NCBI GenBank assembly: GCA_964613215.1
Contig: CAZTHK010000005.1
Location: forward strand, 7,958-71,957
Source: an uncultured bacterium
GTDB lineage: Bacteria > Krumholzibacteriota > Krumholzibacteriia > Krumholzibacteriales > CAZTHK01
Length of the DNA stretch: 64,000 nt
Direction: 5' to 3'
In this document: positions 1-64,000 of the stretch, piece by piece
How positions within the stretch are numbered: position 1 is the first letter of the stretch
Layout: each line of letters begins with the position of its first letter
Position numbers and translations under genes: made by a program
The notes under the pieces: generated by a model
The model's input: only the letters and a program-made list of their open reading frames with translations
Databases searched by the model: none
Told to the model about the DNA's origin: nothing

Positions 1-195
1 GATTTCGACACCAGATTATAGTATCTGCGGGATATTTTGTAAAAGATAATCCGGTTGATACAGGCACCTGATTGGGACTGAAGAGGGGATATCGATTCGA
101 CCTATTTGAACATTGCGGATCAAATAAAATTGGGGAAACTCTAAATGTTCTTATTGGTTGAAATATACTGAAATAATTGATTTACTCGGGAGGTC

Positions 196-1140
196 ATGAA
201 TCAAGAAAATAAAGTATCCTTAAAGCGCAAGCTGTACCGGTGGGGACTGCTGATAGCCACCAGCACTGCGGTGATATGGTTCATCGTATCCAATGTGGGA
301 CGTATCTCCAGACACCATTTCTCCTTTCAGCTATTTCCCCTGATAATTGCATTTGGCATTATTATAATCGGCTACCTGGTCAGATTCTATATCTGGAGAA
401 GGATCGCCCGTCTTTTCAAATTGAAGTCCCACTTCTGGGTTGCCGGAAGAGCCTACTTTATCTCCTATCTGGGACGGTATGTCCCCGGAAAGATAGGCCT
501 GGCTCTGGTGCGGATAGAGGCATACAACAATTATTCCGCGGACCGGGTGCTGATGGCAACCGGTCTGGAGATGATAGTATCAATTTCCGCTGCCTTTGTC
601 CTGGCAATTGCGGGGATGATTTTTTCCCCGGAGTATTTCCCCCTCTATCTCAGACTTATTTCACCGGTATGCCTGGGTTTACTGATTGTACTGATGAGAC
701 CGCCGGTGTTGAAGAAGGTGACCAGGGCATTCTCCGGAATTACAGGTTTGGATGTAATAAATCCTGCTACCAACTACAGTGAAAATTTATCATTCACCGG
801 TTTATTCTGTTTTCAAGGATTGCTGCATGGCCTGGGATTATTTTTGATATTGAATTCCCTCTCCTCCGTTTCTGCATCCCACTATCTGGCCATTACCGGA
901 GTATACTATTCTGCAATGTTTATAGGATTCATAGCCGCCTTTGCTCCTGCCGGCCTGGGAGTGCGGGAAGGGATTCTGTTCCTGGTGCTGCCCCTTATAG
1001 TGAGCGGGGAGGTGGCAATTGTGGCCTCCATCATCATGAGGCTGGCCACCATACTGGCCGAATTGCTAATGGCTGGATTCTTTACCGCAGGAGTAGTATT
1101 CAGCAGCAGGCGGGGGGATGAAGATTACAGTGGGGAATGA
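196..1140 (+). CDS. Lysylphosphatidylglycerol synthase TM / flippase-like membrane protein (UPF0104-type)
   Basis: Multi-pass hydrophobic 314 aa; LGRYVPGK and APAGLGVREG motifs; GGAGG Shine-Dalgarno upstream. Confidence 0.8.
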   Translation: MNQENKVSLKRKLYRWGLLIATSTAVIWFIVSNVGRISRHHFSFQLFPLIIAFGIIIIGYLVRFYIWRRIARLFKLKSHFWVAGRAYFISYLGRYVPGKIGLALVRIEAYNNYSADRVLMATGLEMIVSISAAFVLAIAGMIFSPEYFPLYLRLISPVCLGLLIVLMRPPVLKKVTRAFSGITGLDVINPATNYSENLSFTGLFCFQGLLHGLGLFLILNSLSSVSASHYLAITGVYYSAMFIGFIAAFAPAGLGVREGILFLVLPLIVSGEVAIVASIIMRLATILAELLMAGFFTAGVVFSSRRGDEDYSGE

Positions 1141-1198
1141 GTCAGGATTTTATCTGATGTGAAACATATCAATGACCTCAACCAGATGACGGAGGATC

Positions 1199-1855
1199 TC
1201 ATCTGCCGAAACCGGTTACGCTGACCCCTATAAAAAGGAGAGCGGGCAGGAGAATTGCTGCTGTGACCATGGGGTGAGCGCTGACAGCATCCGGTTTGAG
1301 AAGCATAAGCATGAGTACTCCGGTTACCGCTCCACCCAGATGAGCTTCATGACCGATATTTCCAAGCTGAGATCTGATTCCGAATATGGAGATAAGAACA
1401 AATCCGATTCCGAACAGCCAGGAGGGAATGGGTATGGGTAGAAAGATAAAGCTTATGGTACCATGGGGATAGATAACAATGCTGGCAAAGATGATCCCTG
1501 ACACAGCACCGGATGCACCCAGGGCCCGGTAATGAAGGTGATCCCTGTGAACAAAAAGTGCCAGCAAGTTGCCGGCTATCAAACTTCCGATATATATCAG
1601 GATATAGAGGGAAAAACCCAGGCTGGCCTCTACGGCATAGCTGAATGAATAGAGGGCGAACATATTGAAGAAGAGATGTCCCACATTGGCATGCAGGAAA
1701 CCGGAGCTGAGTATCCTGATATATTCTCGCTGGGATAGGATCTTCCAGACATGGAAAATGTATTTTTCCATCAATGCCCGGTTGTTAAAGGCGGCCAGTG
1801 ATAACAATACATTTGCTCCGATAATGACAATTACAGGGAGACTGGATATTTCCAT
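1199..1855 (-). CDS. Rhomboid family intramembrane serine protease
   Basis: FLHANVGHLFFNM, GASGA (catalytic Ser) and AHLGG (catalytic His) motifs. Confidence 0.93.
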   Translation of the reverse strand: MEISSLPVIVIIGANVLLSLAAFNNRALMEKYIFHVWKILSQREYIRILSSGFLHANVGHLFFNMFALYSFSYAVEASLGFSLYILIYIGSLIAGNLLALFVHRDHLHYRALGASGAVSGIIFASIVIYPHGTISFIFLPIPIPSWLFGIGFVLISIFGIRSQLGNIGHEAHLGGAVTGVLMLMLLKPDAVSAHPMVTAAILLPALLFIGVSVTGFGR

Positions 1856-2153
1856 ACTGATTTCTCCATTCTCATGCTTTGGCGAATATTGTGTATTTTT
1901 ATTATATCACTCCCATTTAGTCAAGTCCAGGCTGCCGGCATTCCAGGAATTTCAGTGGCCTCACCGGCATTGTTCCGCTGATACGGCCATGAATGGCACT
2001 GAAAATCCAGAAGGTGATATGCCGTACCGTTTGGAGCAGGGCATAAATGGGGAACTGCTGCAGGCTGCACCTTTTGGCTTGATAGAGTGAAATCCCCGGG
2101 TTATTGTTCCCTCAGGGTATAAGCGTTTAGATTGTCCGGCTGGAGGGGCGAAT

Positions 2154-4928
2154 GTGGGTTACGTTCCACTACATGTTCATACCATACATAGCGCCGGAGG
2201 CAGCATCATTACTCCGGCTGAACTGGTATCCAGGGCTGCCTTTCTGAAGATGCCAGCGGTAGCCGTTACTGATAACTGGTCTCTTTACGGGCATTACCAG
2301 TTTGCCAGATTGGCCCTGAATGAGGGTGTTAAACCTCTATTTGGAGCGGTCATACGCACCGGTTCACTGCTGGGAAGGGAAGGGGTGTACCGTTTGACCC
2401 TGCTGGCCGAAAATGACACTGGTTACAGGCACCTGGTCAGACTGGTGAATTCACATTATCTGAATGGTGAAGAGGATATAGTAGAGGTTGGGGATCTGAT
2501 AGAAAACAGAAGTGGCCTGATAGTCCTTTCAGGTGGATTGGATGGAGAAGCTTCTGATGCAGCGGCGGGCGATAACCTGGAAAAGGCGAATGAAGTACTG
2601 AAGAAAATGTTGCAGATATTCGGGGAGGGGAATGTCTTCATGGAATTAACCGATCATGGCCTGAAAAGGGAGGGTTCGGTTAATAAGGCTATGGCCGGAA
2701 TTTCCCGTAAACTTGGTATCCCGTTGGTGGCTGTTAACCAGGACAGATATATTCTCAAGGAGGATGAAAAGTATTTCAGAGCCCTCCGGCGAATCAGGAG
2801 GGAAGAGGACAGGGAGGGGAATATTGATAATATGGAGGAATACTATCTGAAGAGCGAAAGCGAGATGGAGCCGTATTTCTATACTCTGGAAGGAGCTCTG
2901 GAGAACTCCGGCTTGATTTCGGAGCGGTGCAATGTGGATATCCTGAAATCAGGGGTGATTGATTTTTACAGGGCCCCATCTCCGGGTGAGAAGCTGGAGA
3001 AGATGGCTCACCGGAGGTTTTTATTAAAGTATCATCAGATTTCAGCAAAGGCGAAAGACACTCTGGAGAAGCGTCTCCGGGATGAACTGGACATGATCAA
3101 GCGGCAGAAAGTAAGCGGATTTCTGTTGTTTTTGAGGAAACTGATAGAGGATTCGGCAAGGAGGGGGGTATGGATGGAGATTATGGGAGGAAGTGTACAG
3201 GAGAGTTTCATTGCATACCTGATAGGTATTATTCCGCTCAATCCGGTGGAGCATAACCTGATTCTCGAGTCACTGGCAGGCAGCGGGGAGGGGGTCCCCG
3301 GGCCGGTGGATATGTACAGCTCCCAGAGCGACAGGGAGAAGGTGCTGGAGACCATAAGGCAGTTGCTTCCCGGTTATTATACCTACTTTCAGATGGAACT
3401 GAGAAGAAGGTCCTTTCAAACCGTGGTAAAGGAATTGACGGAAGCTTCAAGTATCGACCATTCAGTCAGGAAGAAATTGCTCTCACTGGTATCGGGTTTG
3501 GAGGAGGGAACCAGTCTGACCGGAATACTGGAGGATTCCAGGCCCCTTTTGAATCTTTACAGGGATAATGAGATGGTCCGCAGAGTGATGGATGCTGCTG
3601 ACAAGCTGCGGGGAAGGCTGGTGAGTCTGGTTATGAATTCTTCAAGGTGTGTGATACTTCCCCGGAGAATGGAAGAGTATTTTTCCGTGATAAAGGGTGG
3701 CACTAATGAACGATTTATTATGATGGATAACCGGACCCTGGAGGAAACAGGGGGTATTTCCATATCCCTGCAGCATTCCCATTTCGTTGCAGCTCTGCTT
3801 CAGGTAGTGGAATCCCACCGGGGGAGGGAGGACAGGGAGATTAAATTGTGGCAGGCTGATGCCATGGATGGGCGTGACTGGGGATATCACAAAATCGGTA
3901 ATCCCAGAACTATGAAGTTGATAGCAGAAGGGGATACTACCGGGGTTTATCTGCTGGAGAGCAGGGGGATAAGAGAATTACTGGTGAAGATAAGGCCATC
4001 TGACTTCGATCAGTTGATCAATGTTGTATCCCTTTATCGCCCGGCTCCGCTGAAGGGAAATTTATGGCAGCGCTATATTAAGAATGGGGAAGAAAATGTC
4101 GAAGTTCAGTTACCTCACAGCTCCCTCTCAGCTCCACTCAAGGAAACCAGAGGCATACTTCTATTCAGGGAGCAGGTCAGGAGTATCCTGCAGAGATCAG
4201 CCGGATTAAGTGGAGATCAGATGATTCGGGTGGAAAATGCCCTGGAGAGCCGTGACTCGGGCAAGCTCTCAACAGCCAGGCTGATGTTTATCAGGGGAGC
4301 AATGGAAAACAGTATGGATGAGCAGGATGCTCAGAAAATATTCGATTATCTTCTTCACAATATGAAATTCACTCATCATAAAAGCAGGGTCTGCTTCCAT
4401 GCTTTTCTGAGCTACAGGACTGCATATCTCAAGGCTTACTACTTCGAGGAATATTTTCAGGCCCTGCTTAACTGTAACAGGAATGTCCGTGACAGGTTGA
4501 AAGGTTATCTGGATTATCTGGAAAGTTCAGGAATTACTATCCTGCCGCTTGATATTAACAGAAGCTCCAACAGCTACAGGTTTGAGGAGGGCGGGCTGAG
4601 GCCGCCCCTTCCCCATTCCAGAAGTCTCAATGAACAGGAGGCAATACATATAGTGGAGGAGCGTCGCCGGGGCGGTGAATTTGAGACGTTCGATCAGTTA
4701 ATCGAAAGGGTGCCGGATAAAGTTTCATACCGGGCTATACTCTACCTGATAGAGCAGGGAGCCATGAATTCTTTGGAGGGTGATCCTGAAATGATGAGGC
4801 GGAAATGCGAGAGGATGGCCATCCGGCAGAGAAGGATGACCGGTGATGAGCCTGTAGAGAGTGAAGCCACCGGGGAGGCGCAGAAGAATGATAAGCAACT
4901 TGATATGTTTGATCAGCAGGAAGAATAA
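2154..4928 (+). CDS. DNA polymerase III alpha (DnaE)-like protein, apparently catalytically degenerate, lacking C-terminal OB/tau domains
   Basis: PHP start YVPLHVHT, LTLLAENDTGY, GDTTGVYLLES, SLYRPAPL, YRTAYLKAYY, LPLDINRS match DnaE architecture; PDIDxD and KxDxLG motifs degenerate; ends KQLDMF. GTG start with GGAGG upstream. Confidence 0.85.
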   Translation: MGYVPLHVHTIHSAGGSIITPAELVSRAAFLKMPAVAVTDNWSLYGHYQFARLALNEGVKPLFGAVIRTGSLLGREGVYRLTLLAENDTGYRHLVRLVNSHYLNGEEDIVEVGDLIENRSGLIVLSGGLDGEASDAAAGDNLEKANEVLKKMLQIFGEGNVFMELTDHGLKREGSVNKAMAGISRKLGIPLVAVNQDRYILKEDEKYFRALRRIRREEDREGNIDNMEEYYLKSESEMEPYFYTLEGALENSGLISERCNVDILKSGVIDFYRAPSPGEKLEKMAHRRFLLKYHQISAKAKDTLEKRLRDELDMIKRQKVSGFLLFLRKLIEDSARRGVWMEIMGGSVQESFIAYLIGIIPLNPVEHNLILESLAGSGEGVPGPVDMYSSQSDREKVLETIRQLLPGYYTYFQMELRRRSFQTVVKELTEASSIDHSVRKKLLSLVSGLEEGTSLTGILEDSRPLLNLYRDNEMVRRVMDAADKLRGRLVSLVMNSSRCVILPRRMEEYFSVIKGGTNERFIMMDNRTLEETGGISISLQHSHFVAALLQVVESHRGREDREIKLWQADAMDGRDWGYHKIGNPRTMKLIAEGDTTGVYLLESRGIRELLVKIRPSDFDQLINVVSLYRPAPLKGNLWQRYIKNGEENVEVQLPHSSLSAPLKETRGILLFREQVRSILQRSAGLSGDQMIRVENALESRDSGKLSTARLMFIRGAMENSMDEQDAQKIFDYLLHNMKFTHHKSRVCFHAFLSYRTAYLKAYYFEEYFQALLNCNRNVRDRLKGYLDYLESSGITILPLDINRSSNSYRFEEGGLRPPLPHSRSLNEQEAIHIVEERRRGGEFETFDQLIERVPDKVSYRAILYLIEQGAMNSLEGDPEMMRRKCERMAIRQRRMTGDEPVESEATGEAQKNDKQLDMFDQQEE

Positions 4929-4948
4929 CAGCAGATGAAGTTTTACTA

Positions 4949-4977
4949 TTGACTTTAGGATTTCTTATTGCTACATT
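4949..4977 (+). promoter_or_regulatory. Sigma70-type promoter of tRNA-Glu
   Basis: TTGACT-17 nt-TACATT about 30 nt upstream of the tRNA. Confidence 0.65.
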
Positions 4978-5007
4978 GACATCCGTTTATATTATTGATC
5001 AGCAGGC

Positions 5008-5082
5008 GTCCCCATCGTCTAGTCAGGATCAGGACACCGCCCTTTCACGGCGGCAACACGGGTTCGAATCCCGTTGGGGACG
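5008..5082 (+). tRNA. tRNA-Glu (TTC), CCA not encoded
   Basis: GTCCCCA/TGGGGAC acceptor stem, anticodon arm CCGCC-CT-TTC-AC-GGCGG, T-arm GGTTCGAATCC. Confidence 0.97.
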
Positions 5083-5318
5083 CTCTTTATATATTATCTG
5101 ACCGGCATATATCTAATATTAAATCCCGGAGAGTTAAAAGGCTGGTTCCAGCCCTGAAACTGATTCTGAATCAACTTGCACCGGAATCAGGCAGATGGAA
5201 AAAATTAAGGAAGCTCCGGACAGTGACAGTTATTGACAGCTCTATTCTGAATTTCTATAATCCGTCTCACGGAAGAGTAAAACGAAACAGCAATATCAAA
5301 GCATAAGGGGCCGGTAGG

Positions 5319-6230
5319 ATGAGACTTGCCACCATCAAAGTAGATAAGGGCGAGAGGGCTGCTGTTGTTACATCCCGGGGCGCGGTAACGGTCGAAAGGA
5401 TTAACCATGTCTTCAAGCTAGATTTTCCCCTCCATCTGCTGAATCTCCTTGAATCCGGCAGGTTGGATGAGATGAGAAGGTGGTTTGAAGAAGAGGGCGG
5501 GGAAAAAATAAACTCCCTGAAGCCGGGAAAGGATTTAATTCCCGGGAGGAAAGTAGTCTACTCTCCCTTGTACCGGGAACCGGTAAAGATCTGGGGAATA
5601 GGATTGAATTACACCGAACATGCCGGAGACCTGTCGGAGAGAACCCCCCGGTCCATACCCGCCAGCTTTATAAAGGCAAGTACCACCATCATCGGAGCGG
5701 GAGATAAAATCAGGTTGCCTGTTCAGTCTGAAAAAACAACCGGCGAGGCCGAACTGGGTATTGTTTTCAAGAAGGAGTGCAGGGGGGTGGGTGAGGATAA
5801 CTGGATGGATGTGGTGGCTGGATTCACCAATATTATTGATATGACCGCTGAAGATATTCTCAGAAGAAATCCCCGCTATCTGACCCTGTCCAAGAATTTC
5901 GATACCTTCTTCAGCTTCGGACCCCATCTGGTGACTCCGGATGAAATCAGGGATGTTTTAACAATTAATGTTGCCACAGTAATCAACGGGAAGATTCATG
6001 CCCGCAACAGCGTTTCAAATATGATCTTTCCACCTCCCTTTCTGGTATCATTCCACTGTGGAGCTATGACCATGCATCCGGGGGATATAATATCCACCGG
6101 AACACCCCGGGCGGTCGAGCTCAGTGACGGAGATGAGATAGAGTGCCGGATAGACGGACTGGAGCCCCTGGTCAACGGGGTGATCGATCAAAAGAAGTTG
6201 AAGCAGGAAGGCGATAGGATATGGACTTGA
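5319..6230 (+). CDS. Fumarylacetoacetate hydrolase family protein
   Basis: KIWGIGLNYTEHA, EAELGIV, SKNFDTF, PGDIISTGTP motifs. Confidence 0.93.
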   Translation: MRLATIKVDKGERAAVVTSRGAVTVERINHVFKLDFPLHLLNLLESGRLDEMRRWFEEEGGEKINSLKPGKDLIPGRKVVYSPLYREPVKIWGIGLNYTEHAGDLSERTPRSIPASFIKASTTIIGAGDKIRLPVQSEKTTGEAELGIVFKKECRGVGEDNWMDVVAGFTNIIDMTAEDILRRNPRYLTLSKNFDTFFSFGPHLVTPDEIRDVLTINVATVINGKIHARNSVSNMIFPPPFLVSFHCGAMTMHPGDIISTGTPRAVELSDGDEIECRIDGLEPLVNGVIDQKKLKQEGDRIWT

Positions 6231-7012
6231 AGCTGAAGGGTAAGATAATCGTGGTTACCGGTGCCAGCAGGGGTATGGGTATGGCAAGTGCCGGAGTGCT
6301 TTGCGAAGAGGGGGCCAGGGTAGTAATTTCGTCCCGGAGTGATAAGAACCTGAAACCGGCAGCAGCCCGGATAGAAGCAGAAACCGGTAATAAACCGGCT
6401 GTCTTTGCGGCGGATATCTCCAGGCTGGATGATATCCTCTCTCTGAAGGAATGGATTCTGGATGAATTCTCCACCGTTCACGGAATATTGATCAACGCGG
6501 GGGGACCTCCCACAGGTCCTTCCACCTCTCACAATGAGGGGGAGTGGGATAGTGCTATTAAAACCAACCTGATGTCAGTGATCAGGATAACCAGGGAATT
6601 TGTACCGGTGATGAAGAAACAGAAATTCGGTCGGATAGTTGCAATAACTTCCTCATCGGCGAAACAGCCCCTGGACAATCTGGTGCTATCCAATACCACC
6701 AGGGCGGGGGTACACGGATATCTGAAAACCCTGGCAAATGAAGTGGGTAAGGACGATATCCTTGTTAATGCTCTCATGCCGGGACCGACAAATACTGAGC
6801 GTCTTCAGAATATCCTGAAGAACCGGGCTGATAAGGAGGGTATTCCCCTGGAAGAGGTGATAGCCGGAAGAACCGCCCGTATTCCTGTGGGGAGATTCGG
6901 CGAACCTGAGGAGCTGGGGACCCTTGCCGCTTTTCTGCTCTCCGGAAGGAACACCTACCTTACCGGCCAGTCCATCGCGGTGGACGGAGGATATCTGAAA
7001 GCGGTACTATAG
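6221..7012 (+). CDS. SDR family oxidoreductase
   Basis: TGASRGMG, NAGGPP, LVLSNTTRAG, IPVGRFGEPEE, YLTGQSIAVDGG; overlaps the FAH gene by 10 nt. Confidence 0.93.
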   Translation: MDLKLKGKIIVVTGASRGMGMASAGVLCEEGARVVISSRSDKNLKPAAARIEAETGNKPAVFAADISRLDDILSLKEWILDEFSTVHGILINAGGPPTGPSTSHNEGEWDSAIKTNLMSVIRITREFVPVMKKQKFGRIVAITSSSAKQPLDNLVLSNTTRAGVHGYLKTLANEVGKDDILVNALMPGPTNTERLQNILKNRADKEGIPLEEVIAGRTARIPVGRFGEPEELGTLAAFLLSGRNTYLTGQSIAVDGGYLKAVL

Positions 7013-7032
7013 GCTGCAGGTTTCATGAAGCA

Positions 7033-7230
7033 TTACGGACACTCATAACCGGGAGCCTGGGAGGTTCCGTCGTTCACGGTCTGTTCTTCCATGGTGAACT
7101 CCTTGTCCGATATTATCATAAGCTTATAGGTGCCTGATGAACCGCAACTGTTACCCCAGTGCCTGGTAATTGCAAAACGGTAGGTACCGGCATCGGTAAT
7201 GGAGAAATCGGGTATCCACTGAATTTTCAT
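7033..7230 (-). CDS. Small orphan ORF or C-terminal gene remnant (65 aa)
   Basis: Protein-like beta-strand pattern (GTYRFAI...GTYKLMI) with two Cys; fills the intergenic gap; no strong SD. Confidence 0.35.
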   Translation of the reverse strand: MKIQWIPDFSITDAGTYRFAITRHWGNSCGSSGTYKLMIISDKEFTMEEQTVNDGTSQAPGYECP

Positions 7231-7380
7231 TATTCGCTTTCCGTTTTCTTGGTTCTATTACCTGAATTGCATTGAAATAAAATTGATTTGCCTATATAGT
7301 ATATTTCCACTGGATGCCCCCTTCGAGCATTCAGCGGAGGATAACTGTTGATAGAGCTTAATTCTGGAGAGGGAGCATTT

Positions 7381-9474
7381 ATGAATAAACTGATCTGTTC
7401 TCTGGTAACGGTATTGATAATGTTCTGTTTTATCACGGAAGGTATTCAAGGAATGAGTGCCAGAAAGGAAGGGCTCTCCTGGATGAAGGAATCTAAAGGT
7501 AAGCTGAAGTCGGAATTGATCTCCCGGTACGGTGAACAACAGCAGGAGAGGATCGAGAGGGGGCTTGAGCAGGTAGCTCAGTTCTGGCGTGAGGAGGATG
7601 GGGGAGCGGATGAATTCGAGCAGTTTGTGCTGAAAAACTTCGCAGGTGATGATAAAACCCTGGATATGATTTTCCAGCGCTTTGAGAGGATCCTGGAAAA
7701 GATAAACGGGCATATGAACGAGATTACCCTGGAACTCAGGAAACAGGCTGACCTCGATCTGGGGCCCATGGTGCCAATGGACAGAATATGCTCAGGATAC
7801 AACCCTTCCGCACATGTGAAGGAAGATTTCTTTAAAAATAAATTGGCCTTTGTGGTACTGCTCAACTTTCCCCTTACCCTCCTGGAGGAGCGGCTTGACG
7901 AAGGATCCGGCTGGAACAGGAGAAGGTGGGCGGAGGCCCGCCTGGCTCAATCCTTCTCCAAGAGGATTCCCTCGGAGGTAAGGATGGAATTCGCCAGAGC
8001 GGCTGCCCTGGCGGACAACTATATCGCCGGGTACAATATCTGGATGCATCACCTTATTAATGAAAAAGGGGAGAGACTGTTTCCCGCCGGAATGCGGCTG
8101 CTTTCCCACTGGAACCTGAGGGATGAGATTAAGGCGGATTACGGGGACGGGGAAAAGGGGCTGGCCAAGCAGAGGATGATACAGAAGGTCATGGAGAGGA
8201 TTGTTACCCAGACCATTCCGGAGGTGGTGATCGATAATCCCCATGTGGACTGGAATCCATTCTCAAATGAAGTGTACCCCTCCCGGGTGGATGATTCGGA
8301 AAAACCTGCACCTGAAAATATGAAAGTAACCAGCAGCCCGGAACCTGATACCAGGTACAGGATTCTTATGGAGACTTTCAGGGCGGCCAGGATGATAGAT
8401 CCATATTCTCCCACCACTCCCACCCATATAGACAGAAGATTCCAGGAGGACCGTGAGATTCCGGAGAAGCAGGTGAGGAGGATACTCGAACAGGTGGTTT
8501 CTTCACCACTGGTTTCGGAGGTTGCCGGTATAATAGAATCCAGACTGGGGCGCCCTCTGGAACCCTTCGATATCTGGTACAATGGATTCCGGGTCAAAAG
8601 CAGGTATTCAGAAGCTGAACTGGACCGGATAGTACCCCGTAAATATCCCACTGCAGATGACTTTGAAGAAGATATTCCGGCATTCCTGAGGAAACTGAAA
8701 TTCCAGCCCGAGAAGGCTGACTGGCTGGCCGGTATGATATCGGTGGAACCGGCCAGAGGCTCGGGCCATGCCTGGGGAGGTGAAATGAAGGGAGCCGAGG
8801 CCCGTCTGCGTACCCGGGTGGGTGAGGGTGGAATGGATTATAAGGGATTCAATATAGCGGTACATGAGATGGGCCACAATGTGGAACAGGTTATATCCAT
8901 GAACGATATTGACCACACCCTGCTCAATGGTGTTCCCAATACTGCTTTTACCGAAGCATTCGCCTTCATCTTTCAGGAGAACGACCTGATGCTTCTGGGA
9001 TTGGAGGGAGAGGAGAGCGCCAAATCCGATGCCATCAGAACCATCAATGATTTCTGGATGACTTACGAGATCGCAGGCGTTTCGCTGGTTGATATGGAGG
9101 TGTGGCACTGGATGTACCGTCATCCCGACGCTACACCCGCCCAGCTGAAGAGGGCGGTACTGGAAATATCCAGGGATATATGGAATAAATACTACGCCTC
9201 CGTTCTGGGCGGCGAGGATGAGATTCTGCTGGGGATATACTCTCATATGATTCATTCGTTCCTCTATCTCCCCGATTATCCGCTGGGACATCTGATTGCT
9301 TTCCAGATTAAGAAGTACATAGAGGAAGAGGGCGAAATCGGAGATGAGGTGGTAAGGATGGCCGGTCTGGGCAGGATCGCCCCTGATCTGTGGATGAAGA
9401 AGGCAACTGGTTCCAGGGTAAGCGCAAAGCCGCTTCTCCGGGCTGCCGGGAAAGCACTTGAAGTGATCAGGTAA
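7381..9474 (+). CDS. Exported gluzincin-type (M3/M32-like) zinc metallopeptidase of unassigned family
   Basis: Signal peptide from ATG 7381 (GGAG SD); HEMGH plus downstream TEAFAF third-ligand Glu; DYPLGHLIAFQ tail. Confidence 0.65.
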   Translation: MNKLICSLVTVLIMFCFITEGIQGMSARKEGLSWMKESKGKLKSELISRYGEQQQERIERGLEQVAQFWREEDGGADEFEQFVLKNFAGDDKTLDMIFQRFERILEKINGHMNEITLELRKQADLDLGPMVPMDRICSGYNPSAHVKEDFFKNKLAFVVLLNFPLTLLEERLDEGSGWNRRRWAEARLAQSFSKRIPSEVRMEFARAAALADNYIAGYNIWMHHLINEKGERLFPAGMRLLSHWNLRDEIKADYGDGEKGLAKQRMIQKVMERIVTQTIPEVVIDNPHVDWNPFSNEVYPSRVDDSEKPAPENMKVTSSPEPDTRYRILMETFRAARMIDPYSPTTPTHIDRRFQEDREIPEKQVRRILEQVVSSPLVSEVAGIIESRLGRPLEPFDIWYNGFRVKSRYSEAELDRIVPRKYPTADDFEEDIPAFLRKLKFQPEKADWLAGMISVEPARGSGHAWGGEMKGAEARLRTRVGEGGMDYKGFNIAVHEMGHNVEQVISMNDIDHTLLNGVPNTAFTEAFAFIFQENDLMLLGLEGEESAKSDAIRTINDFWMTYEIAGVSLVDMEVWHWMYRHPDATPAQLKRAVLEISRDIWNKYYASVLGGEDEILLGIYSHMIHSFLYLPDYPLGHLIAFQIKKYIEEEGEIGDEVVRMAGLGRIAPDLWMKKATGSRVSAKPLLRAAGKALEVIR

Positions 9475-9534
9475 TCTGTTAATTATGAATGAATAATTGA
9501 TGAGCTACTGTAATTATAACCAAGGTGGAGGCGT

Positions 9535-10530
9535 ATGGCAGATAAGGACAGGAAGAATGTTCTGGTAACCGGTGCGCTGGGACAGATTGGGTCGGAACTG
9601 GTGGGGGAGCTGGAGAGGGAATACGGAGCCGAACATATTATCGCCACTGACATAAGGGACAGCAAGGAGGGTAACCTTTCCTCCCGGGGTCCTTTCGAGA
9701 AGCTGGATGTGCTCTCCATGAACCGGATGAAAGAGGTAGTGGAGAAGTACCAGATCTCTTTAATCTATCATCTGGCGGCGGTACTATCTGCAATTGCGGA
9801 GAAGGACCCGCAGCGGGCATGGAAGATAAATATGGAGGGACTGTACAACGCCCTGGAGGTGTCCAGGTTTTATCAATGCAGCCTGTTTGTTCCCAGTTCA
9901 ATCGGAGCGTTTGGTGTTTCCACTCCCCCAGACGGAACTCCTCAGGATACCATCATGCGGCCGGGATCCATGTACGGAGTAACCAAGGTTTCGGGGGAAC
10001 TGCTGTGCGATTACTACCACGGCAGATTCGGGGTGGATACCAGGGGGGTCAGGTACCCCGGTATAATATCCAGCGTTACCCTCCCGGGCGGAGGCACCAC
10101 CGATTACGCCGTGGAAATATTCTATGCTGCGGTTATGAAGAAGAAATACACCTGCTACCTGAAGAAGAATACCTCGCTGGACATGATGTATATGCCTGAT
10201 GCCATAAAGGCCGCCATCGATATCATGCAGGCCGGGGAAGAATCCCTGATTCACAGGAATGCCTTTAATATAACAGCCATGCATTTTACCCCTGAGCAGA
10301 TAGCCTCTGAAATCAAGAAACATATTCCCGGTTTCCGGATGGATTATCAGGTGGATCCGGTGAGACAGGCAATCGCAGATTCCTGGCCCAATTATATGGA
10401 TGACGGTGCAGCCGGGGATGAGTGGGGGTGGAGGCCTCAGTATGACCTGGAGAGGATGACAGAGGATATGCTGAGAAAGATAGAGGAAAAATACAGGAAA
10501 GGGCTGATCAGCGGAGAGATACTGGATTAA
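9535..10530 (+). CDS. tdh: L-threonine 3-dehydrogenase (extended SDR type)
   Basis: TGALGQIG, PSSIGAFG, YGVTK, PGGGTTDYAV, MMYMPD, RQAIADSWP; directly upstream of kbl. Confidence 0.9.
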   Translation: MADKDRKNVLVTGALGQIGSELVGELEREYGAEHIIATDIRDSKEGNLSSRGPFEKLDVLSMNRMKEVVEKYQISLIYHLAAVLSAIAEKDPQRAWKINMEGLYNALEVSRFYQCSLFVPSSIGAFGVSTPPDGTPQDTIMRPGSMYGVTKVSGELLCDYYHGRFGVDTRGVRYPGIISSVTLPGGGTTDYAVEIFYAAVMKKKYTCYLKKNTSLDMMYMPDAIKAAIDIMQAGEESLIHRNAFNITAMHFTPEQIASEIKKHIPGFRMDYQVDPVRQAIADSWPNYMDDGAAGDEWGWRPQYDLERMTEDMLRKIEEKYRKGLISGEILD

Positions 10531-10548
10531 AGAGAAGGGAGAGATGTC

Positions 10549-11742
10549 ATGTACACCATAAGAGAAGAACTGAAAAATCAGCTGGAAGATATCAGGGAGA
10601 GTGGTCTTTACAAGAGCGAGAGGATAATAACCTCCGATCAGAAGGCGGATATAAGTGTAAAAACAGGTGAGGAAGTAATTAACTTCTGCGCCAACAACTA
10701 TCTGGGTCTGGCCAACAATCCGGACCTTATCGAAGCAGCCAGGGGAATTATGGACCGGCGGGGATTCGGCCTGGCATCGGTAAGATTTATCTGCGGCACC
10801 CAGGATATCCACAAGGAGCTGGAGGGTAAGATATCCGAATTTTTCGAAACAGATGACAGTATTCTCTACACCTCCTGCTTCGATGCCAACGGCGGGTTAT
10901 TTGAGGTACTGCTGTCCACGGAAGATGCGGTAATAAGTGATCAGCTCAATCACGCTTCCATAATCGACGGAATACGTCTCTGCAAGGCGATGCGGTACCG
11001 CTACAAGAACAATGACATGGATGATCTCAAGGATAAACTCGATCAGGCCAGATCTGACGGAGCCAAAAGGATAATGATAGCAACAGACGGTGTTTTCTCC
11101 ATGGATGGGATAGTTGCCAGGATCGATAAGATATGTGATCTGGCGGAGGATTATGAGGCGCTGGTGATGGTCGATGATTCACATGCCACCGGATTCTTCG
11201 GTTCCACCGGGAGGGGAAGCGTTGAGCACTGCGGGGCCATGGGAAGGGTGGATATTATTACCTCCACGCTGGGTAAAGCCATGGGTGGGGCATCCGGAGG
11301 ATTCACCACCGGAAGGGAGGAGATAATCGACCTGCTCCGGCAGCGTTCCAGGCCTTATCTATTTTCCAATACCCTGGCGCCTGCTCTGGTAGCTGCAGCC
11401 ATAAAGGCCTTTGATATGTTGATAGAGACCACTGAGCTGAGGGATAAGCTGGCTGAAAATACCAGTTACTTCCGCAGGGAGATAACCGGTCTGGGATATG
11501 ATATAGTGCCGGGTGAACACCCCATCGTACCCATAATGCTGGGAGATGCCAAACTGTCTCAGGATATGGCGGATAAGCTGCTGGATGAAGGGATCTATGT
11601 AATAGGGTTTTTCTACCCGGTGGTTCCCAGGGGAGAGGCCCGGATAAGAGTCCAGATCTCAGCAGCACACAGCAGGGAATATCTGGATAAGGCAATACGT
11701 GCCTTCGGCAAAGTGGGAAAGGAACTGGGAGTAATATCATAG
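10549..11742 (+). CDS. kbl: Glycine C-acetyltransferase (2-amino-3-ketobutyrate CoA ligase)
   Basis: [35 protein letters not shown] (PLP Lys), [11 protein letters not shown]. Confidence 0.97.
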
Positions 11743-11871
11743 TATGCCGGTGGACTGAATTGCCGGACTGACAGCAGATCATTTTATCGCTTCCCCATTT
11801 CTGGAATTCCGGTTCGTCTGGAGAGAGAGGATAAAGTACTGGAGGGTGATAGTGTCAGCTGGTGGTGACAG

Positions 11872-12765
11872 ATGATTCTGGAAAAAAGTGAGAATTTCGC
11901 CGTCCGGGAAACCGCCCGGATAACCGGATTTATAAATGATTTCATAGAGAGTTACTCTTATCAGGGTGTGGTGCTGGGTTTGAGCGGAGGACTGGATTCA
12001 TCAGTGGTAGCAGCCCTGTGTGTGAAAGCACTGACCGGAGAGAGGGTAAGGGGACTTATACTGCCGGAGAGGGACAGCTCGGATGAGAGTGTGGAGGATG
12101 CCGGAGCTCTTGCCCGGAAACTGGGAATAGAGTGCAGGGTGTTGGATTTGATCGCCCCTCTTGAGGAACTGGGCTGTTATGAAAGTGCTGCCAGCAGGCT
12201 GGTTAGATTCAAGGGCGTCAAGAAGGCGGTATCACTCTTTCCCGGTCTGGCCAGAAAGGGTTATCTCTCCAGTATGGGGGGCGGGGGGGGCAGAAAATTC
12301 AGAGAATTCACCGCCTTTTACCGGATCAAGCACCGGCTCAGAATGGCGGTACTCTACCGGTATGCAGAGGAGAACAATCTGGCTGTGACCTCCTGTGCTA
12401 ACAGAACGGAACATCAGACCGGTTTTTTCGTGAGGTACGGGGACGATTCGGGGGATATTGCACCGGTCAGGCACCTGTATAAATCGGAGGTTCTGAAAAT
12501 TGGTGAGTATCTGGACATACCCGGCAGGATTCTGGATAAGGCACCATCACCAGACCTGTTTGCGGGTCTGGAGGATGAGGAGGTGATGGGTATTACCTAT
12601 CACAGCCTGGACCTTATTCTGGATGGCCTGTCCAGAGGTAAGGATAAGAACTGTTTGACCCGGGAGACCCGGGAGGATGAGGAAACAATAGAATTCGTAA
12701 AGGAGATGGTGGATAGATCGAAGCCCATGAGGGAATGGCCGGCGGTAATTACCCGGGAAGAGTAA
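11872..12765 (+). CDS. nadE: NH3-dependent NAD+ synthetase
   Basis: GLSGGLDSSV, KHRLRMA, NRTE...GFFVRYGD, KAPSPDL...EDE; no glutaminase domain. Confidence 0.93.
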   Translation: MILEKSENFAVRETARITGFINDFIESYSYQGVVLGLSGGLDSSVVAALCVKALTGERVRGLILPERDSSDESVEDAGALARKLGIECRVLDLIAPLEELGCYESAASRLVRFKGVKKAVSLFPGLARKGYLSSMGGGGGRKFREFTAFYRIKHRLRMAVLYRYAEENNLAVTSCANRTEHQTGFFVRYGDDSGDIAPVRHLYKSEVLKIGEYLDIPGRILDKAPSPDLFAGLEDEEVMGITYHSLDLILDGLSRGKDKNCLTRETREDEETIEFVKEMVDRSKPMREWPAVITREE

Positions 12766-12979
12766 TCTGCTGTTTAAAATGATCAGTGCCGCCCGGGTAT
12801 TACTGGATGAAGAAGGAGGAGAAACGCCCTTAAGAAAAGGATCGGGGTATGACGACGGGAAAGGCCCGGATTTGTAACCCCGGCGGGATGGTTTTTACTA
12901 AAAATCTTCCGCAATTAAGGCGATAACCCTGGTAGGACATGGATAACGGAGGAGAGAGTTTTAGATTGAGGAGGATTAA

Positions 12980-14965
12980 ATGACACTGGATCTGATCGAT
13001 AGTTTGATAAGAGTTATTCCCTGGATTGGTATTGTTGGCCTGGTAGTGGCGGTGATTACATATTTCGATGTGAAGAGAAAACCCGAGGGAAGCGAATTGA
13101 TGAGTAAGATCGCCGCCAAAATTCACCGGGGAGCATTTATATTTCTTAAGCAGGAATACCGGATAATCGCATTGTTCATAGTGGTGATTTTCGTGGTCCT
13201 GACATTTACTCTCTCCCTGATGACTGCGGTGGCTTTTCTCAGTGGAGCGATTTGTTCCATGCTGGCAGGCCTGTTTGGAATGGAGGCTGCCACCCGCAGC
13301 AGTGTAAGGACATGCCAGGGAGCCAAGGAGGGGGGAACCCCACTGGCCCTCTCCATAGCTTTCAAGGGTGGTTCTGTAATGGGTATAAGTGTGGCCGCCC
13401 TGGGGGTGGTAGGACTGGGCTTCTACTTTATTTTTACCAGGGATCCCAAGATAATCAACGGCTTTGCCATGGGGGCAAGTTCCATAGCTCTGTTTGCCAG
13501 GGTGGGAGGGGGAGTGTATACCAAGAGTGCCGATGTGGGTGCTGATCTGGTGGGAAAGCTAGAGGCGGGTATTCCCGAAGATGATCCCCGCAATCCCGGA
13601 GTTATAGCGGATAATGTGGGTGATAATGTGGGTGATACCGCAGGCATGGGAGCAGACCTGTTCGAGAGCTATGTGGGCAGTGTGGTGGCAACCATGGCCA
13701 TAGGGGCTGCCATGGGGGGAGTGGAGAATATAAGGTGGATGTCCCTTCCGGTAATCCTTATAGGAGTTGGTTTGATAGCCTCTCTGATCGGGATACTCTC
13801 CATAAACATACTGAAGCGGATGGAACCACAGGGGGCCCTGAGGCTCAGTACCTATATAAGCGGTATACTGTTTATTGTGGGATCATATTTCCTGATCAAA
13901 TATATCCTGGGTGTAATAGAACCCTTCTGGGCGATCCTTGCCGGTATACTCGCCGGGATTCTGATAGGACTGGAGAGCGAATATTTCACCTCCGGCAAGC
14001 CGGTCAGGACAGTAGCTGAGGCCAGTGAGACCGGACCCGCTACCACCATTATCACCGGTCTTGCAGTGGGATTCGAGAGCGCTGTTCTTCCGGTAATCAC
14101 CCTGGTAGTGGCCATGTATATATCATACAACTTCGGGGGCGGACTCTACGGAGTGGCAATTTCAGCGGTAGGTATGCTTTCTACCATAGGTATAGTAATG
14201 TCTACAGATTCCTACGGCCCCATAGCAGATAACGCCGGGGGAATCGCAGAGATGTCTCAGTCCGGTCCGGAAATAAGGAAGATTACTGACAAGCTTGATT
14301 CCATCGGGAACACCACCGCTGCCATAGGAAAGGGTTTCGCCATAGGATCCGCCGCCCTGACCGCTATGGCACTTTTCAGCGCCTATCAGAAGACGGTGGG
14401 ACTGGAGTCGATCGATCTCTCTAATTCAACCACGGTGATTGGCCTGTTTCTGGGAGCGATGATGCCGTTTCTGATAGCTTCCCTTACTATCAAGGGGGTG
14501 GGGAGAGCGGCCAATAAGATGGTGATGGAGATAAGAAGGCAGTTCAGAGAGATAAAGGGACTGATGGAGGGTGAGGCCGAACCGGATGAGGAAACCTGTG
14601 TGGAGATAGTAACCAAGGCGGCTCTGAAAGAGATGATGCTGCCAGGAGTTCTTGCTATAACATCACCTCTGTTTATGGGATTCGTACTGGGACCTGAAGC
14701 ACTGGGAGGGTTTCTGGCCGGAGCTACCGCTACAGGTGTACTGATGGGTATCTTCATGGCAAATGCCGGTGGGACATGGGACAATGCCAAGAAATGGATA
14801 GAGGAGGGGAACCTGGGGGGTAAGGGTACCGATGTCCATGCTGCCTCAGTGGTAGGTGATACCGTGGGAGACCCTCTTAAGGATACCTCCGGACCCAGTA
14901 TGAATATACTTATCAAGCTGATGTCTGTGGTGGCGCTGGTTTTTGCCCCTCTTCTGCTGGGATAG
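12980..14965 (+). CDS. hppA: Membrane-bound K+-dependent, probably Na+-translocating pyrophosphatase
   Basis: [51 protein letters not shown]. Confidence 0.96.
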
Positions 14966-15183
14966 CAGCCTGGCTGAAAAGATAGACTCTTCAAGCTCTC
15001 TGTCATCTCTACCCGGCAGGGATGGAGGGGGATTTATATACCTCCGGGCGGTTAATCTGAGATATTTCAGGGGCTGGCCATTTCATCATCACTCCGCTTT
15101 ATCCCGGTTAATAGGGATATATGTTGCAGGAACTGCATATTAGCGCTATGCTGAAAGAGTGAAGTAAAGGCACTCTATCGGGA

Positions 15184-16278
15184 ATGAATATTATGTCTTT
15201 GACCGTCGGAATAATAGGATTGCCCAACGTGGGGAAATCAACCTTTCTCAATGCCCTGGCCTGTTCCGGTGCGGAGGCTTCCAACTATCCATTCTGTACT
15301 ATTGAATGCAACAGAGGAATGGTACCCGTTCCGGATCAGAGGCTGGACCGGCTGGCTGATATTATTAATCCGGATGAAGTGATTCCCTCTGCCATATCGT
15401 TTGTTGATATTGCCGGCCTGGTTAAGGGTGCCAGCAGGGGGGAAGGCCTGGGAAACAAATTTCTCCATCATGTCAGGGAGGCCAATGTTCTCGCCCATGT
15501 GGTGAGATGTTTCGGCAGCGATGATGTGAGTCATGTACATGGATCCATAGATCCTCTCAGGGATATAGAGATTATCAGAACGGAGCTCTTCCTGGCAGAT
15601 ATTTCGCGTGTGAATGGATTTATGGAGAAGGAGAAAAAGGTTGCCAAGGCGAAGAGAAAGGGAGAGAGGAAGGAGATTGATTTTCTGAAGTGGGTGATAG
15701 AGAAACTGTCCCTTGAAGAGTCTGTGAGCCCGCATGAAGTAAGTGGTTATAAGAAGGATATGTTCGACAGGCTGGAGCTTCTGACCTCCAAGCCTGAGGT
15801 TATCGTGTTGAACTCCGGAGAGGATGACCCCACCGGGAAGGGTGATGATTACAGAAAAGTAGTAGAGAAATACGGTTCCAGGAATAGCTTTGTTATATCC
15901 GCCAGGATCGAAGCTGAGATAGAAGATATTCCCGGAGATGACCGGGAGGAATTCATGAGGGAATTGGGTATGGATACCGAAGCAAGATTAAGATTCATAA
16001 CCAAATGTCACCAATTGCTTGGACTGATAAGGTATTATACCACAGCTCACCGGAAGTTACAGGCGTGGTCCATCCAGAAGGGTACTACCGCTCCGGAGGC
16101 GGCCGGAAAGATTCACAGTGACATGGATAGTGGATTTATCAGAGCCGAGGTGGTGAGCTTCGGCGATCTGGCAGAGGCAGGATCAATAGCATCGGCCAGA
16201 GAGGGAGGCCAGTTGAGGACGGAGGGACATGATTATGTTATCAGTGACGGGGATGTGGTTCATTTTCTTTTCCGTTGA
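15184..16278 (+). CDS. ychF: Redox-regulated ATPase YchF
   Basis: GIIGLPNVGKST, NYPFCTI, DIAGLVKGASRGEGLGNKFL, AAGKIHSD, GFIRAEV. Confidence 0.96.
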   Translation: MNIMSLTVGIIGLPNVGKSTFLNALACSGAEASNYPFCTIECNRGMVPVPDQRLDRLADIINPDEVIPSAISFVDIAGLVKGASRGEGLGNKFLHHVREANVLAHVVRCFGSDDVSHVHGSIDPLRDIEIIRTELFLADISRVNGFMEKEKKVAKAKRKGERKEIDFLKWVIEKLSLEESVSPHEVSGYKKDMFDRLELLTSKPEVIVLNSGEDDPTGKGDDYRKVVEKYGSRNSFVISARIEAEIEDIPGDDREEFMRELGMDTEARLRFITKCHQLLGLIRYYTTAHRKLQAWSIQKGTTAPEAAGKIHSDMDSGFIRAEVVSFGDLAEAGSIASAREGGQLRTEGHDYVISDGDVVHFLFR

Positions 16279-16321
16279 TTCAGGAATGATCACTGTTTTT
16301 CCGAAGGAGTAAAAGTTTACC

Positions 16322-16762
16322 GTGGAGAAGAGCAGAGTAGGACATGAGACATTTGAACATCCCGCTGATATGGGGGTGAGGGGGTGGGGTCGAACGGTGG
16401 AAGAGGCCTTCCAGGAAACTGCAGCGGCGATGTTCAGTATCATGGGTAAAACCGAAAAGAGAACCGGAGGCAGAACAATCGATATAAACTGCCGGGGAGG
16501 TTCACTGGAGGAATTGCTGGTGGATTTCCTGAATGATTTGATATCCGGGGCTGATATTAATTCTTTGTTCCTTTACCGGGTGGAGGTGGAGAATATAGAA
16601 AAGAGGGAGGAGTATGAACTGATTGGAAAGGCCTGCGGAATTCCGATTCGGAGTCACGGAATAGATTTCAATACTGAAGTGAAGGCAGCATCATACTTTG
16701 GAGTTTCTGTCGAACAGGCAGATAAAGACGGATGGATGGCTCAGTGTGTGGTAGATCTTTAG
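16322..16762 (+). CDS. Archease (RtcB activator)
   Basis: EHPADMG N-terminus, EVKAASY, C-terminal VVDL; adjacent to rtcB. Confidence 0.92.
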   Translation: MEKSRVGHETFEHPADMGVRGWGRTVEEAFQETAAAMFSIMGKTEKRTGGRTIDINCRGGSLEELLVDFLNDLISGADINSLFLYRVEVENIEKREEYELIGKACGIPIRSHGIDFNTEVKAASYFGVSVEQADKDGWMAQCVVDL

Positions 16763-16771
16763 GGGGTTATT

Positions 16772-18226
16772 GTGGCCAGTGTGAATATTAAAAAGATTAA
16801 TGATTATCTATGGGAGATTCCCCGTGAGGGCAACATGAATGTTCCGGGTAGAATCTATGTTGACCGGAAGGGGATAAAGTTTCTCCTCTCTGAAAGTGAA
16901 AATAAGCAGTGGGATGCATTGCTTCAGGTCAGGAATGTAGCCCGTCTTCCCGGAATTCAGAAGGCATCCCTGGCCATGGCAGATATACATCCCGGCTATG
17001 GTTTTCCTATCGGGGGAGTGGGAGCATTCGAATTGGAGAGGGGAGTTGTGACCATGGCGGGGGTGGGATTCGACATAAACTGCGGAGTGAGGTCCATGGT
17101 GGTAAACCTTGACAGAAGGGATATAACCCGTCTGGCAGGGAAACTGGCGGCTGGTCTCTTCAATTCCGTACCCGCCGGTCTGGGCTCCACCGGGAAGCTG
17201 AAACTTTCTCAGAAGGAAATTGACCGGGTATTGACAGAGGGGGCCCGCTTTGTGCTGGATCGTGGATATGGGGTGGAGGAGGATCTTGAGTATATAGAGG
17301 AGGGGGGAAGGATGGAGGGAGCCGATCCGGGCAATGTCAGCGAAAAAGCGAAGAAGCGCCAGTTTAAGCAGGTGGGGACCCTGGGGTCGGGCAATCATTA
17401 TCTGGAAGTTCAATTTGTTGATCAGATCTTCGATCAGGAGGCGGCGGAGATTTTCGGTCTGGAGGAGGGCAGGATAATAGTAAGCATTCATACCGGCAGC
17501 AGGGCTCTGGGACATCAGATAGGAACAGATTATCTGTCCGTTCTGGGTAAGGCCAGCCGGAAATATCAGATAGAAATTCTGGAGAGGGAGCTGGTGGCCG
17601 CACCCATAAGCAGCCCTGAAGGAAAAAGGTATATTTCTGCAGTTATGGCCGGTATCAATTGTGCTTTCGCTAACCGTCAGGCTATAAGCGGGATAACCAG
17701 GAAGGTTTTTAAGGATATCTTTTCCCTGAGTGATGATGATATTGGTACTCTCTATGATGTAGGCCATAATAATCTGAAATTTGAGACTCACCGGATAGAC
17801 AGTGAGGAGAAGAAACTTCTGGTGCACCGCAAGGGATCCACCAGAGCCTTCGGGCCGGGAAGAATGGAGGTGCCGGAGAGTTACCGCAAGGTGGGGCATC
17901 CTGTCCTGGTAGGGGGAACCATGGGTACGTCATCATATGTTCTGGTGGGGACGGAGAAGGGTATGCGGGATACCTTCGGAAGCGCCGTTCATGGCGCCGG
18001 CAGGATGCTGTCCAGAAAGAAGGCCAAGAAAAAATTCTGGGGTGAGGATGTTATCCGGGATCTGGGTGACAGAGGAATCATAATAAAGGCTCACAGTAAA
18101 GCCGGTGCGGCGGAGGAAGCACCGGGTGCCTACAAGGCTGTGGAGGATGTTATCCTCACCATGGAGAACGCAGGAGTTAACAAAAGGGTTGCCAGGCTGG
18201 AGCCCATGATATGCATAAAGGGTTAG
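16772..18226 (+). CDS. rtcB: RNA ligase RtcB
   Basis: MADIHPGYGFPIGGV, GFDINCG, GTLGSGNHYLE, HTGSR, HRKGSTRA, HGAGR, EEAPGAYK. Confidence 0.97.
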   Translation: MASVNIKKINDYLWEIPREGNMNVPGRIYVDRKGIKFLLSESENKQWDALLQVRNVARLPGIQKASLAMADIHPGYGFPIGGVGAFELERGVVTMAGVGFDINCGVRSMVVNLDRRDITRLAGKLAAGLFNSVPAGLGSTGKLKLSQKEIDRVLTEGARFVLDRGYGVEEDLEYIEEGGRMEGADPGNVSEKAKKRQFKQVGTLGSGNHYLEVQFVDQIFDQEAAEIFGLEEGRIIVSIHTGSRALGHQIGTDYLSVLGKASRKYQIEILERELVAAPISSPEGKRYISAVMAGINCAFANRQAISGITRKVFKDIFSLSDDDIGTLYDVGHNNLKFETHRIDSEEKKLLVHRKGSTRAFGPGRMEVPESYRKVGHPVLVGGTMGTSSYVLVGTEKGMRDTFGSAVHGAGRMLSRKKAKKKFWGEDVIRDLGDRGIIIKAHSKAGAAEEAPGAYKAVEDVILTMENAGVNKRVARLEPMICIKG

Positions 18227-18313
18227 TTATTTCAGTTTTACATCCGCTTGACAGAATTTACCCTCTACCGCTTATCCCGGATGGTTCAGGTCAACCGGTT
18301 TGCTGAATCAGAC

Positions 18314-19690
18314 TTATTCCGGCACCGGTTTCTTCCTGCCATTCTGCCACTCCACCTCCCACGCAGGATCAGCGTATTTCCTGTATTCTCTGGCGTATTG
18401 ATCCAGATCGTCTGCGAAGGTGGTGATTATCTCTTCCGCTCCCTCACAGGTGGGACTGGCATTGTATTTATTGACCACATTTCGTAAAACTTCCGGATTG
18501 TCTATGATCATACAGGGGGTAAGAAGATTTTCACGGTATGGTATCCTGGAACGAATGCTTCTCATGAAGGGCGAATTGATAGCCTCTTTAAGTGATTTAT
18601 CCTTAATGTTGTCCACTGCAAAGTGAGCGAACACACAGGGCTCCACATCACCATTGGAATTTATATGCAGATACTCCCGTCCTCCGGCAATGCAGCCGTT
18701 AACGTACGGACCGTCATTCCAGAAGTCCCCGATAAATATGGGCCGGGTATTCCTCGCTTCATTAACCCTCTGGCGTAGCCAGTCCCTCTGTTGTGGGGTG
18801 GGCATTATGCCGAGAGAGGGGTAGCGGCCTATTGGTATGTACTGGAAATACCATATAACCATAGCGCCTTTTTCTACCAGCATGTCTATGAAATCATAAC
18901 TGCCTATCTTTTCTATATTTTCTCTGGTCTCGGTAAGTGATGCCCCGAATATGCATCCCCTCTCACGGAGCAGGTCCATTGCTTTCATCACCTTGTCGTA
19001 AGTACCCTTGCCCCTCCTTTCGTCCGTTTCTTCCCGGAATCCCTCCAGGCTCATGACAGGAGCCACATTGCCCAGCTCGGCCAGCCGGTCGGCGGTTTTT
19101 TCGTTTATCATGGTGCCGTTGGTATATACCTGGAAGTACATATCGCTGTGCTCTTCCCATAAATCGAATAAGTCTTTGCGCATGAATGCTTCCCCGCCAC
19201 TCATGGTGTTGAAATACATTCCCAGTTCCTTGCATTCATTCAGAATGCGATCCAGCAATTCGAAGGATAGACCATCATCCTGGGAATACTGCCCTGCATA
19301 GCAACCGGGGCACTTGAGATTGCATCTCATAGTGGGGCTTATTACGATGAACTGAGGAGGCTGGAATCCCTCTTTCTCCTTGAATGAATTTCTCTTATCT
19401 ATACCGGTAAGAAAGGAGTTGATAAAAAGATTTCTGATCAGCTTTTCCCTGACATTTGGAGAGAGTCGGTTCTTCAGGATATCCTCGATTAATATCGCCG
19501 CTGGATGTCCCATCTCAAACAGATTGAGAAGATTCTTGGCGTTCTGCTTGTATTCGGGATCATTGGTCAGCTTTTGGCCCATCCATATCATGCGCTTAAC
19601 ATTTGTGGTTGAGAACTTTGGTATCAACGCCATTATTTCGTCGATGAGCTTTTCCTCAGAGTAGTGTCTTATTCTTTCCAGGAAATCCAC
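18314..19690 (-). CDS. Radical SAM protein with SPASM/twitch-type C-terminal domain
   Basis: CNLKCPGC, SGGE, YTNGT, GCIAGGREYLHINSNGDVEPC, PCMIID. Confidence 0.92.
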   Translation of the reverse strand: MDFLERIRHYSEEKLIDEIMALIPKFSTTNVKRMIWMGQKLTNDPEYKQNAKNLLNLFEMGHPAAILIEDILKNRLSPNVREKLIRNLFINSFLTGIDKRNSFKEKEGFQPPQFIVISPTMRCNLKCPGCYAGQYSQDDGLSFELLDRILNECKELGMYFNTMSGGEAFMRKDLFDLWEEHSDMYFQVYTNGTMINEKTADRLAELGNVAPVMSLEGFREETDERRGKGTYDKVMKAMDLLRERGCIFGASLTETRENIEKIGSYDFIDMLVEKGAMVIWYFQYIPIGRYPSLGIMPTPQQRDWLRQRVNEARNTRPIFIGDFWNDGPYVNGCIAGGREYLHINSNGDVEPCVFAHFAVDNIKDKSLKEAINSPFMRSIRSRIPYRENLLTPCMIIDNPEVLRNVVNKYNASPTCEGAEEIITTFADDLDQYAREYRKYADPAWEVEWQNGRKKPVPE

Positions 19691-19727
19691 TGCTCAACCT
19701 CCTCCTTATTATTGCAATGAACTGTAA

Positions 19728-21335
19728 TCAGTCAACTTTTTCGATAGGTTCCCATTCTGCTATACTCTCCATTCTGACTCTGCATTTATCTTCCTTGACC
19801 CATCTGTGGCTATAATTGTAGCCCCAGCCTATGTATTCTGAACCTCCCCCTCCGGTGGTAGTTATCAGAAACCTGTTTGAAATTCCACCGAAAGCCAGGG
19901 CCTGATCTGCCGGCAGGTCCTTGTCCCCCGCATTGGGATCAACGGGGATCCAGCCGTATTCGGGAATATATATCTCACACCAGCGATGAAAGACCTCGTC
20001 ATAGCTTGCCTCATCACCGCGAACCACCAGTGAACCCACATATCTTGCAGGGACTCCGGCAGCTCTGCAGAGAGCAATGTAACAGAATGAATATTCAGAA
20101 CATGAACCGGTACCCCTTTTGAGAACTGTTACCGCTGTATCCCAGCCCCCGATGAGTTCATACTCCACGTTGGATATCAGATATTGATACAGTTTTCTGG
20201 CTTTCCAGTATGGATTGGTTTCCTTGCCGGCAACCCGGCTGACTATATCCTGGATATAGGGATGGTGAATGTCGAACTTCCTGTCATCCGCCAGGTATTT
20301 TTGTTTTATCTCTTCCGGTATTTCCTTATCGATCTCCCCGGGGTATATGAAGTAGCGTATGGCTGAAGTTTCCAATTCTGCTGTCATGGATATATCTATG
20401 GACTGAGCGTTTTTAAGGTGTTCCAGGTGGAATACCGCCACCTTCTGTCCCCATGAATCCTTTACCAGTTCTGACGGTTCAGGGTGGAATTCCAGGGGTG
20501 AGAGGAGCTTCTGGTTGGGCCGGTCCGAAGGAATGGCATAGAATACATCCAGGCTTACCACTTTCCCCGGTCCCAGTACCACACCCTCGGTGAAGAATTG
20601 TACCCTCGCCCTGCGGGGATCGAAGGTAATGAACTTTTCACAGTCCCTGGTGAGTATTTCGTATACCGAATCATCCTGGTAGTCAGTAGTATAAAGGCGG
20701 CCCTGATTCCAGGCCAGTCCCCAGCTGAAGGGGCCCGGTGAATTTATAATGTTGATAACATGGCCATTGTGAGGGTCAATCATGTATATTTCATCTCTGA
20801 TTCTGTCAGAACACCAGAGATAGCCGTTTCCGAAGGTAATGCCCCGGGGGTCTACTGCCGGAGCCGGAAATGATTGAAGGGTAGTGCCGTCTTCCGGATC
20901 TATTCTGATGATCCTGTCCAGCCGGTTATCTGATATCCAGAGCTGATCTCCATTCCAGGCTATCCCGCTGGGACTGGGTGAAGGGGAGCTGAGAGTCTTT
21001 ACCGTAAGCCCATTTTCCGGGTTGGTGGCATATATCTTTCCTTCACCGGGGTCGGTACTCCACAGCAGACCGTCATGCAGGGCAAGCCCGGAGGGGAAGT
21101 AGGCTGGTGATACTACTGATTTAACTATGGCGGGATCGGGATAATGAATCAGATGGAAGGAATCTGTTTTTCTGTCCGCCAGCCAGATGTGGTTGTTCCG
21201 GCAGGTAATTCCGGTAGGGTGGGATATATTGAGTTTTACCTCTTTAATAATATCACCAGGTTTAGAACTGGCTTCTACGGGCAGGAAAATAGAAGGGAAT
21301 ATCACCAAGAAAATGAGCAACCGCTTCATATCCAA
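19728..21335 (-). CDS. Secreted beta-propeller + transglutaminase-like domain protein
   Basis: Signal peptide; five PxGI/LAWxxxxLWxxD repeats; GSCSEY, HRWCE, GWIPVDP Cys-His-Asp triad. Confidence 0.88.
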   Translation of the reverse strand: MDMKRLLIFLVIFPSIFLPVEASSKPGDIIKEVKLNISHPTGITCRNNHIWLADRKTDSFHLIHYPDPAIVKSVVSPAYFPSGLALHDGLLWSTDPGEGKIYATNPENGLTVKTLSSPSPSPSGIAWNGDQLWISDNRLDRIIRIDPEDGTTLQSFPAPAVDPRGITFGNGYLWCSDRIRDEIYMIDPHNGHVINIINSPGPFSWGLAWNQGRLYTTDYQDDSVYEILTRDCEKFITFDPRRARVQFFTEGVVLGPGKVVSLDVFYAIPSDRPNQKLLSPLEFHPEPSELVKDSWGQKVAVFHLEHLKNAQSIDISMTAELETSAIRYFIYPGEIDKEIPEEIKQKYLADDRKFDIHHPYIQDIVSRVAGKETNPYWKARKLYQYLISNVEYELIGGWDTAVTVLKRGTGSCSEYSFCYIALCRAAGVPARYVGSLVVRGDEASYDEVFHRWCEIYIPEYGWIPVDPNAGDKDLPADQALAFGGISNRFLITTTGGGGSEYIGWGYNYSHRWVKEDKCRVRMESIAEWEPIEKVD

Positions 21336-21584
21336 TCATCTCCCTTGCAAGAAAACGATATCGAGAGAATTCTATAATAAATTAATTTACAGGTCAACCT
21401 ATTTAGCAGAAATTTTAACAGCTTACTCATCATCTGAAAGGTTCCCCGCTGCCTGTTGATAGCATGAAAGTGGCTGCCCGGTGTATTATTAAAGAGAGGC
21501 AGGGGTTTATTTATTTACATAATCAGGGCCGGCTGGTATTATTAATCAGGATTGAGTTAACCTTTTATATGGGCATGTGGACTG

Positions 21585-23285
21585 ATGTCATTCAGAAAAT
21601 TCCTCTCTGCCGTACTGCTGATCTCTGTTTCCCTGTATATATATCCCTCCATGGTTTATCCAGGCTCCGGGGAATTAATTGTGGAGGATGGGGATATGGT
21701 GGTAACCGCCTCTCCCCGTGCTACCGGAGCCGGTGTCGGTATATTGAAACAGGGGGGGAATGCGATTGATGCAGCAGTGGCCGTAGGTTTTGCCCTGGCC
21801 GTTACCTATCCCTCGGCTGGAAATATCGGAGGAGGCGGATTCATGCTGATACGCAGCAGTGAAGGAGAGGTGAGTTTTCTGGATTTCAGGGAGAAGGCTC
21901 CCCTGAAGGCTTCCCGGGATATGTATCTGGACAGTGAGGGTGAGGTGGTAGAGGGATCAAGTACTGCCGGACACCTGGCTTCGGGAGTACCGGGCACAGT
22001 AGCCGGTTTGTATCAGGCTCATTCAAGATACGGTGTTCTGGAGTGGAGCAGAGTTATTAAGCCTGCCATTCAGCTGGCGGAAAATGGATTCGAGGTGGAT
22101 AGGCACCTGGCTTTGAAATTGGAAAAATTGGAAAAATTCCGGAAGAAGTTTCCCGGACTAAGAGTGTTCCTGGACAAATACGGAAAAGCCCCGGCGGAGG
22201 GAGCACTGTTCAGACAGCCCGAACTGGCCGCCACTCTGAGAAGAATATCCGCTGAAGGCAGAGATGGATTTTACCGGGGTAAAACTGCCGGCTTGATAAT
22301 AGAAGAGATGAAAAGCGGAAACGGGCTGATAACCGGAAAGGATCTGGAAAGCTACTCTGCGGTGGAGCGAAAACCGGTGGAAGGGTCCTACCGTAATTTC
22401 ACTGTAATATCCGCGCCACCTCCCAGTTCAGGTGGTATTATCCTCATAGAGATTCTGAATATGCTGGAGGGTTTCTGTATCGGGCAGGCCGGGTTTCTGT
22501 CCCCTCGGGATATCCATTATATAGTGGAGTCCGAGAGGAGGGCTTACGCAGACCGGGCCCGCTATCTGGGGGATCCTGATTTCTGCCGGGTACCGGCGGA
22601 GAGTCTCACCAGCAAGTATTACGCTGAAAGGCTGATTGAGTCAATAGGCCGCCGGGCCACACCTTCGGAAGATGTTGAAGATATTCTTCAATATCATGAA
22701 CATGAGGAAACCACGCACTACTCCATCATCGACCGTTCAGGGAATGCGGTTGCTGTAACCACTACTCTGAATGGTTCATTCGGATCGAAGGTGGTTGTGG
22801 AGGGGGGAGGATTTCTGATGAACAATGAGATGGATGATTTCTCTATAAAACCGGGGGTCCCGAATATGTACGGCCTGGTAGGAGATGTGGCCAACCAGAT
22901 AGAACCGGGGAAAAGGATGCTCAGTTCTATGTCTCCGACCATGGTCCTGGATAGAGGGGAGATATATCTGGTTGTGGGAACACCGGGCGGAGCAACTATT
23001 ATAACTACAGTGGCACAGATCATACTTAACATGATTGATTATGGCATGGATCCACACCAGGCTGTATCAGCTCCAAGATTTCATCATCAGTGGTTACCGG
23101 ATCTGGTCTACCATGAAGATGGCGCTTTCGACAGGAAATTGATGGATGAACTCGAATCCATGGGATATAATCTCAAGAATAGAAGTTTAATAGGAGATGT
23201 TCAACTCATAGAGATCCGGGATTCAAGGATAACCGGCGTTCCGGATCCACGAGGGGGAGGAACAGCAGGTTCATCTTCTCACTGA
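21585..23285 (+). CDS. ggt: Gamma-glutamyltransferase
   Basis: GGNAIDAAVA, DFREKAP, ETTHYSI (autoproteolytic Thr), NNEMDDFS, KRMLSSMSPT, GTPGG. Confidence 0.97.
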   Translation: MSFRKFLSAVLLISVSLYIYPSMVYPGSGELIVEDGDMVVTASPRATGAGVGILKQGGNAIDAAVAVGFALAVTYPSAGNIGGGGFMLIRSSEGEVSFLDFREKAPLKASRDMYLDSEGEVVEGSSTAGHLASGVPGTVAGLYQAHSRYGVLEWSRVIKPAIQLAENGFEVDRHLALKLEKLEKFRKKFPGLRVFLDKYGKAPAEGALFRQPELAATLRRISAEGRDGFYRGKTAGLIIEEMKSGNGLITGKDLESYSAVERKPVEGSYRNFTVISAPPPSSGGIILIEILNMLEGFCIGQAGFLSPRDIHYIVESERRAYADRARYLGDPDFCRVPAESLTSKYYAERLIESIGRRATPSEDVEDILQYHEHEETTHYSIIDRSGNAVAVTTTLNGSFGSKVVVEGGGFLMNNEMDDFSIKPGVPNMYGLVGDVANQIEPGKRMLSSMSPTMVLDRGEIYLVVGTPGGATIITTVAQIILNMIDYGMDPHQAVSAPRFHHQWLPDLVYHEDGAFDRKLMDELESMGYNLKNRSLIGDVQLIEIRDSRITGVPDPRGGGTAGSSSH

Positions 23286-23378
23286 CTGACAGTCCTTTTA
23301 CGGGGGGTTATTATACCTGTGGTAATATGGTAGAAGATAAATACGGATTTAAGGTTATGAGAACGAAAGGAGATTAGG

Positions 23379-24167
23379 ATGTTTGGATCAACCGGACTGA
23401 AGTGGATGGTTGCAGCAGTAATTTTTCTGATAATCTTTCCGGTAGTTCCCTCAGTGGCGGGTCAGAAGGATAAACTCGATCCCTATGTGATGCGGGATGC
23501 CTTCGACCGCTTTCCTCTGGCCAGGGTGGTACCACTCGATAATGGAAAGGCCTGGGGTTTGATGTACGCTGATACCCATGGAAACCTCCATCTGAACAGG
23601 GCGACCACAGAGGGATGGAAGCAGGAATGGCAGCTTACCAGCCTTAATTCAAAGATCCGGAGGTTTTTCTATACCGATATAGAGGACGACGGAGTATATG
23701 AGATTATTGTTGCTACCATGAATGGAAGGATACTCATATACAGCGCTGCAGACTACAGTAATTTATGGGAAAATCTGGAGGATGATTTTACTTCCATAGA
23801 GGCTTTCGATGTCAGGAATATCGATAACGATGTCCAGCTGGAGTTTATATTTCTGGCCGATGAAATCCTATATATATATGATGGAGTAAATCAATCCATG
23901 CAGTGGAGGAGCGACCGCAAGTTTGAGGCGAGTGAATTGATCGTGGAGAATGTTGATGACGACGACCAATTGGAGATCATACTTAACACCGGTGTAGTAA
24001 TAGATACAAAATTCATGACGGTGGAGGTGGAATGGGATCGTCCCTTCGGGAAGAGGATAACTGTCTTCGATATGAATAACGATGGTTTTCAGGAGGTCAT
24101 AGGAGAATTTTCCGATTATTCCCTGAGGATATTCGACGTTTATACCAGAAGAGAGGTTTGGTATTGA
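23379..24167 (+). CDS. Secreted FG-GAP/VCBS-like repeat protein
   Basis: Signal peptide; four DxDxDG-like loops (DIEDDGVYEI, NIDNDVQLEF, NVDDDDQLEI, DMNNDGFQEV). Confidence 0.7.
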   Translation: MFGSTGLKWMVAAVIFLIIFPVVPSVAGQKDKLDPYVMRDAFDRFPLARVVPLDNGKAWGLMYADTHGNLHLNRATTEGWKQEWQLTSLNSKIRRFFYTDIEDDGVYEIIVATMNGRILIYSAADYSNLWENLEDDFTSIEAFDVRNIDNDVQLEFIFLADEILYIYDGVNQSMQWRSDRKFEASELIVENVDDDDQLEIILNTGVVIDTKFMTVEVEWDRPFGKRITVFDMNNDGFQEVIGEFSDYSLRIFDVYTRREVWY

Positions 24168-24169
24168 TC

Positions 24170-24586
24170 ATGGCTGTCTATGGAAGGGTAATAAGAATTT
24201 TCAATGAGACCACCATACTGGTAAATGCAGGAAGGAAGGAAGGGTTAACCATGGGAGACCGGGTGGTGGTTATAGAAAAGGGGGATGAAGTTAAAGATCC
24301 TGAATCGGGTGAATCCCTGGGTGAATTAGAATTGGTCAAAGCGGAACTGAGAGCCACAGATGTTCAGGAGAGAATGAGTATTCTCAAGAGCCTGGTAAAG
24401 AAGGATACCTCCAATGTCCCCTTAAGTTCAAGAATGATAGAGGATTCCATTAGAGTAAGATATTCGGAAGAGAAGATGATAGTGGCGGCCGGAGAGATGT
24501 CAGGAATGCCATCCCCTTCTCCGGTAAAGGTTGGCGATACAGTAAGATTTGAGGAGAAATCTTTAAAAGAATCTTTTAAAGATTAA
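24170..24586 (+). CDS. Stand-alone FlgT C-terminal-like beta-barrel domain protein
   Basis: LVNAGRKEGLTMGD...KDPESGESLG...VKVGDTVR pattern; ATG 2 nt after the upstream stop. Confidence 0.6.
   Translation: MAVYGRVIRIFNETTILVNAGRKEGLTMGDRVVVIEKGDEVKDPESGESLGELELVKAELRATDVQERMSILKSLVKKDTSNVPLSSRMIEDSIRVRYSEEKMIVAAGEMSGMPSPSPVKVGDTVRFEEKSLKESFKD
24558..24584. repeat. Perfect 13-1-13 inverted repeat
   Basis: AATCTTTAAAAGA-A-TCTTTTAAAGATT. Confidence 0.85.
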
Positions 24587-24608
24587 CCTTTAAGTTATTC
24601 GCCACATA

Positions 24609-24617
24609 TGGTATAAT
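24609..24617 (+). promoter_or_regulatory. Extended -10 promoter element for the secreted paralogue pair
   Basis: TG-G-TATAAT about 55 nt upstream of ATG 24674, followed by an AAGGAGG SD. Confidence 0.55.
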
Positions 24618-24673
24618 ACACCCATAATTTAGCAGCCTTATTAACCTATTATAGTTTAAGGAGGGGGAAATTA

Positions 24674-25378
24674 ATGAAGAAAAGTGCTATTTTAGCGGGC
24701 CTGGTCTGCGGAATGCTTTTAATGGCACTCACATCCGGTTACGGGACAGAATTCCGTACCGAGACATTCGCTCTGGATGGAAATGGTTCCTTCATGGACT
24801 ATTCTCCAACATTCAGCGGCGATATTATCGGGGGAACCCTGTCTCCGGGGACATTCTGGATAGAGTTCGATGATACAGGATGGCCGCAGGATGATCCGGG
24901 AACCCCGGAGAATGAGAGATTCGACTACATTTTCAGTCATTATTTCACTTATGACGACACCGAAGGAAGCGAGGGATGGGATGGTTATTTCCCTCCCCCC
25001 GGATCGGGTGAACCTGCTCCCACCTGGCGTTTCTATACAGACGCCGGTGACACACTGGGCGGCCTCTGCCCCGCATTTACCATAAGCATCAGGGATTTCG
25101 ACGCCGATGGCATCCTGGATGACAATGAATATCAGTCCAAGGTTATAGCAACTAATCTGGTAGCTTATATCAACTTCAGCGGAGGTTGTTTCCACAGCTG
25201 GTGTGGTCAGGGAAACTGCCACGGAGATCTGGACCTGGTAGATGAATCAACATGGGAAGAGAGACTTTATGTGCCTTCAGCTTCTTCCGCTTCGGGTGTA
25301 TTGCAGATGAGAGACGACAATTGCAACGTTGGTGTAATGAAGTCAACCTGGGGCAAAATAAAGGATTTATACAAATAA
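24674..25378 (+). CDS. Secreted acidic protein with C-terminal STWGKIKDLY tail (paralogue 1)
   Basis: Signal peptide, DFDADGILD loop, several Cys, C-terminus CNVGVMKSTWGKIKDLYK. Confidence 0.85.
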   Translation: MKKSAILAGLVCGMLLMALTSGYGTEFRTETFALDGNGSFMDYSPTFSGDIIGGTLSPGTFWIEFDDTGWPQDDPGTPENERFDYIFSHYFTYDDTEGSEGWDGYFPPPGSGEPAPTWRFYTDAGDTLGGLCPAFTISIRDFDADGILDDNEYQSKVIATNLVAYINFSGGCFHSWCGQGNCHGDLDLVDESTWEERLYVPSASSASGVLQMRDDNCNVGVMKSTWGKIKDLYK

Positions 25379-25409
25379 TCAGGAAGAAGCAGAAAGGATG
25401 TGATTTATA

Positions 25410-26084
25410 ATGAAAAACTTATTTATAAAGTATATCTTCCTTGTTACCATACTGGCCATTATTCCATGCTATGCCAGTGCTCAACTGCCGGATACACTGG
25501 ATATTCAATTTCAATTCGAAGGATTTGGAAATATGATAACGGATTCACCTCCGTATTATTCCGGTGATGTAGTGGATGGAGATCCTCTGGTCGACGGCGG
25601 CACCTGGTGGACCCAGATAGATGATACCGGCTGGCCCGGTACAGGCGATCCCGATACCAGGTGGAATTATATTTTTGATAATTTCTTTGTTTATGATTCC
25701 TACAGTTACAACTGGACAGCGGTATTCGATGGTAATTCCCTGGCGGAGAAACCAACCTGGGGGCTTACCTCGCAGAATGGCAGCACCATGGGTGGAACGC
25801 TGGTAATAACCTTTACGTTCTCCGATTGGGATATGGACGGGATACTGGATATAGAGGAGAGAACATCCGGTATGTTCTCCGGGACCATGATGGTTATGAA
25901 ATACGGAACCGGAGATTTTGCCAAGTATTGCGGTGACGGTTCATACAACGGCACTCTGCAGAACAGCGACCCGGCTAATTATGTTGATGACTATGTTTCG
26001 GGCAACTGCGATCTCGGCCTGATCAACTGTGAGATTTCCGTCGATGATCTGAGCTGGGGATCAATCAAGGAAATGTACAGATAA
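25410..26084 (+). CDS. Secreted acidic protein with C-terminal SWGSIKEMY tail (paralogue 2)
   Basis: Signal peptide; shares DDTGWP, YIF..YD, DxDxDGILD and CGxG blocks with the upstream gene; C-terminus CEISVDDLSWGSIKEMYR. Confidence 0.85.
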   Translation: MKNLFIKYIFLVTILAIIPCYASAQLPDTLDIQFQFEGFGNMITDSPPYYSGDVVDGDPLVDGGTWWTQIDDTGWPGTGDPDTRWNYIFDNFFVYDSYSYNWTAVFDGNSLAEKPTWGLTSQNGSTMGGTLVITFTFSDWDMDGILDIEERTSGMFSGTMMVMKYGTGDFAKYCGDGSYNGTLQNSDPANYVDDYVSGNCDLGLINCEISVDDLSWGSIKEMYR

Positions 26085-26158
26085 TACTTTAACCGGCCTG
26101 AATTGATGGCACCGGCTGTCATATTCAGACTATAACGGTCCGGAGTGGGATTTCAGTA

Positions 26159-26806
26159 CTATCTCGGTTTAAAGCCGATGGTTAACTCAACCCACATGGA
26201 CTGAGGAACGCCATTTAGCCTGCCGGGTGTAAATTGAATCCGGCGGGCTGAAGATACGGCGATCCGGGTGAGCCTTGGATGGGAAAGTCCTTTAAGTACC
26301 TCTACTTGTTGGACTTTGCCATCCTTGTCTACAAAGAGCTTCAGTTTGACCTTGCCCTCCACTTCCCCTTCGAACCATTCCGGATATTCAGGCCAGGGGA
26401 TGTATATTGGTTTTGGTTTAACAGTATTTACACTGCTTCCTTTGAGAGCGTCGCTCCCGCCACTTTTAGCCGGTTCAATTGGTTTGATGCTTTCGTCCAG
26501 TTCAGAGTAATCGTAGGGGATATATTCCCCGGTAGGTTCTTCATCCGGCTCCTCCAGCCTCCTGACCTCTCTCCCTGTGGTGGGGGAGGGTTGTTCGAAA
26601 TCCACCACGGAAAATGGCTTTTTCCGAAAGGGAGTGTATGATTCTCCCTGTTCACCCGGCATTTCTTTATCCAGAAACTGGAGATAGTCGAGTTTGAAGA
26701 ATATTATGAAAGAAAGGTGTATAACTATGGCGATAACTATAACAGCTACCCATTTGAAGGGATGAGTTTTGTATCTGGTGGATCCGGTACCATTTTCTAT
26801 TTTCAT
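26159..26806 (-). CDS. TonB family energy transducer
   Basis: N-terminal TM helix with His (IVIHL), Pro/Glu linker, PEYP...EGKVKLKLFVDKDGKV...FTPG TonB C-domain. Confidence 0.85.
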   Translation of the reverse strand: MKIENGTGSTRYKTHPFKWVAVIVIAIVIHLSFIIFFKLDYLQFLDKEMPGEQGESYTPFRKKPFSVVDFEQPSPTTGREVRRLEEPDEEPTGEYIPYDYSELDESIKPIEPAKSGGSDALKGSSVNTVKPKPIYIPWPEYPEWFEGEVEGKVKLKLFVDKDGKVQQVEVLKGLSHPRLTRIAVSSARRIQFTPGRLNGVPQSMWVELTIGFKPR

Positions 26807-26922
26807 ATTGTATTACTCATCGATAAGTGATAATTATACTATGTGAAGCAGATATTAGTCCACTGTTATAAGTATAGTTATTGTGAAGAGTATATTCAAG
26901 AGGACTGGTTAGAAGATCCGAG

Positions 26923-27552
26923 ATGAGAGTATTTCTGCAGAAAGATCTTACTGTTCCCAATGTGATAACATTCTTCAGAATACTTATGGCGCTGACAGCA
27001 GGACTAATGTTTTTTCTGGGGAGGGAAACGGAGATTGCTGCAGGCTTATGTATAGTGGCATCGTCTCTCGATTATTTCGACGGTTGGTATGCCAGGAAGT
27101 ACAGCCAGAAGACCAAGTTGGGGGCTCATCTTGATCCCTTCGCCGATAAGGTCCTGAATACAGTAGTGTTTATTGCTTTAGGGGTAGTATTGAATTGGCT
27201 GTGGTTATGGCTTTTCATAGGTATTATTGTTATGCGTGAAGTCACTATTACAATATACCGGATGAAGGTGAAGAGAAATAGTGGCATATTCATTCCTGCC
27301 AGCAGAATGGGTAAACTGAAAACAGCTCTTCAATGCCTGGTGGGTGATGTTCTTATCTTTTACATATTTATATATCCGGGAACCATTCCTGGAAACCAAT
27401 GGTTGATTTTCGTTTTTATGACTGTAACCCTGTTTATAACGGTTGATTCGGGGTTGCGTTACCTGCTGCCCAACTGTTCTGACGGAAAGAAGAGATCGGT
27501 TCTGGAACGTTTGTATCAGTGGGTATTTAACATGGGAGCAAAGGGGGTATAA
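26923..27552 (+). CDS. pgsA: CDP-alcohol phosphatidyltransferase (PgsA-like)
   Basis: PNVITFFR, DYFDGWYARK...GAHLDPFADK, GKLKT. Confidence 0.85.
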   Translation: MRVFLQKDLTVPNVITFFRILMALTAGLMFFLGRETEIAAGLCIVASSLDYFDGWYARKYSQKTKLGAHLDPFADKVLNTVVFIALGVVLNWLWLWLFIGIIVMREVTITIYRMKVKRNSGIFIPASRMGKLKTALQCLVGDVLIFYIFIYPGTIPGNQWLIFVFMTVTLFITVDSGLRYLLPNCSDGKKRSVLERLYQWVFNMGAKGV

Positions 27553-27555
27553 CCT

Positions 27556-28083
27556 ATGGATATCTATCAGGCTATAAAAGCCAGAACAAGTATAAGAAAA
27601 TACAAGGATAGAGGGATAGAGGATGATAAGCTTAATCGGGTTCTGGATGCTGCCAGGCTTGCCCCCTCCGGCAAGAATGGACAACCGTGGACATATATAG
27701 TGGTAACTGATCCTGATATCAGAAAGAAACTGGTTCCGGCATGCAAGGGCCAGCAGTTTGTAGGGGAGGCTCCTGTGGTCATAGTGGCATGCGGAGATGA
27801 AAGTTCAGCTTATCAGAAGATGGGGGGATACTGGAACAGCCTGCCTGTGGATATCGGAATCAGCCTGGAGCACCTGATGCTTGCAGCGACAGCCGAAGGA
27901 TTGGGAACCTGCTGGATCGGAGCTTTTTTGGAAGAGGATGTTAAATCCATACTGGATATACCAGAGGATATAAAGGTGGTAGCCATAACACCATTAGGCT
28001 ATCCGGACCGGGAAATTTCACCTACTCCCCGCAAGGAACTCCGGGAGATATTGATGCGGAACAAGTGGGGATCCGGTTGGTAG
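27556..28083 (+). CDS. Nitroreductase family protein
   Basis: RTSIRKY, APSGKNGQPW, EGLGTCWIG, LGYP. Confidence 0.92.
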   Translation: MDIYQAIKARTSIRKYKDRGIEDDKLNRVLDAARLAPSGKNGQPWTYIVVTDPDIRKKLVPACKGQQFVGEAPVVIVACGDESSAYQKMGGYWNSLPVDIGISLEHLMLAATAEGLGTCWIGAFLEEDVKSILDIPEDIKVVAITPLGYPDREISPTPRKELREILMRNKWGSGW

Positions 28084-28087
28084 GATT

Positions 28088-28471
28088 ATGAACAGGAAAC
28101 TGCTGGTAATAATTATTATAGGATCCCTGATTAGCTCGCAACAGGTGATAGCCGGGGAAACCATTTTCACCCGGGAAGGGCAAAAGAGCCTGAGTGATAT
28201 GGCAATGAAACCATTCCCGGGGAATGCCGGAAGAGAGTTGCCCTTAAGTATCTCTCAGCCCGATTCGGTGGAATCAACAGAGGTCGACGTTATCAAGCTG
28301 GAGGATGAGGACAGAAGCCTTTACAGGGAGATCGCCGCCTACACTATCCTGACCGCGGCTGCGGTTTATACTCTCTACGTTTTATTTTCACCGGATGACG
28401 GGGAGGAGGAAGACAATCAGGCAGGAAAACCTGTACCTGGATTAAGTGTATCTATTCCTCTTTCGCACTGA
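28088..28471 (+). CDS. Hypothetical exported/membrane protein
   Basis: Signal peptide plus one internal hydrophobic helix; follows the nitroreductase by 4 nt. Confidence 0.65.
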   Translation: MNRKLLVIIIIGSLISSQQVIAGETIFTREGQKSLSDMAMKPFPGNAGRELPLSISQPDSVESTEVDVIKLEDEDRSLYREIAAYTILTAAAVYTLYVLFSPDDGEEEDNQAGKPVPGLSVSIPLSH

Positions 28472-30494
28472 TGAAGAAAATCCTGTTGCGGGATTGTGTG
28501 TCTCCACTGACAAGATCCTCTATTTTAAGAACCAGCTGGTATCTCCCCGGCTCAAGAGCGGATATGTCGATTTTCAGACTATCCCGGGTATTGGTAAGTT
28601 TACCACTCTGTTCTATGGAACTTGAAACATATGGCTTATCTTCCTGGTCATCTCCTTTAATAGATGACCACATGTAGGACAGTGTTCTGCGGATTCCACT
28701 CTGATATTGCCGGCCGGGTGGATTTTTGATCTGGTAAGTAATCCGGTATCTGGATGTATTAGATGCATCCCTCTTAAGATTATATATATGGTAGGTGACA
28801 CATACTGGTTGGGCTATCTGGTAGTTTGGTATGGGATTAAGTATGGAGGTACACGAATTGTGGTCTCCCGGGATAGTCAATTTTATGCTGCTTACCTTCA
28901 GCCGGTCTCCATAAAACTCATCAATGATCATGGGTATCCTGGCGGATCCCTTGTATCTGGTTTTATTATCAACTATCTCTATGGCACAGAGACTCTCCAT
29001 CTCCCTGGGGGTAAGCTCTATCCAGAAGTTTCTGATGCGAAAGGAACCGGCGGGCCCTTCCAATCCTTCGAGATTGCCCGGATTGAGTTTGAAGAATTCT
29101 CTGGCATATCTTCGCATTTCGAAATCGAAGAAGGTTACAAAGACCCGGGAAGAATCACTCAGATTCTTCAGATGGATTTCCGGTATGGCTATTGAAAATT
29201 CCAGCCTGGTGAGCCCCCTGTCTCCTCTGCTCTGGGCTATCTCCGCCTTTACAGGAAGTCGCTGGTATTTAATGGGGTATTCGTACATATGGGGAATCTG
29301 CTTCAGCAACTTAGCTGATTGCTCTCCCCGGTGATCACTGATAGGAAAATGAAAATTGCCATTCAGAAATTCATCGTGAAAGTAGAGAGTAATATAGCCG
29401 TTTTCCATTTTGTATACCCAGGCTATCCATCCTCCTGAGTGGCCTCCCTGCAAATCATACTGTTTCTTGTATGGATACCCATAGCTGATAAGCGTTTCCC
29501 CCATATCGGTTTCTTCTCCGTTAAGACCCAGCTTAGGGTCGTCAAACAACATTTCCGCCAGGAATACCCTGCTGAAGTGTTCCAGCTTCCTTTCATTTAT
29601 TTCGGTAGAGGGTGTGGGGTCGTTCTCCACCCAGAATTTTCTTCTCCATTCCTCCCTTCCGGGAAGTGAGGTAGTCTCCCATAGTTCTGCGCTGGATGGA
29701 TCCAGGAGCTTCGAGATATCCAGGTATGGTGCCAGCTGACTTTGATTCATCATCCGGAAGGCTTCCCGGAATTCTGATCTGGCCTCCCTGAATTGTGAGG
29801 ATTTTAGATACAGTGTACCCAACAGCAGATGAATTCTGTAATCGTCCGGATGATATATCTCCGCCTTCCGGCCGTACTTTATTGCAGTTAGATACATGTG
29901 ACGGAACATCAGCAGAAAACTGAGCCTGTAGAGGGTATTCTTATCCTCCCTGTTTAACCGGTGTGCCTTTCTGAAGTAGCTTATTGCCTTCTTGAGATGA
30001 TTGTTATAGCAGAGCGTTTTGATATATTCGTTGTACTCCAGCCTGCCCAGCTGGTACCAGCCCTGGAAACATTCCGGATCGAAACTGACCGCCTGTTTGA
30101 AGTCTTTCATCGCTTCACCGATGAATCCCCGGGCGTGGTATGTAAGCCCCCTCTGTATGTAGTTAGCCGGATTCATTGGTTCGATATCGAGAGCCCGGTT
30201 TACCGCCTCCAGGGAGAGCAACCTGGAGCGTGGTGTTCCCTTGAGACGGTACGCAACAGCAAGATCCCTGTATAATTGGGGATCATCGGGACTATCCGCT
30301 ATTTCACTCTTTATTGCCACTATGCTGCTGTCTACACCGGCGCGTTCACGTGGAGTAACTTCATGTATAAAGTCCTCCTTCATTGCGGGTTTCCTGGATG
30401 GTACCAGGGAACAGTTCGAAAGCAGAAAAGCAATGATAAGTAAAAGTATCGGGTATTTTATGTAAGCGTTTGAAAACATATGAATTATAACCAA
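28452..30494 (-). CDS. TPR + GWxTD-domain lipoprotein
   Basis: Lipobox-like LLSNC, TPR helices, FWVENDPTPSTEINERKLEH and GEETDMGETLISYGYP (GWxTD variant), C-terminal LEPGRYQLVLKIED Ig-like domain. Start may be ATG at 30479. Confidence 0.8.
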   Translation of the reverse strand: MVIIHMFSNAYIKYPILLLIIAFLLSNCSLVPSRKPAMKEDFIHEVTPRERAGVDSSIVAIKSEIADSPDDPQLYRDLAVAYRLKGTPRSRLLSLEAVNRALDIEPMNPANYIQRGLTYHARGFIGEAMKDFKQAVSFDPECFQGWYQLGRLEYNEYIKTLCYNNHLKKAISYFRKAHRLNREDKNTLYRLSFLLMFRHMYLTAIKYGRKAEIYHPDDYRIHLLLGTLYLKSSQFREARSEFREAFRMMNQSQLAPYLDISKLLDPSSAELWETTSLPGREEWRRKFWVENDPTPSTEINERKLEHFSRVFLAEMLFDDPKLGLNGEETDMGETLISYGYPYKKQYDLQGGHSGGWIAWVYKMENGYITLYFHDEFLNGNFHFPISDHRGEQSAKLLKQIPHMYEYPIKYQRLPVKAEIAQSRGDRGLTRLEFSIAIPEIHLKNLSDSSRVFVTFFDFEMRRYAREFFKLNPGNLEGLEGPAGSFRIRNFWIELTPREMESLCAIEIVDNKTRYKGSARIPMIIDEFYGDRLKVSSIKLTIPGDHNSCTSILNPIPNYQIAQPVCVTYHIYNLKRDASNTSRYRITYQIKNPPGRQYQSGIRRTLSYMWSSIKGDDQEDKPYVSSSIEQSGKLTNTRDSLKIDISALEPGRYQLVLKIEDLVSGDTQSRNRIFFISAKEE

Positions 30495-30589
30495 ATGTAT
30501 TCAGAACAGGAATATAGTTCCTCCACTGTACCGGGGGGAATGATATTTGCATAAAATATATAGATTAACCTTGATGAATTCAAGATTTT

Positions 30590-32041
30590 GTGGAGCGGAT
30601 TATGGATATGCACACTCTCCAGGCCATGCCGGTTGAATTTCACAAGTTCAAGGCAGCGGTAACCGCCCTGGCAGAACTCATCTTTAAACGGAGGATGTTT
30701 CCTCCGGGCCATATATCGGTTGAAAATGCTTCCCGGGAGGCGTTTATAAGGCTGGATGTTCTGCTTCACAAAAAACCATGCCTTCTGTTCAAGATAAGAG
30801 GGGATTTCATAAGTTATCTTAATTACCGTGTGGATGTAGGCGATAGAGATAATAAAGCGGTTAATTTCATGCGTGAGCGCTTTTCCAGAATGTCAGTGGA
30901 TGAAGTGGAATTCTGTACTGGTTTGAGCAAGAATGAGTTATTGCTGTTTGCCGCTTTTCTTCAGGGAAACACCGGGGAAAGTGATAAACAGGGAAATGAG
31001 TGGCTTGATATTAAGAATATAAAGGTGCGGAATACCGACAGCGGAGAAAAAAGATTGAGAGGCCGTAATAATGAATTCGGAGGTGGCCCCGGGAGGGAAA
31101 AGCGGAAGAATGGTATAAGACTTAATAATAATGGTGGCGGCAAGATGGGAAGGCTTATTTCAGGTGTGTTGATGAAGATGGGTAAGATCGGCTCCAGGGA
31201 GAGGCAGGATTCTGCAGGACAACTTCTGAAATTAGTGGAGAGGGAAGGAAGGAATTCAACCCCTATTATGCTGTTGAGTTCTTTACGTGAGTTCGATGAA
31301 TACACCTTCTCGCATTCGGTTAATGTGGCAGTCATTTCCACGGCTATCGGAAGATGGCTGGGATTCAGCGAGGAAACTGTCGATGATATAGGAATCGCGG
31401 CTCTGATGCATGATATGGGTAAGATATATATTCCCGGGGATATTCTGCGCAAGAAGGGCAGGTTGTCTCCCACCGAATGGCTGGCCATCAAGAAGCATCC
31501 TGTTCACGGCTATAGAATTCTGAGGGAGGAGGGGGTGGATTACATAGCATGCCGGGTGGCTTATGAACATCATATGCGTTATGATCTTAAGGGTTATCCG
31601 CCTCCCAGGAGTAATGCGGATCTTCATAATTACAGTCATATAGTCAGGATAGCAGATAGTTATGACGCCCTCACCACTAACAGGCCGTATCGCAAGCAGC
31701 TGGACCCCTTCAGTGCAATTAAATTGATGTACCGTGGAAAGGGTGGTGAATTTCACCCTCATTTCCTGGAGATATTCATGAATGTGCTGGGCAATATACC
31801 GGTGGGAAGTATAATTCAATTAATCAGTGGTGAGATAGCTGTAGTAGTTAATGTCAACGAGCTCCAGGGAGAACTTCCCACGGTAAGGATTTTAAAGGAT
31901 TCTGAGGGTAACCCGGTAAAAGGGGATATCATAGTTGATCTCAACCGGAGGAGGGAGGAAACGGGCAATCAATCCGTAATAAAGGGAATACTGGATGGAT
32001 TCAAAGAGAATATCGATGTGGGCAAGTACCTGCATGATTAG
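30590..32041 (+). CDS. HD-GYP domain protein (c-di-GMP phosphodiesterase family)
   Basis: YTFSHSVNV, MHDMGK, HPVHG, HHMRYDLKGYP, ADSYDALTTNRPYR. Confidence 0.9.
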   Translation: MERIMDMHTLQAMPVEFHKFKAAVTALAELIFKRRMFPPGHISVENASREAFIRLDVLLHKKPCLLFKIRGDFISYLNYRVDVGDRDNKAVNFMRERFSRMSVDEVEFCTGLSKNELLLFAAFLQGNTGESDKQGNEWLDIKNIKVRNTDSGEKRLRGRNNEFGGGPGREKRKNGIRLNNNGGGKMGRLISGVLMKMGKIGSRERQDSAGQLLKLVEREGRNSTPIMLLSSLREFDEYTFSHSVNVAVISTAIGRWLGFSEETVDDIGIAALMHDMGKIYIPGDILRKKGRLSPTEWLAIKKHPVHGYRILREEGVDYIACRVAYEHHMRYDLKGYPPPRSNADLHNYSHIVRIADSYDALTTNRPYRKQLDPFSAIKLMYRGKGGEFHPHFLEIFMNVLGNIPVGSIIQLISGEIAVVVNVNELQGELPTVRILKDSEGNPVKGDIIVDLNRRREETGNQSVIKGILDGFKENIDVGKYLHD

Positions 32042-32048
32042 AATGAGA

Positions 32049-32085
32049 CCCAGGGCGATCATCCTCACGTGAAGATCACCCCGGG
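32049..32085 (-). terminator. 12-bp stem-loop between convergent genes (terminator-like) carrying a conserved loop motif
   Basis: Minus strand CCCGGGGUGAUC/GAUCGCCCUGGG pairs fully with two G-U wobbles; 13-nt loop UUCACGUGAGGAU. Confidence 0.6.
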
Positions 32086-32111
32086 CCGTCCATATTACAG
32101 CGGTTGACAGA

Positions 32112-32510
32112 TTACAGCGTTCCCGGATTACCCAGCTGTTCTATTCTGTTTCCCACTATCCAGGTGTAATGAATTACATCCGTGGTGGAATGAATGGTTA
32201 TTTCTATTGTTTCCCCGGGCTTTGCGGGTTTATCACCGGTTCTTGCTATCAACTGTCCGTCGTCAGATACAGTACACCATCCCGATGGGGCATAGCTGTC
32301 TATTATTGCTCCCTTGGGATCCAGAAACTGTACCGCATAAATGGGGCTTTTGGTGGCTTCAATCTTCACCGTTACAAGAAAGTTTCCCTCTTCGGTATGT
32401 TTTACACTCTTGCTGATCACAGCCGTTGAACCCGAAAGGGATGTGGCCAGGAAGAGGGTGAGAAGAACAGAAACCAGGGTGAAATACGCCACCCTTCTTT
32501 TACCAAACAT
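32112..32510 (-). CDS. Small secreted hypothetical protein (Ig-like pattern)
   Basis: ATG at 32510 with GGAGG SD; signal peptide; APSGW motif and alternating beta strands. Confidence 0.75.
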   Translation of the reverse strand: MFGKRRVAYFTLVSVLLTLFLATSLSGSTAVISKSVKHTEEGNFLVTVKIEATKSPIYAVQFLDPKGAIIDSYAPSGWCTVSDDGQLIARTGDKPAKPGETIEITIHSTTDVIHYTWIVGNRIEQLGNPGTL

Positions 32511-32769
32511 CTTGTTGTCCTCCAAGCAGTTGTTGTAACTATCCAAACTAATTTATAAGATACTTAACAATAGCTCCTGATGTGTTTATTATTATACCAT
32601 AAACTCAGCCACTTTGTCGAGCGGGCTAAAACATTTTCCGGAAATATAGGGTATATTTTTCCTGATAGCCATTTCCGGATTATTCAATCGGTGAGCTAAA
32701 AGCCTGTAATTGATTAAGATAAAAATATATGACGGTGAGGCATAATGGTTGCAGTCAACTGAATCTGAA

Positions 32770-33336
32770 ATGTACAGGTATATATTGATATTGATTGTGA
32801 CTCTTCTGATACCGGTTTCCGGGCTCACCCAGATTTTCCACCCCGGCGTTGTGGAGACTCATCTGGGAGGGGGGTTATCGCTTTATGCCCCCATTCATCA
32901 CCAGTCGATGTCATTGGGGTATGCCCTGTCCCTGACCATGCGGCCGGAATATGCCAGAAACATTATCGACGGCCTGGAAAGATGGAATCTGGGTTTTACC
33001 GTACAGTCTATTAATCATGTGATGGAATCCGGGGAAGTCTTCCGGGATGCCGGATTTACTCTGAGATATTATCTCACTGAAAATAAATGCGGTTTGGACT
33101 GGGAGAGCTATTTCATAGGGGGAGGACTCGGTGTAGCCACATACCAATGGGAGGGAGGGGGAATAACACATAAGCACAAGAACCTGGATTATCTTCTCGA
33201 ACTTGGTTACGAAGCTGATATGAGAAGGCCGTTAGTCTTTGTCTTCAGCGCCAATGCCCGCCTGGCCAGCAGGGAATCGATAAGTTTTACCGGAATCGGG
33301 ATAAGTATCTCTATTGCCTATGGGGTGGGGGAATAG
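32770..33336 (+). CDS. Probable small outer-membrane beta-barrel protein
   Basis: Signal peptide from ATG 32770; amphipathic strands (FTLRYYL, YFIGGGLGVA, LELGYE, ISISIAY). Confidence 0.65.
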   Translation: MYRYILILIVTLLIPVSGLTQIFHPGVVETHLGGGLSLYAPIHHQSMSLGYALSLTMRPEYARNIIDGLERWNLGFTVQSINHVMESGEVFRDAGFTLRYYLTENKCGLDWESYFIGGGLGVATYQWEGGGITHKHKNLDYLLELGYEADMRRPLVFVFSANARLASRESISFTGIGISISIAYGVGE

Positions 33337-33489
33337 TAAAACCTTTCCAGCAGGAAATTTCTTATTATTTGCAATGTCAATTATTTTTACGATTAGTGAT
33401 GCGGTGGCATATAACTTTCTAGATGTATGAATCATAACGGATTTGTGAAATGGAACTAATGTATCTGGTTATTTGATAAAGGAATTAAA

Positions 33490-33873
33490 ATGCCACACCG
33501 AATTCTTGTAGTCGATGACGAAGTGCATCTTGCAAAGATTATCGAATTCACTTTAAAACATGAAGGATATTCGGTTGATGTAGCCTTCGATGGCGAAGAG
33601 GCACTGGAAAAGATCAGAAACAGCGATCCGGATCTTATAATTCTGGATCTGATGCTTCCCATAGTGGATGGATATAGAATCTGTAACCGGATTAAAGGGG
33701 ACGAAAGATACATGGATATACCGGTTATAATACTTACCGCCAGGAATATTGAGGGAGAGGATATAAAAGAGCCCATAAGGGCGGATATGTTTATGAAGAA
33801 ACCATTCAATACGGATAAGCTTCTGGAGAATATTGAAAGTCTTCTGGAACAGAAGTCTGCAGCCGGCGGTTAG
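33490..33873 (+). CDS. Single-domain response regulator
   Basis: ILVVDDE, DLMLP (phospho-Asp), LTA, KKPF. Confidence 0.93.
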   Translation: MPHRILVVDDEVHLAKIIEFTLKHEGYSVDVAFDGEEALEKIRNSDPDLIILDLMLPIVDGYRICNRIKGDERYMDIPVIILTARNIEGEDIKEPIRADMFMKKPFNTDKLLENIESLLEQKSAAGG

Positions 33874-33894
33874 TTGCCGCTCTCTTGCAGCCGG

Positions 33895-34524
33895 TCAGGA
33901 TGGCTGCATGAAAATATCCTGTTGTGCGGATTTCTCTTCCCCGCCGGTGTTTTCATTACTGCCGTCACCCAGGTATGTCTCCTTCTCCCTTATGAGCTTT
34001 TCCAGCTTTTTTCCCATTTCCATAAACTCCTTGCGGGATAGGAGGGTCAGACATTTTTTTAATTCATCAATCTCAGATGATTCCTTATCTTTAATTTTTT
34101 CAACCGCTTGCATCATGTTCTTATTAAAACAGGCGAAGGGTCCGTGGCCGGTTCCTGTCTCGCTGAGGCGGGGGAAACTTCCCCTGGCAAGTGATATCAG
34201 TCCCCGCTGCGCCACACCTACCGGCCGGAATAATTTTGCAGTAATAAGAATGGATAAGATATACAGCGATGCTGCTATGATCAGTATTACGGCAAAGGTG
34301 TTTACCAGAAGCATACTCTTCATCTTACCAGACACCGCCTCCAGCTCGGGTATCTGTTTGACCATGGCAGCCTCACTGGATATGAGTGAAAAATAGAAAC
34401 TCAGTCCGAAGGCTAAAGCCACTACCAGGGTAGATACCAGCAGTAGTACCCTTATTTGCATCTTTATCTTGCCGGCTATATTCTCGGTAAGTTCCTGAAT
34501 AGTGCTTTCAGATTCTTTGAACAT
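33895..34524 (-). CDS. Two-TM membrane protein with HAMP-like segment
   Basis: Two hydrophobic helices followed by KLFRPV...LARGSF...FNKNM. Confidence 0.6.
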   Translation of the reverse strand: MFKESESTIQELTENIAGKIKMQIRVLLLVSTLVVALAFGLSFYFSLISSEAAMVKQIPELEAVSGKMKSMLLVNTFAVILIIAASLYILSILITAKLFRPVGVAQRGLISLARGSFPRLSETGTGHGPFACFNKNMMQAVEKIKDKESSEIDELKKCLTLLSRKEFMEMGKKLEKLIREKETYLGDGSNENTGGEEKSAQQDIFMQPS

Positions 34525-34627
34525 CGATCTTCCCCCTTTTCAGTACCACAGGGCTGTATTTCCTTACCTGGAAAATATGTATTATACTCAAATGAGTATC
34601 TAATCAATAAATGTGCCAGAAACGGGG

Positions 34628-35422
34628 TTAATCCCCCCCGCAGAATTTCTCCAGTGCCGCTTTGAATTCATCCACATCCACGGTGGTGTCCTTACATGGT
34701 CCGGAGGGACGGATATTGGATATTCCGATAACGGGTATACGCGGAGCTATATCCCTTATACCGCTCAACAGGTCCCTTTCGCAGGCAATTGCCACTATGG
34801 CATTCGGTTCAGTCTTATTAACTATCCGGCGTGCGACCTCCCCGCCCGGTGCGGTGTGAGATTCCACATTGGGAAAGCGGGAGCAGATATCGGAGATGGC
34901 CTTCCTGGTGGTTTTATTCAGGCATCTGGGGAGAAGTGCCAGGACCTTGCCCTGAACGTTGTCAACCCCGACCAGGTCGTTGCTGACTTTAATAAAAGAG
35001 TGACTTAACCGGTCTCTGGAGATACCCAGCCTGGAGGCCAGCCTCTGAACACAGGGGAGGAGAAAGAAAAATAGTTTATTCCCCCTGGAGAGACATATAT
35101 TAAAATAGTTGTTCTTCAGGTAAACTGCCATGATCAGAAGCAGATACCAGGCCAGAAGGAAGAGGGCGGAACCTGTGGTCAGAATGAGCAGTATCAGCAC
35201 CCAGATCCTTCCGAACATTTCAAAACGGGGCAGGATAAGGTAGAGCAGCAAAAAAAGTATGGCGATGATTAAAGTTAGTACAGCCAGAGAGATCAGGAGA
35301 AAGGTGCGTTTTCCCTCATTTATGTTCCGGATACCCTCACCCTCTTCCCATTCCAGCCATTCATCTCCCAGAACCCGGTCCTTCCTTTTGTGCTTTTTAG
35401 TTTCAGGTCTATCTTGGGCCAT
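34628..35422 (-). CDS. DUF116 domain membrane protein
   Basis: LLPRCL, APGGEVAR, AIACERDLLSGI, RPSGPCKDT. Confidence 0.85.
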   Translation of the reverse strand: MAQDRPETKKHKRKDRVLGDEWLEWEEGEGIRNINEGKRTFLLISLAVLTLIIAILFLLLYLILPRFEMFGRIWVLILLILTTGSALFLLAWYLLLIMAVYLKNNYFNICLSRGNKLFFFLLPCVQRLASRLGISRDRLSHSFIKVSNDLVGVDNVQGKVLALLPRCLNKTTRKAISDICSRFPNVESHTAPGGEVARRIVNKTEPNAIVAIACERDLLSGIRDIAPRIPVIGISNIRPSGPCKDTTVDVDEFKAALEKFCGGD

Positions 35423-35534
35423 TTCAAAAATTAGGGAAAAAGTAACTGGTTAAATGATAAAATTTCAATTGGAAATTTACTCCAACAACAAATATCATGC
35501 AACCAGAATCTTAACTCTACTAACCCGCAGGGCA

Positions 35535-35640
35535 GAGTTCCACGGGCTTGCCCGCGGGTGAATGTGAACTCCGCCCGGATGGGCGGCGGGCGAAGCTGGT
35601 ATTTTGATTGAGTGCCATGGGCTTGCCCATGGTTATCTAC
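35535..35640. repeat. Pair of directly repeated GC-rich palindromes with a central hairpin (REP / IS200-IS605 end-like, MITE candidate)
   Basis: CCACGGGC-TT-GCCCGCGG (35540-35557), CCGCCC-GGAT-GGGCGG (35571-35586), CCATGGGC-TT-GCCCATGG (35615-35632). Confidence 0.65.
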
Positions 35641-35680
35641 ATGGTAAGAGCCGAATCTGGAGGGAGTCAACCCGAAAAGT

Positions 35681-36568
35681 ATGAAGGAACATATAACTAT
35701 CTGGACAGCAATAATTTCAGTTTCCTTCGCAGCAATATTCATAAGGCTGGCGCAGGCTCCTCCCGCCACCATAGCCGCTCTCCGGATGATCTTTTCCATT
35801 CTGATGCTGGTGCCCTGGGTGGCGGTATCGGGGACCATGCGCCGGGAATTGAGGGAAGTTACCTCATATGATGCAACTCTTATGATTATATCAGGTTTTT
35901 TCCTGGCACTCCATTTCTATATGTGGATCTATTCCCTCTATCTGACCGGAGTGGCGAGTAGTGTGGTACTGGTTACCATGAACCCGATCTTCGTTTCCCT
36001 CTATTCTGCTCTGCTGGGCGGGGAGCGGCTGGGGAGGGTATTCTGGGTTGGGCTGGCTCTGGCTGTAGCCGGCAGCCTTATCATAGGAGAGCGTGATTTT
36101 TCAGCGGGAGGTACCCGCTGGAAGGGTGATCTTCTGGCTCTGGGCGGGGCTGTCTCGGTAGCAGGATATTTTCTGATTGGAGCAAAATTAAGGAGGAAAT
36201 TCTCTCTGGTCAGCTATATATTTCCGGTATATCTAACTGCTACTGTTATCCTTACCGGAGTTTCTATTTTCACCGGTGACGGCGTGCTGGGATACCGGCC
36301 GGAAGTTTACATCTACTGTTTTCTGCTGGCCCTGATATGTCAGTTTATGGGGCACACTCTGTTCAACTGGGCACTGAAATTCGTAGGTCCTTCAGTGGTG
36401 GCCATCAGTACAATGGGTGAACCGGTGGGTAGTACCATACTGGCTGTCTTCATTCTGGGAGAAACACCTGTACCAGCCGAAATAATTGGAGGGGTATTGA
36501 TACTTGGAGGTATAGTAACTGTTCTTTATATCAGGCAACTATCCCCCTCCCGGCCTTTGCCGGGTTAG
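35681..36568 (+). CDS. DMT/EamA family transporter
   Basis: About ten TM helices; GDLLAL, GHTLFNWAL, GEPVGS. Confidence 0.92.
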   Translation: MKEHITIWTAIISVSFAAIFIRLAQAPPATIAALRMIFSILMLVPWVAVSGTMRRELREVTSYDATLMIISGFFLALHFYMWIYSLYLTGVASSVVLVTMNPIFVSLYSALLGGERLGRVFWVGLALAVAGSLIIGERDFSAGGTRWKGDLLALGGAVSVAGYFLIGAKLRRKFSLVSYIFPVYLTATVILTGVSIFTGDGVLGYRPEVYIYCFLLALICQFMGHTLFNWALKFVGPSVVAISTMGEPVGSTILAVFILGETPVPAEIIGGVLILGGIVTVLYIRQLSPSRPLPG

Positions 36569-36600
36569 CTGTCTGCCATGGGCATGCAGAGAAGCTTTTT

Positions 36601-37032
36601 TCACCAGATATTCCGGGAGTCATTGCAGCCGGCGCTCAGTTCGGGGTCATCCCCATCCGGCCGGAATGTCTTGATTGTGATAAGATGTATGGTAACTCCA
36701 ACTGCGATTATAAAAAGTATCAGCCGTAACCACCACCGGGATACCGCCAGCCATGAGGTTAGCCCGATGGTTGACCATAGAAGCAGAATGGTAACTACCT
36801 TCTGCTTAAGCGGTATTCCCTTGCCTTCCCGGTAGTTCCCGATATAAGAACCGCACCACCGGTTGGTGATCAGCCAGTTATGAAAGAACCGGGAACTTCT
36901 GGAATAGCATATCGCAGCCAGCAGGAGGAAGGGGGTAGTTGGCAGAAGCGGGAGAAACATTCCAGCCACACCGAGTATTACCATACCGGTTCCCGCTGAT
37001 ATAAGCAGAATTCTGGTTATTCTCTTCATCAA
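36601..37032 (-). CDS. YbaN family (DUF454) membrane protein
   Basis: LPLLPTTPFLLLAAICYSRSS motif. Confidence 0.92.
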   Translation of the reverse strand: MMKRITRILLISAGTGMVILGVAGMFLPLLPTTPFLLLAAICYSRSSRFFHNWLITNRWCGSYIGNYREGKGIPLKQKVVTILLLWSTIGLTSWLAVSRWWLRLILFIIAVGVTIHLITIKTFRPDGDDPELSAGCNDSRNIW

Positions 37033-38207
37033 TTCTCCTGGATTGACCCGGGAGCTTTGGATGACAGGGAATCTATCAGCTGATTGACCTTTCCGGCTAT
37101 CTCTCCTCCGCCCTTCCAGACCCGGATGAAATTGCGGAATGCTTCCAGGGCCTTCTCCTTTGATCCCGATTTCATGTAAATATGACCCAGGTAGTAATAT
37201 GTCCTGGGAGGTGTCTCCGATGCACCCAGCAGATTCTCCATTACTTTAAGCGCTGAATCGATTTTACCCGAGCGGTATAGAGCTAACCCCAGACCAAGAT
37301 TTGATTCGATATCCCGGGGAGAGATTTCCAGGGCTTTATGGAACGATTTCAGTGCCTTATCCCACTTCTTCTCTGTGTTGTAATATTTGCCCAGGTTTCG
37401 CCAGGCGGGAAGGGAGGAGCGGTCCCTGAAAATGGCCAGGCGGAAATTCTCCCTGGCCTCCCGGAGGTTTCCCAGTTCCATATGAGTCAAACCAAGATAG
37501 AGATAGAGGTCATGAGTCAGCAGCCCTCCGGACTTTGCCCGGTTCAGGGCATTGAGTGCGTCATTATACATTCGTCTCTGATAGGCGATCTTGCCCAGCA
37601 GCAGCAGTAACTTCTCATTGCCGGGAGAAAAGTTGAGGGCGGAGATGACCTGCGAATAAGCCATGGAGTATTTTCTCTGGCCGTAGAGGGCGGCAGCAAG
37701 AATTCGGTTTGCTTCAGCATGGTGGGGGAGCAGGTTGAGAGCGGTGGTAGCATAGTCCACAGATGTATTTAACTGGTCTGCTTTCAGTGCGCATCTTGCC
37801 AGGCCTATTGCTGCAGGGACATAGCGGGGAGAGAGATTCATACTGCGCCGGTAATATTTTTTCGCCTGTATTAAATTGTCCTGAAGCTCCAGCGCCCTGC
37901 CCAGTCCATAATTGGCCTCGTGGTCATCCCGGTTAATCGAAACCGCTATTCTCAAAGGGGGTTCCGCTTTCTCCGGCTGGCCGGTCTTCAGATATGCCAT
38001 CCCCAGGTTATAGTTAGTGGCCGGATCATCCGGGCGGTGCTCAAGTGACAGCTGCCATTCCCGGATAGCCTGTTCATAATTATCGATGGAGGCAGCATTC
38101 ACGCCCCGGTTGTAATGTTTTATGGCCGGGTCCCCACATGATGACAGCAGCAAGCATATAGTTACGGATAATATCAGGGTTATTATACGCATGTTATCAT
38201 AATCCAC
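37029..38207 (-). CDS. TPR-repeat lipoprotein
   Basis: Lipobox LSSC; repeated YNLG/YGLG/YLGL/NLG TPR helices. Confidence 0.88.
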   Translation of the reverse strand: MDYDNMRIITLILSVTICLLLSSCGDPAIKHYNRGVNAASIDNYEQAIREWQLSLEHRPDDPATNYNLGMAYLKTGQPEKAEPPLRIAVSINRDDHEANYGLGRALELQDNLIQAKKYYRRSMNLSPRYVPAAIGLARCALKADQLNTSVDYATTALNLLPHHAEANRILAAALYGQRKYSMAYSQVISALNFSPGNEKLLLLLGKIAYQRRMYNDALNALNRAKSGGLLTHDLYLYLGLTHMELGNLREARENFRLAIFRDRSSLPAWRNLGKYYNTEKKWDKALKSFHKALEISPRDIESNLGLGLALYRSGKIDSALKVMENLLGASETPPRTYYYLGHIYMKSGSKEKALEAFRNFIRVWKGGGEIAGKVNQLIDSLSSKAPGSIQEN

Positions 38208-38511
38208 ATAATCACCAATTTTGATAATATAAAAATAACAGTTAAGTTTCTCTTGACCAATATATTTTTATCATTCATATGGGGCTGCCCGGTGATGTGC
38301 TACAGAATTCCCATAACAATGAACTGATCTTAAGTTATCCGGAATTATGGATCGGAAGCAGTATGAAAAAATGCCCGGCTGATTATCTTCAAAGTTGGTT
38401 GCCCGGCAGGTGGTATGGGGTTATATTAAACCTGACCGGATAGATGGTTCCCTGTACGGAGATGGCAGGGGAGAAAGGTTTATGATTGACCATAATGAAA
38501 AGTAAGGAGCA

Positions 38512-38937
38512 GTGAATTTGCACGAAGTATCCCTGATGAAGAATCTACTTGAAATTGTGGAGAGGGCGGCAGGTGAAGGTGGGGTGGAAAGGGTAAGTGT
38601 TATCCATATGAAGATCGGGGAGATGTCGGGGGTGAGTACGGAAGCGCTGGAGTTTGCCTTCGAGGTACTCTCCGGGGGAACTGTTGCCCATGGGGGAAGG
38701 CTGGAATTCGAGAAGGTTCCCTTCAGGATAGAATGCAGAAGATGCGGCAGAAGTGCTCAGTTGGAAGAGTTTATCTTTCGCTGTCAGTACTGTGGTTCCA
38801 CCGAAATTGATATAGTATCAGGAAGAGAGATGGAGATAGATTATATACTTGCCGGGGATGAGGATGAATGGGAAGGGGAAGGTGATGATAATGAAATAAA
38901 CAGTCAGAAGGATGGAGGAAAGCAATGCATCAGATAG
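38512..38937 (+). CDS. hypA: Hydrogenase maturation nickel chaperone HypA
   Basis: HE N-terminus, two CxxC pairs (CRRC, CQYC), SGREM; acidic tail. Confidence 0.95.
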   Translation: MNLHEVSLMKNLLEIVERAAGEGGVERVSVIHMKIGEMSGVSTEALEFAFEVLSGGTVAHGGRLEFEKVPFRIECRRCGRSAQLEEFIFRCQYCGSTEIDIVSGREMEIDYILAGDEDEWEGEGDDNEINSQKDGGKQCIR

Positions 38938-39587
38938 GAGTGGGAGAGGATCTCAGGGAGAAGAACAGGGAGATAGCTGGTGAAAACAGGGAGATGCTGA
39001 AGAAGAACGGAGTAGTCTCGGTCAATCTCATGAGCGCCCCTGGAGCGGGCAAGACTTCCCTCCTGGTAAGAACGCTTCCTCTGCTGTCCGGAAGGTACAG
39101 TGTCGGAGTAATAGAGGGAGATGTTCAAACCAGGCGGGATGCTGAACGGGTGGAGAAACTGGGTATAGATGTATATCAGATACAAACCGGGGGGGTATGT
39201 CACCTGGATGCCTCCATGGTTCACTCTGCTCTGCATAACATGGATCTGGGCGGTTTGGATCTGCTGTTTATAGAAAACGTTGGCAATCTGGTCTGCCCGG
39301 CGGAATTCGAGCTGGGGGTGGATGCCAGGGTGATGCTTCTCAGCATAACCGAAGGGGATGATAAGCCCAAGAAATACCCCCTTATGTTTTCTGAATCCAG
39401 CCTGCTGATTTTTAACAAGATAGACCTGTTGCCCAATGTGGATTTCGAAATCGAAAGAGCCGCTATGGATGCCAGGGAAGTAAATCCGGATATAGATACA
39501 CTGGAACTCTCCTGCAGAACCGGAGAGGGAGTAGATAACTGGCTGAACTGGATCGACCGGCTGGTGGAAAAGTGTGGTGATGACTGA
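38925..39587 (+). CDS. hypB: Hydrogenase nickel incorporation GTPase HypB
   Basis: SAPGAGKT, CHLDA, ENVGNLVCPA, EGDDKPKKYP, NKID. Confidence 0.97.
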   Translation: MHQIGVGEDLREKNREIAGENREMLKKNGVVSVNLMSAPGAGKTSLLVRTLPLLSGRYSVGVIEGDVQTRRDAERVEKLGIDVYQIQTGGVCHLDASMVHSALHNMDLGGLDLLFIENVGNLVCPAEFELGVDARVMLLSITEGDDKPKKYPLMFSESSLLIFNKIDLLPNVDFEIERAAMDAREVNPDIDTLELSCRTGEGVDNWLNWIDRLVEKCGDD

Positions 39588-39823
39588 TGTGTCTGGGAAT
39601 ACCCATGGCGGTTATACACAGGGAAGGCAACCAGGCAGTGGTGGAGTCGGGGGGTATCAGAAAGAATATAAGGGTGGATCTGCTGGATGAGGTAGAGGAG
39701 GGCGATTATGTCCTGGTTCACACCGGTTTCGCCATTGAGAAAGTGGACACCGAAGAGGCAAGAGAAACTCTGGATTTGATAAAGGAAGTATACAGAGCAG
39801 GACAGCAGACCAGAGAGGGCTGA
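39587..39823 (+). CDS. hypC: Hydrogenase assembly chaperone HypC
   Basis: MCLGIP, GDYVLVHTGFAI. Confidence 0.97.
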   Translation: MCLGIPMAVIHREGNQAVVESGGIRKNIRVDLLDEVEEGDYVLVHTGFAIEKVDTEEARETLDLIKEVYRAGQQTREG

Positions 39824-39843
39824 GGCTCTTTCCCGGCTGCAGT

Positions 39844-40983
39844 GTGATGAATATGGAAAGACTCAAAGGTGACCATCCTTCAGGGGATGTCCCGTTTCTG
39901 GAAAGCTTCAGAGACATTAATTTGGTCAGGCCGGTGGCGGACCGGCTCAAAGCCATGAAATTGAGCGAACCCGCCGCACTGATGCATGTCTGTGGAACCC
40001 ATGAACATTCCATAGCCAGGGCTGGAATCAGGGCAGTACTTCCTGAGAAGGTCAGGCTGATAGCGGGTCCCGGTTGTCCGGTATGCGTATGCCCGGCTGA
40101 AGACATAGACATGGCTATAGGTGTGGCTGAGAGGAATGATGTCATACTGACCACCTTTGGTGACATGTTCCGGGTTCCCTCCACCCGTGGTTCCATGGAG
40201 GAGGCCAGAGGGGAGGGAGCCGATGTAAGAGTAGTATATGCCCCTGTGGATGCCGTAAAGATAGCGCAGGAGAATCCCCACCGGGAGGTGGTGTTTGTGG
40301 CAGTGGGTTTCGAGACTACTGCTGCACCAATATCCGCAACACTGCTGGGAGATATACCTGACAATTTCTCCATCATACCATCATTGAGGCTTATTCCGCC
40401 GGCATTGAAATTCCTGATAGAGCAGAGCCGCGGCGAGATAGACGGGTTTATATTACCCGGACACGTTAGTACCGTTCTGGGCAGGGAAGGCTACAGCTTT
40501 CTGGAGGGTAAAGAGGGAATAGCCGGAGTTATTTCGGGATTCGAACCGCTGGACATACTGAGAGCTGTGGAAAGGCTGCTTGAAATTAATCTGCAGGGAC
40601 CTCCCTTCCGGGTGGAGAATCTCTACCGGAGGGTGGTGGGTGAAGGGGGGAATGTAAGATCCAGAAGAATAATAGACCGGGTTTTTCGCCAATCAGATTC
40701 GCACTGGAGGGGAATAGGTATGATTCCAGACAGTGGTCTTGAGATAAGGGAGGAATACAGCCGCCTGGACGCCCGGATAAAGCTGGATATTGACAGGGCG
40801 GGGGATTCGGTGGATATAATGCCGGGATGCATATGTCACAAAGTTATCCTGGGGGAGGCGGAGCCGGAGGAGTGCGGGCTTTTCGGTGGTGAATGTACCC
40901 CCCGGAGGCCCTACGGACCCTGTATGGTCTCCAGCGAGGGTACCTGCAGGGCCAGGTATCTATACCGCAGGGTGGATGATTAG
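39844..40983 (+). CDS. hypD: Hydrogenase formation protein HypD
   Basis: CGTH, GPGCPVC, GFETT, PGHVS, GPCMVSSEGTC. Confidence 0.97.
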   Translation: MMNMERLKGDHPSGDVPFLESFRDINLVRPVADRLKAMKLSEPAALMHVCGTHEHSIARAGIRAVLPEKVRLIAGPGCPVCVCPAEDIDMAIGVAERNDVILTTFGDMFRVPSTRGSMEEARGEGADVRVVYAPVDAVKIAQENPHREVVFVAVGFETTAAPISATLLGDIPDNFSIIPSLRLIPPALKFLIEQSRGEIDGFILPGHVSTVLGREGYSFLEGKEGIAGVISGFEPLDILRAVERLLEINLQGPPFRVENLYRRVVGEGGNVRSRRIIDRVFRQSDSHWRGIGMIPDSGLEIREEYSRLDARIKLDIDRAGDSVDIMPGCICHKVILGEAEPEECGLFGGECTPRRPYGPCMVSSEGTCRARYLYRRVDD

Positions 40984-41015
40984 ACTGGTCATGCTGTGGA
41001 TAAATTAGAATATTG

Positions 41016-41043
41016 TTGACGTTTTGGGAGTTACTGATATAAC
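41016..41043 (+). promoter_or_regulatory. Sigma70-type promoter of the hflKC-led gene run
   Basis: TTGACG-16 nt-TATAAC with TG extension. Confidence 0.5.
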
Positions 41044-41148
41044 CTGAATCTTAACATATTTAACCCAAAACAGCCTGTGAGCGCCGTCCTGCATAATCAC
41101 GGTGATAGTTTCAGCAGGGTGGTCTTATTGGAAAAAGGAGTGGTAATT

Positions 41149-42126
41149 ATGGAAATAGTGGTGGGCGACAAAATCTACCGTGTTTCGGGAACTCTTATCG
41201 GTAGAATAGTTGCCGGTATTGTAGTGCTGATCGTTGTATTATCAGGAGTTTACTCCGTTGACGCCAATGAAGTGGGTGTGATACAGAGATTCGGCAAGTA
41301 TGTACGGAGAACTGATCCGGGAATACATCTGAAGATACCCTTCGGGGTGGAGACTGTGAAGAAGGTGAAGGTAAAGAGGGTTTTCAAGGAGGAATTCGGA
41401 TTCAGAACGGTGAGACCGGGTGTACAGACTACCTATAGCCAGGGTGGTCATGACAGGGAATCCATAATGCTCACCGGAGATTTGAATGTGGCTGAAGTTC
41501 AGTGGATAGTGCAGTACCGGATCAAGGATCCCTACGACTATCTGTTCAAGATACAGGATCCCCTGGAGACAATCAGGACCATGTCGGAGGCGGTTATGCG
41601 CAGGGTGGTGGGGGATAAGACTGTTACCGATGTCCTGACCAAGGGAAGGATAGAGATAGCCAACGATGTGCAGGATGATCTTCAGGATGTCATGGATAAT
41701 TTTGACTCCGGTATTCACATTGTCACGGTGAAACTGCAGAATGTTAATCCCCCTGAAAAGGTGAGGAATGCCTTCAATGAGGTCAACAGGGCCAAGCAGG
41801 ACATGGAAAAGATGAAGAATCAGGCCTGGGAGGAATACAACCGGATCATACCACGGGCCGGGGGACGGGCGGAGCAGAAGATTGCCCAGGCAGAGGGTTA
41901 TGCAACCCGCCGGGTGAACCGGGCGGAGGGGGATGTTGCCCTTTTCGAACAGGTCTACAGCCAGTACAGGCTGGCTCCGAGGGTAACCAAGAGGAGGCTT
42001 TATCTCGAAACCATGAACGAGATTCTGCCCAGAATCAAGGATATATACATAGTGGATAAGGAGCAGAAATCGATTCTTCCCCTACTTGATCTGGGGGCGG
42101 ATTCGAAAGGAGGTGGCGGAAAATGA
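41149..42126 (+). CDS. hflK: FtsH protease modulator HflK
   Basis: SPFH domain, MLTGDLN, AFNEVNRA, RLYLETM; ATG 41149 with AAGGAG SD. Confidence 0.93.
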   Translation: MEIVVGDKIYRVSGTLIGRIVAGIVVLIVVLSGVYSVDANEVGVIQRFGKYVRRTDPGIHLKIPFGVETVKKVKVKRVFKEEFGFRTVRPGVQTTYSQGGHDRESIMLTGDLNVAEVQWIVQYRIKDPYDYLFKIQDPLETIRTMSEAVMRRVVGDKTVTDVLTKGRIEIANDVQDDLQDVMDNFDSGIHIVTVKLQNVNPPEKVRNAFNEVNRAKQDMEKMKNQAWEEYNRIIPRAGGRAEQKIAQAEGYATRRVNRAEGDVALFEQVYSQYRLAPRVTKRRLYLETMNEILPRIKDIYIVDKEQKSILPLLDLGADSKGGGGK

Positions 42127-43085
42127 CACGGGGTAAGCTGATTAGTCTGGTTATTTTAATAATAATAGCTCTGATAGTTCTGGGAAGCGCATTCTATGTC
42201 ATCGGTGAATCGGAGCAGGCCATAATCACTCAGTTCGGCAAACCGGTGGGAGATGCCATAACCGCTTCCGGGCTGCATGTCAAGATACCATTCATTCACT
42301 CCATTCACAGGTTCGAGAAGAGGATACTTATATGGGATGGGGAGGGGAGTGAGGTTCCCACCGCGGATAAGAAGTACATCAGTTTGAATACCACTGCCCG
42401 GTGGAGAATAAAGGATCCCCTGTTGTTCTATCAGTCGGTAGGGAACAGCATGGGAGCTCAATCCAGGCTGGATGATATTATCGATTCGGCGGCCAGGGAT
42501 GTGGTTTCAAATAATATCCTGGTCGAAGTGGTCAGGAATTCAAACCGGTTATATCAACGGACCCGGGCCCGCCAGGAGGCTGATACCGCAGCAAGCGAGG
42601 AGGAGAGTGTCTCCCAGGTTACCGAGAAAATAGATGAAGGCCGGGAGGAACTTGCCAGAAGGATACTGGCCAGTGCTTCAGAACTGGTATCCCAGTATGG
42701 AATAGAGATACTGGATGTTAAGATCAAGAGATTGAACTATGTGGAGGATGTAAGGCAGAAGGTGTATGAGCGCATGATCAGTGAACGTCAGAGGATCGCC
42801 TCCAAATACAGATCGGAGGGTGAGGGAAGTAAAGCCGAGATCCTCGGTTCCATGGACCGGGAGCTGGAGAAGATTCAGTCAGAGGCCTACCGGAAAGCAC
42901 AGAGAATCAAGGGCAGGGCGGATGCTCAGGCCACCAGGATATATGCGGTCGCTTACAGAAAGGACCCCGAATTTTACTCCTTTCTCAAGACTCTGGAGAT
43001 ATACCGCAATACGGTGGGTGAAAATTCCAGGGCTATCCTGACAACCGATAGTGATATTTACAGGTATCTTAAGGAAATAAGGTAG
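42123..43085 (+). CDS. hflC: FtsH protease modulator HflC
   Basis: QAIITQFGK, VYERMISERQRIA, DPEFYSFLKTLE. Confidence 0.94.
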   Translation: MTRGKLISLVILIIIALIVLGSAFYVIGESEQAIITQFGKPVGDAITASGLHVKIPFIHSIHRFEKRILIWDGEGSEVPTADKKYISLNTTARWRIKDPLLFYQSVGNSMGAQSRLDDIIDSAARDVVSNNILVEVVRNSNRLYQRTRARQEADTAASEEESVSQVTEKIDEGREELARRILASASELVSQYGIEILDVKIKRLNYVEDVRQKVYERMISERQRIASKYRSEGEGSKAEILGSMDRELEKIQSEAYRKAQRIKGRADAQATRIYAVAYRKDPEFYSFLKTLEIYRNTVGENSRAILTTDSDIYRYLKEIR

Positions 43086-43114
43086 AGGTAAACATAATAA
43101 AACAGCATTTATCT

Positions 43115-46100
43115 ATGAGCATCGCGGGATACGGGAAATCCGGATTAATTCTCTCACTTCTCTCCCTTCTGGTGGTTACTCTCACTGCCACCGCCGGCGG
43201 GCGTAATCATCCCGAGATCGACTGGAAGACCATCGCTACCCCCCATTTCAGGATTCAATTCCATGAGGGGGAGGAATGGCTGGCCAGGAAGGCGGCCGTA
43301 ATAGCGGAAGAGATCTATGATCCGGTGACCGAACTGTTCGGATACCAGCCCGGCGACCCCATCTACATAAATCTTTTTGATAAGGAGGACCGTCCGGTCG
43401 GAGCGGCATACTACTATCTTAACCGGATAGACATCAGCGCCTCCGGCTCGGAGTTTATTTTCAGGGGGACGGTGGACTGGCTGCGAAATGTGATAACTCA
43501 TGAGTTTACTCATATGATCTCTCTTCAGAGCGCCATGAAACTTACCAGAAAGGTTCCCGCCTTCTATTTCCAGGTGATTTCCTTCGAGAAGGAGAAGCGT
43601 CCCGATGTGATAACAGGCTATCCCAATTTCCAGGTATCCGTTCCGGTTTCCGGTATAACTGTACCGGCATGGTTCGCAGAGGGGATAGCTCAGAATCAGT
43701 GCAGAGCCGTCCGGCATGATTACTGGGATTCCCACCGGGATATGCTGCTGAGGGTAGCCACTCTGAATGACCGGCTACTAACACTGGATGAGATGGGTGT
43801 ATTCGATAAAAATTCGCTGGATGCAGAGATGGTATACAACCAGGGATACTCCATGGTGAGGTTCATTGATGCGGAGTATGGCGAGAATAAGCTGGAAGAA
43901 CTGGCGGGTGCCCTTTCATCCCTGTACCGCTGGACCTTCGACTCTGCCTGCGGGCAGGTATTGGGAAAGTCTTCCGGGGAGCTTTATAATAGCTGGAAGG
44001 AAGATATCACCCGCAGATACAGCGAGCAGGCTGAGGAGATCGGAAAGGAAAGGACCGGCAGCGAAGTTGCCGGGTGTGGTTACATGAATATCAATCCCCG
44101 CAGCGATGGTGAAGGGGGATGGTATTTTCTGTCCAACTGCGGGGGGGATTATCTCAGTACCAACCTGATAAGAATCGACCGTCGGGGCAACAGGGAGGTC
44201 ATAGCGGAAAACGTCTATTCCAGCTTCGATATATCTCCCGGAGGCGGCAAACTATGCTATTCGCGCAGGACCGGAGACAATCTCTTCGGATACCACCGGG
44301 ATGATATATTTGTCTTTAACCGGAAGAAGGATGAGCAAATCAGGATAACTAAGGGGATCAGGGGAAATTCCCCGGTGTGGTCACCATCGGGTGAGAGAAT
44401 AGCATTTATTACAACCCGGGGAGGAAGCGACAGGATAATGAAGATCAATCAGGATGGTTCCGGGGGGCGTTACCTCACTCCGGAGGAGAAGGGAAGGCGG
44501 TATTTTGATCTGGATTGGGGTAAGAAGGGAATACTGGCTACCGTATTCGAAGGAGCCAGCAGGGATGTGGTGCTGATAGATCCGGATAGTGGGGACCGGA
44601 GATATATCCTGAATTCGATGGCCGATGAGAGGGACCCGTGCTGGGACAGGGGGGAGGAAGGGGTGTTCTATTCCTGTGACGGTACCGGAATATTCAATAT
44701 CTATTATCTGGACCTCTCCGATTCCAGCCGGACAAAATGTACCAACAGCATAGGGGGATGTTTCGACCCCTCGCCGAGTGGAGAGGCGATATTATTCACC
44801 CTATACGGAAAGGACGGATTCAGGATCAACCGGATGGCTAACTGGATTGAAAATACTGTGCCGGTTTTCCGGGAGGAACTTGACCGGGCGCTTATGGAGA
44901 GAAGATCCGTTTGCCTGGCGGTAAATGGGGGTTCGATGGAGGTATCCGAGAGAGAGGATTTTTATCCGTCCAGAAGAACCGGGGCTGAAGAACCTTATGG
45001 AGTAGCCACAGGGGAGAAAGATAAACCGGCCGGAGAAGAGGTGGAAGAATTCGGTATGCAGTACAGCTCCCTGTTTGTATTCCCCAGATTCATGATATAT
45101 GAGGAAAAACCCCGGCTGGGAATATATTTGGATACCAGGGATTTTCTGGACAGACAGGCTGTTTCGGCGGGGGGTTCGATAAACCGTGAGGGGGAGTTTG
45201 ACCTGCAGCTTAACCTCACGGTGAAGCAGTTTTCCCCCACCTTTTCATTCAGTGTATTCAGAAAGCGGAAGTATTACAGTTTCAACAGCAGGGAGAGGGG
45301 TACCACCTTTGAAAACTACACCCGGTACGATCTCTGGGATGCCTTCTTCACCTGCAGCTACGAACTTGATCCCACCACTGCCTTCAGCAGGAAAGAAATC
45401 GTTCTTCAGTATAACCACGGTGAGTACGGATTGAATATAGAACGGTGGAATGTAACGGATATTGAGGAAACGGGGAAAAGGGAGTTCAAATATGCGTTGG
45501 GATGGAACTACTATAAATCAAATGAAGTTTCTCTGATTTACCACTACCGTGACATAGCCGAGTCGGTAAATGCAGATATAAATCCTTCCAGGGGGAGGGA
45601 AATCAGCATTGCCGTAACCGCTGCCTGGGACAAGCTATTCACCTCCAACAGGTTTGAATACGCCTTCAGGCCGCTGTATACCAATAATTATTTCGGAAGA
45701 TACCAGGCCAGTTACCGGGAGTATATACCCCTGCCATTCTGGAGCCATGTCCTGTCGTTTCATCTCAGGGGCGGAGTAATCGATAATGATGTGGATGATT
45801 TTTTCAACCTGTTTCTGGGAGGAAGGGACGGCTTGAGGGGTTATTCATACTACAGCATGGGAGGGCGAAAGATGGCCCTGGCCAGGCTGATTTACCGTTT
45901 TCCCATCCTGGGGAGAATCGACCGGCAGATTTTCAATCTGTATTTTTCATCCCTCTACGGAGGTCTTTTCACCGAAGCGGGAAAGGCCTGGGATGAGGAT
46001 GAATTCGATCTCAACGGTAACAAGAAGGATGTGGGTTTCGAACTCAGGCTGAAGGGATTTTCCTTCTATACATATCCCATAGCTGCATCGTTCGAAGCGG

Positions 46101-46207
46101 CCTACGGACTGAACGATGTAGAATATACCGATCCATTCGATCTGAGAGAGACCTTCTATGAGGGGAATAAATGGAAATTCTACGGGTCCATTCTGTTCAG
46201 TTTCTGA
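43115..46207 (+). CDS. Zinc-metallopeptidase + TolB/PD40 beta-propeller + Omp85/BamA-like barrel fusion
   Basis: Signal peptide; HEFTH...WFAEGIA; PVWSPSG/ISPGG/DPCW repeats; LGGRDGLRGYS (Omp85 loop 6 RGY motif); C-terminal beta-signal FYGSILFSF. Confidence 0.8.
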   Translation: MSIAGYGKSGLILSLLSLLVVTLTATAGGRNHPEIDWKTIATPHFRIQFHEGEEWLARKAAVIAEEIYDPVTELFGYQPGDPIYINLFDKEDRPVGAAYYYLNRIDISASGSEFIFRGTVDWLRNVITHEFTHMISLQSAMKLTRKVPAFYFQVISFEKEKRPDVITGYPNFQVSVPVSGITVPAWFAEGIAQNQCRAVRHDYWDSHRDMLLRVATLNDRLLTLDEMGVFDKNSLDAEMVYNQGYSMVRFIDAEYGENKLEELAGALSSLYRWTFDSACGQVLGKSSGELYNSWKEDITRRYSEQAEEIGKERTGSEVAGCGYMNINPRSDGEGGWYFLSNCGGDYLSTNLIRIDRRGNREVIAENVYSSFDISPGGGKLCYSRRTGDNLFGYHRDDIFVFNRKKDEQIRITKGIRGNSPVWSPSGERIAFITTRGGSDRIMKINQDGSGGRYLTPEEKGRRYFDLDWGKKGILATVFEGASRDVVLIDPDSGDRRYILNSMADERDPCWDRGEEGVFYSCDGTGIFNIYYLDLSDSSRTKCTNSIGGCFDPSPSGEAILFTLYGKDGFRINRMANWIENTVPVFREELDRALMERRSVCLAVNGGSMEVSEREDFYPSRRTGAEEPYGVATGEKDKPAGEEVEEFGMQYSSLFVFPRFMIYEEKPRLGIYLDTRDFLDRQAVSAGGSINREGEFDLQLNLTVKQFSPTFSFSVFRKRKYYSFNSRERGTTFENYTRYDLWDAFFTCSYELDPTTAFSRKEIVLQYNHGEYGLNIERWNVTDIEETGKREFKYALGWNYYKSNEVSLIYHYRDIAESVNADINPSRGREISIAVTAAWDKLFTSNRFEYAFRPLYTNNYFGRYQASYREYIPLPFWSHVLSFHLRGGVIDNDVDDFFNLFLGGRDGLRGYSYYSMGGRKMALARLIYRFPILGRIDRQIFNLYFSSLYGGLFTEAGKAWDEDEFDLNGNKKDVGFELRLKGFSFYTYPIAASFEAAYGLNDVEYTDPFDLRETFYEGNKWKFYGSILFSF

Positions 46208-46282
46208 AGGGTGTATGGAAAGATAACAGGACTGATTCCTCCGTGGAGGTCCGTTGGGAGATTTATTTGACCGGGTGCGAGA

Positions 46283-47713
46283 ATGAAAGTTAAACTTGCC
46301 GGCTTTAATATTGAGTCCGAAATGATCGAATCGCTGAAGGGAGATAGCAGGGAGTGCTGCACCCCGGAGGTGATTTCGGCCGCCTATGCCAGAATAAGCA
46401 GGGACCCCCGGAGCGTGGACAGACTCAGGAGGGAGGCCAGGAACGAGGTTGAAGCGGCCAGAAGATCCAACCGTAAGATTGTATTCGGGATGGGTCATTC
46501 GTCCATAGCCGAGCACGCCATGTTTAATTTCGACATAATGGATGTTTCGAGGCTGGCGGTGGAGGAACTGGAACATTTCCGGCTGGCTTCATTTACCGAG
46601 AAATCTCAGCGCTATATAAAACTGGGCCGGGACCTGCTGATCCCGGTTGAAATCGAGGAGGCTGGTCTTGGGGAAGAGTTCCGCAGTATGGTTACCACTC
46701 TTCACCGGGAGTACCGGAAACTGCTGGACAGGATCATGGAGGTGAGTGAGCAGGAGGGGGTAGCCAGGGAAGATTCCCGGTATGTAATGCCCCTTGCCAC
46801 TACCGCTCAACTGGGGATGACGGTTAATGCCAGAGAGCTGGAGTATATCATCGGCAGGCTGTCTTCACATCCTCTGGATGAATTAAGACAGCTGTCCCGC
46901 CAATTAAGTGAACTGGCTGGAAAGGTGGCCCCCTCTCTGATAAGATACACAGAAACCAGTCCATATCTTCGCAATGTCTATCAGGCTAAAACAAGGTTAG
47001 CCGGCGAATTGCCGCTTTCTGAGTCTGGAGACGGAGGGAGGGAGCGGCCGGTCGAACTGTTAGACTACACCAGGGATGCCGACCGGAGGCTGTCTGCTGC
47101 AATTCTGTTCTCCGCCGGTGATATTTCCATGGAGGATGCCCAAAGAATTGCTGAAGATATGAACGAGCAGGATAAAAAGTATCTGATCCTGGAAACCATG
47201 GCGGGGCTGGAGTCATATCACAGTGTGTGGAGGGAGTTCGAGTGTGTCGGTTTTACCTTCCAGGTGGTTGTTTCTGCTTCCTGTTTTGCCCAGCTGAAGA
47301 GACACCGGATGTCCACCCAGATTCCTCAGGATTATCTTACTTCACTCGGTGTTTCGGTGCCTCCCGGTATAAACAGGAGCGGCTCTACGGATTTTTTCAA
47401 CCGCTGCATCGATATCAGTGAGGGGATGCACCGCCGGCTGGAAGAACTGAACGGCCAGGTGTCTTCATATGCCCTCACCAATTCGCACCGGAGAAGGGTT
47501 CTGGTGGAGATGAATCTCCGGGAAATTTATCATTTTTCGCGGCTCAGAAGTGATCATCATGCCCAGTGGGAGATAAGAAACCTGTCTGACGAGATATGCC
47601 GCCTGGTAAAAGAGAAAGCCCCCCTGGGAGCGATGCTTCTCGGCGGCAAGGACTCATTCGAGCGGATAAGGCGAACAGCCGGAGAATCTCCCCCTCATGA
47701 TAAGGACAAATGA
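46283..47713 (+). CDS. thyX: FAD-dependent thymidylate synthase, tandem-domain form
   Basis: GHSSIAEH, SFTEKSQRY, EDSRYVMP, NAREL in domain 1; QLKRHR, NLREIYHF..LR..HAQWEIR in domain 2. Confidence 0.9.
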   Translation: MKVKLAGFNIESEMIESLKGDSRECCTPEVISAAYARISRDPRSVDRLRREARNEVEAARRSNRKIVFGMGHSSIAEHAMFNFDIMDVSRLAVEELEHFRLASFTEKSQRYIKLGRDLLIPVEIEEAGLGEEFRSMVTTLHREYRKLLDRIMEVSEQEGVAREDSRYVMPLATTAQLGMTVNARELEYIIGRLSSHPLDELRQLSRQLSELAGKVAPSLIRYTETSPYLRNVYQAKTRLAGELPLSESGDGGRERPVELLDYTRDADRRLSAAILFSAGDISMEDAQRIAEDMNEQDKKYLILETMAGLESYHSVWREFECVGFTFQVVVSASCFAQLKRHRMSTQIPQDYLTSLGVSVPPGINRSGSTDFFNRCIDISEGMHRRLEELNGQVSSYALTNSHRRRVLVEMNLREIYHFSRLRSDHHAQWEIRNLSDEICRLVKEKAPLGAMLLGGKDSFERIRRTAGESPPHDKDK

Positions 47714-47777
47714 TTTGGCGGGATCTTTTATCTGCCCGGCCATGAGATGGATTCCAGCGGGAATCAGGAGGCTACGG

Positions 47778-48317
47778 ATGGAAGAAAAGTTGATCCGGCT
47801 GATAAGGAAAAGAAGGAGTATCAGAAAGTATAAACCGGACCCGGTATCGAGGGAATTGCTGGAAAAGTGCATGGAAGCGGTGAGATTCGCACCCTCCGCC
47901 TGCCATACCCAGGGATGGAGATTTATCATAACATCAGGGGAGACTAAGGACCGGCTGGCAAATGAATCACTGGGAGGGGTCATAGTTCCCAACCGGTTTG
48001 CTTCCACCGCTCCGGTTATAGTGGTAATAGCAATGGATCTCGACCTGATAACCCACCGCCTGGGAGGTACACTCAAGGGCAAGAGTTACCATGCAATGGA
48101 TGCCGGTATTGCCGGAGAGCATTTTATCCTTCAGGCCACTGAGGAGGGACTAGGTACCTGCTGGCTGGGATGGTTCCACACCGGTAAGGTCAGAAAGATT
48201 CTGGAAGTCCCCGGGAGCTGGGATATTGCTGCCATGATTACGGTGGGATATCCGGACGAAAAGCCATCACCCCGGGCCAGGAAAACCGTCCAGGAAATAT
48301 CTGAATTCAGAGATTAG
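47778..48317 (+). CDS. Nitroreductase family protein
   Basis: RRSIRKY, APSACHTQGW, DAGIAGEH, GLGTCWLGW; ATG 47778 with AGGAGG SD. Confidence 0.9.
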   Translation: MEEKLIRLIRKRRSIRKYKPDPVSRELLEKCMEAVRFAPSACHTQGWRFIITSGETKDRLANESLGGVIVPNRFASTAPVIVVIAMDLDLITHRLGGTLKGKSYHAMDAGIAGEHFILQATEEGLGTCWLGWFHTGKVRKILEVPGSWDIAAMITVGYPDEKPSPRARKTVQEISEFRD

Positions 48318-48350
48318 TTATCTGATACTATAAGAACTTGATCTTGACCC

Positions 48351-49259
48351 ATGGGCAATTTCAGCAAACTGATAATATATCTGATGTTCCCGGCCGTTGT
48401 TTTAACCGGTGTATCAGGAGAAGTTGGACATACTGGTGAAGAGGAGATGCGGTACCGCCGGATTGTTTCCCTTTCACCCAGTGTCACTGAAACCATGTTT
48501 AAACTTGGACTGGGGGAGAGGGTGGTGGGGGTTACCAGATTCTGTAAATATCCGCCCGGTGTAGAGGATATTGTAGAGGTGGGTGGATATCTGGATCCTA
48601 ATTATGAGGCTATAGCTTCCCTCCGGCCGGATATGGTATTTGTTCTGCCCGAACAGGAGAAGGTGGGATCTTACCTGGACAGAATGGATATCAGTTATGT
48701 CACCGTGGATAACAAAAAGATCGAAGATATTCTCAGCACAGTTAAAATTATCGGAGAAACATGCGGAGCGGGGGAACGGGGGAGGAAGTTAGTAAAACGG
48801 TTAAAGCAGGAGATGGAAGAGGTAAGAAACAGAACCAGGGGTCTTCCTTCACCCCGGGTATTGATTTCGGTAGGCAGAAGTGGGGGGGAGGGGGAGTTAA
48901 ACGGAATTTATGCTGCCGGAAAAGGAACCTACTATGACCAGCTCCTTGAATACGCCGGTGGAATTAACGCCTGCCGTACCAGCAGGGTATCGTATCCGGT
49001 AATCACTCTGGAAGGAATACTGGATTTGAAGCCGGATATCATTATAGATATTGTATACAGCATGAAGAAGGATGGCCTGGATAGCAGCGACTTTCTGAAA
49101 GACTGGCAGTCCCTGATATCTTTCGGTGTTATACAGGATGATGATATATATATACTGGATCAAGACTACTGGGTGATTCCCGGTCCCAGGTTTGTGAAGT
49201 TGCTCTATCATCTGGCTGGTATTCTGCACCCCCGGGTGAAATTGGAGATAGACCGGTGA
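48351..49259 (+). CDS. Cobalamin/Fe-siderophore ABC transporter substrate-binding protein (BtuF-like)
   Basis: RIVSLSPSVTE, PNYEAIASLRPD, PGPRF. Confidence 0.88.
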   Translation: MGNFSKLIIYLMFPAVVLTGVSGEVGHTGEEEMRYRRIVSLSPSVTETMFKLGLGERVVGVTRFCKYPPGVEDIVEVGGYLDPNYEAIASLRPDMVFVLPEQEKVGSYLDRMDISYVTVDNKKIEDILSTVKIIGETCGAGERGRKLVKRLKQEMEEVRNRTRGLPSPRVLISVGRSGGEGELNGIYAAGKGTYYDQLLEYAGGINACRTSRVSYPVITLEGILDLKPDIIIDIVYSMKKDGLDSSDFLKDWQSLISFGVIQDDDIYILDQDYWVIPGPRFVKLLYHLAGILHPRVKLEIDR

Positions 49260-50044
49260 ATAACGCAATAGAAGTAGAAAATCTGAGTTTCCGGATAGAT
49301 CAGAAGTTTATCCTCGACTCCGTATCCATGAATGTGGAAGAGGGCCAGTATGTATCCCTGATTGGACCCAACGGGGCCGGTAAGACCACACTGCTTGGAT
49401 GTGTTATGGGGATAATTAAACCCTCAGGTGGTATTATCAGGGTGGAGGGAGATGATATACGCGATATCTCCCAGAGAGATCTGGCCTCCAGGATAAGTTA
49501 TGTACCACAGAATGAGGGAAGGTTTATCCCTTTCCGGGTGAGGGATTTTGTGATGATGGGAAGATATCCCCATCTCAGTCCATTCACGTCGGTGAGTGAA
49601 CGGGACAGGGCGATAGTACAGGAGGCACTTGAAATGACCGGTACGGCAAAGCTGGGGGATAGATACATAAATACCCTCAGCGGAGGAGAGACTCAGCTGG
49701 TATTCATTGCAGCTGCTATTTCCCAGGGGTCCCGCATACTTTTGCTGGATGAAGTGACAACCTTTCTGGACCCCGGTCATAAGAGCACTGTGCTGAATAT
49801 CCTGCGCCGGATCAACCGGAAGTTGGGCATCGCCATTGTTTCGGTAACCCATGATATAAACCATGCCCTGCTTTACAGTGAAATGGCAGTAGTGTTGAGG
49901 GGGGGAGGAGTAATGTTCCGGGGGAAGTCGGAGCTGCTGGCGGACAACAGAATACTTAAAAAGGCCTATGACCATGAGTTTGAATTCATGAAACACCCCT
50001 CCATGGATAAGGTTATAGTTGCTCCGGATGCAGGTGAAAGATGA
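49256..50044 (+). CDS. Cobalamin/Fe-complex ABC transporter ATP-binding protein
   Basis: GPNGAGKT, LSGGE, LLLDE, THDIN. Confidence 0.92.
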   Translation: MNNAIEVENLSFRIDQKFILDSVSMNVEEGQYVSLIGPNGAGKTTLLGCVMGIIKPSGGIIRVEGDDIRDISQRDLASRISYVPQNEGRFIPFRVRDFVMMGRYPHLSPFTSVSERDRAIVQEALEMTGTAKLGDRYINTLSGGETQLVFIAAAISQGSRILLLDEVTTFLDPGHKSTVLNILRRINRKLGIAIVSVTHDINHALLYSEMAVVLRGGGVMFRGKSELLADNRILKKAYDHEFEFMKHPSMDKVIVAPDAGER

Positions 50045-51054
50045 ATACTTCAGAGAAGAGGGTATTTCTGTACATCATTCTATTTTTTGTAGCGGTGATG
50101 ATTGTTTCACCTTATCTCGGCATCCAGAAAATATCTCCATGGGATGTAACAGGGGGGGGAGAAGATGATATAAAAAGTGAAATATTCTGGAGATTACGGG
50201 TGCCCAGGGTGCTGGCGGCATTTGCCGCCGGAGCTGCCCTGGCGCTAAGCGGAATGGTGTTTCAGGCTATGTTCAGAAATCCGCTGGCCACCCCTTTCAC
50301 TCTGGGAGTTTCCGCCGGGGCTGCTTTCGGGGCTGCCCTTTATATGAAACTGGGGATGGCTTTCTCCGTATTGTCTGTTCAAGGTGAATCTATCAGTGCA
50401 TTCCTGGGGGCAATTCTCTCTGTGCTTCTGGTTTATGGACTGACCCGCCTGAGAAGAGGTTTTTCCACCGCGGTTCTGCTTATAGCTGGAGTAGCTGTCA
50501 ATTTTTTCTTCTCCAGCCTGATTCTATTCATTCAGTATCTCAGCGATTTCGCCGGTTCCTACCGGGTGATAAGATGGTTGATGGGAGGATTCGAGATAGT
50601 GGGTTACCGGTCGGTGTTTACCCTGCTGTTATTTCTGGGTATGGGTATGGTGGTGATACTTTTCCTGATCAGGGAACTCAACCTGCTAATGGTGGGAGAG
50701 GATATAGCAGCCAGCCGGGGAGTGGAGGTAAAATGGGTTAAACTGTCTCTGTTTATAGCCGCTTCTGTTATGATTGGGGGAGTAGTGGCGGTATGCGGAC
50801 CTATTGGGTTTGTTGGTATGATGGTTCCACATATCTGCCGGTTGCTGATAGGCTCGGATCATAAGTATCTGGCTCCTGTTTCGATTCTGGCCGGGGGTTC
50901 TTTCCTGGTACTTTGTGATGCATTCTCACGCCTGATAATAGCACCCGCAGAGATCCCGGTTGGTATAATAACTGCGCTTCTGGGGGGACCATTCTTCATC
51001 TGGCTGCTGATAGGAAGATCCGGGAAGAGATGGATTTTCGACAGACAGTGGTAG
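50041..51054 (+). CDS. FecCD/BtuC family ABC permease
   Basis: RVPRV, FRNPLATPFTLGVSAGA, GPIGFVG..VPH, EIPVGIITALLGGPFF. Confidence 0.94.
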   Translation: MNTSEKRVFLYIILFFVAVMIVSPYLGIQKISPWDVTGGGEDDIKSEIFWRLRVPRVLAAFAAGAALALSGMVFQAMFRNPLATPFTLGVSAGAAFGAALYMKLGMAFSVLSVQGESISAFLGAILSVLLVYGLTRLRRGFSTAVLLIAGVAVNFFFSSLILFIQYLSDFAGSYRVIRWLMGGFEIVGYRSVFTLLLFLGMGMVVILFLIRELNLLMVGEDIAASRGVEVKWVKLSLFIAASVMIGGVVAVCGPIGFVGMMVPHICRLLIGSDHKYLAPVSILAGGSFLVLCDAFSRLIIAPAEIPVGIITALLGGPFFIWLLIGRSGKRWIFDRQW

Positions 51055-51166
51055 AATTAAATTGATCAAATTGCCGGCCGGCTGATAGTGGAATATTCTT
51101 CCTGACTCTTTAATAATTACAAAAAGTGGATATATTCCAGGAGAATAAAGAAGGTAATGATTACAG

Positions 51167-51254
51167 TGGTGCCGGAGGCGGGAGTCGAACCCGCATGGAG
51201 CAAAGCTCCGGGGGATTTTGAGTCCCCTGCGTCTACCAGTTTCACCACTCCGGC
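51167..51254 (-). tRNA. tRNA-Leu (CAA)
   Basis: GCCGGAG/CTCCGGC acceptor stem, GGGGA-CT-CAA-AA-TCCCC anticodon arm, long variable arm, encoded CCA. Confidence 0.97.
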
Positions 51255-51262
51255 ACGGAGTT

Positions 51263-51292
51263 AAAGTATTTGTTATTTATCGACAGTGTCAA
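51263..51292 (-). promoter_or_regulatory. Sigma70-type promoter of tRNA-Leu
   Basis: Minus strand TTGACA-18 nt-TACTTT just upstream of the tRNA. Confidence 0.5.
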
Positions 51293-51966
51293 GGTATATC
51301 TCGGTGGGAGGGGGTGGAAGCCGTATTATAAGTCTTCTTGGCTCTGCAGGGACCCAGAATGGCGGAGAGAAGAATGGCATTCTGCAGGTTGGATCTGTTT
51401 TTCAGAAAGCTCTCCATATACCTGCGCTTTTCAGCAGAAGCCATCTCCCTGCGTTGGGATAGAGATATAATCTCATCCCTCTGCCCGGTTATCTCCATGC
51501 GGGAAATAGGGCTGCCGGAAACCATCTCTTCAGCTTTTTCCAGCCGCTTGCGTTCATCCCCGCTGATACCTCTGGACTCCTCAAAACGGTCTTCGCTCCA
51601 TCCTGTTTCCTCCCGGCGAGGATCGATGTTGGAGCGGCCTGATGTTTCCCCGGCTATTCCTTCTGTACTCCCTTTACTCTCGAAGCGGTCTTCATCCCAT
51701 CCACCGGTTTCACCGGCATACTCACGGCTGCTCCGCTGAGGCGGGGCAGATTTTCCCCTTGAGGTGGAATATGGCTGGTAGGGGGGTTCTTCATCCTCAC
51801 CTGCGAAGTCCAGCTGCCCCAGGCGCTTTTCCATCTCTCCAAAGAAGTCTTCCCCATTCTTCTTTTTTTCTTCCTTTTTGTCCCCGGAAGAGAGGGAGCC
51901 GGCAACCCGCCTTATTATGTTGATCAGTATAAACCCTATTATCAGGACGATGATTCCGTCATTCAT
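51289..51966 (-). CDS. Membrane-anchored low-complexity protein (YqfB-like position in floA operon)
   Basis: N-terminal TM helix, charged linker, C-terminal LQNAILLSAILGPCRA. Confidence 0.7.
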   Translation of the reverse strand: MNDGIIVLIIGFILINIIRRVAGSLSSGDKKEEKKKNGEDFFGEMEKRLGQLDFAGEDEEPPYQPYSTSRGKSAPPQRSSREYAGETGGWDEDRFESKGSTEGIAGETSGRSNIDPRREETGWSEDRFEESRGISGDERKRLEKAEEMVSGSPISRMEITGQRDEIISLSQRREMASAEKRRYMESFLKNRSNLQNAILLSAILGPCRAKKTYNTASTPSHRDIP

Positions 51967-51969
51967 TTC

Positions 51970-52965
51970 TTATTCCTCTTCGCCCTTACCACTTTCCCCG
52001 GATGGTCTGGCTATGGAACTTCTCATGCTGGTGTCCGCCTGGATGTTCTTGAGGTTGTAATAGTCCATTATACCGAGGTTCCCGCTTCTGAATGCTTCGG
52101 CGATGGAACGGGGAATTTCCGCTTCCGCTTCCACCACCTTGGCACGGTGTTCCTGAGTAAGTGCTTTCATCTCCTGTTCCCTGGCTACAGCCAGAGCCCT
52201 GCGTTCCTCCGCCTTGGCCTGGGCAATTCTCTTGTCCGCCTCCGCCTGATCGGTCTGCAGTTTAGCTCCGATATTATCTCCCACATCCACATCGGCAATA
52301 TCTATGGAGAGGATTTCAAAGGCGGTTCCTGAATCCAGCCCCTTCTCCAGTATGTTTCTGGAGATATTATCCGGATTTTCCAGAACCTCTTTGTGAGTAG
52401 TGGTGGACCCTATAGTGGTAACTATTCCCTCACCAACCCGGGCAATTATGGTCTCTTCTCCGGCGCCCCCCACCAGCCTGTCAATATTGGCTCTCACCGT
52501 AACCCTGCTGGTGGCCTTAACCTGAATTCCGTCCATGGATACTGCAGCAATCATGGGGGTATTTATCACCTTGGGATTAACACTTACCTTGACCGCTTCC
52601 AGCACATCACGCCCGGCCAGGTCAATGGCTGTAGCTCTCTCGAAGGAGAGATCAATATTGGCTTTATCCGCAGAGATGAGCGAATTCACCACACTGGTAA
52701 CATCACCTCCCGCCAGGAAATGTGCTTCCATCTTGTCGGTGTTCATCTTTAATCCCGCTTTAGTGGCAGCGATGATGGGACGAATTATCTTCTGGGGAGG
52801 CACCTTCCTGAGCCGCATACCCACCAGATCCCTGAATATTTTCAATTTTACTCCGGAGAAATATGCAGTTATGTAAAGCCCCAGAGGGATAAAGTAGAAG
52901 AACAGAATTAACAGTATTATTATCCCGATTACCATCAAGAAGAGACCTATTCCTGATATACTCAT
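51970..52965 (-). CDS. floA: Flotillin-like protein FloA (UPF0365)
   Basis: [58 protein letters not shown]. Confidence 0.96.
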
Positions 52966-52998
52966 TTTTCTCCATCCTTTGATTCAGGGTTAAAGTTT

Positions 52999-54333
52999 CT
53001 AAGCCAGATCCACAACGATTCTGTATCCCTCCACTCGAATAACCTTTATCCTTGAGTTCTTCTGAATATAACCGCCCTCCGTTACCACTGAATACTTGGA
53101 GCCGTCTATCAGGGCGGTGCCCGAAGGACGAAGCATGGTAACTGAGACCCCTTCCTTACCCAGCAGTGATTCATAGGTATCCGGAGATGAGCGGTAACCC
53201 TCTGCACCGCTCTCCGAAGTATTGAGTATCAGATGCTGGAAAGGAGTAAAACGGGGAAGTTTTCTGATCAACACCATAATTACGGCAAAGGAAACGATAA
53301 ATGATATGGCCAGGATTTTAATAGCGGATACAAAATCACTGACCACAGTAAACCGGCCGATAAGACTCAGAAAGAGGCTGGCCACTATACAGATTATTCC
53401 CATAATTCCCACCACTCCGAATCCCGGGATAACAAAGAATTCCACCAGCAGCAGTCCGAGCCCTACGATAAACAGGAGTATTTCCCACCACCCGGCTATA
53501 TTCACAATATACTGGCTTCCGAAGAAGAGTATCAATGCAATAAGGGCTATTGCCCCCGGCAGACCCAGCCCGGGAGTCTTGAATTCCAGGAATATTCCCA
53601 GAATGGCTATGGTAATCAGTATGCTGCTGACCATAGAGGTGGTAAGGAACCCGGCCAGTTTCTCTGAAGCATTCATCTCGGCCACGCTGGTGACAGCAGA
53701 AGAAAGGCCCTGGTCGGTCAGGAGTTCCTGGAGGTCCTTCACAGTCTTATCGGCTATCCCGAGTTCCAGTGCTTTGGAGGTGGTAAGGGTAAGTAACTTG
53801 CCCTCATCGATTACTCCTTCTATCTCGATAGAGGGATCCGCAAAAGCTTCCGCCACATCGCCCCTCCGGTTGTTTTTCTCCGCGGTGGAACGGAGTTCCG
53901 TCCGCCAGTAGGAGATAACCTTTTCACTGACCTCGCCCTTGCTCATCCCCATACCCATGGAGACAGGTTTGGCTGCTCCTATGGTCGAGTTAGGGTGCAT
54001 ATAGATGCGGTCGGCGGCAAGAGATATAAGTGCCCCCGCCGATATGGCCCTCTTGTCGATGAATGCGGCGGTTGGTATATTCGAATTCAGTATTGCATCA
54101 CGAATGGCAACGGCAGCATCCAATCTTCCGCCAAAGGTGTTAATACGGTATATGATCAGATCATAACCCTCTTCGGCCGCCTGGCCGGTAGCCCTCTGGA
54201 TGAATGGAGCCAGCCCAAGCTGAATCTCGCCCTTCACCGGGATAACCAGCACTCCGGCACCGCTCAAACCCTGATCCCCTGCAGCGGTGACGGCGAAGAA
54301 TAATATTATCCATAAAATAATTAATCTTTTCAT
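52999..54333 (-). CDS. nfeD: Long-form NfeD membrane-bound serine protease (YqeZ-like)
   Basis: INTFGGRLDAA, AISAGALI (Ser), GKLLTLT (Lys), TM bundle, C-terminal LRPSG OB domain. Confidence 0.92.
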   Translation of the reverse strand: MKRLIILWIILFFAVTAAGDQGLSGAGVLVIPVKGEIQLGLAPFIQRATGQAAEEGYDLIIYRINTFGGRLDAAVAIRDAILNSNIPTAAFIDKRAISAGALISLAADRIYMHPNSTIGAAKPVSMGMGMSKGEVSEKVISYWRTELRSTAEKNNRRGDVAEAFADPSIEIEGVIDEGKLLTLTTSKALELGIADKTVKDLQELLTDQGLSSAVTSVAEMNASEKLAGFLTTSMVSSILITIAILGIFLEFKTPGLGLPGAIALIALILFFGSQYIVNIAGWWEILLFIVGLGLLLVEFFVIPGFGVVGIMGIICIVASLFLSLIGRFTVVSDFVSAIKILAISFIVSFAVIMVLIRKLPRFTPFQHLILNTSESGAEGYRSSPDTYESLLGKEGVSVTMLRPSGTALIDGSKYSVVTEGGYIQKNSRIKVIRVEGYRIVVDLA

Positions 54334-54452
54334 AATCTGACCCTGTAGGGAAATCTATTTCTTTTTGCCGATTTAGTCAATAGTATTCTATTCAACTGCA
54401 GTAATATGAATAATAATCATTTAATTATAAGGAGCAACATCCGAAAATTAAC

Positions 54453-54480
54453 TTGACGAGGGTTTAGATATTGATAATAT
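54453..54480 (+). promoter_or_regulatory. Sigma70-type promoter of tRNA-Ala
   Basis: TTGACG-16 nt-TAATAT about 20 nt before the tRNA. Confidence 0.55.
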
Positions 54481-54499
54481 CAGTAAGGAAAGAAAGGTT

Positions 54500-54575
54500 G
54501 GGGTTGTAGCTCAGCTGGGAGAGCGCTTGTCTGGCAGACAAGAGGTCACGGGTTCGATCCCCGTCAACTCCACCA
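54500..54575 (+). tRNA. tRNA-Ala (GGC)
   Basis: GGGGTTG/CAACTCC acceptor stem with G3-U70, CTTGT-CT-GGC-AG-ACAAG anticodon arm, encoded CCA. Confidence 0.97.
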
Positions 54576-54661
54576 TTTTTTTTATTGTCATTAAATTTAT
54601 ATGGAGTAGAATTAGCGGGTGACTGAGATGGATACAGAATTGATAAGGGGAGTGATCAACC

Positions 54662-56059
54662 GTGAATAAAGAAAGGTTTCCGTCAGTACTGTATATATTT
54701 GAGGATGCTCGCTTCCCCAACTTTTTTCCCCTCTCCCTCTACAAACCGGTATATGATCTCAGAATCGGGATGGAAAACCTGGGCAGCAGGTTAATATATG
54801 ATCTGGATCCGGACAGGGTGGTTTATCTTTGCCGTCCCTATCTGGCCAATACTCTCTCCGAAGACCGGGAACAGCAGAAGGTGGAAAAGCCCTTTCAGGT
54901 AAACCGGGCCGAAGATTCCGAAGCACTATTCCTGAATGGCCGTTTGCTGACCCTCCAGGATGAACTTGGTGAAATGCTTCAGAAACTGGAGAAGAACACC
55001 CTGTTTCATAAAAACGGCAGGACAGTGGCGGCATGGCTGGATAAGGACAAAGTTGCACCATTAGTGGAATATATCATGGAGCCTCTGTCGGATGAAAATA
55101 TTACCCGGATTCTACAGATGATCGGAGGGAAAATCGGCGGGCCTGATTCCGGAAAAGGAAAGGTTGAGAATGAAGATGATGGAAAGATAAATGGTATAGT
55201 GGAGTGGGGAGGGAAAAATGGAATTAACATCAGAGAAACAGGTATTACCCTGCTTTCGCATGTGTGGCAGTTGATTGGCAACAATGCCAGATGTATAAAG
55301 GATGACTACCAGAAGAATCCGCTGAGAGGAACCGCTCCCGAAAGTGAATTGTTCAAGGGTGTTAATATGATAAACGAGGAAGACATTGTTATTGGATCCG
55401 AGGTGGAGGTCAGGTCGGGGACCGTTCTGGACGCATCGGATGGCCCGGTGATAATAGACAGCAGTGTTATAATCGAACCCAATGCCATAATATTCGGTCC
55501 CTGTTTTATAGGTAAAAATTCAGTAATCAGGGGCGGGGCAAAAATTGGCCAGGGTACCACCATAGGTGATTATTGCAAGATAGGGGGTGAGGTGGAGGAG
55601 ACCATAATATCCTCCTACACCAATAAGCAGCACGAAGGTTTCCTGGGCCATTCATATATCGGATCGTGGATTAATATGGGGGCCGGTTGCTGTAACAGCG
55701 ATCTCAAGAATAACTATGATCATATAGAGGCCTGGAGTGCCGGTAAGATAAGAAAAACGGGCAGGAGGTTTCTGGGTGCGGTAATCGGGGATCACTCCAA
55801 GGTTGCTATAAATACAAGGATTAATACCGGGACGGTTATAGGATTCTGTTCCAATGTGATCCCGCTGGGTTTCACTCCCAAATTCATACCCAGTTTCACC
55901 TGGAATATGGAGCCTGAGTTCGATGAGTATCAGCTGGACAAGGCGATATCTACAGCAGAGATAATGATGGACAGAAGGGGAATAGAATTATCACCCGCCT
56001 TTGAAGACCTGTTCACTTACATCTATAAATCCTGCAGGCAGAGTGGTCATAAAATATAA
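54662..56059 (+). CDS. GlmU-like putative sugar nucleotidyltransferase/acyltransferase (hexapeptide repeats)
   Basis: PLSLYKPVYDLRIG, DASDGPVII, KIGGEV, NKQHEGFLGHSYIG, NSDLKNNY. Confidence 0.88.
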   Translation: MNKERFPSVLYIFEDARFPNFFPLSLYKPVYDLRIGMENLGSRLIYDLDPDRVVYLCRPYLANTLSEDREQQKVEKPFQVNRAEDSEALFLNGRLLTLQDELGEMLQKLEKNTLFHKNGRTVAAWLDKDKVAPLVEYIMEPLSDENITRILQMIGGKIGGPDSGKGKVENEDDGKINGIVEWGGKNGINIRETGITLLSHVWQLIGNNARCIKDDYQKNPLRGTAPESELFKGVNMINEEDIVIGSEVEVRSGTVLDASDGPVIIDSSVIIEPNAIIFGPCFIGKNSVIRGGAKIGQGTTIGDYCKIGGEVEETIISSYTNKQHEGFLGHSYIGSWINMGAGCCNSDLKNNYDHIEAWSAGKIRKTGRRFLGAVIGDHSKVAINTRINTGTVIGFCSNVIPLGFTPKFIPSFTWNMEPEFDEYQLDKAISTAEIMMDRRGIELSPAFEDLFTYIYKSCRQSGHKI

Positions 56060-56071
56060 AAAGAAAGATAA

Positions 56072-56872
56072 ATGTCTCGAACTATCCTGATAGGGGAAAA
56101 GATAAACAGCAGTAATAACAGGATAAAAAGCATCCTGTCCAAGCGGGAAAAGCAGCCTCTTATGGAGATAGTGAGAAAACAGGAGGCGGGTAAAGCCTCC
56201 TTTGTGGATGTGAATGCCTCCATGATGATGAAGGAGGAGTGGGAAGCTCTGGAATGGGCTGTGGAGCTGATACTGGAGAATTCCCGTCTGGGAGTTTCGG
56301 TGGACAGTTCGGACAGCGGGATTCTTTTCAGAGCGGCTGAAAAGTATGGGGAAAGAATTCTGATCAACTCACTCTCCAGTGACAGCAAGTTGATCAGCCA
56401 GGCACTTCGGGTTTTGGGAGAGTCCGGTGCCAGTGCCATTATAATGCTGAAATCACGGGAGAAGATGCCAGCCGGGGTGGAAGAGAGGCTGGAACTTGCT
56501 GATATGGCCAGGGGGTTAATAGATGGTTCTTCCGTATCTTCTGACAGGATCTTCCTTGATCCTGTATTTACACCGGCAGCTCTATCAGCAGGGGGGATGT
56601 GGGGCATACTGGATACTGTGTCCCGGCTGAAAGAGGATCATCCCCGGTACAGGGTGGTGGGTGGACTGTCTAATATTTCCTACGGGATGCCTTCCAGAAG
56701 ATTGATCAACAGAACATTCCTGGGCATGTTGTTATCAAGGGGAATGGATGCCATTATTGCTGATGTAACAGATGCTGGACTGCTGGAAGCCCTCATCACA
56801 GCTGAATTCCTGCTTGGCTATGATGAAGGCGGCAGGGGGTTTTTGCAATACTACAGGTCCAGGAGATCCTGA
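56072..56872 (+). CDS. Pterin-binding methyltetrahydrofolate:corrinoid methyltransferase-like protein (AcsE / MetH folate domain)
   Basis: IGEKINSS, VDVN, SVDS, LINS, FLDP, GLSNISYGMP.R..IN..FL. Confidence 0.85.
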   Translation: MSRTILIGEKINSSNNRIKSILSKREKQPLMEIVRKQEAGKASFVDVNASMMMKEEWEALEWAVELILENSRLGVSVDSSDSGILFRAAEKYGERILINSLSSDSKLISQALRVLGESGASAIIMLKSREKMPAGVEERLELADMARGLIDGSSVSSDRIFLDPVFTPAALSAGGMWGILDTVSRLKEDHPRYRVVGGLSNISYGMPSRRLINRTFLGMLLSRGMDAIIADVTDAGLLEALITAEFLLGYDEGGRGFLQYYRSRRS

Positions 56873-56945
56873 GCGGACAGCCACTCATCCTTGTAAGTGA
56901 CTACCATACAATTAGATAAAGAGCATTAATAATATGCCACACCGG

Positions 56946-56960
56946 TGGCATAATTATTGA
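56946..56960 (+). promoter_or_regulatory. Possible sigma54 -24/-12 element within an inverted repeat
   Basis: TGGCAT-AATTA-TTGA (GA instead of GC at -12); overlaps ATGCCAC-ACCG-GTGGCAT (56934-56951). Confidence 0.4.
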
Positions 56961-56985
56961 ATGTATATTTATTCGCACGCGGAAT

Positions 56986-57086
56986 GTTCCCTGTTGGTTC
57001 GTGGCTTGTCATTTGCGTGGTTCTCATCCTCACGTGAAGAAGCACACGCGGTGATACACGTTCCATACGGGGAACTTTTATTTTAT
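56986..57086 (+). ncRNA. Candidate structured non-coding RNA (90-nt irregular hairpin + U tract)
   Basis: Nested pairings GTTCCCTGT/ACGGGGAAC, TGG/CCA, CGTG/CACG, TGTCA/TGATA, TTGCGTG/CACGCGG, TTCT/AGAA; wobbles are G-U on the + strand; followed by TTTTATTTTAT. Confidence 0.6.
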
Positions 57087-57339
57087 CCTACCATTAATTT
57101 CTCTCTGGTTCAAGATATATTAATTGCATTTGAAATTCCCCCTGCAGATTCAGTGTTATATGATGATTCCGTGCTGCCTGAAAGCAATTGACAAGAAAGT
57201 GGTATTTTAGTGAACATTTACTTTGACAACCAGAACCCGGTGTGATAAAAGTTATTATAATATCGCAGCTCAAAATGAATAGAGGAAGTGATGAGCAATT
57301 GTTAGCAGAGTGTTCCAATTAAAAGAGAGGTGTTAGGAA

Positions 57340-57615
57340 ATGACAAAATCGGACATCGTTGAAACTATCTCGGAAGAGACCGGGATGAGTAAAAAAGATT
57401 CAAATGTAGTGGTTAACATGATCATTGAAAATATATCAAATGCCCTGGAACGGGGGCAGAAGGTTGAATTAAGGGGATTCGGAAGTTTCAAGGTCAAGGA
57501 CAGAAAGGCAAGGAAGGCAAGGAATCCCAGGACCGGCGAATCTGTGGATGTTCCGGCAAAACTGGTACCTTACTTTAAGCCTTCCAGGGAGTTGAAATCT
57601 AAGGTGGATGTCTGA
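57340..57615 (+). CDS. HU / IHF family DNA-binding protein
   Basis: MTKSDIV, VELRGFGSF, ARNPRTGE, PYFKPS. Confidence 0.96.
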   Translation: MTKSDIVETISEETGMSKKDSNVVVNMIIENISNALERGQKVELRGFGSFKVKDRKARKARNPRTGESVDVPAKLVPYFKPSRELKSKVDV

Positions 57616-57721
57616 TAGTTCCTTCTTTCCGGGGATTATTTGCAAAATCTGTTTGATATTTGCAGCCTTATATCTTATGTATACCTAAAAGACATTAATT
57701 AAGGAGGGGGGGAGGAATATT

Positions 57722-57814
57722 ATGCCCAGCGGAAAGAAAAGAAAGAGAAAGAAAATTTCAAAGCACAAGAGAAAGAAGAGATTGCGCAAGGACCGCCACA
57801 AGAAAAAGAGATAA
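57722..57814 (+). CDS. Small basic ribosomal protein bS22 / AURKAIP1-COX24 family (30 aa; absent from ORF track)
   Basis: ATG 57722 to TAA 57814 gives MPSGKKRKRKKISKHKRKKRLRKDRHKKKR; GGAGG SD upstream. Confidence 0.88.
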   Translation: MPSGKKRKRKKISKHKRKKRLRKDRHKKKR

Positions 57815-57829
57815 AACTGCAGGGAGAAT

Positions 57830-58180
57830 ATGTCTTTCAAGGAGCGCAGAAGAGCAAAGAGGGTAGAGAAGAAACTACCCATCACTGTTCTGGGTGGTCC
57901 CGAGAAGGTGGCGGGTGAAACCCTTAACATCAGTACCAATGGTGTCTATTTCACCTGCCCCTACTTTATTGAACCTCTAACCAAGGTACACCTTAGCCTG
58001 GTTATTCCGGGCGAGGAGGATTCCCGGGACCAGGTAGAGAGTGAAGGGGTTGTGGTAAGAGTCGAACCGGAGAGGAAGGACGCCTCTGTGTCCGAGTACA
58101 ACATAGCTGTATTCTTCAATAGAATATCTGATCCAGATCACAGCAAGCTGGAATCATTTATCCAACGCTGTCTCGAGTAA
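57830..58180 (+). CDS. PilZ domain protein
   Basis: ERRRAKR (RxxxR) and NISTNG (D/NxSxxG) c-di-GMP-binding motifs. Confidence 0.9.
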   Translation: MSFKERRRAKRVEKKLPITVLGGPEKVAGETLNISTNGVYFTCPYFIEPLTKVHLSLVIPGEEDSRDQVESEGVVVRVEPERKDASVSEYNIAVFFNRISDPDHSKLESFIQRCLE

Positions 58181-58285
58181 GATAATTCCAGGCAAAAATT
58201 TATTAATTATCTAAAGGCGCTTATACTCTGTCCGAATATCTATGTAGATCCGGTTTTTGAGCGAAAAAGACACCGCCCGGCCGGT

Positions 58286-58651
58286 ATGAACTCAGCGTAT
58301 GAATTTTATTTGTACTCCGGTATGAGCTTTCGGATAGCAAAGGATACTTCATTGAAGATAATTTTTCTGTACAAGAGGTTATATGATAAAAGCAGAAAGC
58401 AACTTGAGGCGTTGAAGCAAGGTGATCTCTGGATGGTGGAGGAATTAACCCGGGAGAGGGAGGAGCTCACCGATGAAATATGCAGCATTATCGACCATGG
58501 AAGGGTAGATCTGGATAATAATCTTATCAGCAGAAAAGCGCATGAATTGACAGAAGCCATCCTCCAGATAGATGAGCAGATAAAAAATGGGTTGATGAGT
58601 GAACTGGTAACCAGAAACCGCAAACATTCCGAACTCGAGGTTCATGAATAA
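58286..58651 (+). CDS. Helical hypothetical protein, FliT/FlgN-like
   Basis: SRKQLEALKQGDL..VEEL..EREEL..EI pattern resembles flagellar chaperones; start codon uncertain. Confidence 0.5.
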   Translation: MNSAYEFYLYSGMSFRIAKDTSLKIIFLYKRLYDKSRKQLEALKQGDLWMVEELTREREELTDEICSIIDHGRVDLDNNLISRKAHELTEAILQIDEQIKNGLMSELVTRNRKHSELEVHE

Positions 58652-58765
58652 ATACCTTCTTATCCCCTGACCGGTTGTTTTGTTAATAAAGCCGGCCAAT
58701 TCGACATTAAGTCACCTGTTTTATCATCCCCCTCAGGGAAAAGTGGATGTATTTCCGCCGGGGGG

Positions 58766-58793
58766 TTGACTTTTTGGCGTACCTGATTAAACT
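58766..58793 (+). promoter_or_regulatory. Sigma70-type promoter of the kinase/regulator operon
   Basis: TTGACT-16 nt-TAAACT. Confidence 0.5.
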
Positions 58794-58829
58794 CAAGATA
58801 TACATTTTTATTGAAGGTATCCGGCAGGT

Positions 58830-60953
58830 GTGATATCTATCTCATTTAGAATTAAAGGAAAGGAAAGCGTTTTGGATTATCGGGGATCTATACTGGTTGT
58901 GGATGATGAGGAAAACATCCTTGATATACTGGATCAGTTTCTTTCGGAGAGAAATTATCTGGTGAAAACAGCCAGAAAGGGAGAGCTTGCTCTCCAGATG
59001 GCCAGAGAATTCGATCCGGGAGTTGTTCTTATCGATATTAAGTTGCCCGATTACAACGGGCTGGAACTGATAGAAAAATTCAGGGCCATACAACCCGGGA
59101 CCAAGTGCGTGGTGATGACCGGTTATGCTTCGATGGAAAGCACCATTCAGGCCCTTCGTCTCAATGCCTTCGATTATATTATTAAGCCCTTCGATCTGGT
59201 AAAGATTGGCGAAGTAGTGGATGCTGCCTTCAGCCACTTTCTGCTCAAGCGTGACAGCTCCAGGATAATAAAACGTCTGGAATCAGCTAACCGGCAGCTG
59301 GAAAAGAGCAAGCAGGAGTTGAGCCGCAGGGTGATGAAGACCAACAGGGAGCTTGCTCATACTAACGATTTGCTGAAGAGGCATGTAACCAGGTTAAAGA
59401 TGCTCTACCAGATGGGGAGGGATATAAGTTCAAGTGAGGACTGGAGCGATTCGCTGGACAGATTTCTGATGGCCCTATGCAGCTATATGGATGCAGAGGG
59501 GTCGGCTCTTCTGCTTTTCAGTAACAGCGGGGAAGTACTTCAGGTGAGAACTTCCTACCAGGTGGAAGAACCACTTCTAAAAGAGGCCATCAGCACTTTG
59601 AGGAAGATTCACAACCGGGACCTGCTGAGCTGTGAAATATTTGCCCTGGAAGGCTATTCCCGTGGTAAGGTGAATACCTGCCTGAATATGCCCGGCAAAT
59701 GGCGGGAAACAGTGATTCCCCTTCAGTACAAGGGAAGATGGCTGGGATTCATATTCCTGGTCAAACAATATAAATCCAGAAATGAGTATCTTAATGATTA
59801 CCATTTTATCACAACCATACAGACCATTCTTACCGAGGAAGTAGCCAATGCGGTTAATATCAGCAGATTAAGAAACCTTAAGAATTTCAATCAGACCATA
59901 CTGGAAAACATCAATAACGGGGTGCTCAAGACCGACCGGGAGGGAGGAATAGTATTCCTCAACAGTAAAGCAAGGGAGATGCTGGGGGTAAATTCGGTTG
60001 AAGGATTGAAATTTGATCAGGTATTTGACGATCCCGCTACGGATGGATCACTGTTTCATTATCTAATTCACAATAAAGGTTCCAGTTTTTCCATGGAGGT
60101 TACCCTGACTCCCGGAGGTGTTAGCAGGATGCCGATACGGTTGAGCACTACCAGGGTTAAAACCGATGAATTCCATGGAAAAACTCTGGTTGCCGTTTTC
60201 GAGGACCTGACTGAGCAGAAGAAGATGGAGGAGGAGCTGAGGAGGAATGACAGGCTCAGGTCCATAGGAGAATTATCGGCGGGGGTGGCCCATGAGATAA
60301 GAAATCCACTCACCGGCATAGCTACTACTGCCCAGGTGCTCAAGGACAGAATGAGGAAAGAATCCGGTAACGTCCGGTATATCTCGGTTATCCTGGACGA
60401 GATAAAGCGATTGGACGACATCATTACCAATCTGATGACCTTTGCCAGGCCATCCTCACCCCAGCCATCCGATTTTCAGCTCAGGGAGCTGATAGCAGAG
60501 GTGGCAGCACTGATATCCCGGGAGGCTGAAAGGGAGGGTGTCCGGATCGAAATCGACGACCGGGTGGAAAATGATTCATGCTATCTGGACCGCAGCCAGA
60601 TAAAGCAGGTGATTTTGAACATAGCCCTGAACGGAATAGAGGCATGTGAGGATGGGGGCAGAGTAATCGTCAAAACAAGGGATTCGGAGGATCCCCGTTA
60701 CATCCGGATTGAGATTGAAGATAACGGAGTGGGTATCGATGAGCAGTCCATGGAGAAGTTATACAATCCCTTCTTCACCACAAAATCTGAAGGTACCGGG
60801 CTGGGTCTGGCCATATCCAGAAAGATAATGGAAGGTAACGGGGGGATACTTACCCACCGGAGCGAATTGGGAAAGGGTACCAGCTTTTTTATAGACTTAC
60901 CCAGGAAGATGGATATATCCTTGAAAGAACAGGAGAGTATGGAAGCATCATGA
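58830..60953 (+). CDS. Hybrid sensor: receiver + coiled coil + GAF-like + PAS + histidine kinase
   Basis: ILVVDDE/DIKLP/KPFD receiver; AHEIRNPL H-box; DNGVGI, PFFTTK.EGTGLGL. Start may be TTG 58872. Confidence 0.92.
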   Translation: MISISFRIKGKESVLDYRGSILVVDDEENILDILDQFLSERNYLVKTARKGELALQMAREFDPGVVLIDIKLPDYNGLELIEKFRAIQPGTKCVVMTGYASMESTIQALRLNAFDYIIKPFDLVKIGEVVDAAFSHFLLKRDSSRIIKRLESANRQLEKSKQELSRRVMKTNRELAHTNDLLKRHVTRLKMLYQMGRDISSSEDWSDSLDRFLMALCSYMDAEGSALLLFSNSGEVLQVRTSYQVEEPLLKEAISTLRKIHNRDLLSCEIFALEGYSRGKVNTCLNMPGKWRETVIPLQYKGRWLGFIFLVKQYKSRNEYLNDYHFITTIQTILTEEVANAVNISRLRNLKNFNQTILENINNGVLKTDREGGIVFLNSKAREMLGVNSVEGLKFDQVFDDPATDGSLFHYLIHNKGSSFSMEVTLTPGGVSRMPIRLSTTRVKTDEFHGKTLVAVFEDLTEQKKMEEELRRNDRLRSIGELSAGVAHEIRNPLTGIATTAQVLKDRMRKESGNVRYISVILDEIKRLDDIITNLMTFARPSSPQPSDFQLRELIAEVAALISREAEREGVRIEIDDRVENDSCYLDRSQIKQVILNIALNGIEACEDGGRVIVKTRDSEDPRYIRIEIEDNGVGIDEQSMEKLYNPFFTTKSEGTGLGLAISRKIMEGNGGILTHRSELGKGTSFFIDLPRKMDISLKEQESMEAS

Positions 60954-60966
60954 AGGAGAAACAGGG

Positions 60967-62340
60967 ATGAAGAGAAAGATATTGATAATAGATGATGAGA
61001 AGGCTATCAGGTGGTCTCTGGGGGAGGCCCTGAGGAATATGGATTATGAAGTTGAAACCGCGGAGACCGGGGAGAAGGGGGTGGAACTTTATGCTGACGA
61101 CCTGCCTGACATGGTCATCCTTGATTTGAAACTTCCCGGCATGAATGGAATAGAGGTGCTGAAGAAGATGAAAGATATGGAGAAGAACATGCCGGTAATA
61201 ATGATGACGGCTTACGGGGAAATTGAAACTGCGGTGGAAGCGATAAAGAATGGGGCCTACGATTTCATCCTGAAGCCATTCCAGCTGGAGAAATTGAAGG
61301 TGTCCATCAAGAATGCCTTCGAATCCAGCAGGCTGAAATCAGAACTCAAGAATTACCGGGATAAGGAGAGGGAAGCATACGCTTTCGAGAATTTTATCGG
61401 GAAGAGTGAGGTGATGAAGGAGGTATTCAGGAAGGTTAAGAAGATAGGCAGAAGCAAGGCCAGCACCATTCTGATACAGGGGGAGAGTGGTACCGGGAAG
61501 GAGTTGGTGGCCAGGGCCATCCATCAGAGCAGCGGAGAGGGCGAAAAGAGGCCATTTATGGAGATAAACTGTGCCGCTCTGCCCGAATCACTTCTGGAGA
61601 GTGAACTTTTCGGTCATGAGAAGGGTGCCTTCACCGACGCTAAGAGAAAAAAGAGAGGCCTCTTTGAGCTGGCTGAAGGAGGAACCATATTTCTGGATGA
61701 GATCGGTGAGATGGGTATTACTCTTCAGAGCAGGTTGCTCAGGGTGTTGGAGAATAAAACCTTCAGAAGGGTAGGGGGGGTGAAGGATCTCAAGGTTAAT
61801 ACCAGAATAATATCCGCTACCAACCGGGATCTGAAGGCAGCTATAAAAGAGGGAGAGTTCAGGAGTGATCTCTATTACAGGTTACAGGTGATTCCTATAT
61901 ATCTTCCTCCCCTCAGGGACCGCAAGAAGGATATTCCCCTGCTGGCCGATCATTTCATATCCATGTTCAATAAGGAGTTCAAGAAGAATGTCAAGAAGGT
62001 GGGGAAGGAAGTAGTAAAGCTTTTTCAAAATTATAACTGGCCTGGAAATGTTCGGGAATTAAAAAATGTTATAGAGAGAGCTATGTTGCTGGAGGCGGAG
62101 GTTGAGTTGCTGCCTGAACATTTGCCCTCCGAGATAAGATCCGGAGTTACCAGCCGGGGAGAGGATGCTGAAACCGGGCTGTCTGAAGAGATGTTGCCGG
62201 TAACGGTCAAGGAGATGGAAAAACTCCTGATATTGAAAACAGTGGATATGACAGAGGGGAATAAGTCAAAAGCGTCCAAGCTGCTTGGTATCAGCCGTCA
62301 GACCCTCAGGGAAAAGATAAAAACCTACCAGCTTGAATAA
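60967..62340 (+). CDS. Sigma54-dependent response regulator (NtrC/AtoC family)
   Basis: Receiver; GESGTGKE, ESELFGHEKGAFTDA, FLDEIG, WPGNVREL; Fis-type HTH. Confidence 0.96.
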   Translation: MKRKILIIDDEKAIRWSLGEALRNMDYEVETAETGEKGVELYADDLPDMVILDLKLPGMNGIEVLKKMKDMEKNMPVIMMTAYGEIETAVEAIKNGAYDFILKPFQLEKLKVSIKNAFESSRLKSELKNYRDKEREAYAFENFIGKSEVMKEVFRKVKKIGRSKASTILIQGESGTGKELVARAIHQSSGEGEKRPFMEINCAALPESLLESELFGHEKGAFTDAKRKKRGLFELAEGGTIFLDEIGEMGITLQSRLLRVLENKTFRRVGGVKDLKVNTRIISATNRDLKAAIKEGEFRSDLYYRLQVIPIYLPPLRDRKKDIPLLADHFISMFNKEFKKNVKKVGKEVVKLFQNYNWPGNVRELKNVIERAMLLEAEVELLPEHLPSEIRSGVTSRGEDAETGLSEEMLPVTVKEMEKLLILKTVDMTEGNKSKASKLLGISRQTLREKIKTYQLE

Positions 62341-62618
62341 GACGAAGCCTTTAATCATCTGATAGTCAGTCGCTAACTCAATCCTTTTGATCGGCAATGC
62401 GGAATTGTTCCATTATGGGAATGAACTGCCCATGGTGTAACAGTTTCTGCTTGACGGTGTTAAGATTTCAACCACCCGGTTCTACAGATTCCGGAGTGTG
62501 AGGTTCAATAGCTTCTCCATTCCGGGAGGCAAAAAATTCCCCCTTTGTCGCTGTAACTCTTTCCCTTCCTTTTATATCCGGCAATTATTTCCCTGGTCAC
62601 TATCCAATATGGTTTAAA

Positions 62619-62634
62619 CAGGCATATTCTTTGC
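62619..62634 (+). promoter_or_regulatory. Sigma54 -24/-12 promoter
   Basis: CAGGCATATTCTTTGC: GG-N10-GC spacing with TTGC; about 90 nt upstream of ATG 62726. Confidence 0.65.
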
Positions 62635-62725
62635 GGATGTGGCTGTCGTTAGAGTGAGGAAATATTTTCCGCAACATATGAAATCAGCATCAGAAATATA
62701 TTTTTCAGGTTTTAAGGAGGAAAAA

Positions 62726-63490
62726 ATGGCTGTTCCCGCACGTGATAACCATCTGATCAGGGAGAAGTCTTCGTCACCTGTAAAGGTTGACCACTGGGAA
62801 TCTTTTGACGGGGAAGCCCGTCTTCATAGGTTGCAGGATTTCAACCGGCTACTCTCCATAATGATTCATCAGACACGTAATTACTGCATGAGTGCTAAGG
62901 GTTATGTCTCCCTTCTGGAGTGTGATGGCATGGAAAGCGAGAAAAGCGGGGAATGGCTGTCAAAGATATCCAGAGGTATGAACTGCCTGGAGGATTTTCT
63001 GAATCAGTTCGAAACTTACCGCCCCTCCAGGAACCCGGGAGAACAAGGGATAGGAGTGAAAAACGAAGTAAGAGAAGTCTGGGCTATGGTCAGTGAGCAA
63101 TCCACTAAAGAGATTGTCTTCGATATCACTGTGGATGAAGAAGTTGAGGTGATAGGCGATCCTGGAGATTTCAAGAAGATGGTTCATCACCTCCTGAAAA
63201 ATTCTATGGAAGCAATAGAGGATAGAGGAAAAATCTCAATGGATCTGTCACCTGTAGAAACAATAGATGGAAGAAAGAGGGGCTGGATACTGGAATTTCA
63301 GGATAACGGATGCGGGATGAGCGAGGATGAGTTATCCAGGGCTGGACAGCTGCTTTACACCACCAAGAGGGGGCACGTTGGATGTGGACTGAACCTGGCC
63401 ACCGCGGTTATTAGACGGATCGGCGCTACTGTGGGAGTGTGGTCGAAGCAGGGAGTGGGGACACTCATCAGGATAAAGAAGGTTGATTAA
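62726..63490 (+). CDS. Cytoplasmic sensor-less histidine kinase (FlgS/FleS-like position)
   Basis: Variant H-box HQTRN, KNSMEA N-box, DNGCGM, YTTK..GCGL; AAGGAGG SD before ATG 62726. Confidence 0.8.
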   Translation: MAVPARDNHLIREKSSSPVKVDHWESFDGEARLHRLQDFNRLLSIMIHQTRNYCMSAKGYVSLLECDGMESEKSGEWLSKISRGMNCLEDFLNQFETYRPSRNPGEQGIGVKNEVREVWAMVSEQSTKEIVFDITVDEEVEVIGDPGDFKKMVHHLLKNSMEAIEDRGKISMDLSPVETIDGRKRGWILEFQDNGCGMSEDELSRAGQLLYTTKRGHVGCGLNLATAVIRRIGATVGVWSKQGVGTLIRIKKVD

Positions 63491-63519
63491 AGCTTAACTA
63501 CAGCGGGGGTAAGAGAAGC

Positions 63520-64000
63520 ATGAGAAAGAGAATACTGGTTGTAGATGATCAGAAAATAACGAGAGAATTTCTACTGGATGCACTCAGTGGGACCTATCAG
63601 ATCGATGAAGCCGAAAATAAGGAAGAGGCACTGGGAAAGATCGAGAAGAGATACTTTGATATGGTACTTACCGATGTGAGGATGAATGAGAAGGATGAGG
63701 GATTGGAACTGCTGAAAAAGATAAAGGAGAAATCAGAGGATACCATAGTAATAGTAATGACAGCATATGCCAGTATCGAACAGGCCACTGAAGCGATGCA
63801 TATGGGGGCATACAATTACATAGAAAAGCCATTTACCCTGGATGAGATCAAGATAAAACTAAGTAAGGCCTTCGAATATTCATCCCTGAGGAGTGAGAAC
63901 AGGCAGTTGAAAAGGAAGCTGGATGTTTCCGCTGGCAAAGAGATAATCGGATCGTCAGCAAAACTCAAGAAGATACTGAAAACAGTGGATAAAATTGCTG
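63520..64000 (+). CDS. Sigma54-type response regulator, truncated by window edge
   Basis: MRKRILVVDDQ...LTDVRM...MTAYAS...KPF...IIGSSAKLKKILKTVDKIA; open to the end of the window. Confidence 0.88.
   Translation, partial: MRKRILVVDDQKITREFLLDALSGTYQIDEAENKEEALGKIEKRYFDMVLTDVRMNEKDEGLELLKKIKEKSEDTIVIVMTAYASIEQATEAMHMGAYNYIEKPFTLDEIKIKLSKAFEYSSLRSENRQLKRKLDVSAGKEIIGSSAKLKKILKTVDKIA

Follow-up and report, generated by a model that had tools for sequence, protein, structure and literature searches.

The C-terminal half of Pol epsilon in eukaryotes and the inactivated archaeal PolB are polymerase folds that have been retained non-catalytically. ImuB, a Y-family polymerase homologue without catalytic residues, carries a beta-clamp motif and occurs in cells that also have active polymerases; damage induces it, and its gene goes with dnaE2. 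PolX proteins with a dead polymerase site also keep a polymerase fold for a non-synthetic role, with a PHP nuclease that is still active (available text of PMC12926913). Within the C family, DnaE2 (ImuC) is a non-essential extra DnaE with a degenerate PHP domain in genomes whose only other DnaE is DnaE1 (PMC12926913, as far as the available part goes); it keeps its catalytic aspartates and sits in a lexA-PolY cassette. Short DnaE3 variants from Thermotogae and Tenericutes, which have no OB fold or C-terminal domain, are described in the accessible text of PMC3919608 as active and essential, with intact active sites. The same text reports that the three aspartates of active C-family polymerases (E. 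coli D401, D403 and D555) are absolutely conserved, and states that an intact active site was required for inclusion in its survey, so that sequences without the triad were filtered out. A 2026 survey of more than 3000 complete genomes recognizes four C-family groups and, in the text available, finds no inactive one (PMC12926913). No inactive C-family group is described in the literature searched, and the supplementary files of both surveys could hold exceptions.

The gene described here lies in a 64,000-nucleotide stretch of DNA from an uncultured bacterium, the whole of which is called the window. Sequence comparison supports reading it as an intact, conserved, non-catalytic DnaE with a clamp-docking tail, and it looks like the first C-family polymerase turned accessory protein. 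With DnaE1 (T. aquaticus 2hpi and 3e0d, E. coli 2hnh) it shares the order PHP, palm, thumb, fingers and HhH, the overall fold, the YRP and EQ residues of the fingers and a clamp motif placed equally after the HhH domain, whereas DnaE1 still has the catalytic aspartates and motif-C lysine, the GRGS arginine and HAAG histidine and the first HhH hairpin, and in addition an OB fold and a tau-binding C-terminal domain. Like ImuB, to which the initial annotation had likened it, it joins missing catalytic residues to a beta-clamp motif, but its fold is that of the C family, and its gene is unlinked to dnaE2 and present also where no DnaE2 was found. Unlike PolX it has a degenerate PHP domain too, and PolX, Pol epsilon and archaeal PolB all belong to other fold families with other partners.

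Gene, fold and active-site residues

The open reading frame runs for 924 codons without interruption, and orthologue N-termini of the form M-x-Y-V/I-P-L-H-V-H agree with its GTG start. Its features, all on the plus strand, are as follows.

2118..2132, +: TATAAGCGTTTAGAT, a 4-mismatch copy of the upstream element TACAAAYGTTTAGTA, which is conserved before the orthologue in a subclade
2142..2146, +: GGAGG ribosome-binding site, 7 nt upstream of the GTG, read directly
2154..4928, +: gene for the probably catalytically inactive DnaE paralogue, 924 aa, GTG start, stop at 4926-4928, placed by orthologue alignment
2169..2657, +: PHP domain with degenerate metal site (Pfam)
2994..3749, +: Pol3 palm/thumb region with lost catalytic and dNTP-binding motifs (MGGS 3183-3194, GPVDMYS 3300-3320, NSSRCV 3636-3653)
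3750..3773, +: GGISISLQ, standing for GLLK-x-D-FLG, with the Lys and the third catalytic Asp gone
3897..4310, +: fingers domain, where the family is most conserved; GVYLLES, SLYRPAP and EQ invariant
4530..4781, +: HhH / beta-binding domain, first hairpin without G-h-G, more acidic than that of DnaE1
4842..4925, +: predicted disordered C-terminal tail, residues 897-924, pLDDT < 50
4896..4910, +: QLDMF, predicted beta-clamp-binding motif, 5 residues from the C-terminus

Pfam places PHP at residues 6-168, DNA_pol3_alpha at 281-532, finger at 582-719 and HHH_6 at 793-876, each above its cut-off, which is the architecture of a C-family homologue and bears out the initial annotation's description of an uninterrupted 924-codon frame resembling Pol III alpha. 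The NCBIfam DnaE scores fall short of their cut-offs, with 433.6 bits for NF004226 (cut-off 1002) and 418.2 for TIGR00594 (cut-off 434.35), and identity to the DnaE1 of the same genome is about 26%. The AF2 model (pLDDT 82.5, pTM 0.77, residues 897-924 disordered) matches the T. aquaticus, E. coli and M. tuberculosis alpha structures by Foldseek with TMq 0.75-0.80, so that, as modelled, the whole DnaE fold is retained. The protein ends five residues past the clamp motif, at the point where DnaE1 carries its internal clamp-binding motif. The OB fold and the tau-binding C-terminal domain are both absent, as the initial annotation had stated; Pfam gives no match to PF01336 (OB fold) and none to the Y-family IMS domain.

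The degenerate motifs read directly from the sequence are GPVDMYS (residues 383-389), GGISISLQ (533-540), MGGS (344-347) and NSSRCV (495-500) in the polymerase region, TDN (39-41), NQDRY (195-199) and HVH (7-9) in the PHP domain, and QLDMF (915-919) followed by DQQEE and the stop; every motif and coordinate given in the initial annotation proved exact when re-read against the translation. A HMMER alignment to Thermus aquaticus alpha (3e0d/2hpi) puts P at the first motif-A Asp, D at the second and S at the motif-C Asp, and aligning the protein by MAFFT with DnaE1 and DnaE2 of its genome and seven further DnaE1 sequences gives the same outcome, leaving one acidic residue in the palm site and not three by profile and sequence alignment alike.

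These losses are common to the family. We tallied motifs in 34 members, nine of the 42 loci being excluded as truncated, masked or broken. None has an acidic residue at the D401, D405 or D555 position, so the relatives that the initial annotation had proposed to search for do carry the same losses; the GRGS arginine and the HAAG histidine are kept in 0/34 and the K553 lysine in one. The D403 position is acidic throughout (E in 27, D in 7), the fingers arginine of YRP is retained in 34/34, and new conserved acids lie near the old nucleotide loop (E342 in 34/34, D/E at the S364 position in 25/34). A Ser-His pair at residues 542-543 replaces the Leu-Lys of DnaE1 in 32/34 and 30/34 members respectively, and the more divergent members change YRP to YKP and ES to EG.

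The PHP exonuclease metal site consists of nine residues, HHDHEH[C/H]DH, any deviation from which is scored as inactive in the available text of PMC12926913, and by that measure both the window protein and its family lack the proofreading exonuclease site. Only the H-x-H at residues 7 and 9 remains of the nine ligands in the window copy, so the eroded site with HVH alone left, as first described, stands on ligand-by-ligand comparison. The family as a whole has N-D-R in place of D-x-H at the last two ligands (R in 33/34) and retains the TDH histidine in 16/34; the window copy has the most degenerate PHP site, having lost the E, H and C that most members retain.

Mean pairwise identity, computed over five genomes, is 0.33 for palm/thumb in this family against 0.70 in DnaE1, 0.45 against 0.64 for PHP, and 0.49 against 0.70 for fingers, and constraint is thus relaxed most in the palm/thumb. 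From the residues lost, the family appears no longer able to polymerise DNA canonically, and residual catalysis is probably absent as well. The protein could still be an enzyme (a polymerase, nucleotidyltransferase or nuclease) with a site re-modelled from the acidic D403-position residue, E342 and Q-H-S-H, a reading for which the invariance of both acids, the near-fixed Ser-His pair and the universal YRP arginine all speak. We consider it quite improbable: Timinskas et al. (PMC3919608, in the text available) found all three aspartates absolutely conserved in active C-family enzymes, the triphosphate-loop Arg/Ser and the motif-C Lys have gone as well, the palm is the least constrained region, and the divergent members alter even YRP and ES.

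The initial annotation had also taken the HhH motifs to be retained, which holds for the domain as such but not for its first hairpin, where RPPLPHSRSL stands in place of the FGLxAVKNVG of DnaE1 and the G-h-G signature is absent in 34/34 members. Net charge of the domain is -6.8, that of its DnaE1 counterpart -0.1, and the family has substitutions at several basic positions with 95% or higher conservation in DnaE1, among them R699 (to E) and K704. Because the hairpin is degraded and basic residues are lost, DNA binding by the window protein is uncertain, and seems less sure on these sequences than was assumed at first.

Distribution, selection and the other DnaE genes

Searches found 16 full-length relatives and one partial one (37-47% identity, 455-864 bits), the next score being 365 bits, and in a library of 1.84 billion representatives it accounts for 11 clusters at 704-1380 bits, followed by 569 bits. 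It is spread across the order: 48 of the 51 other genomes match at E <= 1e-117, and a partial match in one more (G030) brings this to 49/51. In the other families of the class (f4-f9) none of 156 genomes has an orthologue, and the best match there is an ordinary DnaE1 at 24-29% identity. These relatives bear the database name 'DNA polymerase III subunit alpha', and naming inactive relatives in this way leads to active polymerases being over-counted, a caution for annotators.

Thirteen pairs gave NG86 dN/dS values of 0.06-0.23, indicating purifying selection and lying well away from the value near 1 that the initial annotation had named as the mark of decay. Broken frames occur at two of the 42 loci (L015 and L044) and reflect either assembly error or genuine decay. 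At 25 alignment columns the family and DnaE1 are each fixed, but to different residues. Tree building gave the family a very long stem (2.75 changes per column) that joins the DnaE1 radiation where the branching is not resolved; the family lies outside the order's own DnaE1 clade (100*) and is a separate clade from the one DnaE2 included. It may have arisen by an old duplication or by transfer.

The terminal branch of the window copy is long (0.95-0.99), and together with its especially degenerate PHP site, from which E, H and C have gone, this might suggest a decaying pseudogene that is still open by chance. Such decay is extremely improbable for a frame of 924 open codons whose family is maintained across an order at dN/dS 0.06-0.23, and order-wide retention with these ratios leads us to reject it for the family; moreover, the DnaE1 branch of the same genome is also rather long (0.37, against 0.18-0.28 in others), and the source genome stands alone in its family-level group.

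Five of seven genomes in another family of class Krumholzibacteriia have a further DnaE paralogue, degenerate in a different way. It has H for D555, retains the HhH domain and ends in its own conserved C-terminal motif, PRLWVVGRIRS.

The window gene is not the genome's only dnaE, a case that had been raised earlier and that three PF07733 genes rule out. The copy on contig C7 is an intact DnaE1 (PDIDIDF, GRGS, HAAG, KIDILGL, 9/9 PHP ligands), and that on C15 is a DnaE2, behind lexA and a Y-family gene, with intact catalytic motifs PDLDIDF and KIDIIGQ; the genome's two IMS genes are on C1 and C15.

This lexA-PolY-dnaE2 cassette brings to mind a split mutasome, in which the window protein would be the clamp adaptor of the error-prone DnaE2, much as ImuB, itself a dead polymerase, recruits DnaE2 to the clamp (PMC10421592 and PMC11791113, in the portions available). 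Reading by eye, we saw no Q-x-x-L-F motif in the genome's own DnaE2, a point in favour of such an arrangement. Even so this role is very unlikely, because high-quality genomes with the dead DnaE yield no DnaE2 with this query: of the 51 other genomes in the order, just 32 yielded a DnaE2 orthologue (at least 57% identity), and G077 (97% complete, 2 contigs), G042 (96%) and G055 (96%) carry the dead DnaE while no DnaE2 was found in them with the own-DnaE2 query. In the Y-family protein of the cassette the first Asp is already degenerate (N-T-D-D) and a QMKLF motif of its own is present, and the genes are unlinked; no operator in common with lexA was seen upstream, the upstream regions of lexA and of the window gene having no palindrome in common that would suggest SOS regulation.

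The C-terminal tail and its predicted clamp contacts

Beta-clamp-binding motifs conform to a pentapeptide consensus of the type Q-L-[SD]-L-F. The family's tail is flexible, basic and then acidic, and carries a near-consensus Q-L/I-S-L/F-F motif, its most conserved feature, which in the window protein is QLDMF at residues 915-919, within the stretch of pLDDT < 50 and thus in a flexible region. The terminal Q-[LI]-S-[LF]-F is kept at 37 of 42 loci, the five misses being truncated, masked or frame-broken; by position the counts are Q 37, L/I 32, S 35, L/F 35 and F 35, and all eight newly found members that reach the C-terminus carry it.

Complex prediction with the genome's own DnaN and residues 860-924 of the window protein gave a score of 0.69 against 0.00 for the best control; 58 of 80 solved complexes and 2 of 110 mismatched pairs attain the mark applied. 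Three runs agreed in at least 46% of contacts (partner pLDDT 46-47) and placed tail residues 910, 912 and 914-919 against clamp residues 150, 170-175, 240-245, 275-278, 316-318, 342-344 and 361-366. The docking pass may reflect mere likeness of the model to clamp-peptide complexes already solved. The terminal clamp motif that the initial annotation had picked out is nonetheless upheld, by its retention at 37/42 loci and by its docking in the clamp cleft in silico.

Our preferred reading, which we hold to be reasonably probable, is a clamp-tethered, non-catalytic, lineage-specific DnaE family that is accessory to an intact DnaE1. The tail would enter the hydrophobic cleft of the beta sliding clamp in the cell, and this tether would hold a bulky, polymerase-shaped but non-catalytic body on DNA-loaded clamps, where it would serve as a clamp-occupying accessory factor. 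It might compete for, or act as gatekeeper of, the clamp's polymerase-binding sites, or it might offer its well-conserved PHP and fingers surfaces to other proteins as a scaffold. The dead DnaE would act alongside DnaE1 and not replace it. Since the DnaE1 proteins of the order keep their own internal clamp motif, the paralogue is not required as an adaptor for DnaE1.

Alternatively, the non-catalytic protein could have its main task away from the clamp, using the PHP or fingers surfaces to bind a replication or repair protein (DnaE1, an exonuclease or SSB) in a structural role. The higher identity of these two domains (0.45 and 0.49, against 0.33 in palm/thumb) is consistent with this, and the 25 columns fixed differently from DnaE1 suggest new constrained surfaces. 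There is also a likeness to E. coli alpha, whose degenerate PHP domain is structural and binds epsilon. We regard this reading as unlikely, given that no adjacent partner gene is conserved and that a tail motif present at 37/42 loci, with its Q invariant and its F nearly so, is hard to account for without clamp binding.

Extending the clamp-tethered reading to the whole class is more tentative, and we put it at somewhat short of an even chance. On this proposal true pseudo-polymerases would have arisen in the C family, as they have in the Y and B families: an old extra DnaE copy in Krumholzibacteriia would have given up catalysis together with its OB fold and tau link, and selection would have maintained it, through divergence amounting to hundreds of millions of substitutions, to regulate polymerase traffic from a tether on the clamp. 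These C-family pseudo-polymerases would survive as an order-wide, strongly degenerate family and as a less degenerate form elsewhere, perhaps from one duplication. For its part, an inactive DnaE that is conserved, under selection and equipped with a consensus clamp motif would extend to the replicative polymerase family the idea that ImuB embodies, a dead polymerase as clamp-bound organiser; clamp competition would gain an extra player in a little-known uncultured phylum, and the family would be a natural tool for finding those features of alpha that matter beyond catalysis.

Genomic neighbourhood and upstream element

In the window the gene is accompanied by genes for an LPG_synthase_TM protein, a rhomboid, tRNA-Glu (5008-5083), an FAA hydrolase and an SDR. 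With these neighbours and the real cassette on C15, the earlier remark that no imuA or imuB flanks the gene, and that it is not a standard DnaE2 cassette, is sound. An ORF-cluster comparison of the 42 loci, with flanks of up to 8 kb, gave no replication or repair neighbour; a divergent GAF-SpoIIE phosphatase was the most frequent neighbour, at 24 loci, an ion channel and an HATPase_c_2 protein were also among the commonest, and the window has none of the three. A defence or phage origin was rejected, with 0 PADLOC matches and a score for PHROG 405 (phage DnaE-type) about equal to those of cellular DnaE models. The stretch occurs in four DNA sequencing runs from one study, which may be the source of the assembly itself, and in no listed RNA run.

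The element TACAAAYGTTTAGTA, of which the window has the 4-mismatch copy listed above, has no other copy in its own genome at up to 2 mismatches, and the 15 matches at 3 mismatches follow no pattern. Upstream of the family's genes it is found at up to 3 mismatches at 13 of 39 loci, and it may represent an operator or a piece of a promoter.

Loss of catalytic and metal-binding residues

The predicted inactive DnaE paralogue (dead DnaE) is encoded by a single open frame that starts at a GTG codon, with GGAGG seven bases 5’ of it. Translation from this codon gives the N-terminus M-G-Y-V-P-L-H-V-H, in agreement with the N-termini of the orthologues. Pfam assigned four domains and found no OB fold in the protein.

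Dead dnaE gene and its Pfam domains
Window 2154-4928 (+): dead dnaE, 924 codons, GTG start at 2154
Residues 6-168: PHP
Residues 281-532: DNA_pol3_alpha
Residues 582-719: fingers domain
Residues 793-876: HHH_6

All NCBIfam DnaE models match the protein, each far under its cut-off (NF004226, 433.6 bits vs 1002). The AlphaFold2 model (pLDDT 82.5, pTM 0.77) is confident except in four short stretches, one of which is the tail, residues 897-924, and its comparison with full-length alpha structures gave TMq values of 0.75-0.80. Every motif quoted in the initial annotation was found at its given coordinates. Its statement that the HhH motifs are retained holds for the domain, which is there, but not for the first hairpin, which is without the G-h-G signature.

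In an HMMER alignment with Thermus aquaticus alpha, the first Asp of motif A is replaced by Pro in the copy from this genome, the second is Asp, and the motif C Asp is replaced by Ser; a MAFFT alignment with the DnaE1 and DnaE2 of the same genome and seven other DnaE1 sequences gave the same catalytic losses. The motif C Lys, the GRGS Arg and the HAAG His are also gone, and just the H-x-H pair is retained out of nine PHP metal ligands. We tallied these positions in 34 members, namely this copy and 33 loci, excluding nine loci that were N-masked, had a broken frame or were truncated at a contig end. The catalytic residues carry the E. coli names D401, D403 and D555, as in the passages of PMC3919608 that treat them.

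Residues at active-site positions in 34 members of the dead family (E. coli numbering)
D401 position: acidic in 0/34
D403 position: acidic in 34/34 (E 27, D 7)
D405 position: acidic in 0/34
K553: kept in 1/34
D555 position: acidic in 0/34
GRGS Arg: kept in 0/34
HAAG His: kept in 0/34

Seven more full-length representatives from the profile search have the same loss pattern. A less likely possibility is cryptic catalysis by the dead DnaE in a re-modelled active site, in which the E or D always present at the D403 position could act together with E342 and with Ser and His at residues 542-543. At the PHP site most members retain H, H, E, H and C, with N-D-R at the final two ligands, and the TDH His is retained in 16 of the 34; as the criterion stated in the relevant part of PMC12926913 counts any deviation in the PHP metal site as inactive, these altered sites are inactive by that criterion.

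Within the reach of sequence comparison and modelling, all of it computational and based on genomes of uncultured organisms, the proposal that this protein is a pseudo-polymerase is supported, and it appears to derive from the replicative C-family. By the defining tests applied, it belongs neither with active C-family polymerases nor with DnaE1 or DnaE2, DnaE1 being its nearest relative by sequence. The C-family analysis of Timinskas et al. (PMC3919608), in its account of the active site, describes the three aspartates as absolutely conserved and sequences without an intact active site as removed. A survey from 2026 that covered more than 3000 complete genomes (PMC12926913) recognizes four C-family groups; in the portions that bear on this question, the only families with inactive members described are Y, X, A and B, and Krumholzibacteriota is not mentioned. 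Full-text searches of main articles turned up no description of an inactive C-family group.

Distribution, constraint and origin

The genome holding the window (3.41 Mb in 50 contigs, 93.8% complete) has three genes with a Pol3 domain. The copy on contig C7 is a normal DnaE1 of 1141 aa, with all catalytic motifs, 9/9 PHP ligands and the internal clamp motif QTIMMF. The copy on contig C15 is a DnaE2 located behind lexA and a Y-family gene; imuA was not seen in the examined stretch of this cassette.

LexA-PolY-dnaE2 cassette of contig C15 (locus L051)
1862-2512: lexA
2851-4044: Y-family gene
4023-7382: dnaE2

The Y-family protein is probably an ImuB-like inactive clamp adaptor, since it has N-T-D-D in place of D-x-D, with the first Asp degenerate, and its own QMKLF near the C-terminus.

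Searching 5.8 billion proteins returned 16 full-length relatives and one partial relative of the dead DnaE at 37-47% identity, below which scores fall sharply to ordinary DnaE1 of 1140 aa. When a profile was run against 1.84 billion representatives, it gave 11 clusters at 704-1380 bits and nothing else above 569 bits, and 42 dead dnaE loci were retrieved from GTDB species genomes. We surveyed the 208 genomes of the class. The window’s order has 51 genomes besides this one, and 48 of them carry a dead-type gene (34-47% identity at E <= 1e-117). Of the remaining three, G030 (61% complete) matched in part, and G045 (71% complete) and G048 (81% complete) showed no such gene. The other families of the class (f4-f9) comprise 156 genomes; no dead-type gene was found in them, the best match in each being a normal DnaE1 with 24-29% identity.

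The dead DnaE is neither the cell’s polymerase nor a wreck. Nei-Gojobori dN/dS is 0.06-0.23 in 13 pairs with 73-97% protein identity, pairs that are not independent because some share genomes. Frames are broken at two of the 42 loci, L015 (tail out of frame) and L044 (after about 576 codons), which could reflect assembly error or real decay. In five genomes with both genes, mean identity is 0.41 for the dead copies vs 0.63 for DnaE1.

Identity by domain, dead family vs DnaE1
Palm/thumb: 0.33 vs 0.70, loss of constraint greatest
PHP: 0.45 vs 0.64, loss of constraint among the least
Fingers: 0.49 vs 0.70, loss of constraint among the least

Within the dead family, GVYLLES, SLYRP-x-P and EQ of the fingers domain do not vary. 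At 25 columns the dead family is fixed for one residue and DnaE1 for another; among these, an invariant Glu replaces the first Gly of GPGRGS, and Glu replaces a conserved Arg within RRAMGKK.

A tree of 49 rows groups the dead family in one clade (support 100) whose stem measures 2.75 changes per column. It lies outside the clade of the order’s DnaE1 (support 100), at an uncertain point in the DnaE1 radiation. A second degenerate paralogue (P0157, 1005 aa) is found beside a normal DnaE1 in 5 of the 7 genomes of family f4 (L072, at G004:C1:173637-176651, and L073-L076, in G006, G001, G003 and G002; about 960-1020 aa). Here D555 is His in 5/5 and the D401 position carries E, G or A. This paralogue has neither HAAG nor the H-x-H pair of the PHP site, and the OB and C-terminal domains are missing; the HhH hairpin is retained and a C-terminal PRLW[VI]VG[RQ]IRS motif is conserved. 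Quick trees group it with the dead family (SH-aLRT 97), and an AU test against its joining the DnaE1 of the class gave p = 0.0067, for groups named after the tree had been seen. We tentatively regard the two as sisters of common origin, a grade set by this choice of groups and by the length of both stems.

The C-terminal clamp motif and possible roles

The dead DnaE ends at the place of the internal clamp motif of DnaE1. A Q-[LIMTF]-[SGP]-[LFI]-[FLM] motif lies 1-23 residues from the C-terminus in 37 of the 42 loci (by position, Q in 37, L or I in 32, S in 35, L or F in 35 and F in 35), and the five loci without it are N-masked (one), cut by contig ends (two) or broken in frame (two). The initial observation, of an intact but catalytically dead DnaE with a terminal beta-clamp motif, is confirmed.

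We co-folded residues 860-924 in silico with the DnaN of the same genome (368 aa, its gene adjoining dnaA). The score was 0.69 (runs 0.70, 0.69 and 0.68) vs 0.00 in the best-scoring of three controls, a mark attained by 58 solved complexes out of 80 and by 2 mismatched pairs out of 110; this measures likeness rather than binding, because many clamp-peptide complexes are already solved. The runs share at least 46% of contacts, with a partner pLDDT of 46-47. Confident contacts involve tail residues 910, 912 and 914-919 and clamp residues around 170-175, 240-245, 275-278, 316-318, 342-344 and 361-366, which we take to be the cleft between domains II and III together with the C-terminal strand.

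The initial annotation proposed a clamp-docking scaffold, competitor or partner of an active DnaE. An adaptor for DnaE1 is unlikely, because the DnaE1 of the order retains its own clamp motif. An adaptor for DnaE2 is also unlikely, because DnaE2 is patchy (just 32 of the order’s 51 further genomes yielded an orthologue, and near-complete genomes have the dead DnaE with no DnaE2 found) and the Y-family protein of its cassette has its own clamp motif. DNA binding appears doubtful, because the first HhH hairpin is lost, the HhH domain is acidic (-6.8 vs -0.1 in DnaE1) and several conserved basic residues of DnaE1 are replaced. The best-supported role would be that of a non-catalytic body tethered to the clamp, for which ImuB is the nearest functional analogue; it would occupy clamp sites and may present its PHP and fingers surfaces to partners.

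Among the DnaE1 of the class (loci L050-L069), the clamp motif of this order has six residues (QTIMMF, QTFLGF, QGFLGF, QTRLGL and QTIFIF), as does that of one neighbouring family (QITFAF and similar); in most remaining families of the class it is of the five-residue QxSLF type. Within the order, the dead DnaE motif is nearer the consensus than that of DnaE1.

Neighbouring genes and upstream elements

No conserved neighbour gene among the 42 loci points to a role, and we found no defence-system or phage-specific signal for dead dnaE. The commonest neighbour, directly upstream in 24 of the 42 loci (e.g. L025:5014-6417), is a divergent gene for a GAF and SpoIIE (PP2C-type) phosphatase, and some loci have a HATPase_c_2 anti-sigma-type kinase gene nearby; neither gene is in this window. 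Downstream lies a gene for a 708-aa protein that matches no Pfam family, relatives of which occur near dead dnaE in 9 loci.

Features flanking dead dnaE
Window 2118-2132: copy of TACAAAYGTTTAGTA with 4 mismatches
Window 7348-9474 (+): gene for the 708-aa protein

The near-palindromic element TACAAAYGTTTAGTA lies upstream of dead dnaE between sigma-70-like -35 and -10 boxes. At up to 3 mismatches it occurs in 13 of 39 loci (L006, L007, L008, L012, L016, L021, L023, L025, L027, L028, L029, L043 and L045), about 48-85 nt 5’ of the start codon. It may be an operator. No regulon for it was found in the genome holding the window. Other subclades have different conserved words upstream of dead dnaE.

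Follow-up and report, generated by a model that had tools for sequence, protein, structure and literature searches.

The window, the whole stretch of 64,000 nucleotides that we analysed, carries the 17-mer TCATCCTCACGTGAAGA twice, exactly and both times on the + strand: at 32059-32075 (site 1) and at 57024-57040 (site 2). Site 1 lies between two convergent genes. An HD-domain gene (30590-32041, + strand; Pfam HD_5/HD) encodes an HD-GYP-like protein, a putative c-di-GMP phosphodiesterase; its match in NCBIfam, to the NosR family, is weak and below the cut-off. The opposing gene (32112-32546, - strand) encodes a 132-144-aa protein with a hydrophobic, signal-like N-terminal segment. The mature part of this protein is conserved and looks beta-rich (alignment A3). 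It has no match in Pfam or NCBIfam, and the ESM Atlas returned only unnamed clusters for the 144-aa sequence. A sigma-70-like promoter (32591-32620, - strand; TCGACA-18-TATAAT, 11/12, with TG) precedes the gene, and text resembling CTCGACA...TATAAT can be seen by eye upstream of it in four relatives' loci. The mRNA of this gene would end in a terminator-type hairpin (32047-32087, - strand), which begins 5 nt past the end of the HD-domain gene. Site 1 forms the top and the 3' arm of this hairpin.

Site 2 forms the apical loop of a candidate sRNA of about 111 nt that had not been described before, encoded at 56975-57085 (+ strand). Four genes downstream on the same strand matter here. The nearest belongs to the IHF/HU family (57340-57615; Pfam Bac_DNA_binding; the best NCBIfam rows, IHF beta and alpha, are below their cut-offs) and adjoins the sRNA in 31 of the 32 loci from relatives. 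The next is a PilZ-domain gene (57830-58180; Pfam) that is syntenic in relatives. According to domain searches, the third gene (58830-60953) encodes a REC-GAF/PAS-HisKA-HATPase sensor kinase and the fourth (60967-62340) an NtrC-family enhancer-binding response regulator (REC, AAA+ sigma-54 interaction domain, HTH_8). Kinase and regulator keep their positions in all four genomes checked, at 51-57 % and 69-72 % identity, respectively. Elsewhere in this genome (G000) there are rpoN (C3:115944), 27 Sigma54_activat matches and RNase III, but a search of the genome for Hfq gave no match.

The initial annotation was correct about the basic observation: the 17-mer is duplicated in the same orientation, and both copies are non-coding and lie at the tops of stems. 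It also estimated how improbable such a match is. The match is real and far beyond chance, but the figure was post hoc. The actual proof comes from relatives, in which both elements are conserved. Allowing up to two mismatches, the window holds only these two matches, and none of 100 dinucleotide shuffles gave any. A scan of the whole genome yields two exact copies of TCATCCTCACGTGAAGA in 3.41 Mb, sites 1 and 2, plus one copy with one mismatch (C9) and one with two (C2). Both near-copies are His-Pro-His codons in coding-looking sequence, the former within an open frame of more than 600 codons, and we dropped them as chance matches. The relatives contain 2-13 matches per genome to the 13-mer core with one mismatch, versus 0-4 in a reversed control. 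Beyond sites 1 and 2, we inspected only nine of these: four are site 1 missed by BLAST, one is of the ribosome-binding-site type (in G026) and four are unclear. The two sites are 25 kb apart here and hundreds of kb apart in one complete relative genome.

The candidate sRNA and the terminator-type hairpin

The candidate sRNA has a sigma-54-type promoter at 56946-56960 (+ strand), with the -24 box TGGCAT at 56946-56951, a 5-nt spacer and the -12 box TTGA at 56957-56960. Upstream of the sRNA, TGGCAY-N5-TTG is invariant in all 33 aligned homologues. We sorted the relatives into groups f1, f2, f3, f4 and f9, the last two being more distant. In f1-f3 the -12 box reads TTGA, and two f4 homologues have TTGC, the canonical form; the canonical TGGCACATCCTTTGCA occurs in distant homologues. 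Sequence conservation begins 13-14 nt past the -12 box, which is the expected position of a sigma-54 start. In this genome TGGCAY-N5-TTGA occurs 19 times versus 6 times in the reversed control, and it is also enriched over controls with the wrong spacing. Upstream of the -24 box, at a distance of 50-75 nt, a conserved AT-rich inverted repeat (ATAACA-N3-5-TGTTAT-like) is visible by eye; IHF or an activator could bind there.

The predicted RNA starts with a 5' tail (GCACGCGGA), continues as a rod-like stem (P1-P3, P5) and ends in a U-tract. We infer its 5' end to about 2 nt; its 3' end lies somewhere in the U-run. The tail is single-stranded and invariant among homologues. The minimum free energy is -42.4 kcal/mol (z -4.36), and none of 200 shuffles was equally stable. 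Compensatory pairs occur in the consensus structure, with a covariation score of 0.140 versus 0.088 in shuffles; none of 500 reached it, and slid controls also scored lower. An additional helix, P4 (columns 41-45 with 77-81), was dropped because covariation does not support that column register. The helix that closes the loop, UUUCU/AGAAA, shows a UA<->AU swap. The apical part of the alignment contains indels whose lengths are not multiples of three, which fits a non-coding gene. A terminator-like site was called at 57060-57075, followed by TTTTATTTTA.

In Candidatus Krumholzibacteriota MAGs the sRNA occurs once per genome, in conserved synteny, and its structure covaries. The covariance model R1 finds one copy in this genome and matches 30 of 35 f2 genomes and five of seven in f3. 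We did not find the sRNA in two incomplete MAGs, G028 and G032, in which the hairpin is present. Rfam at the gathering threshold reports only three tRNAs in the whole window. At E<=10, nothing but noise comes up at the two loci, from FtrA, snoRNA and miRNA models that score far below threshold.

In the minus sense, the hairpin at site 1 has a folding energy of -33.1 kcal/mol. A G.U pair (columns 9-47) is invariant and a U.G pair (columns 13-43) occurs in 17 of 20 homologues; hence the hairpin folds in the minus sense only. The strands that had been called from such wobbles therefore hold up: the hairpin at 32 kb is more stable in the minus sense in 20/20 homologues, and the RNA at 57 kb in the plus sense in 33/33. 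Scores of the model R2 are 44-76 bits for the sense strand and 22-35 bits for the antisense strand. The hairpin is single-copy, with one strong sense-strand match each in this genome and in 28 of 32 f2 genomes. The hairpin was not found in G018, G027, G031 and G034, all of them incomplete MAGs; G034 has a BLAST match to site 1 without synteny, which was excluded from alignment A2. We rejected a repetitive extragenic palindrome or MITE because R1 and R2 each find one locus per genome.

Among the relatives' loci, 18 of 20 have the homologue of the 144-aa gene next to the hairpin, and the HD-domain gene is syntenic in the same proportion. Across genera the hairpin is 78-93 % identical over 38-42 nt, compared to 35-52 % for the flanking proteins. 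Its 3' arm is more conserved than its 5' arm, which adapts via wobble pairs. A GC-rich stem is present in 20/20 homologues, and by eye a T-run of at least four follows it in 17 of 20 relatives. In this genome the tail is degenerate (UCUCAUUCUAAUC), and the terminator scan made no call there. The lower stem (CCCGGGG/CCCUGGG) is nearly invariant even though it lies outside the sRNA pairing, so some of the constraint on the hairpin is unexplained.

Complementarity and co-variation

Since the two identical DNA words would be transcribed from opposite strands, the predicted RNAs are complementary, over 17 nt here and over 11-14 nt in relatives. Within the apical-loop seed (57024-57040, + strand), the core 57024-57036 (TCATCCTCACGTG) is conserved in relatives. 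The exact complement of the seed, 5'-UCUUCACGUGAGGAUGA-3', is the predicted pairing site on the mRNA (32059-32075, - strand), made up of the loop and the 3' arm of the hairpin. The duplex is predicted at -29.5 kcal/mol, or -15.5 kcal/mol net after opening both partners. Apart from the antisense of the sRNA gene itself, site 1 ranks first among 1,779 seeded genome-wide candidates. Watson-Crick runs are 11-17 nt long in 21 script-scored pairs, with the exception of G025, where the longest run is 7 and the pair contains one wobble and one uncompensated internal A.A mismatch.

The initial annotation had suggested looking for conservation and for compensatory changes in relatives, and both exist. 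We compared the 27 genomes that have both elements (eight of the hairpins were read by eye from printed loci). In 19 of them both elements show the consensus. Two genomes carry matched changes: in G019 a C->U in the sRNA core is met by G->A in the hairpin, and in G033 a U->C is met by A->G. These are the only changes of the sRNA core in the 27 genomes, and each comes from a single MAG. G019 also has a terminal G.G. Five further pairs differ solely by a G.U wobble or at a terminal position. The sequence CATCCTCACGTG is retained in 27 of 29 f1/f2 sRNAs and both exceptions are compensated.

The motif is present in both elements in f1 and f2, and in neither in f3, where the sRNA loops differ. The 144-aa gene is present in all six f3 genomes searched, with unrelated terminators. 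The loops of f4 homologues are different again, and we found no long second copy as a partner; for the different loops of f9 homologues, partner matches were not enriched over the control. Genome-wide scans of G000 gave no convincing target of the ribosome-binding-site type for the sRNA loop. The invariant 5' tail (GCACGCGGAA) likewise has no convincing target, either genome-wide or in the 144-aa mRNA (best -9.6 kcal/mol). As far as comparison of genomes can tell, the two RNAs can pair, and this ability has been kept across a whole family of uncultured bacteria.

Proposed mechanism and competing explanations

To explain the complementarity, we propose that a sigma-54-driven sRNA acts in trans and pairs through its loop with the terminator hairpin of the 144-aa mRNA, the likely result being decay of the mRNA and titration of the sRNA. 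We regard this as probably correct. An sRNA that pairs with the 3' end of this mRNA was among the initial suggestions, and the comparative evidence favours it: a promoter, a terminator, a covarying structure, a loop motif, a conserved complementary terminator-type hairpin and two compensatory changes.

The sRNA would be transcribed from its sigma-54 promoter. Because of its adjacency, the NtrC-family regulator is the candidate activator. Encoded 4 kb downstream in the same conserved cluster, it and the sensor kinase (58830-60953) probably switch the promoter on; the kinase is our candidate for the sensor of the circuit. The loop of the sRNA (5'-UCAUCCUCACGUG...) would then pair with the loop and descending arm of the hairpin (5'-...CACGUGAGGAUGA). 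First contact is probably made by the self-complementary CACGUG in both loops, after which the upper stem would be opened. The absence of an Hfq match fits a long, perfect pairing that is presented by a loop. Yet the sRNA must invade a stable hairpin, so the kinetics may need a helper. The mRNA would lose its protective 3' hairpin, become an RNase III substrate, or both, and so be likely to decay. The sRNA itself would be consumed or titrated simultaneously. If we had to name one outcome, it would be mRNA decay or mutual titration.

The same pairing could also work in the reverse direction. The 3' terminator fragment of the 144-aa mRNA would then be a sponge or decoy that titrates the sRNA, whose real targets would be ribosome-binding sites, since its pyrimidine-rich CCUC loop resembles an anti-Shine-Dalgarno seed. 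The loops of distant homologues are CU-rich as well (CUCUCC, AUUCCUC) and lack a long partner, and the match in G026 is a perfect 13 nt over the ribosome-binding site of a signal-peptide gene (by eye). Moreover, the promoter of the 144-aa gene is close to the sigma-70 consensus, so the 3' fragment could be abundant. However, no site close to a start codon in G000 comes near site 1 in pairing energy; the next-best matches are inside long ORFs or have no start nearby, and no ribosome-binding-site target conserved across genomes was identified. We therefore consider the reverse direction unlikely. It is very unlikely that the pair is only of historical origin, an old partial duplication of the sRNA apex that became a plain terminator without any interaction. 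By eye there is extra likeness in the same sense beside the motif (CCC.G.ACG... before UCAUCC in both), which hints at a common origin. A plain terminator, however, would drift by compensatory changes, but here the 3' arm is fixed across genera; f3 demonstrates that the 144-aa gene tolerates any terminator, and two matched substitutions are unexpected without selection.

Recognition of both sites by a single sequence-specific protein, binding DNA or RNA, would need no contact between the RNAs. Such a binder would also make two identical words on one DNA strand co-vary, and the lower stem of the hairpin is conserved beyond the needs of sRNA pairing. Yet, judging by wobbles and fold energies, the functional RNAs come from opposite strands, so an RNA binder, as initially suggested, would meet complementary rather than identical sequences, and it would meet the motif looped and single-stranded in one RNA and mostly paired in the other. 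For a DNA binder it would make no obvious sense to have one site within an RNA gene, at +50, and the other between convergent genes. Each co-variation would require three changes (the protein plus two sites) instead of two, and no gene for a candidate binder is linked to both loci. A shared binder is very improbable. We give next to no credence to the reading in which both sites are divergent parS/NBS-like sites for a ParB-family protein. They do share the core TCACGTGA with parS, and this core is rare in G000: of its eight copies, three are parS and two are these sites. But the rarity of CACGTG reflects a genome-wide six-fold depletion of ACGT. The near-palindrome reported at 32061 (ATCCTCACGTGAAGAT) exists, but it is just the top of the hairpin stem, and the symmetry of site 1 is that of the RNA. 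Site 2 is not palindromic in relatives because it is asymmetric there, (T)CATCCTCACGTG followed by TTGYAGAA. There is one copy of each element per genome, and the three canonical parS sites are on another contig (C19:25281-25432). A ParB of altered specificity had also been postulated, but the only ParB_N match (C19:27710; the genome is 93.8 % complete) lies 2.3 kb from canonical parS.

Pairing of the sRNA with the terminator might have a further effect. The opened terminator could also alter 3'-end formation or read-through antisense to the HD-GYP-type gene, which would wire a two-component signal into c-di-GMP turnover. This extension is speculative and we would bet against it with some confidence; if true, it would be an Hfq-independent terminator-opening logic not described for trans sRNAs. 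Alongside this idea, we note the PilZ gene in the sRNA cluster.

To our knowledge, Candidatus Krumholzibacteriota has no cultured member. Among the matches listed by a full-text search for the phylum name, no title concerns RNA regulators. The proposed circuit, with a candidate kinase/NtrC-type activator, a sigma-54 sRNA and a 13-17-nt pairing site, would be the first testable regulatory RNA circuit for the phylum. It would also be a clean natural case in which the conserved partner of a trans sRNA is the terminator hairpin of an mRNA instead of its 5' region, with inter-molecular co-variation. The pair is directly testable in vitro and in a heterologous host. Furthermore, adding models R1 and R2 of the new RNA family to RNA family databases could help to annotate these MAGs.

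Comparison with known systems

Sigma-54 and NtrC-family regulators control several sRNAs, for example Qrr (with LuxO) and GlmY (with GlrK/GlrR). CrcZ and GlmY are protein sponges, whereas Qrr pairs at 5' regions using Hfq. At the level of sequence, our candidate has the hallmarks of this kind: a -24/-12 box, rpoN and a linked enhancer-binding protein, and a structured, terminated RNA. In contrast to Qrr, it comes from a genome with no Hfq match, and its conserved partner is the terminator-type hairpin at an mRNA 3' end. It has no sequence or structure similarity to CrcZ, Qrr or GlmY and no Rfam match even at E<=10, and its host belongs to a different, uncultured phylum. Lacking a match to any Rfam family, the sRNA would work like the Qrr/CrcZ/GlmY kind but belong to no described family. 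In gene arrangement there is a likeness to CrcZ-CbrA/CbrB of Pseudomonas: crcZ lies downstream of cbrAB, its promoter is sigma-N-dependent and activated by CbrB, and the synteny is conserved (PMC8871633). Here too, a sigma-54 promoter and a short, terminated non-coding RNA lie beside a sensor kinase and an NtrC-type regulator.

The parS sequence resembles our sites in its TCACGTGA core, but here the palindrome is not conserved and the location is wrong. Enterobacterial 3'-UTR-derived sRNAs and RNA sponges, such as MalH and GlnZ, have a seed that is single-stranded and upstream of the terminator. Like our hairpin, they are cases in which terminator-proximal mRNA 3' ends join base-pairing networks; unlike theirs, the complementary stretch here is within the stem and loop of the terminator-type hairpin.

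Pairing at the mRNA 3' end is known from type I systems of Bacillus subtilis (RatA/txpA, SR4/bsrG, SR5/bsrE and SR6/yonT). There, first contacts are made via loops, terminator loops included, and the duplex is cleaved by RNase III and then decays by 3'-5' exonuclease activity, free of Hfq (PMC7430163). The type I RNAs are cis-encoded and convergent, overlap by more than 100 nt and target small hydrophobic toxins. In our case a distance of 25 kb separates the partners, which are complementary over 11-17 nt only, and the proposed target encodes a signal-peptide protein of 144 aa. We rejected a type I toxin-antitoxin pair with 3' overlap because of this distance and because the target has 132-144 aa and a beta-rich-looking mature part. 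The decay mechanism that we propose for the sRNA and its terminator hairpin is drawn by analogy with these B. subtilis systems.

Two copies of a 17-mer in the window

The window, C5:7958-71957 of its genome, carries the 17-mer TCATCCTCACGTGAAGA twice on the plus strand, at 32059-32075 (site 1) and 57024-57040 (site 2). The initial annotation had noticed these two identical non-coding words, and they hold up: with up to two mismatches allowed there is no other match within the window, and 100 dinucleotide-preserving shuffles yielded no match at all. Extending the scan to the whole genome at the same tolerance, as proposed there, returned the two window sites as the only exact copies, one copy with one mismatch on contig C9 and one with two mismatches on contig C2 (the genome spans 3.41 Mb in 50 contigs and is 93.8 % complete; all genomes compared are MAGs). 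Both near-copies read as His-Pro-His codons within coding-looking sequence, the one on C9 inside an open frame longer than 600 codons. Given this context we take them as chance matches and not as further sites.

The core of the 17-mer stands out in this genome: ACGT is depleted about six-fold (2,174 occurrences, where uniform composition would give 13,319), and there are 92 copies of CACGTG and eight of TCACGTGA. Several other CG-containing palindromes are depleted too (TCGCGA 54, GACGTC 99; about 830 expected for each, and likewise for CACGTG), while GATC and CAGCTG show no depletion in the whole genome. This avoidance suggests restriction-modification pressure or CpG-context depletion. Outside the window, a repeat containing CCCGCAGGGCAGAGTTCCACGTGCTTGCACGTGGGTGAATGTGAACTC is present in at least 15 copies on contigs C1, C2, C3, C4, C8, C12, C18, C20, C21, C23 and C35 (for example at C1:78965 and C3:5772). 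Its small hairpin carries CACGTG twice, and the repeat supplies a good share of the 92 CACGTG.

A candidate small RNA at site 2

Judged by its promoter box and conservation, site 2 belongs to a candidate small RNA (56975-57085, plus strand) predicted to be driven by sigma-54. BLAST searches with this intergenic region against 40 same-order relatives showed a conserved block of some 120 nt (window ~56975-57094) in 32 of them (28/32 in family f2, 4/8 in family f3) at 72-84 % identity; one match is short, 29 nt at 93 %. An IHF/HU-like gene adjoins the block in 31 of these 32 loci and a pterin-binding gene in 25. The box TGGCAY-N5-TTGA is invariant in the alignment of 33 homologues. It is followed by 13-14 variable bases, after which conservation begins abruptly at GCACGCGGA, continues to CGGGGAAC and gives way to a T-run. 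Because of this spacing, the predicted sigma-54 start lies 1-2 nt before GCACGCGG. The genome encodes rpoN and has 27 Sigma54_activat matches; TGGCAY-N5-TTGA occurs 19 times versus 6 in a reversed control, TGGCAY-N5-TTGC 33 times versus 8, and both boxes are mostly rarer with N4 or N6 spacing.

The candidate RNA folds as a rod of -42.4 kcal/mol (z -4.4; 0 of 200 shuffles equally stable) with the 17-mer motif in its apical loop. The plus sense is the stabler one in all 33 homologues, the strand initially called for this stem. Its covariation score of 0.140 (0.088 when shuffled) was reached in none of 500 shuffles and exceeds all slid controls. In helix P1 (alignment columns 11-20 with 101-110) the pair 20-101 is UA in 21 rows and CG in 9. 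P2 (26-29 with 90-93) has three invariant pairs and a fourth that varies on one side only. Two-sided changes occur in P3 (33-40 with 82-89) at pairs 35-87 to 40-82, in 1-5 rows each, and the loop-closing P5 (47-51 with 68-72) shows a swap between UA and AU. A proposed helix P4 is unsupported in the column register given.

A covariance model of the RNA finds a single copy in this genome. Among 150 sampled genomes of the class, it matches 30/35 in f2, 5/7 in f3, 4/43 in f4, 2/13 in f9 and 0/52 in four other families. The six weak matches in f4 and f9 are real homologues, each with at least one syntenic neighbour and a -24/-12 box (canonical in two of them, TGGCACATCCTTTGCA and TGGCATATCCATTGCG). 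An NTP-transferase lies upstream in five of the six, and the IHF/HU-like and PilZ genes lie downstream in three. A pattern scan of 596 Gb with 18 specified bases yielded 52 loci. The whole RNA frame is present in 35, and the family so recovered comes from Candidatus Krumholzibacteriota MAGs; the other 17, in unrelated taxa, are the number expected for 18 bases in 596 Gb and were discarded as chance. No Rfam family fits the candidate, and a full-text literature search with the phylum name gave no title on RNA regulators among the matches listed.

Several further elements surround the RNA. A perfect inverted repeat, TATGCCAC-ACCG-GTGGCATA (56933-56952), lies over the -24 box and receives a terminator-like call on the minus strand. 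By eye, TGCCA...TGGCA repeats are found over the -24 box also in genus g2 and in the relatives G038, G033 and G009. The window repeat may terminate the upstream gene or form a structure modulating access to the promoter. An AT-rich inverted repeat, ATAACA-N3-5-TGTTAT, is conserved 50-75 nt upstream of the -24 box in relatives by eye (for example G008, G038 and G023) and is weak in the window (~56905-56925). This repeat is a candidate for binding by IHF or by the activator, and the IHF/HU-like gene lies just 3' of the RNA. Right after the U-tract (57086-57100), TATGATACCACA / TATTGTAACAYA is kept in many f2 homologues and could be a -10-like element of the IHF/HU-like gene or a 3' tail of the RNA.

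Downstream, the order small RNA, IHF/HU-like gene, PilZ gene, REC-PAS-HisKA kinase and NtrC-type activator is conserved in all four genomes examined, where the activator is 69-72 % identical. We infer that this activator drives the promoter of the RNA. Two more sigma-54 activator genes (C5:71900 and C5:74774, on the window's own contig) come next, along with additional kinase and receiver genes, so that window 62639-63999 and C5:71900-75274 are dense in sigma-54 signalling genes.

A terminator-type hairpin at site 1

Site 1 is, by its structure and position, the probable minus-strand terminator hairpin of a gene for a 144-aa signal-peptide protein (32112-32546, minus strand), for which profile and cluster searches found no family. 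Across 141 nt around the site, only the hairpin itself (38-42 nt) is conserved in BLAST searches of the same 40 relatives: it is found in 20 (f2 20/32, f3 0/8) at 78-93 % identity. It sits between the 144-aa gene and a convergent HD-domain gene, each present at 18 of the 20 loci. The misses are contig ends or G034, a relative whose match lacks synteny and was dropped. The proteins on either side of the hairpin share only 35-52 % identity with their counterparts here.

The stem contains an invariant G.U and, in 17 of 20 homologues, a U.G. Both become mismatches in the plus sense, which favours the minus-sense reading. The minus sense, initially called from such wobbles, is stabler in 20 of 20 (mean difference 8.2 kcal/mol), and the hairpin's covariance model scores 44-76 bits on the minus strand versus 22-35 bits on the opposite one. 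The hairpin begins 20-45 nt past the stop codon and, read by eye, is trailed by T-runs in 17 of 20 relatives; in this genome the tail is degenerate and a generic terminator scan made no call at the site. The model gives one strong match in 28/32 f2 genomes and in this genome; in f3 no strong match was found in 8 genomes, and a single weak one scores 25.8 bits. With one strong match per genome, the hairpin is not a repeat family. Its 3' arm (CGUGAGGAUGAUCGYCCUGGG) varies less than its 5' arm, which stays paired through wobbles.

Complementarity and its interpretation

Since the small RNA is read in the plus sense and the mRNA in the minus sense, the identical DNA words yield complementary RNAs. 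The initial annotation had proposed pairing of an sRNA with the 3' end of the 32112-32510 mRNA, and the comparison lends this predicted pairing support: complementarity is retained across relatives, and two substitutions are matched. The motif is found in both elements in families f1 and f2. In f3 the small RNA keeps its frame with a different loop, and the 144-aa gene (6/6 genomes) has unrelated hairpins. We compared the 27 genomes with both elements, 21 of them scored by script. Eight hairpins were read by eye from their loci, seven among the 27 pairs and the eighth in G028, where the small RNA was not found. The 12-nt core equals the consensus in both RNAs in 19 pairs. In G019 a C->U in the small RNA is matched by G->A in the hairpin, with a terminal G.G in addition; in G033 U->C is matched by A->G, and its congeners G038 and G013 keep the consensus in both. 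Wobbles (G.U or U.G) are the sole core differences in G011, G023 and G036, the terminal position is the sole one in G005 and G009, and G025 has one wobble and one A.A mismatch. Hence both observed core substitutions on the small RNA side are compensated. These two are the only compensatory events known; given that hairpin core substitutions are seen in about 3 % of cells, two exact compensations would arise by chance roughly once in 10,000, by our rough estimate.

In this genome the complementarity spans 17 nt (duplex -29.5 kcal/mol). Opening costs are +5.4 kcal/mol for the small RNA loop and +8.6 kcal/mol for the hairpin top, and the net pairing energy is -15.5 kcal/mol (-8.6 kcal/mol for the 13-nt core). 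Apart from the small RNA gene's own antisense, site 1 is the best of 1,779 seeded genome sites. The near-invariant lower stem of the hairpin counts among the limits of the pairing explanation.

Other readings of the shared word fare worse. A parS/NBS-like site, suggested initially from the palindrome, is rejected: site 2 does not keep the palindrome in relatives, and three canonical parS lie on contig C19, 2.3 kb from the only ParB_N match in the genome. A shared protein site, suggested initially for an RNA-binding protein, is likewise rejected as unlikely: the two RNAs are read from opposite strands, and each presents the motif in a different way. A relic duplication is at odds with the fixity of the 3' arm, with the freely differing f3 terminators and with the matched substitutions.

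If the RNAs pair, contact between the two loops would be made by the self-complementary CACGUG, and the small RNA loop would invade the descending arm of the hairpin. Opening of the hairpin would remove a protective 3' stem, create an RNase III substrate, or both. RNase III is present in the genome; no Hfq match was found in it at 93.8 % completeness. True antitermination seems unlikely kinetically, because the target arm emerges last. Alternatively, the regulation may run in the opposite direction, with the mRNA 3' end as a sponge for the small RNA: every homologue's loop is CU-rich and resembles an anti-Shine-Dalgarno sequence, but a genome-wide search here gave no good ribosome-binding-site target. 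In the relative G026, one locus (G026:C47:85860-88272, position ~1202, minus sense) has a perfect 13-nt complement of the small RNA loop. By eye it covers a ribosome-binding site, CACGUGAGGAUGAAUACG-AUG, ahead of the start of a signal-peptide-like ORF, and on these features may be a second target, of the ribosome-binding-site type, in G026's genus.

The proposed opening of the hairpin by the small RNA is modelled on antisense RNAs of B. subtilis that pair with 3' ends and act this way without Hfq (PMC7430163). The kinase-activator-small RNA cluster in turn mirrors the cbrA-cbrB-crcZ arrangement, as that is outlined in PMC8871633.
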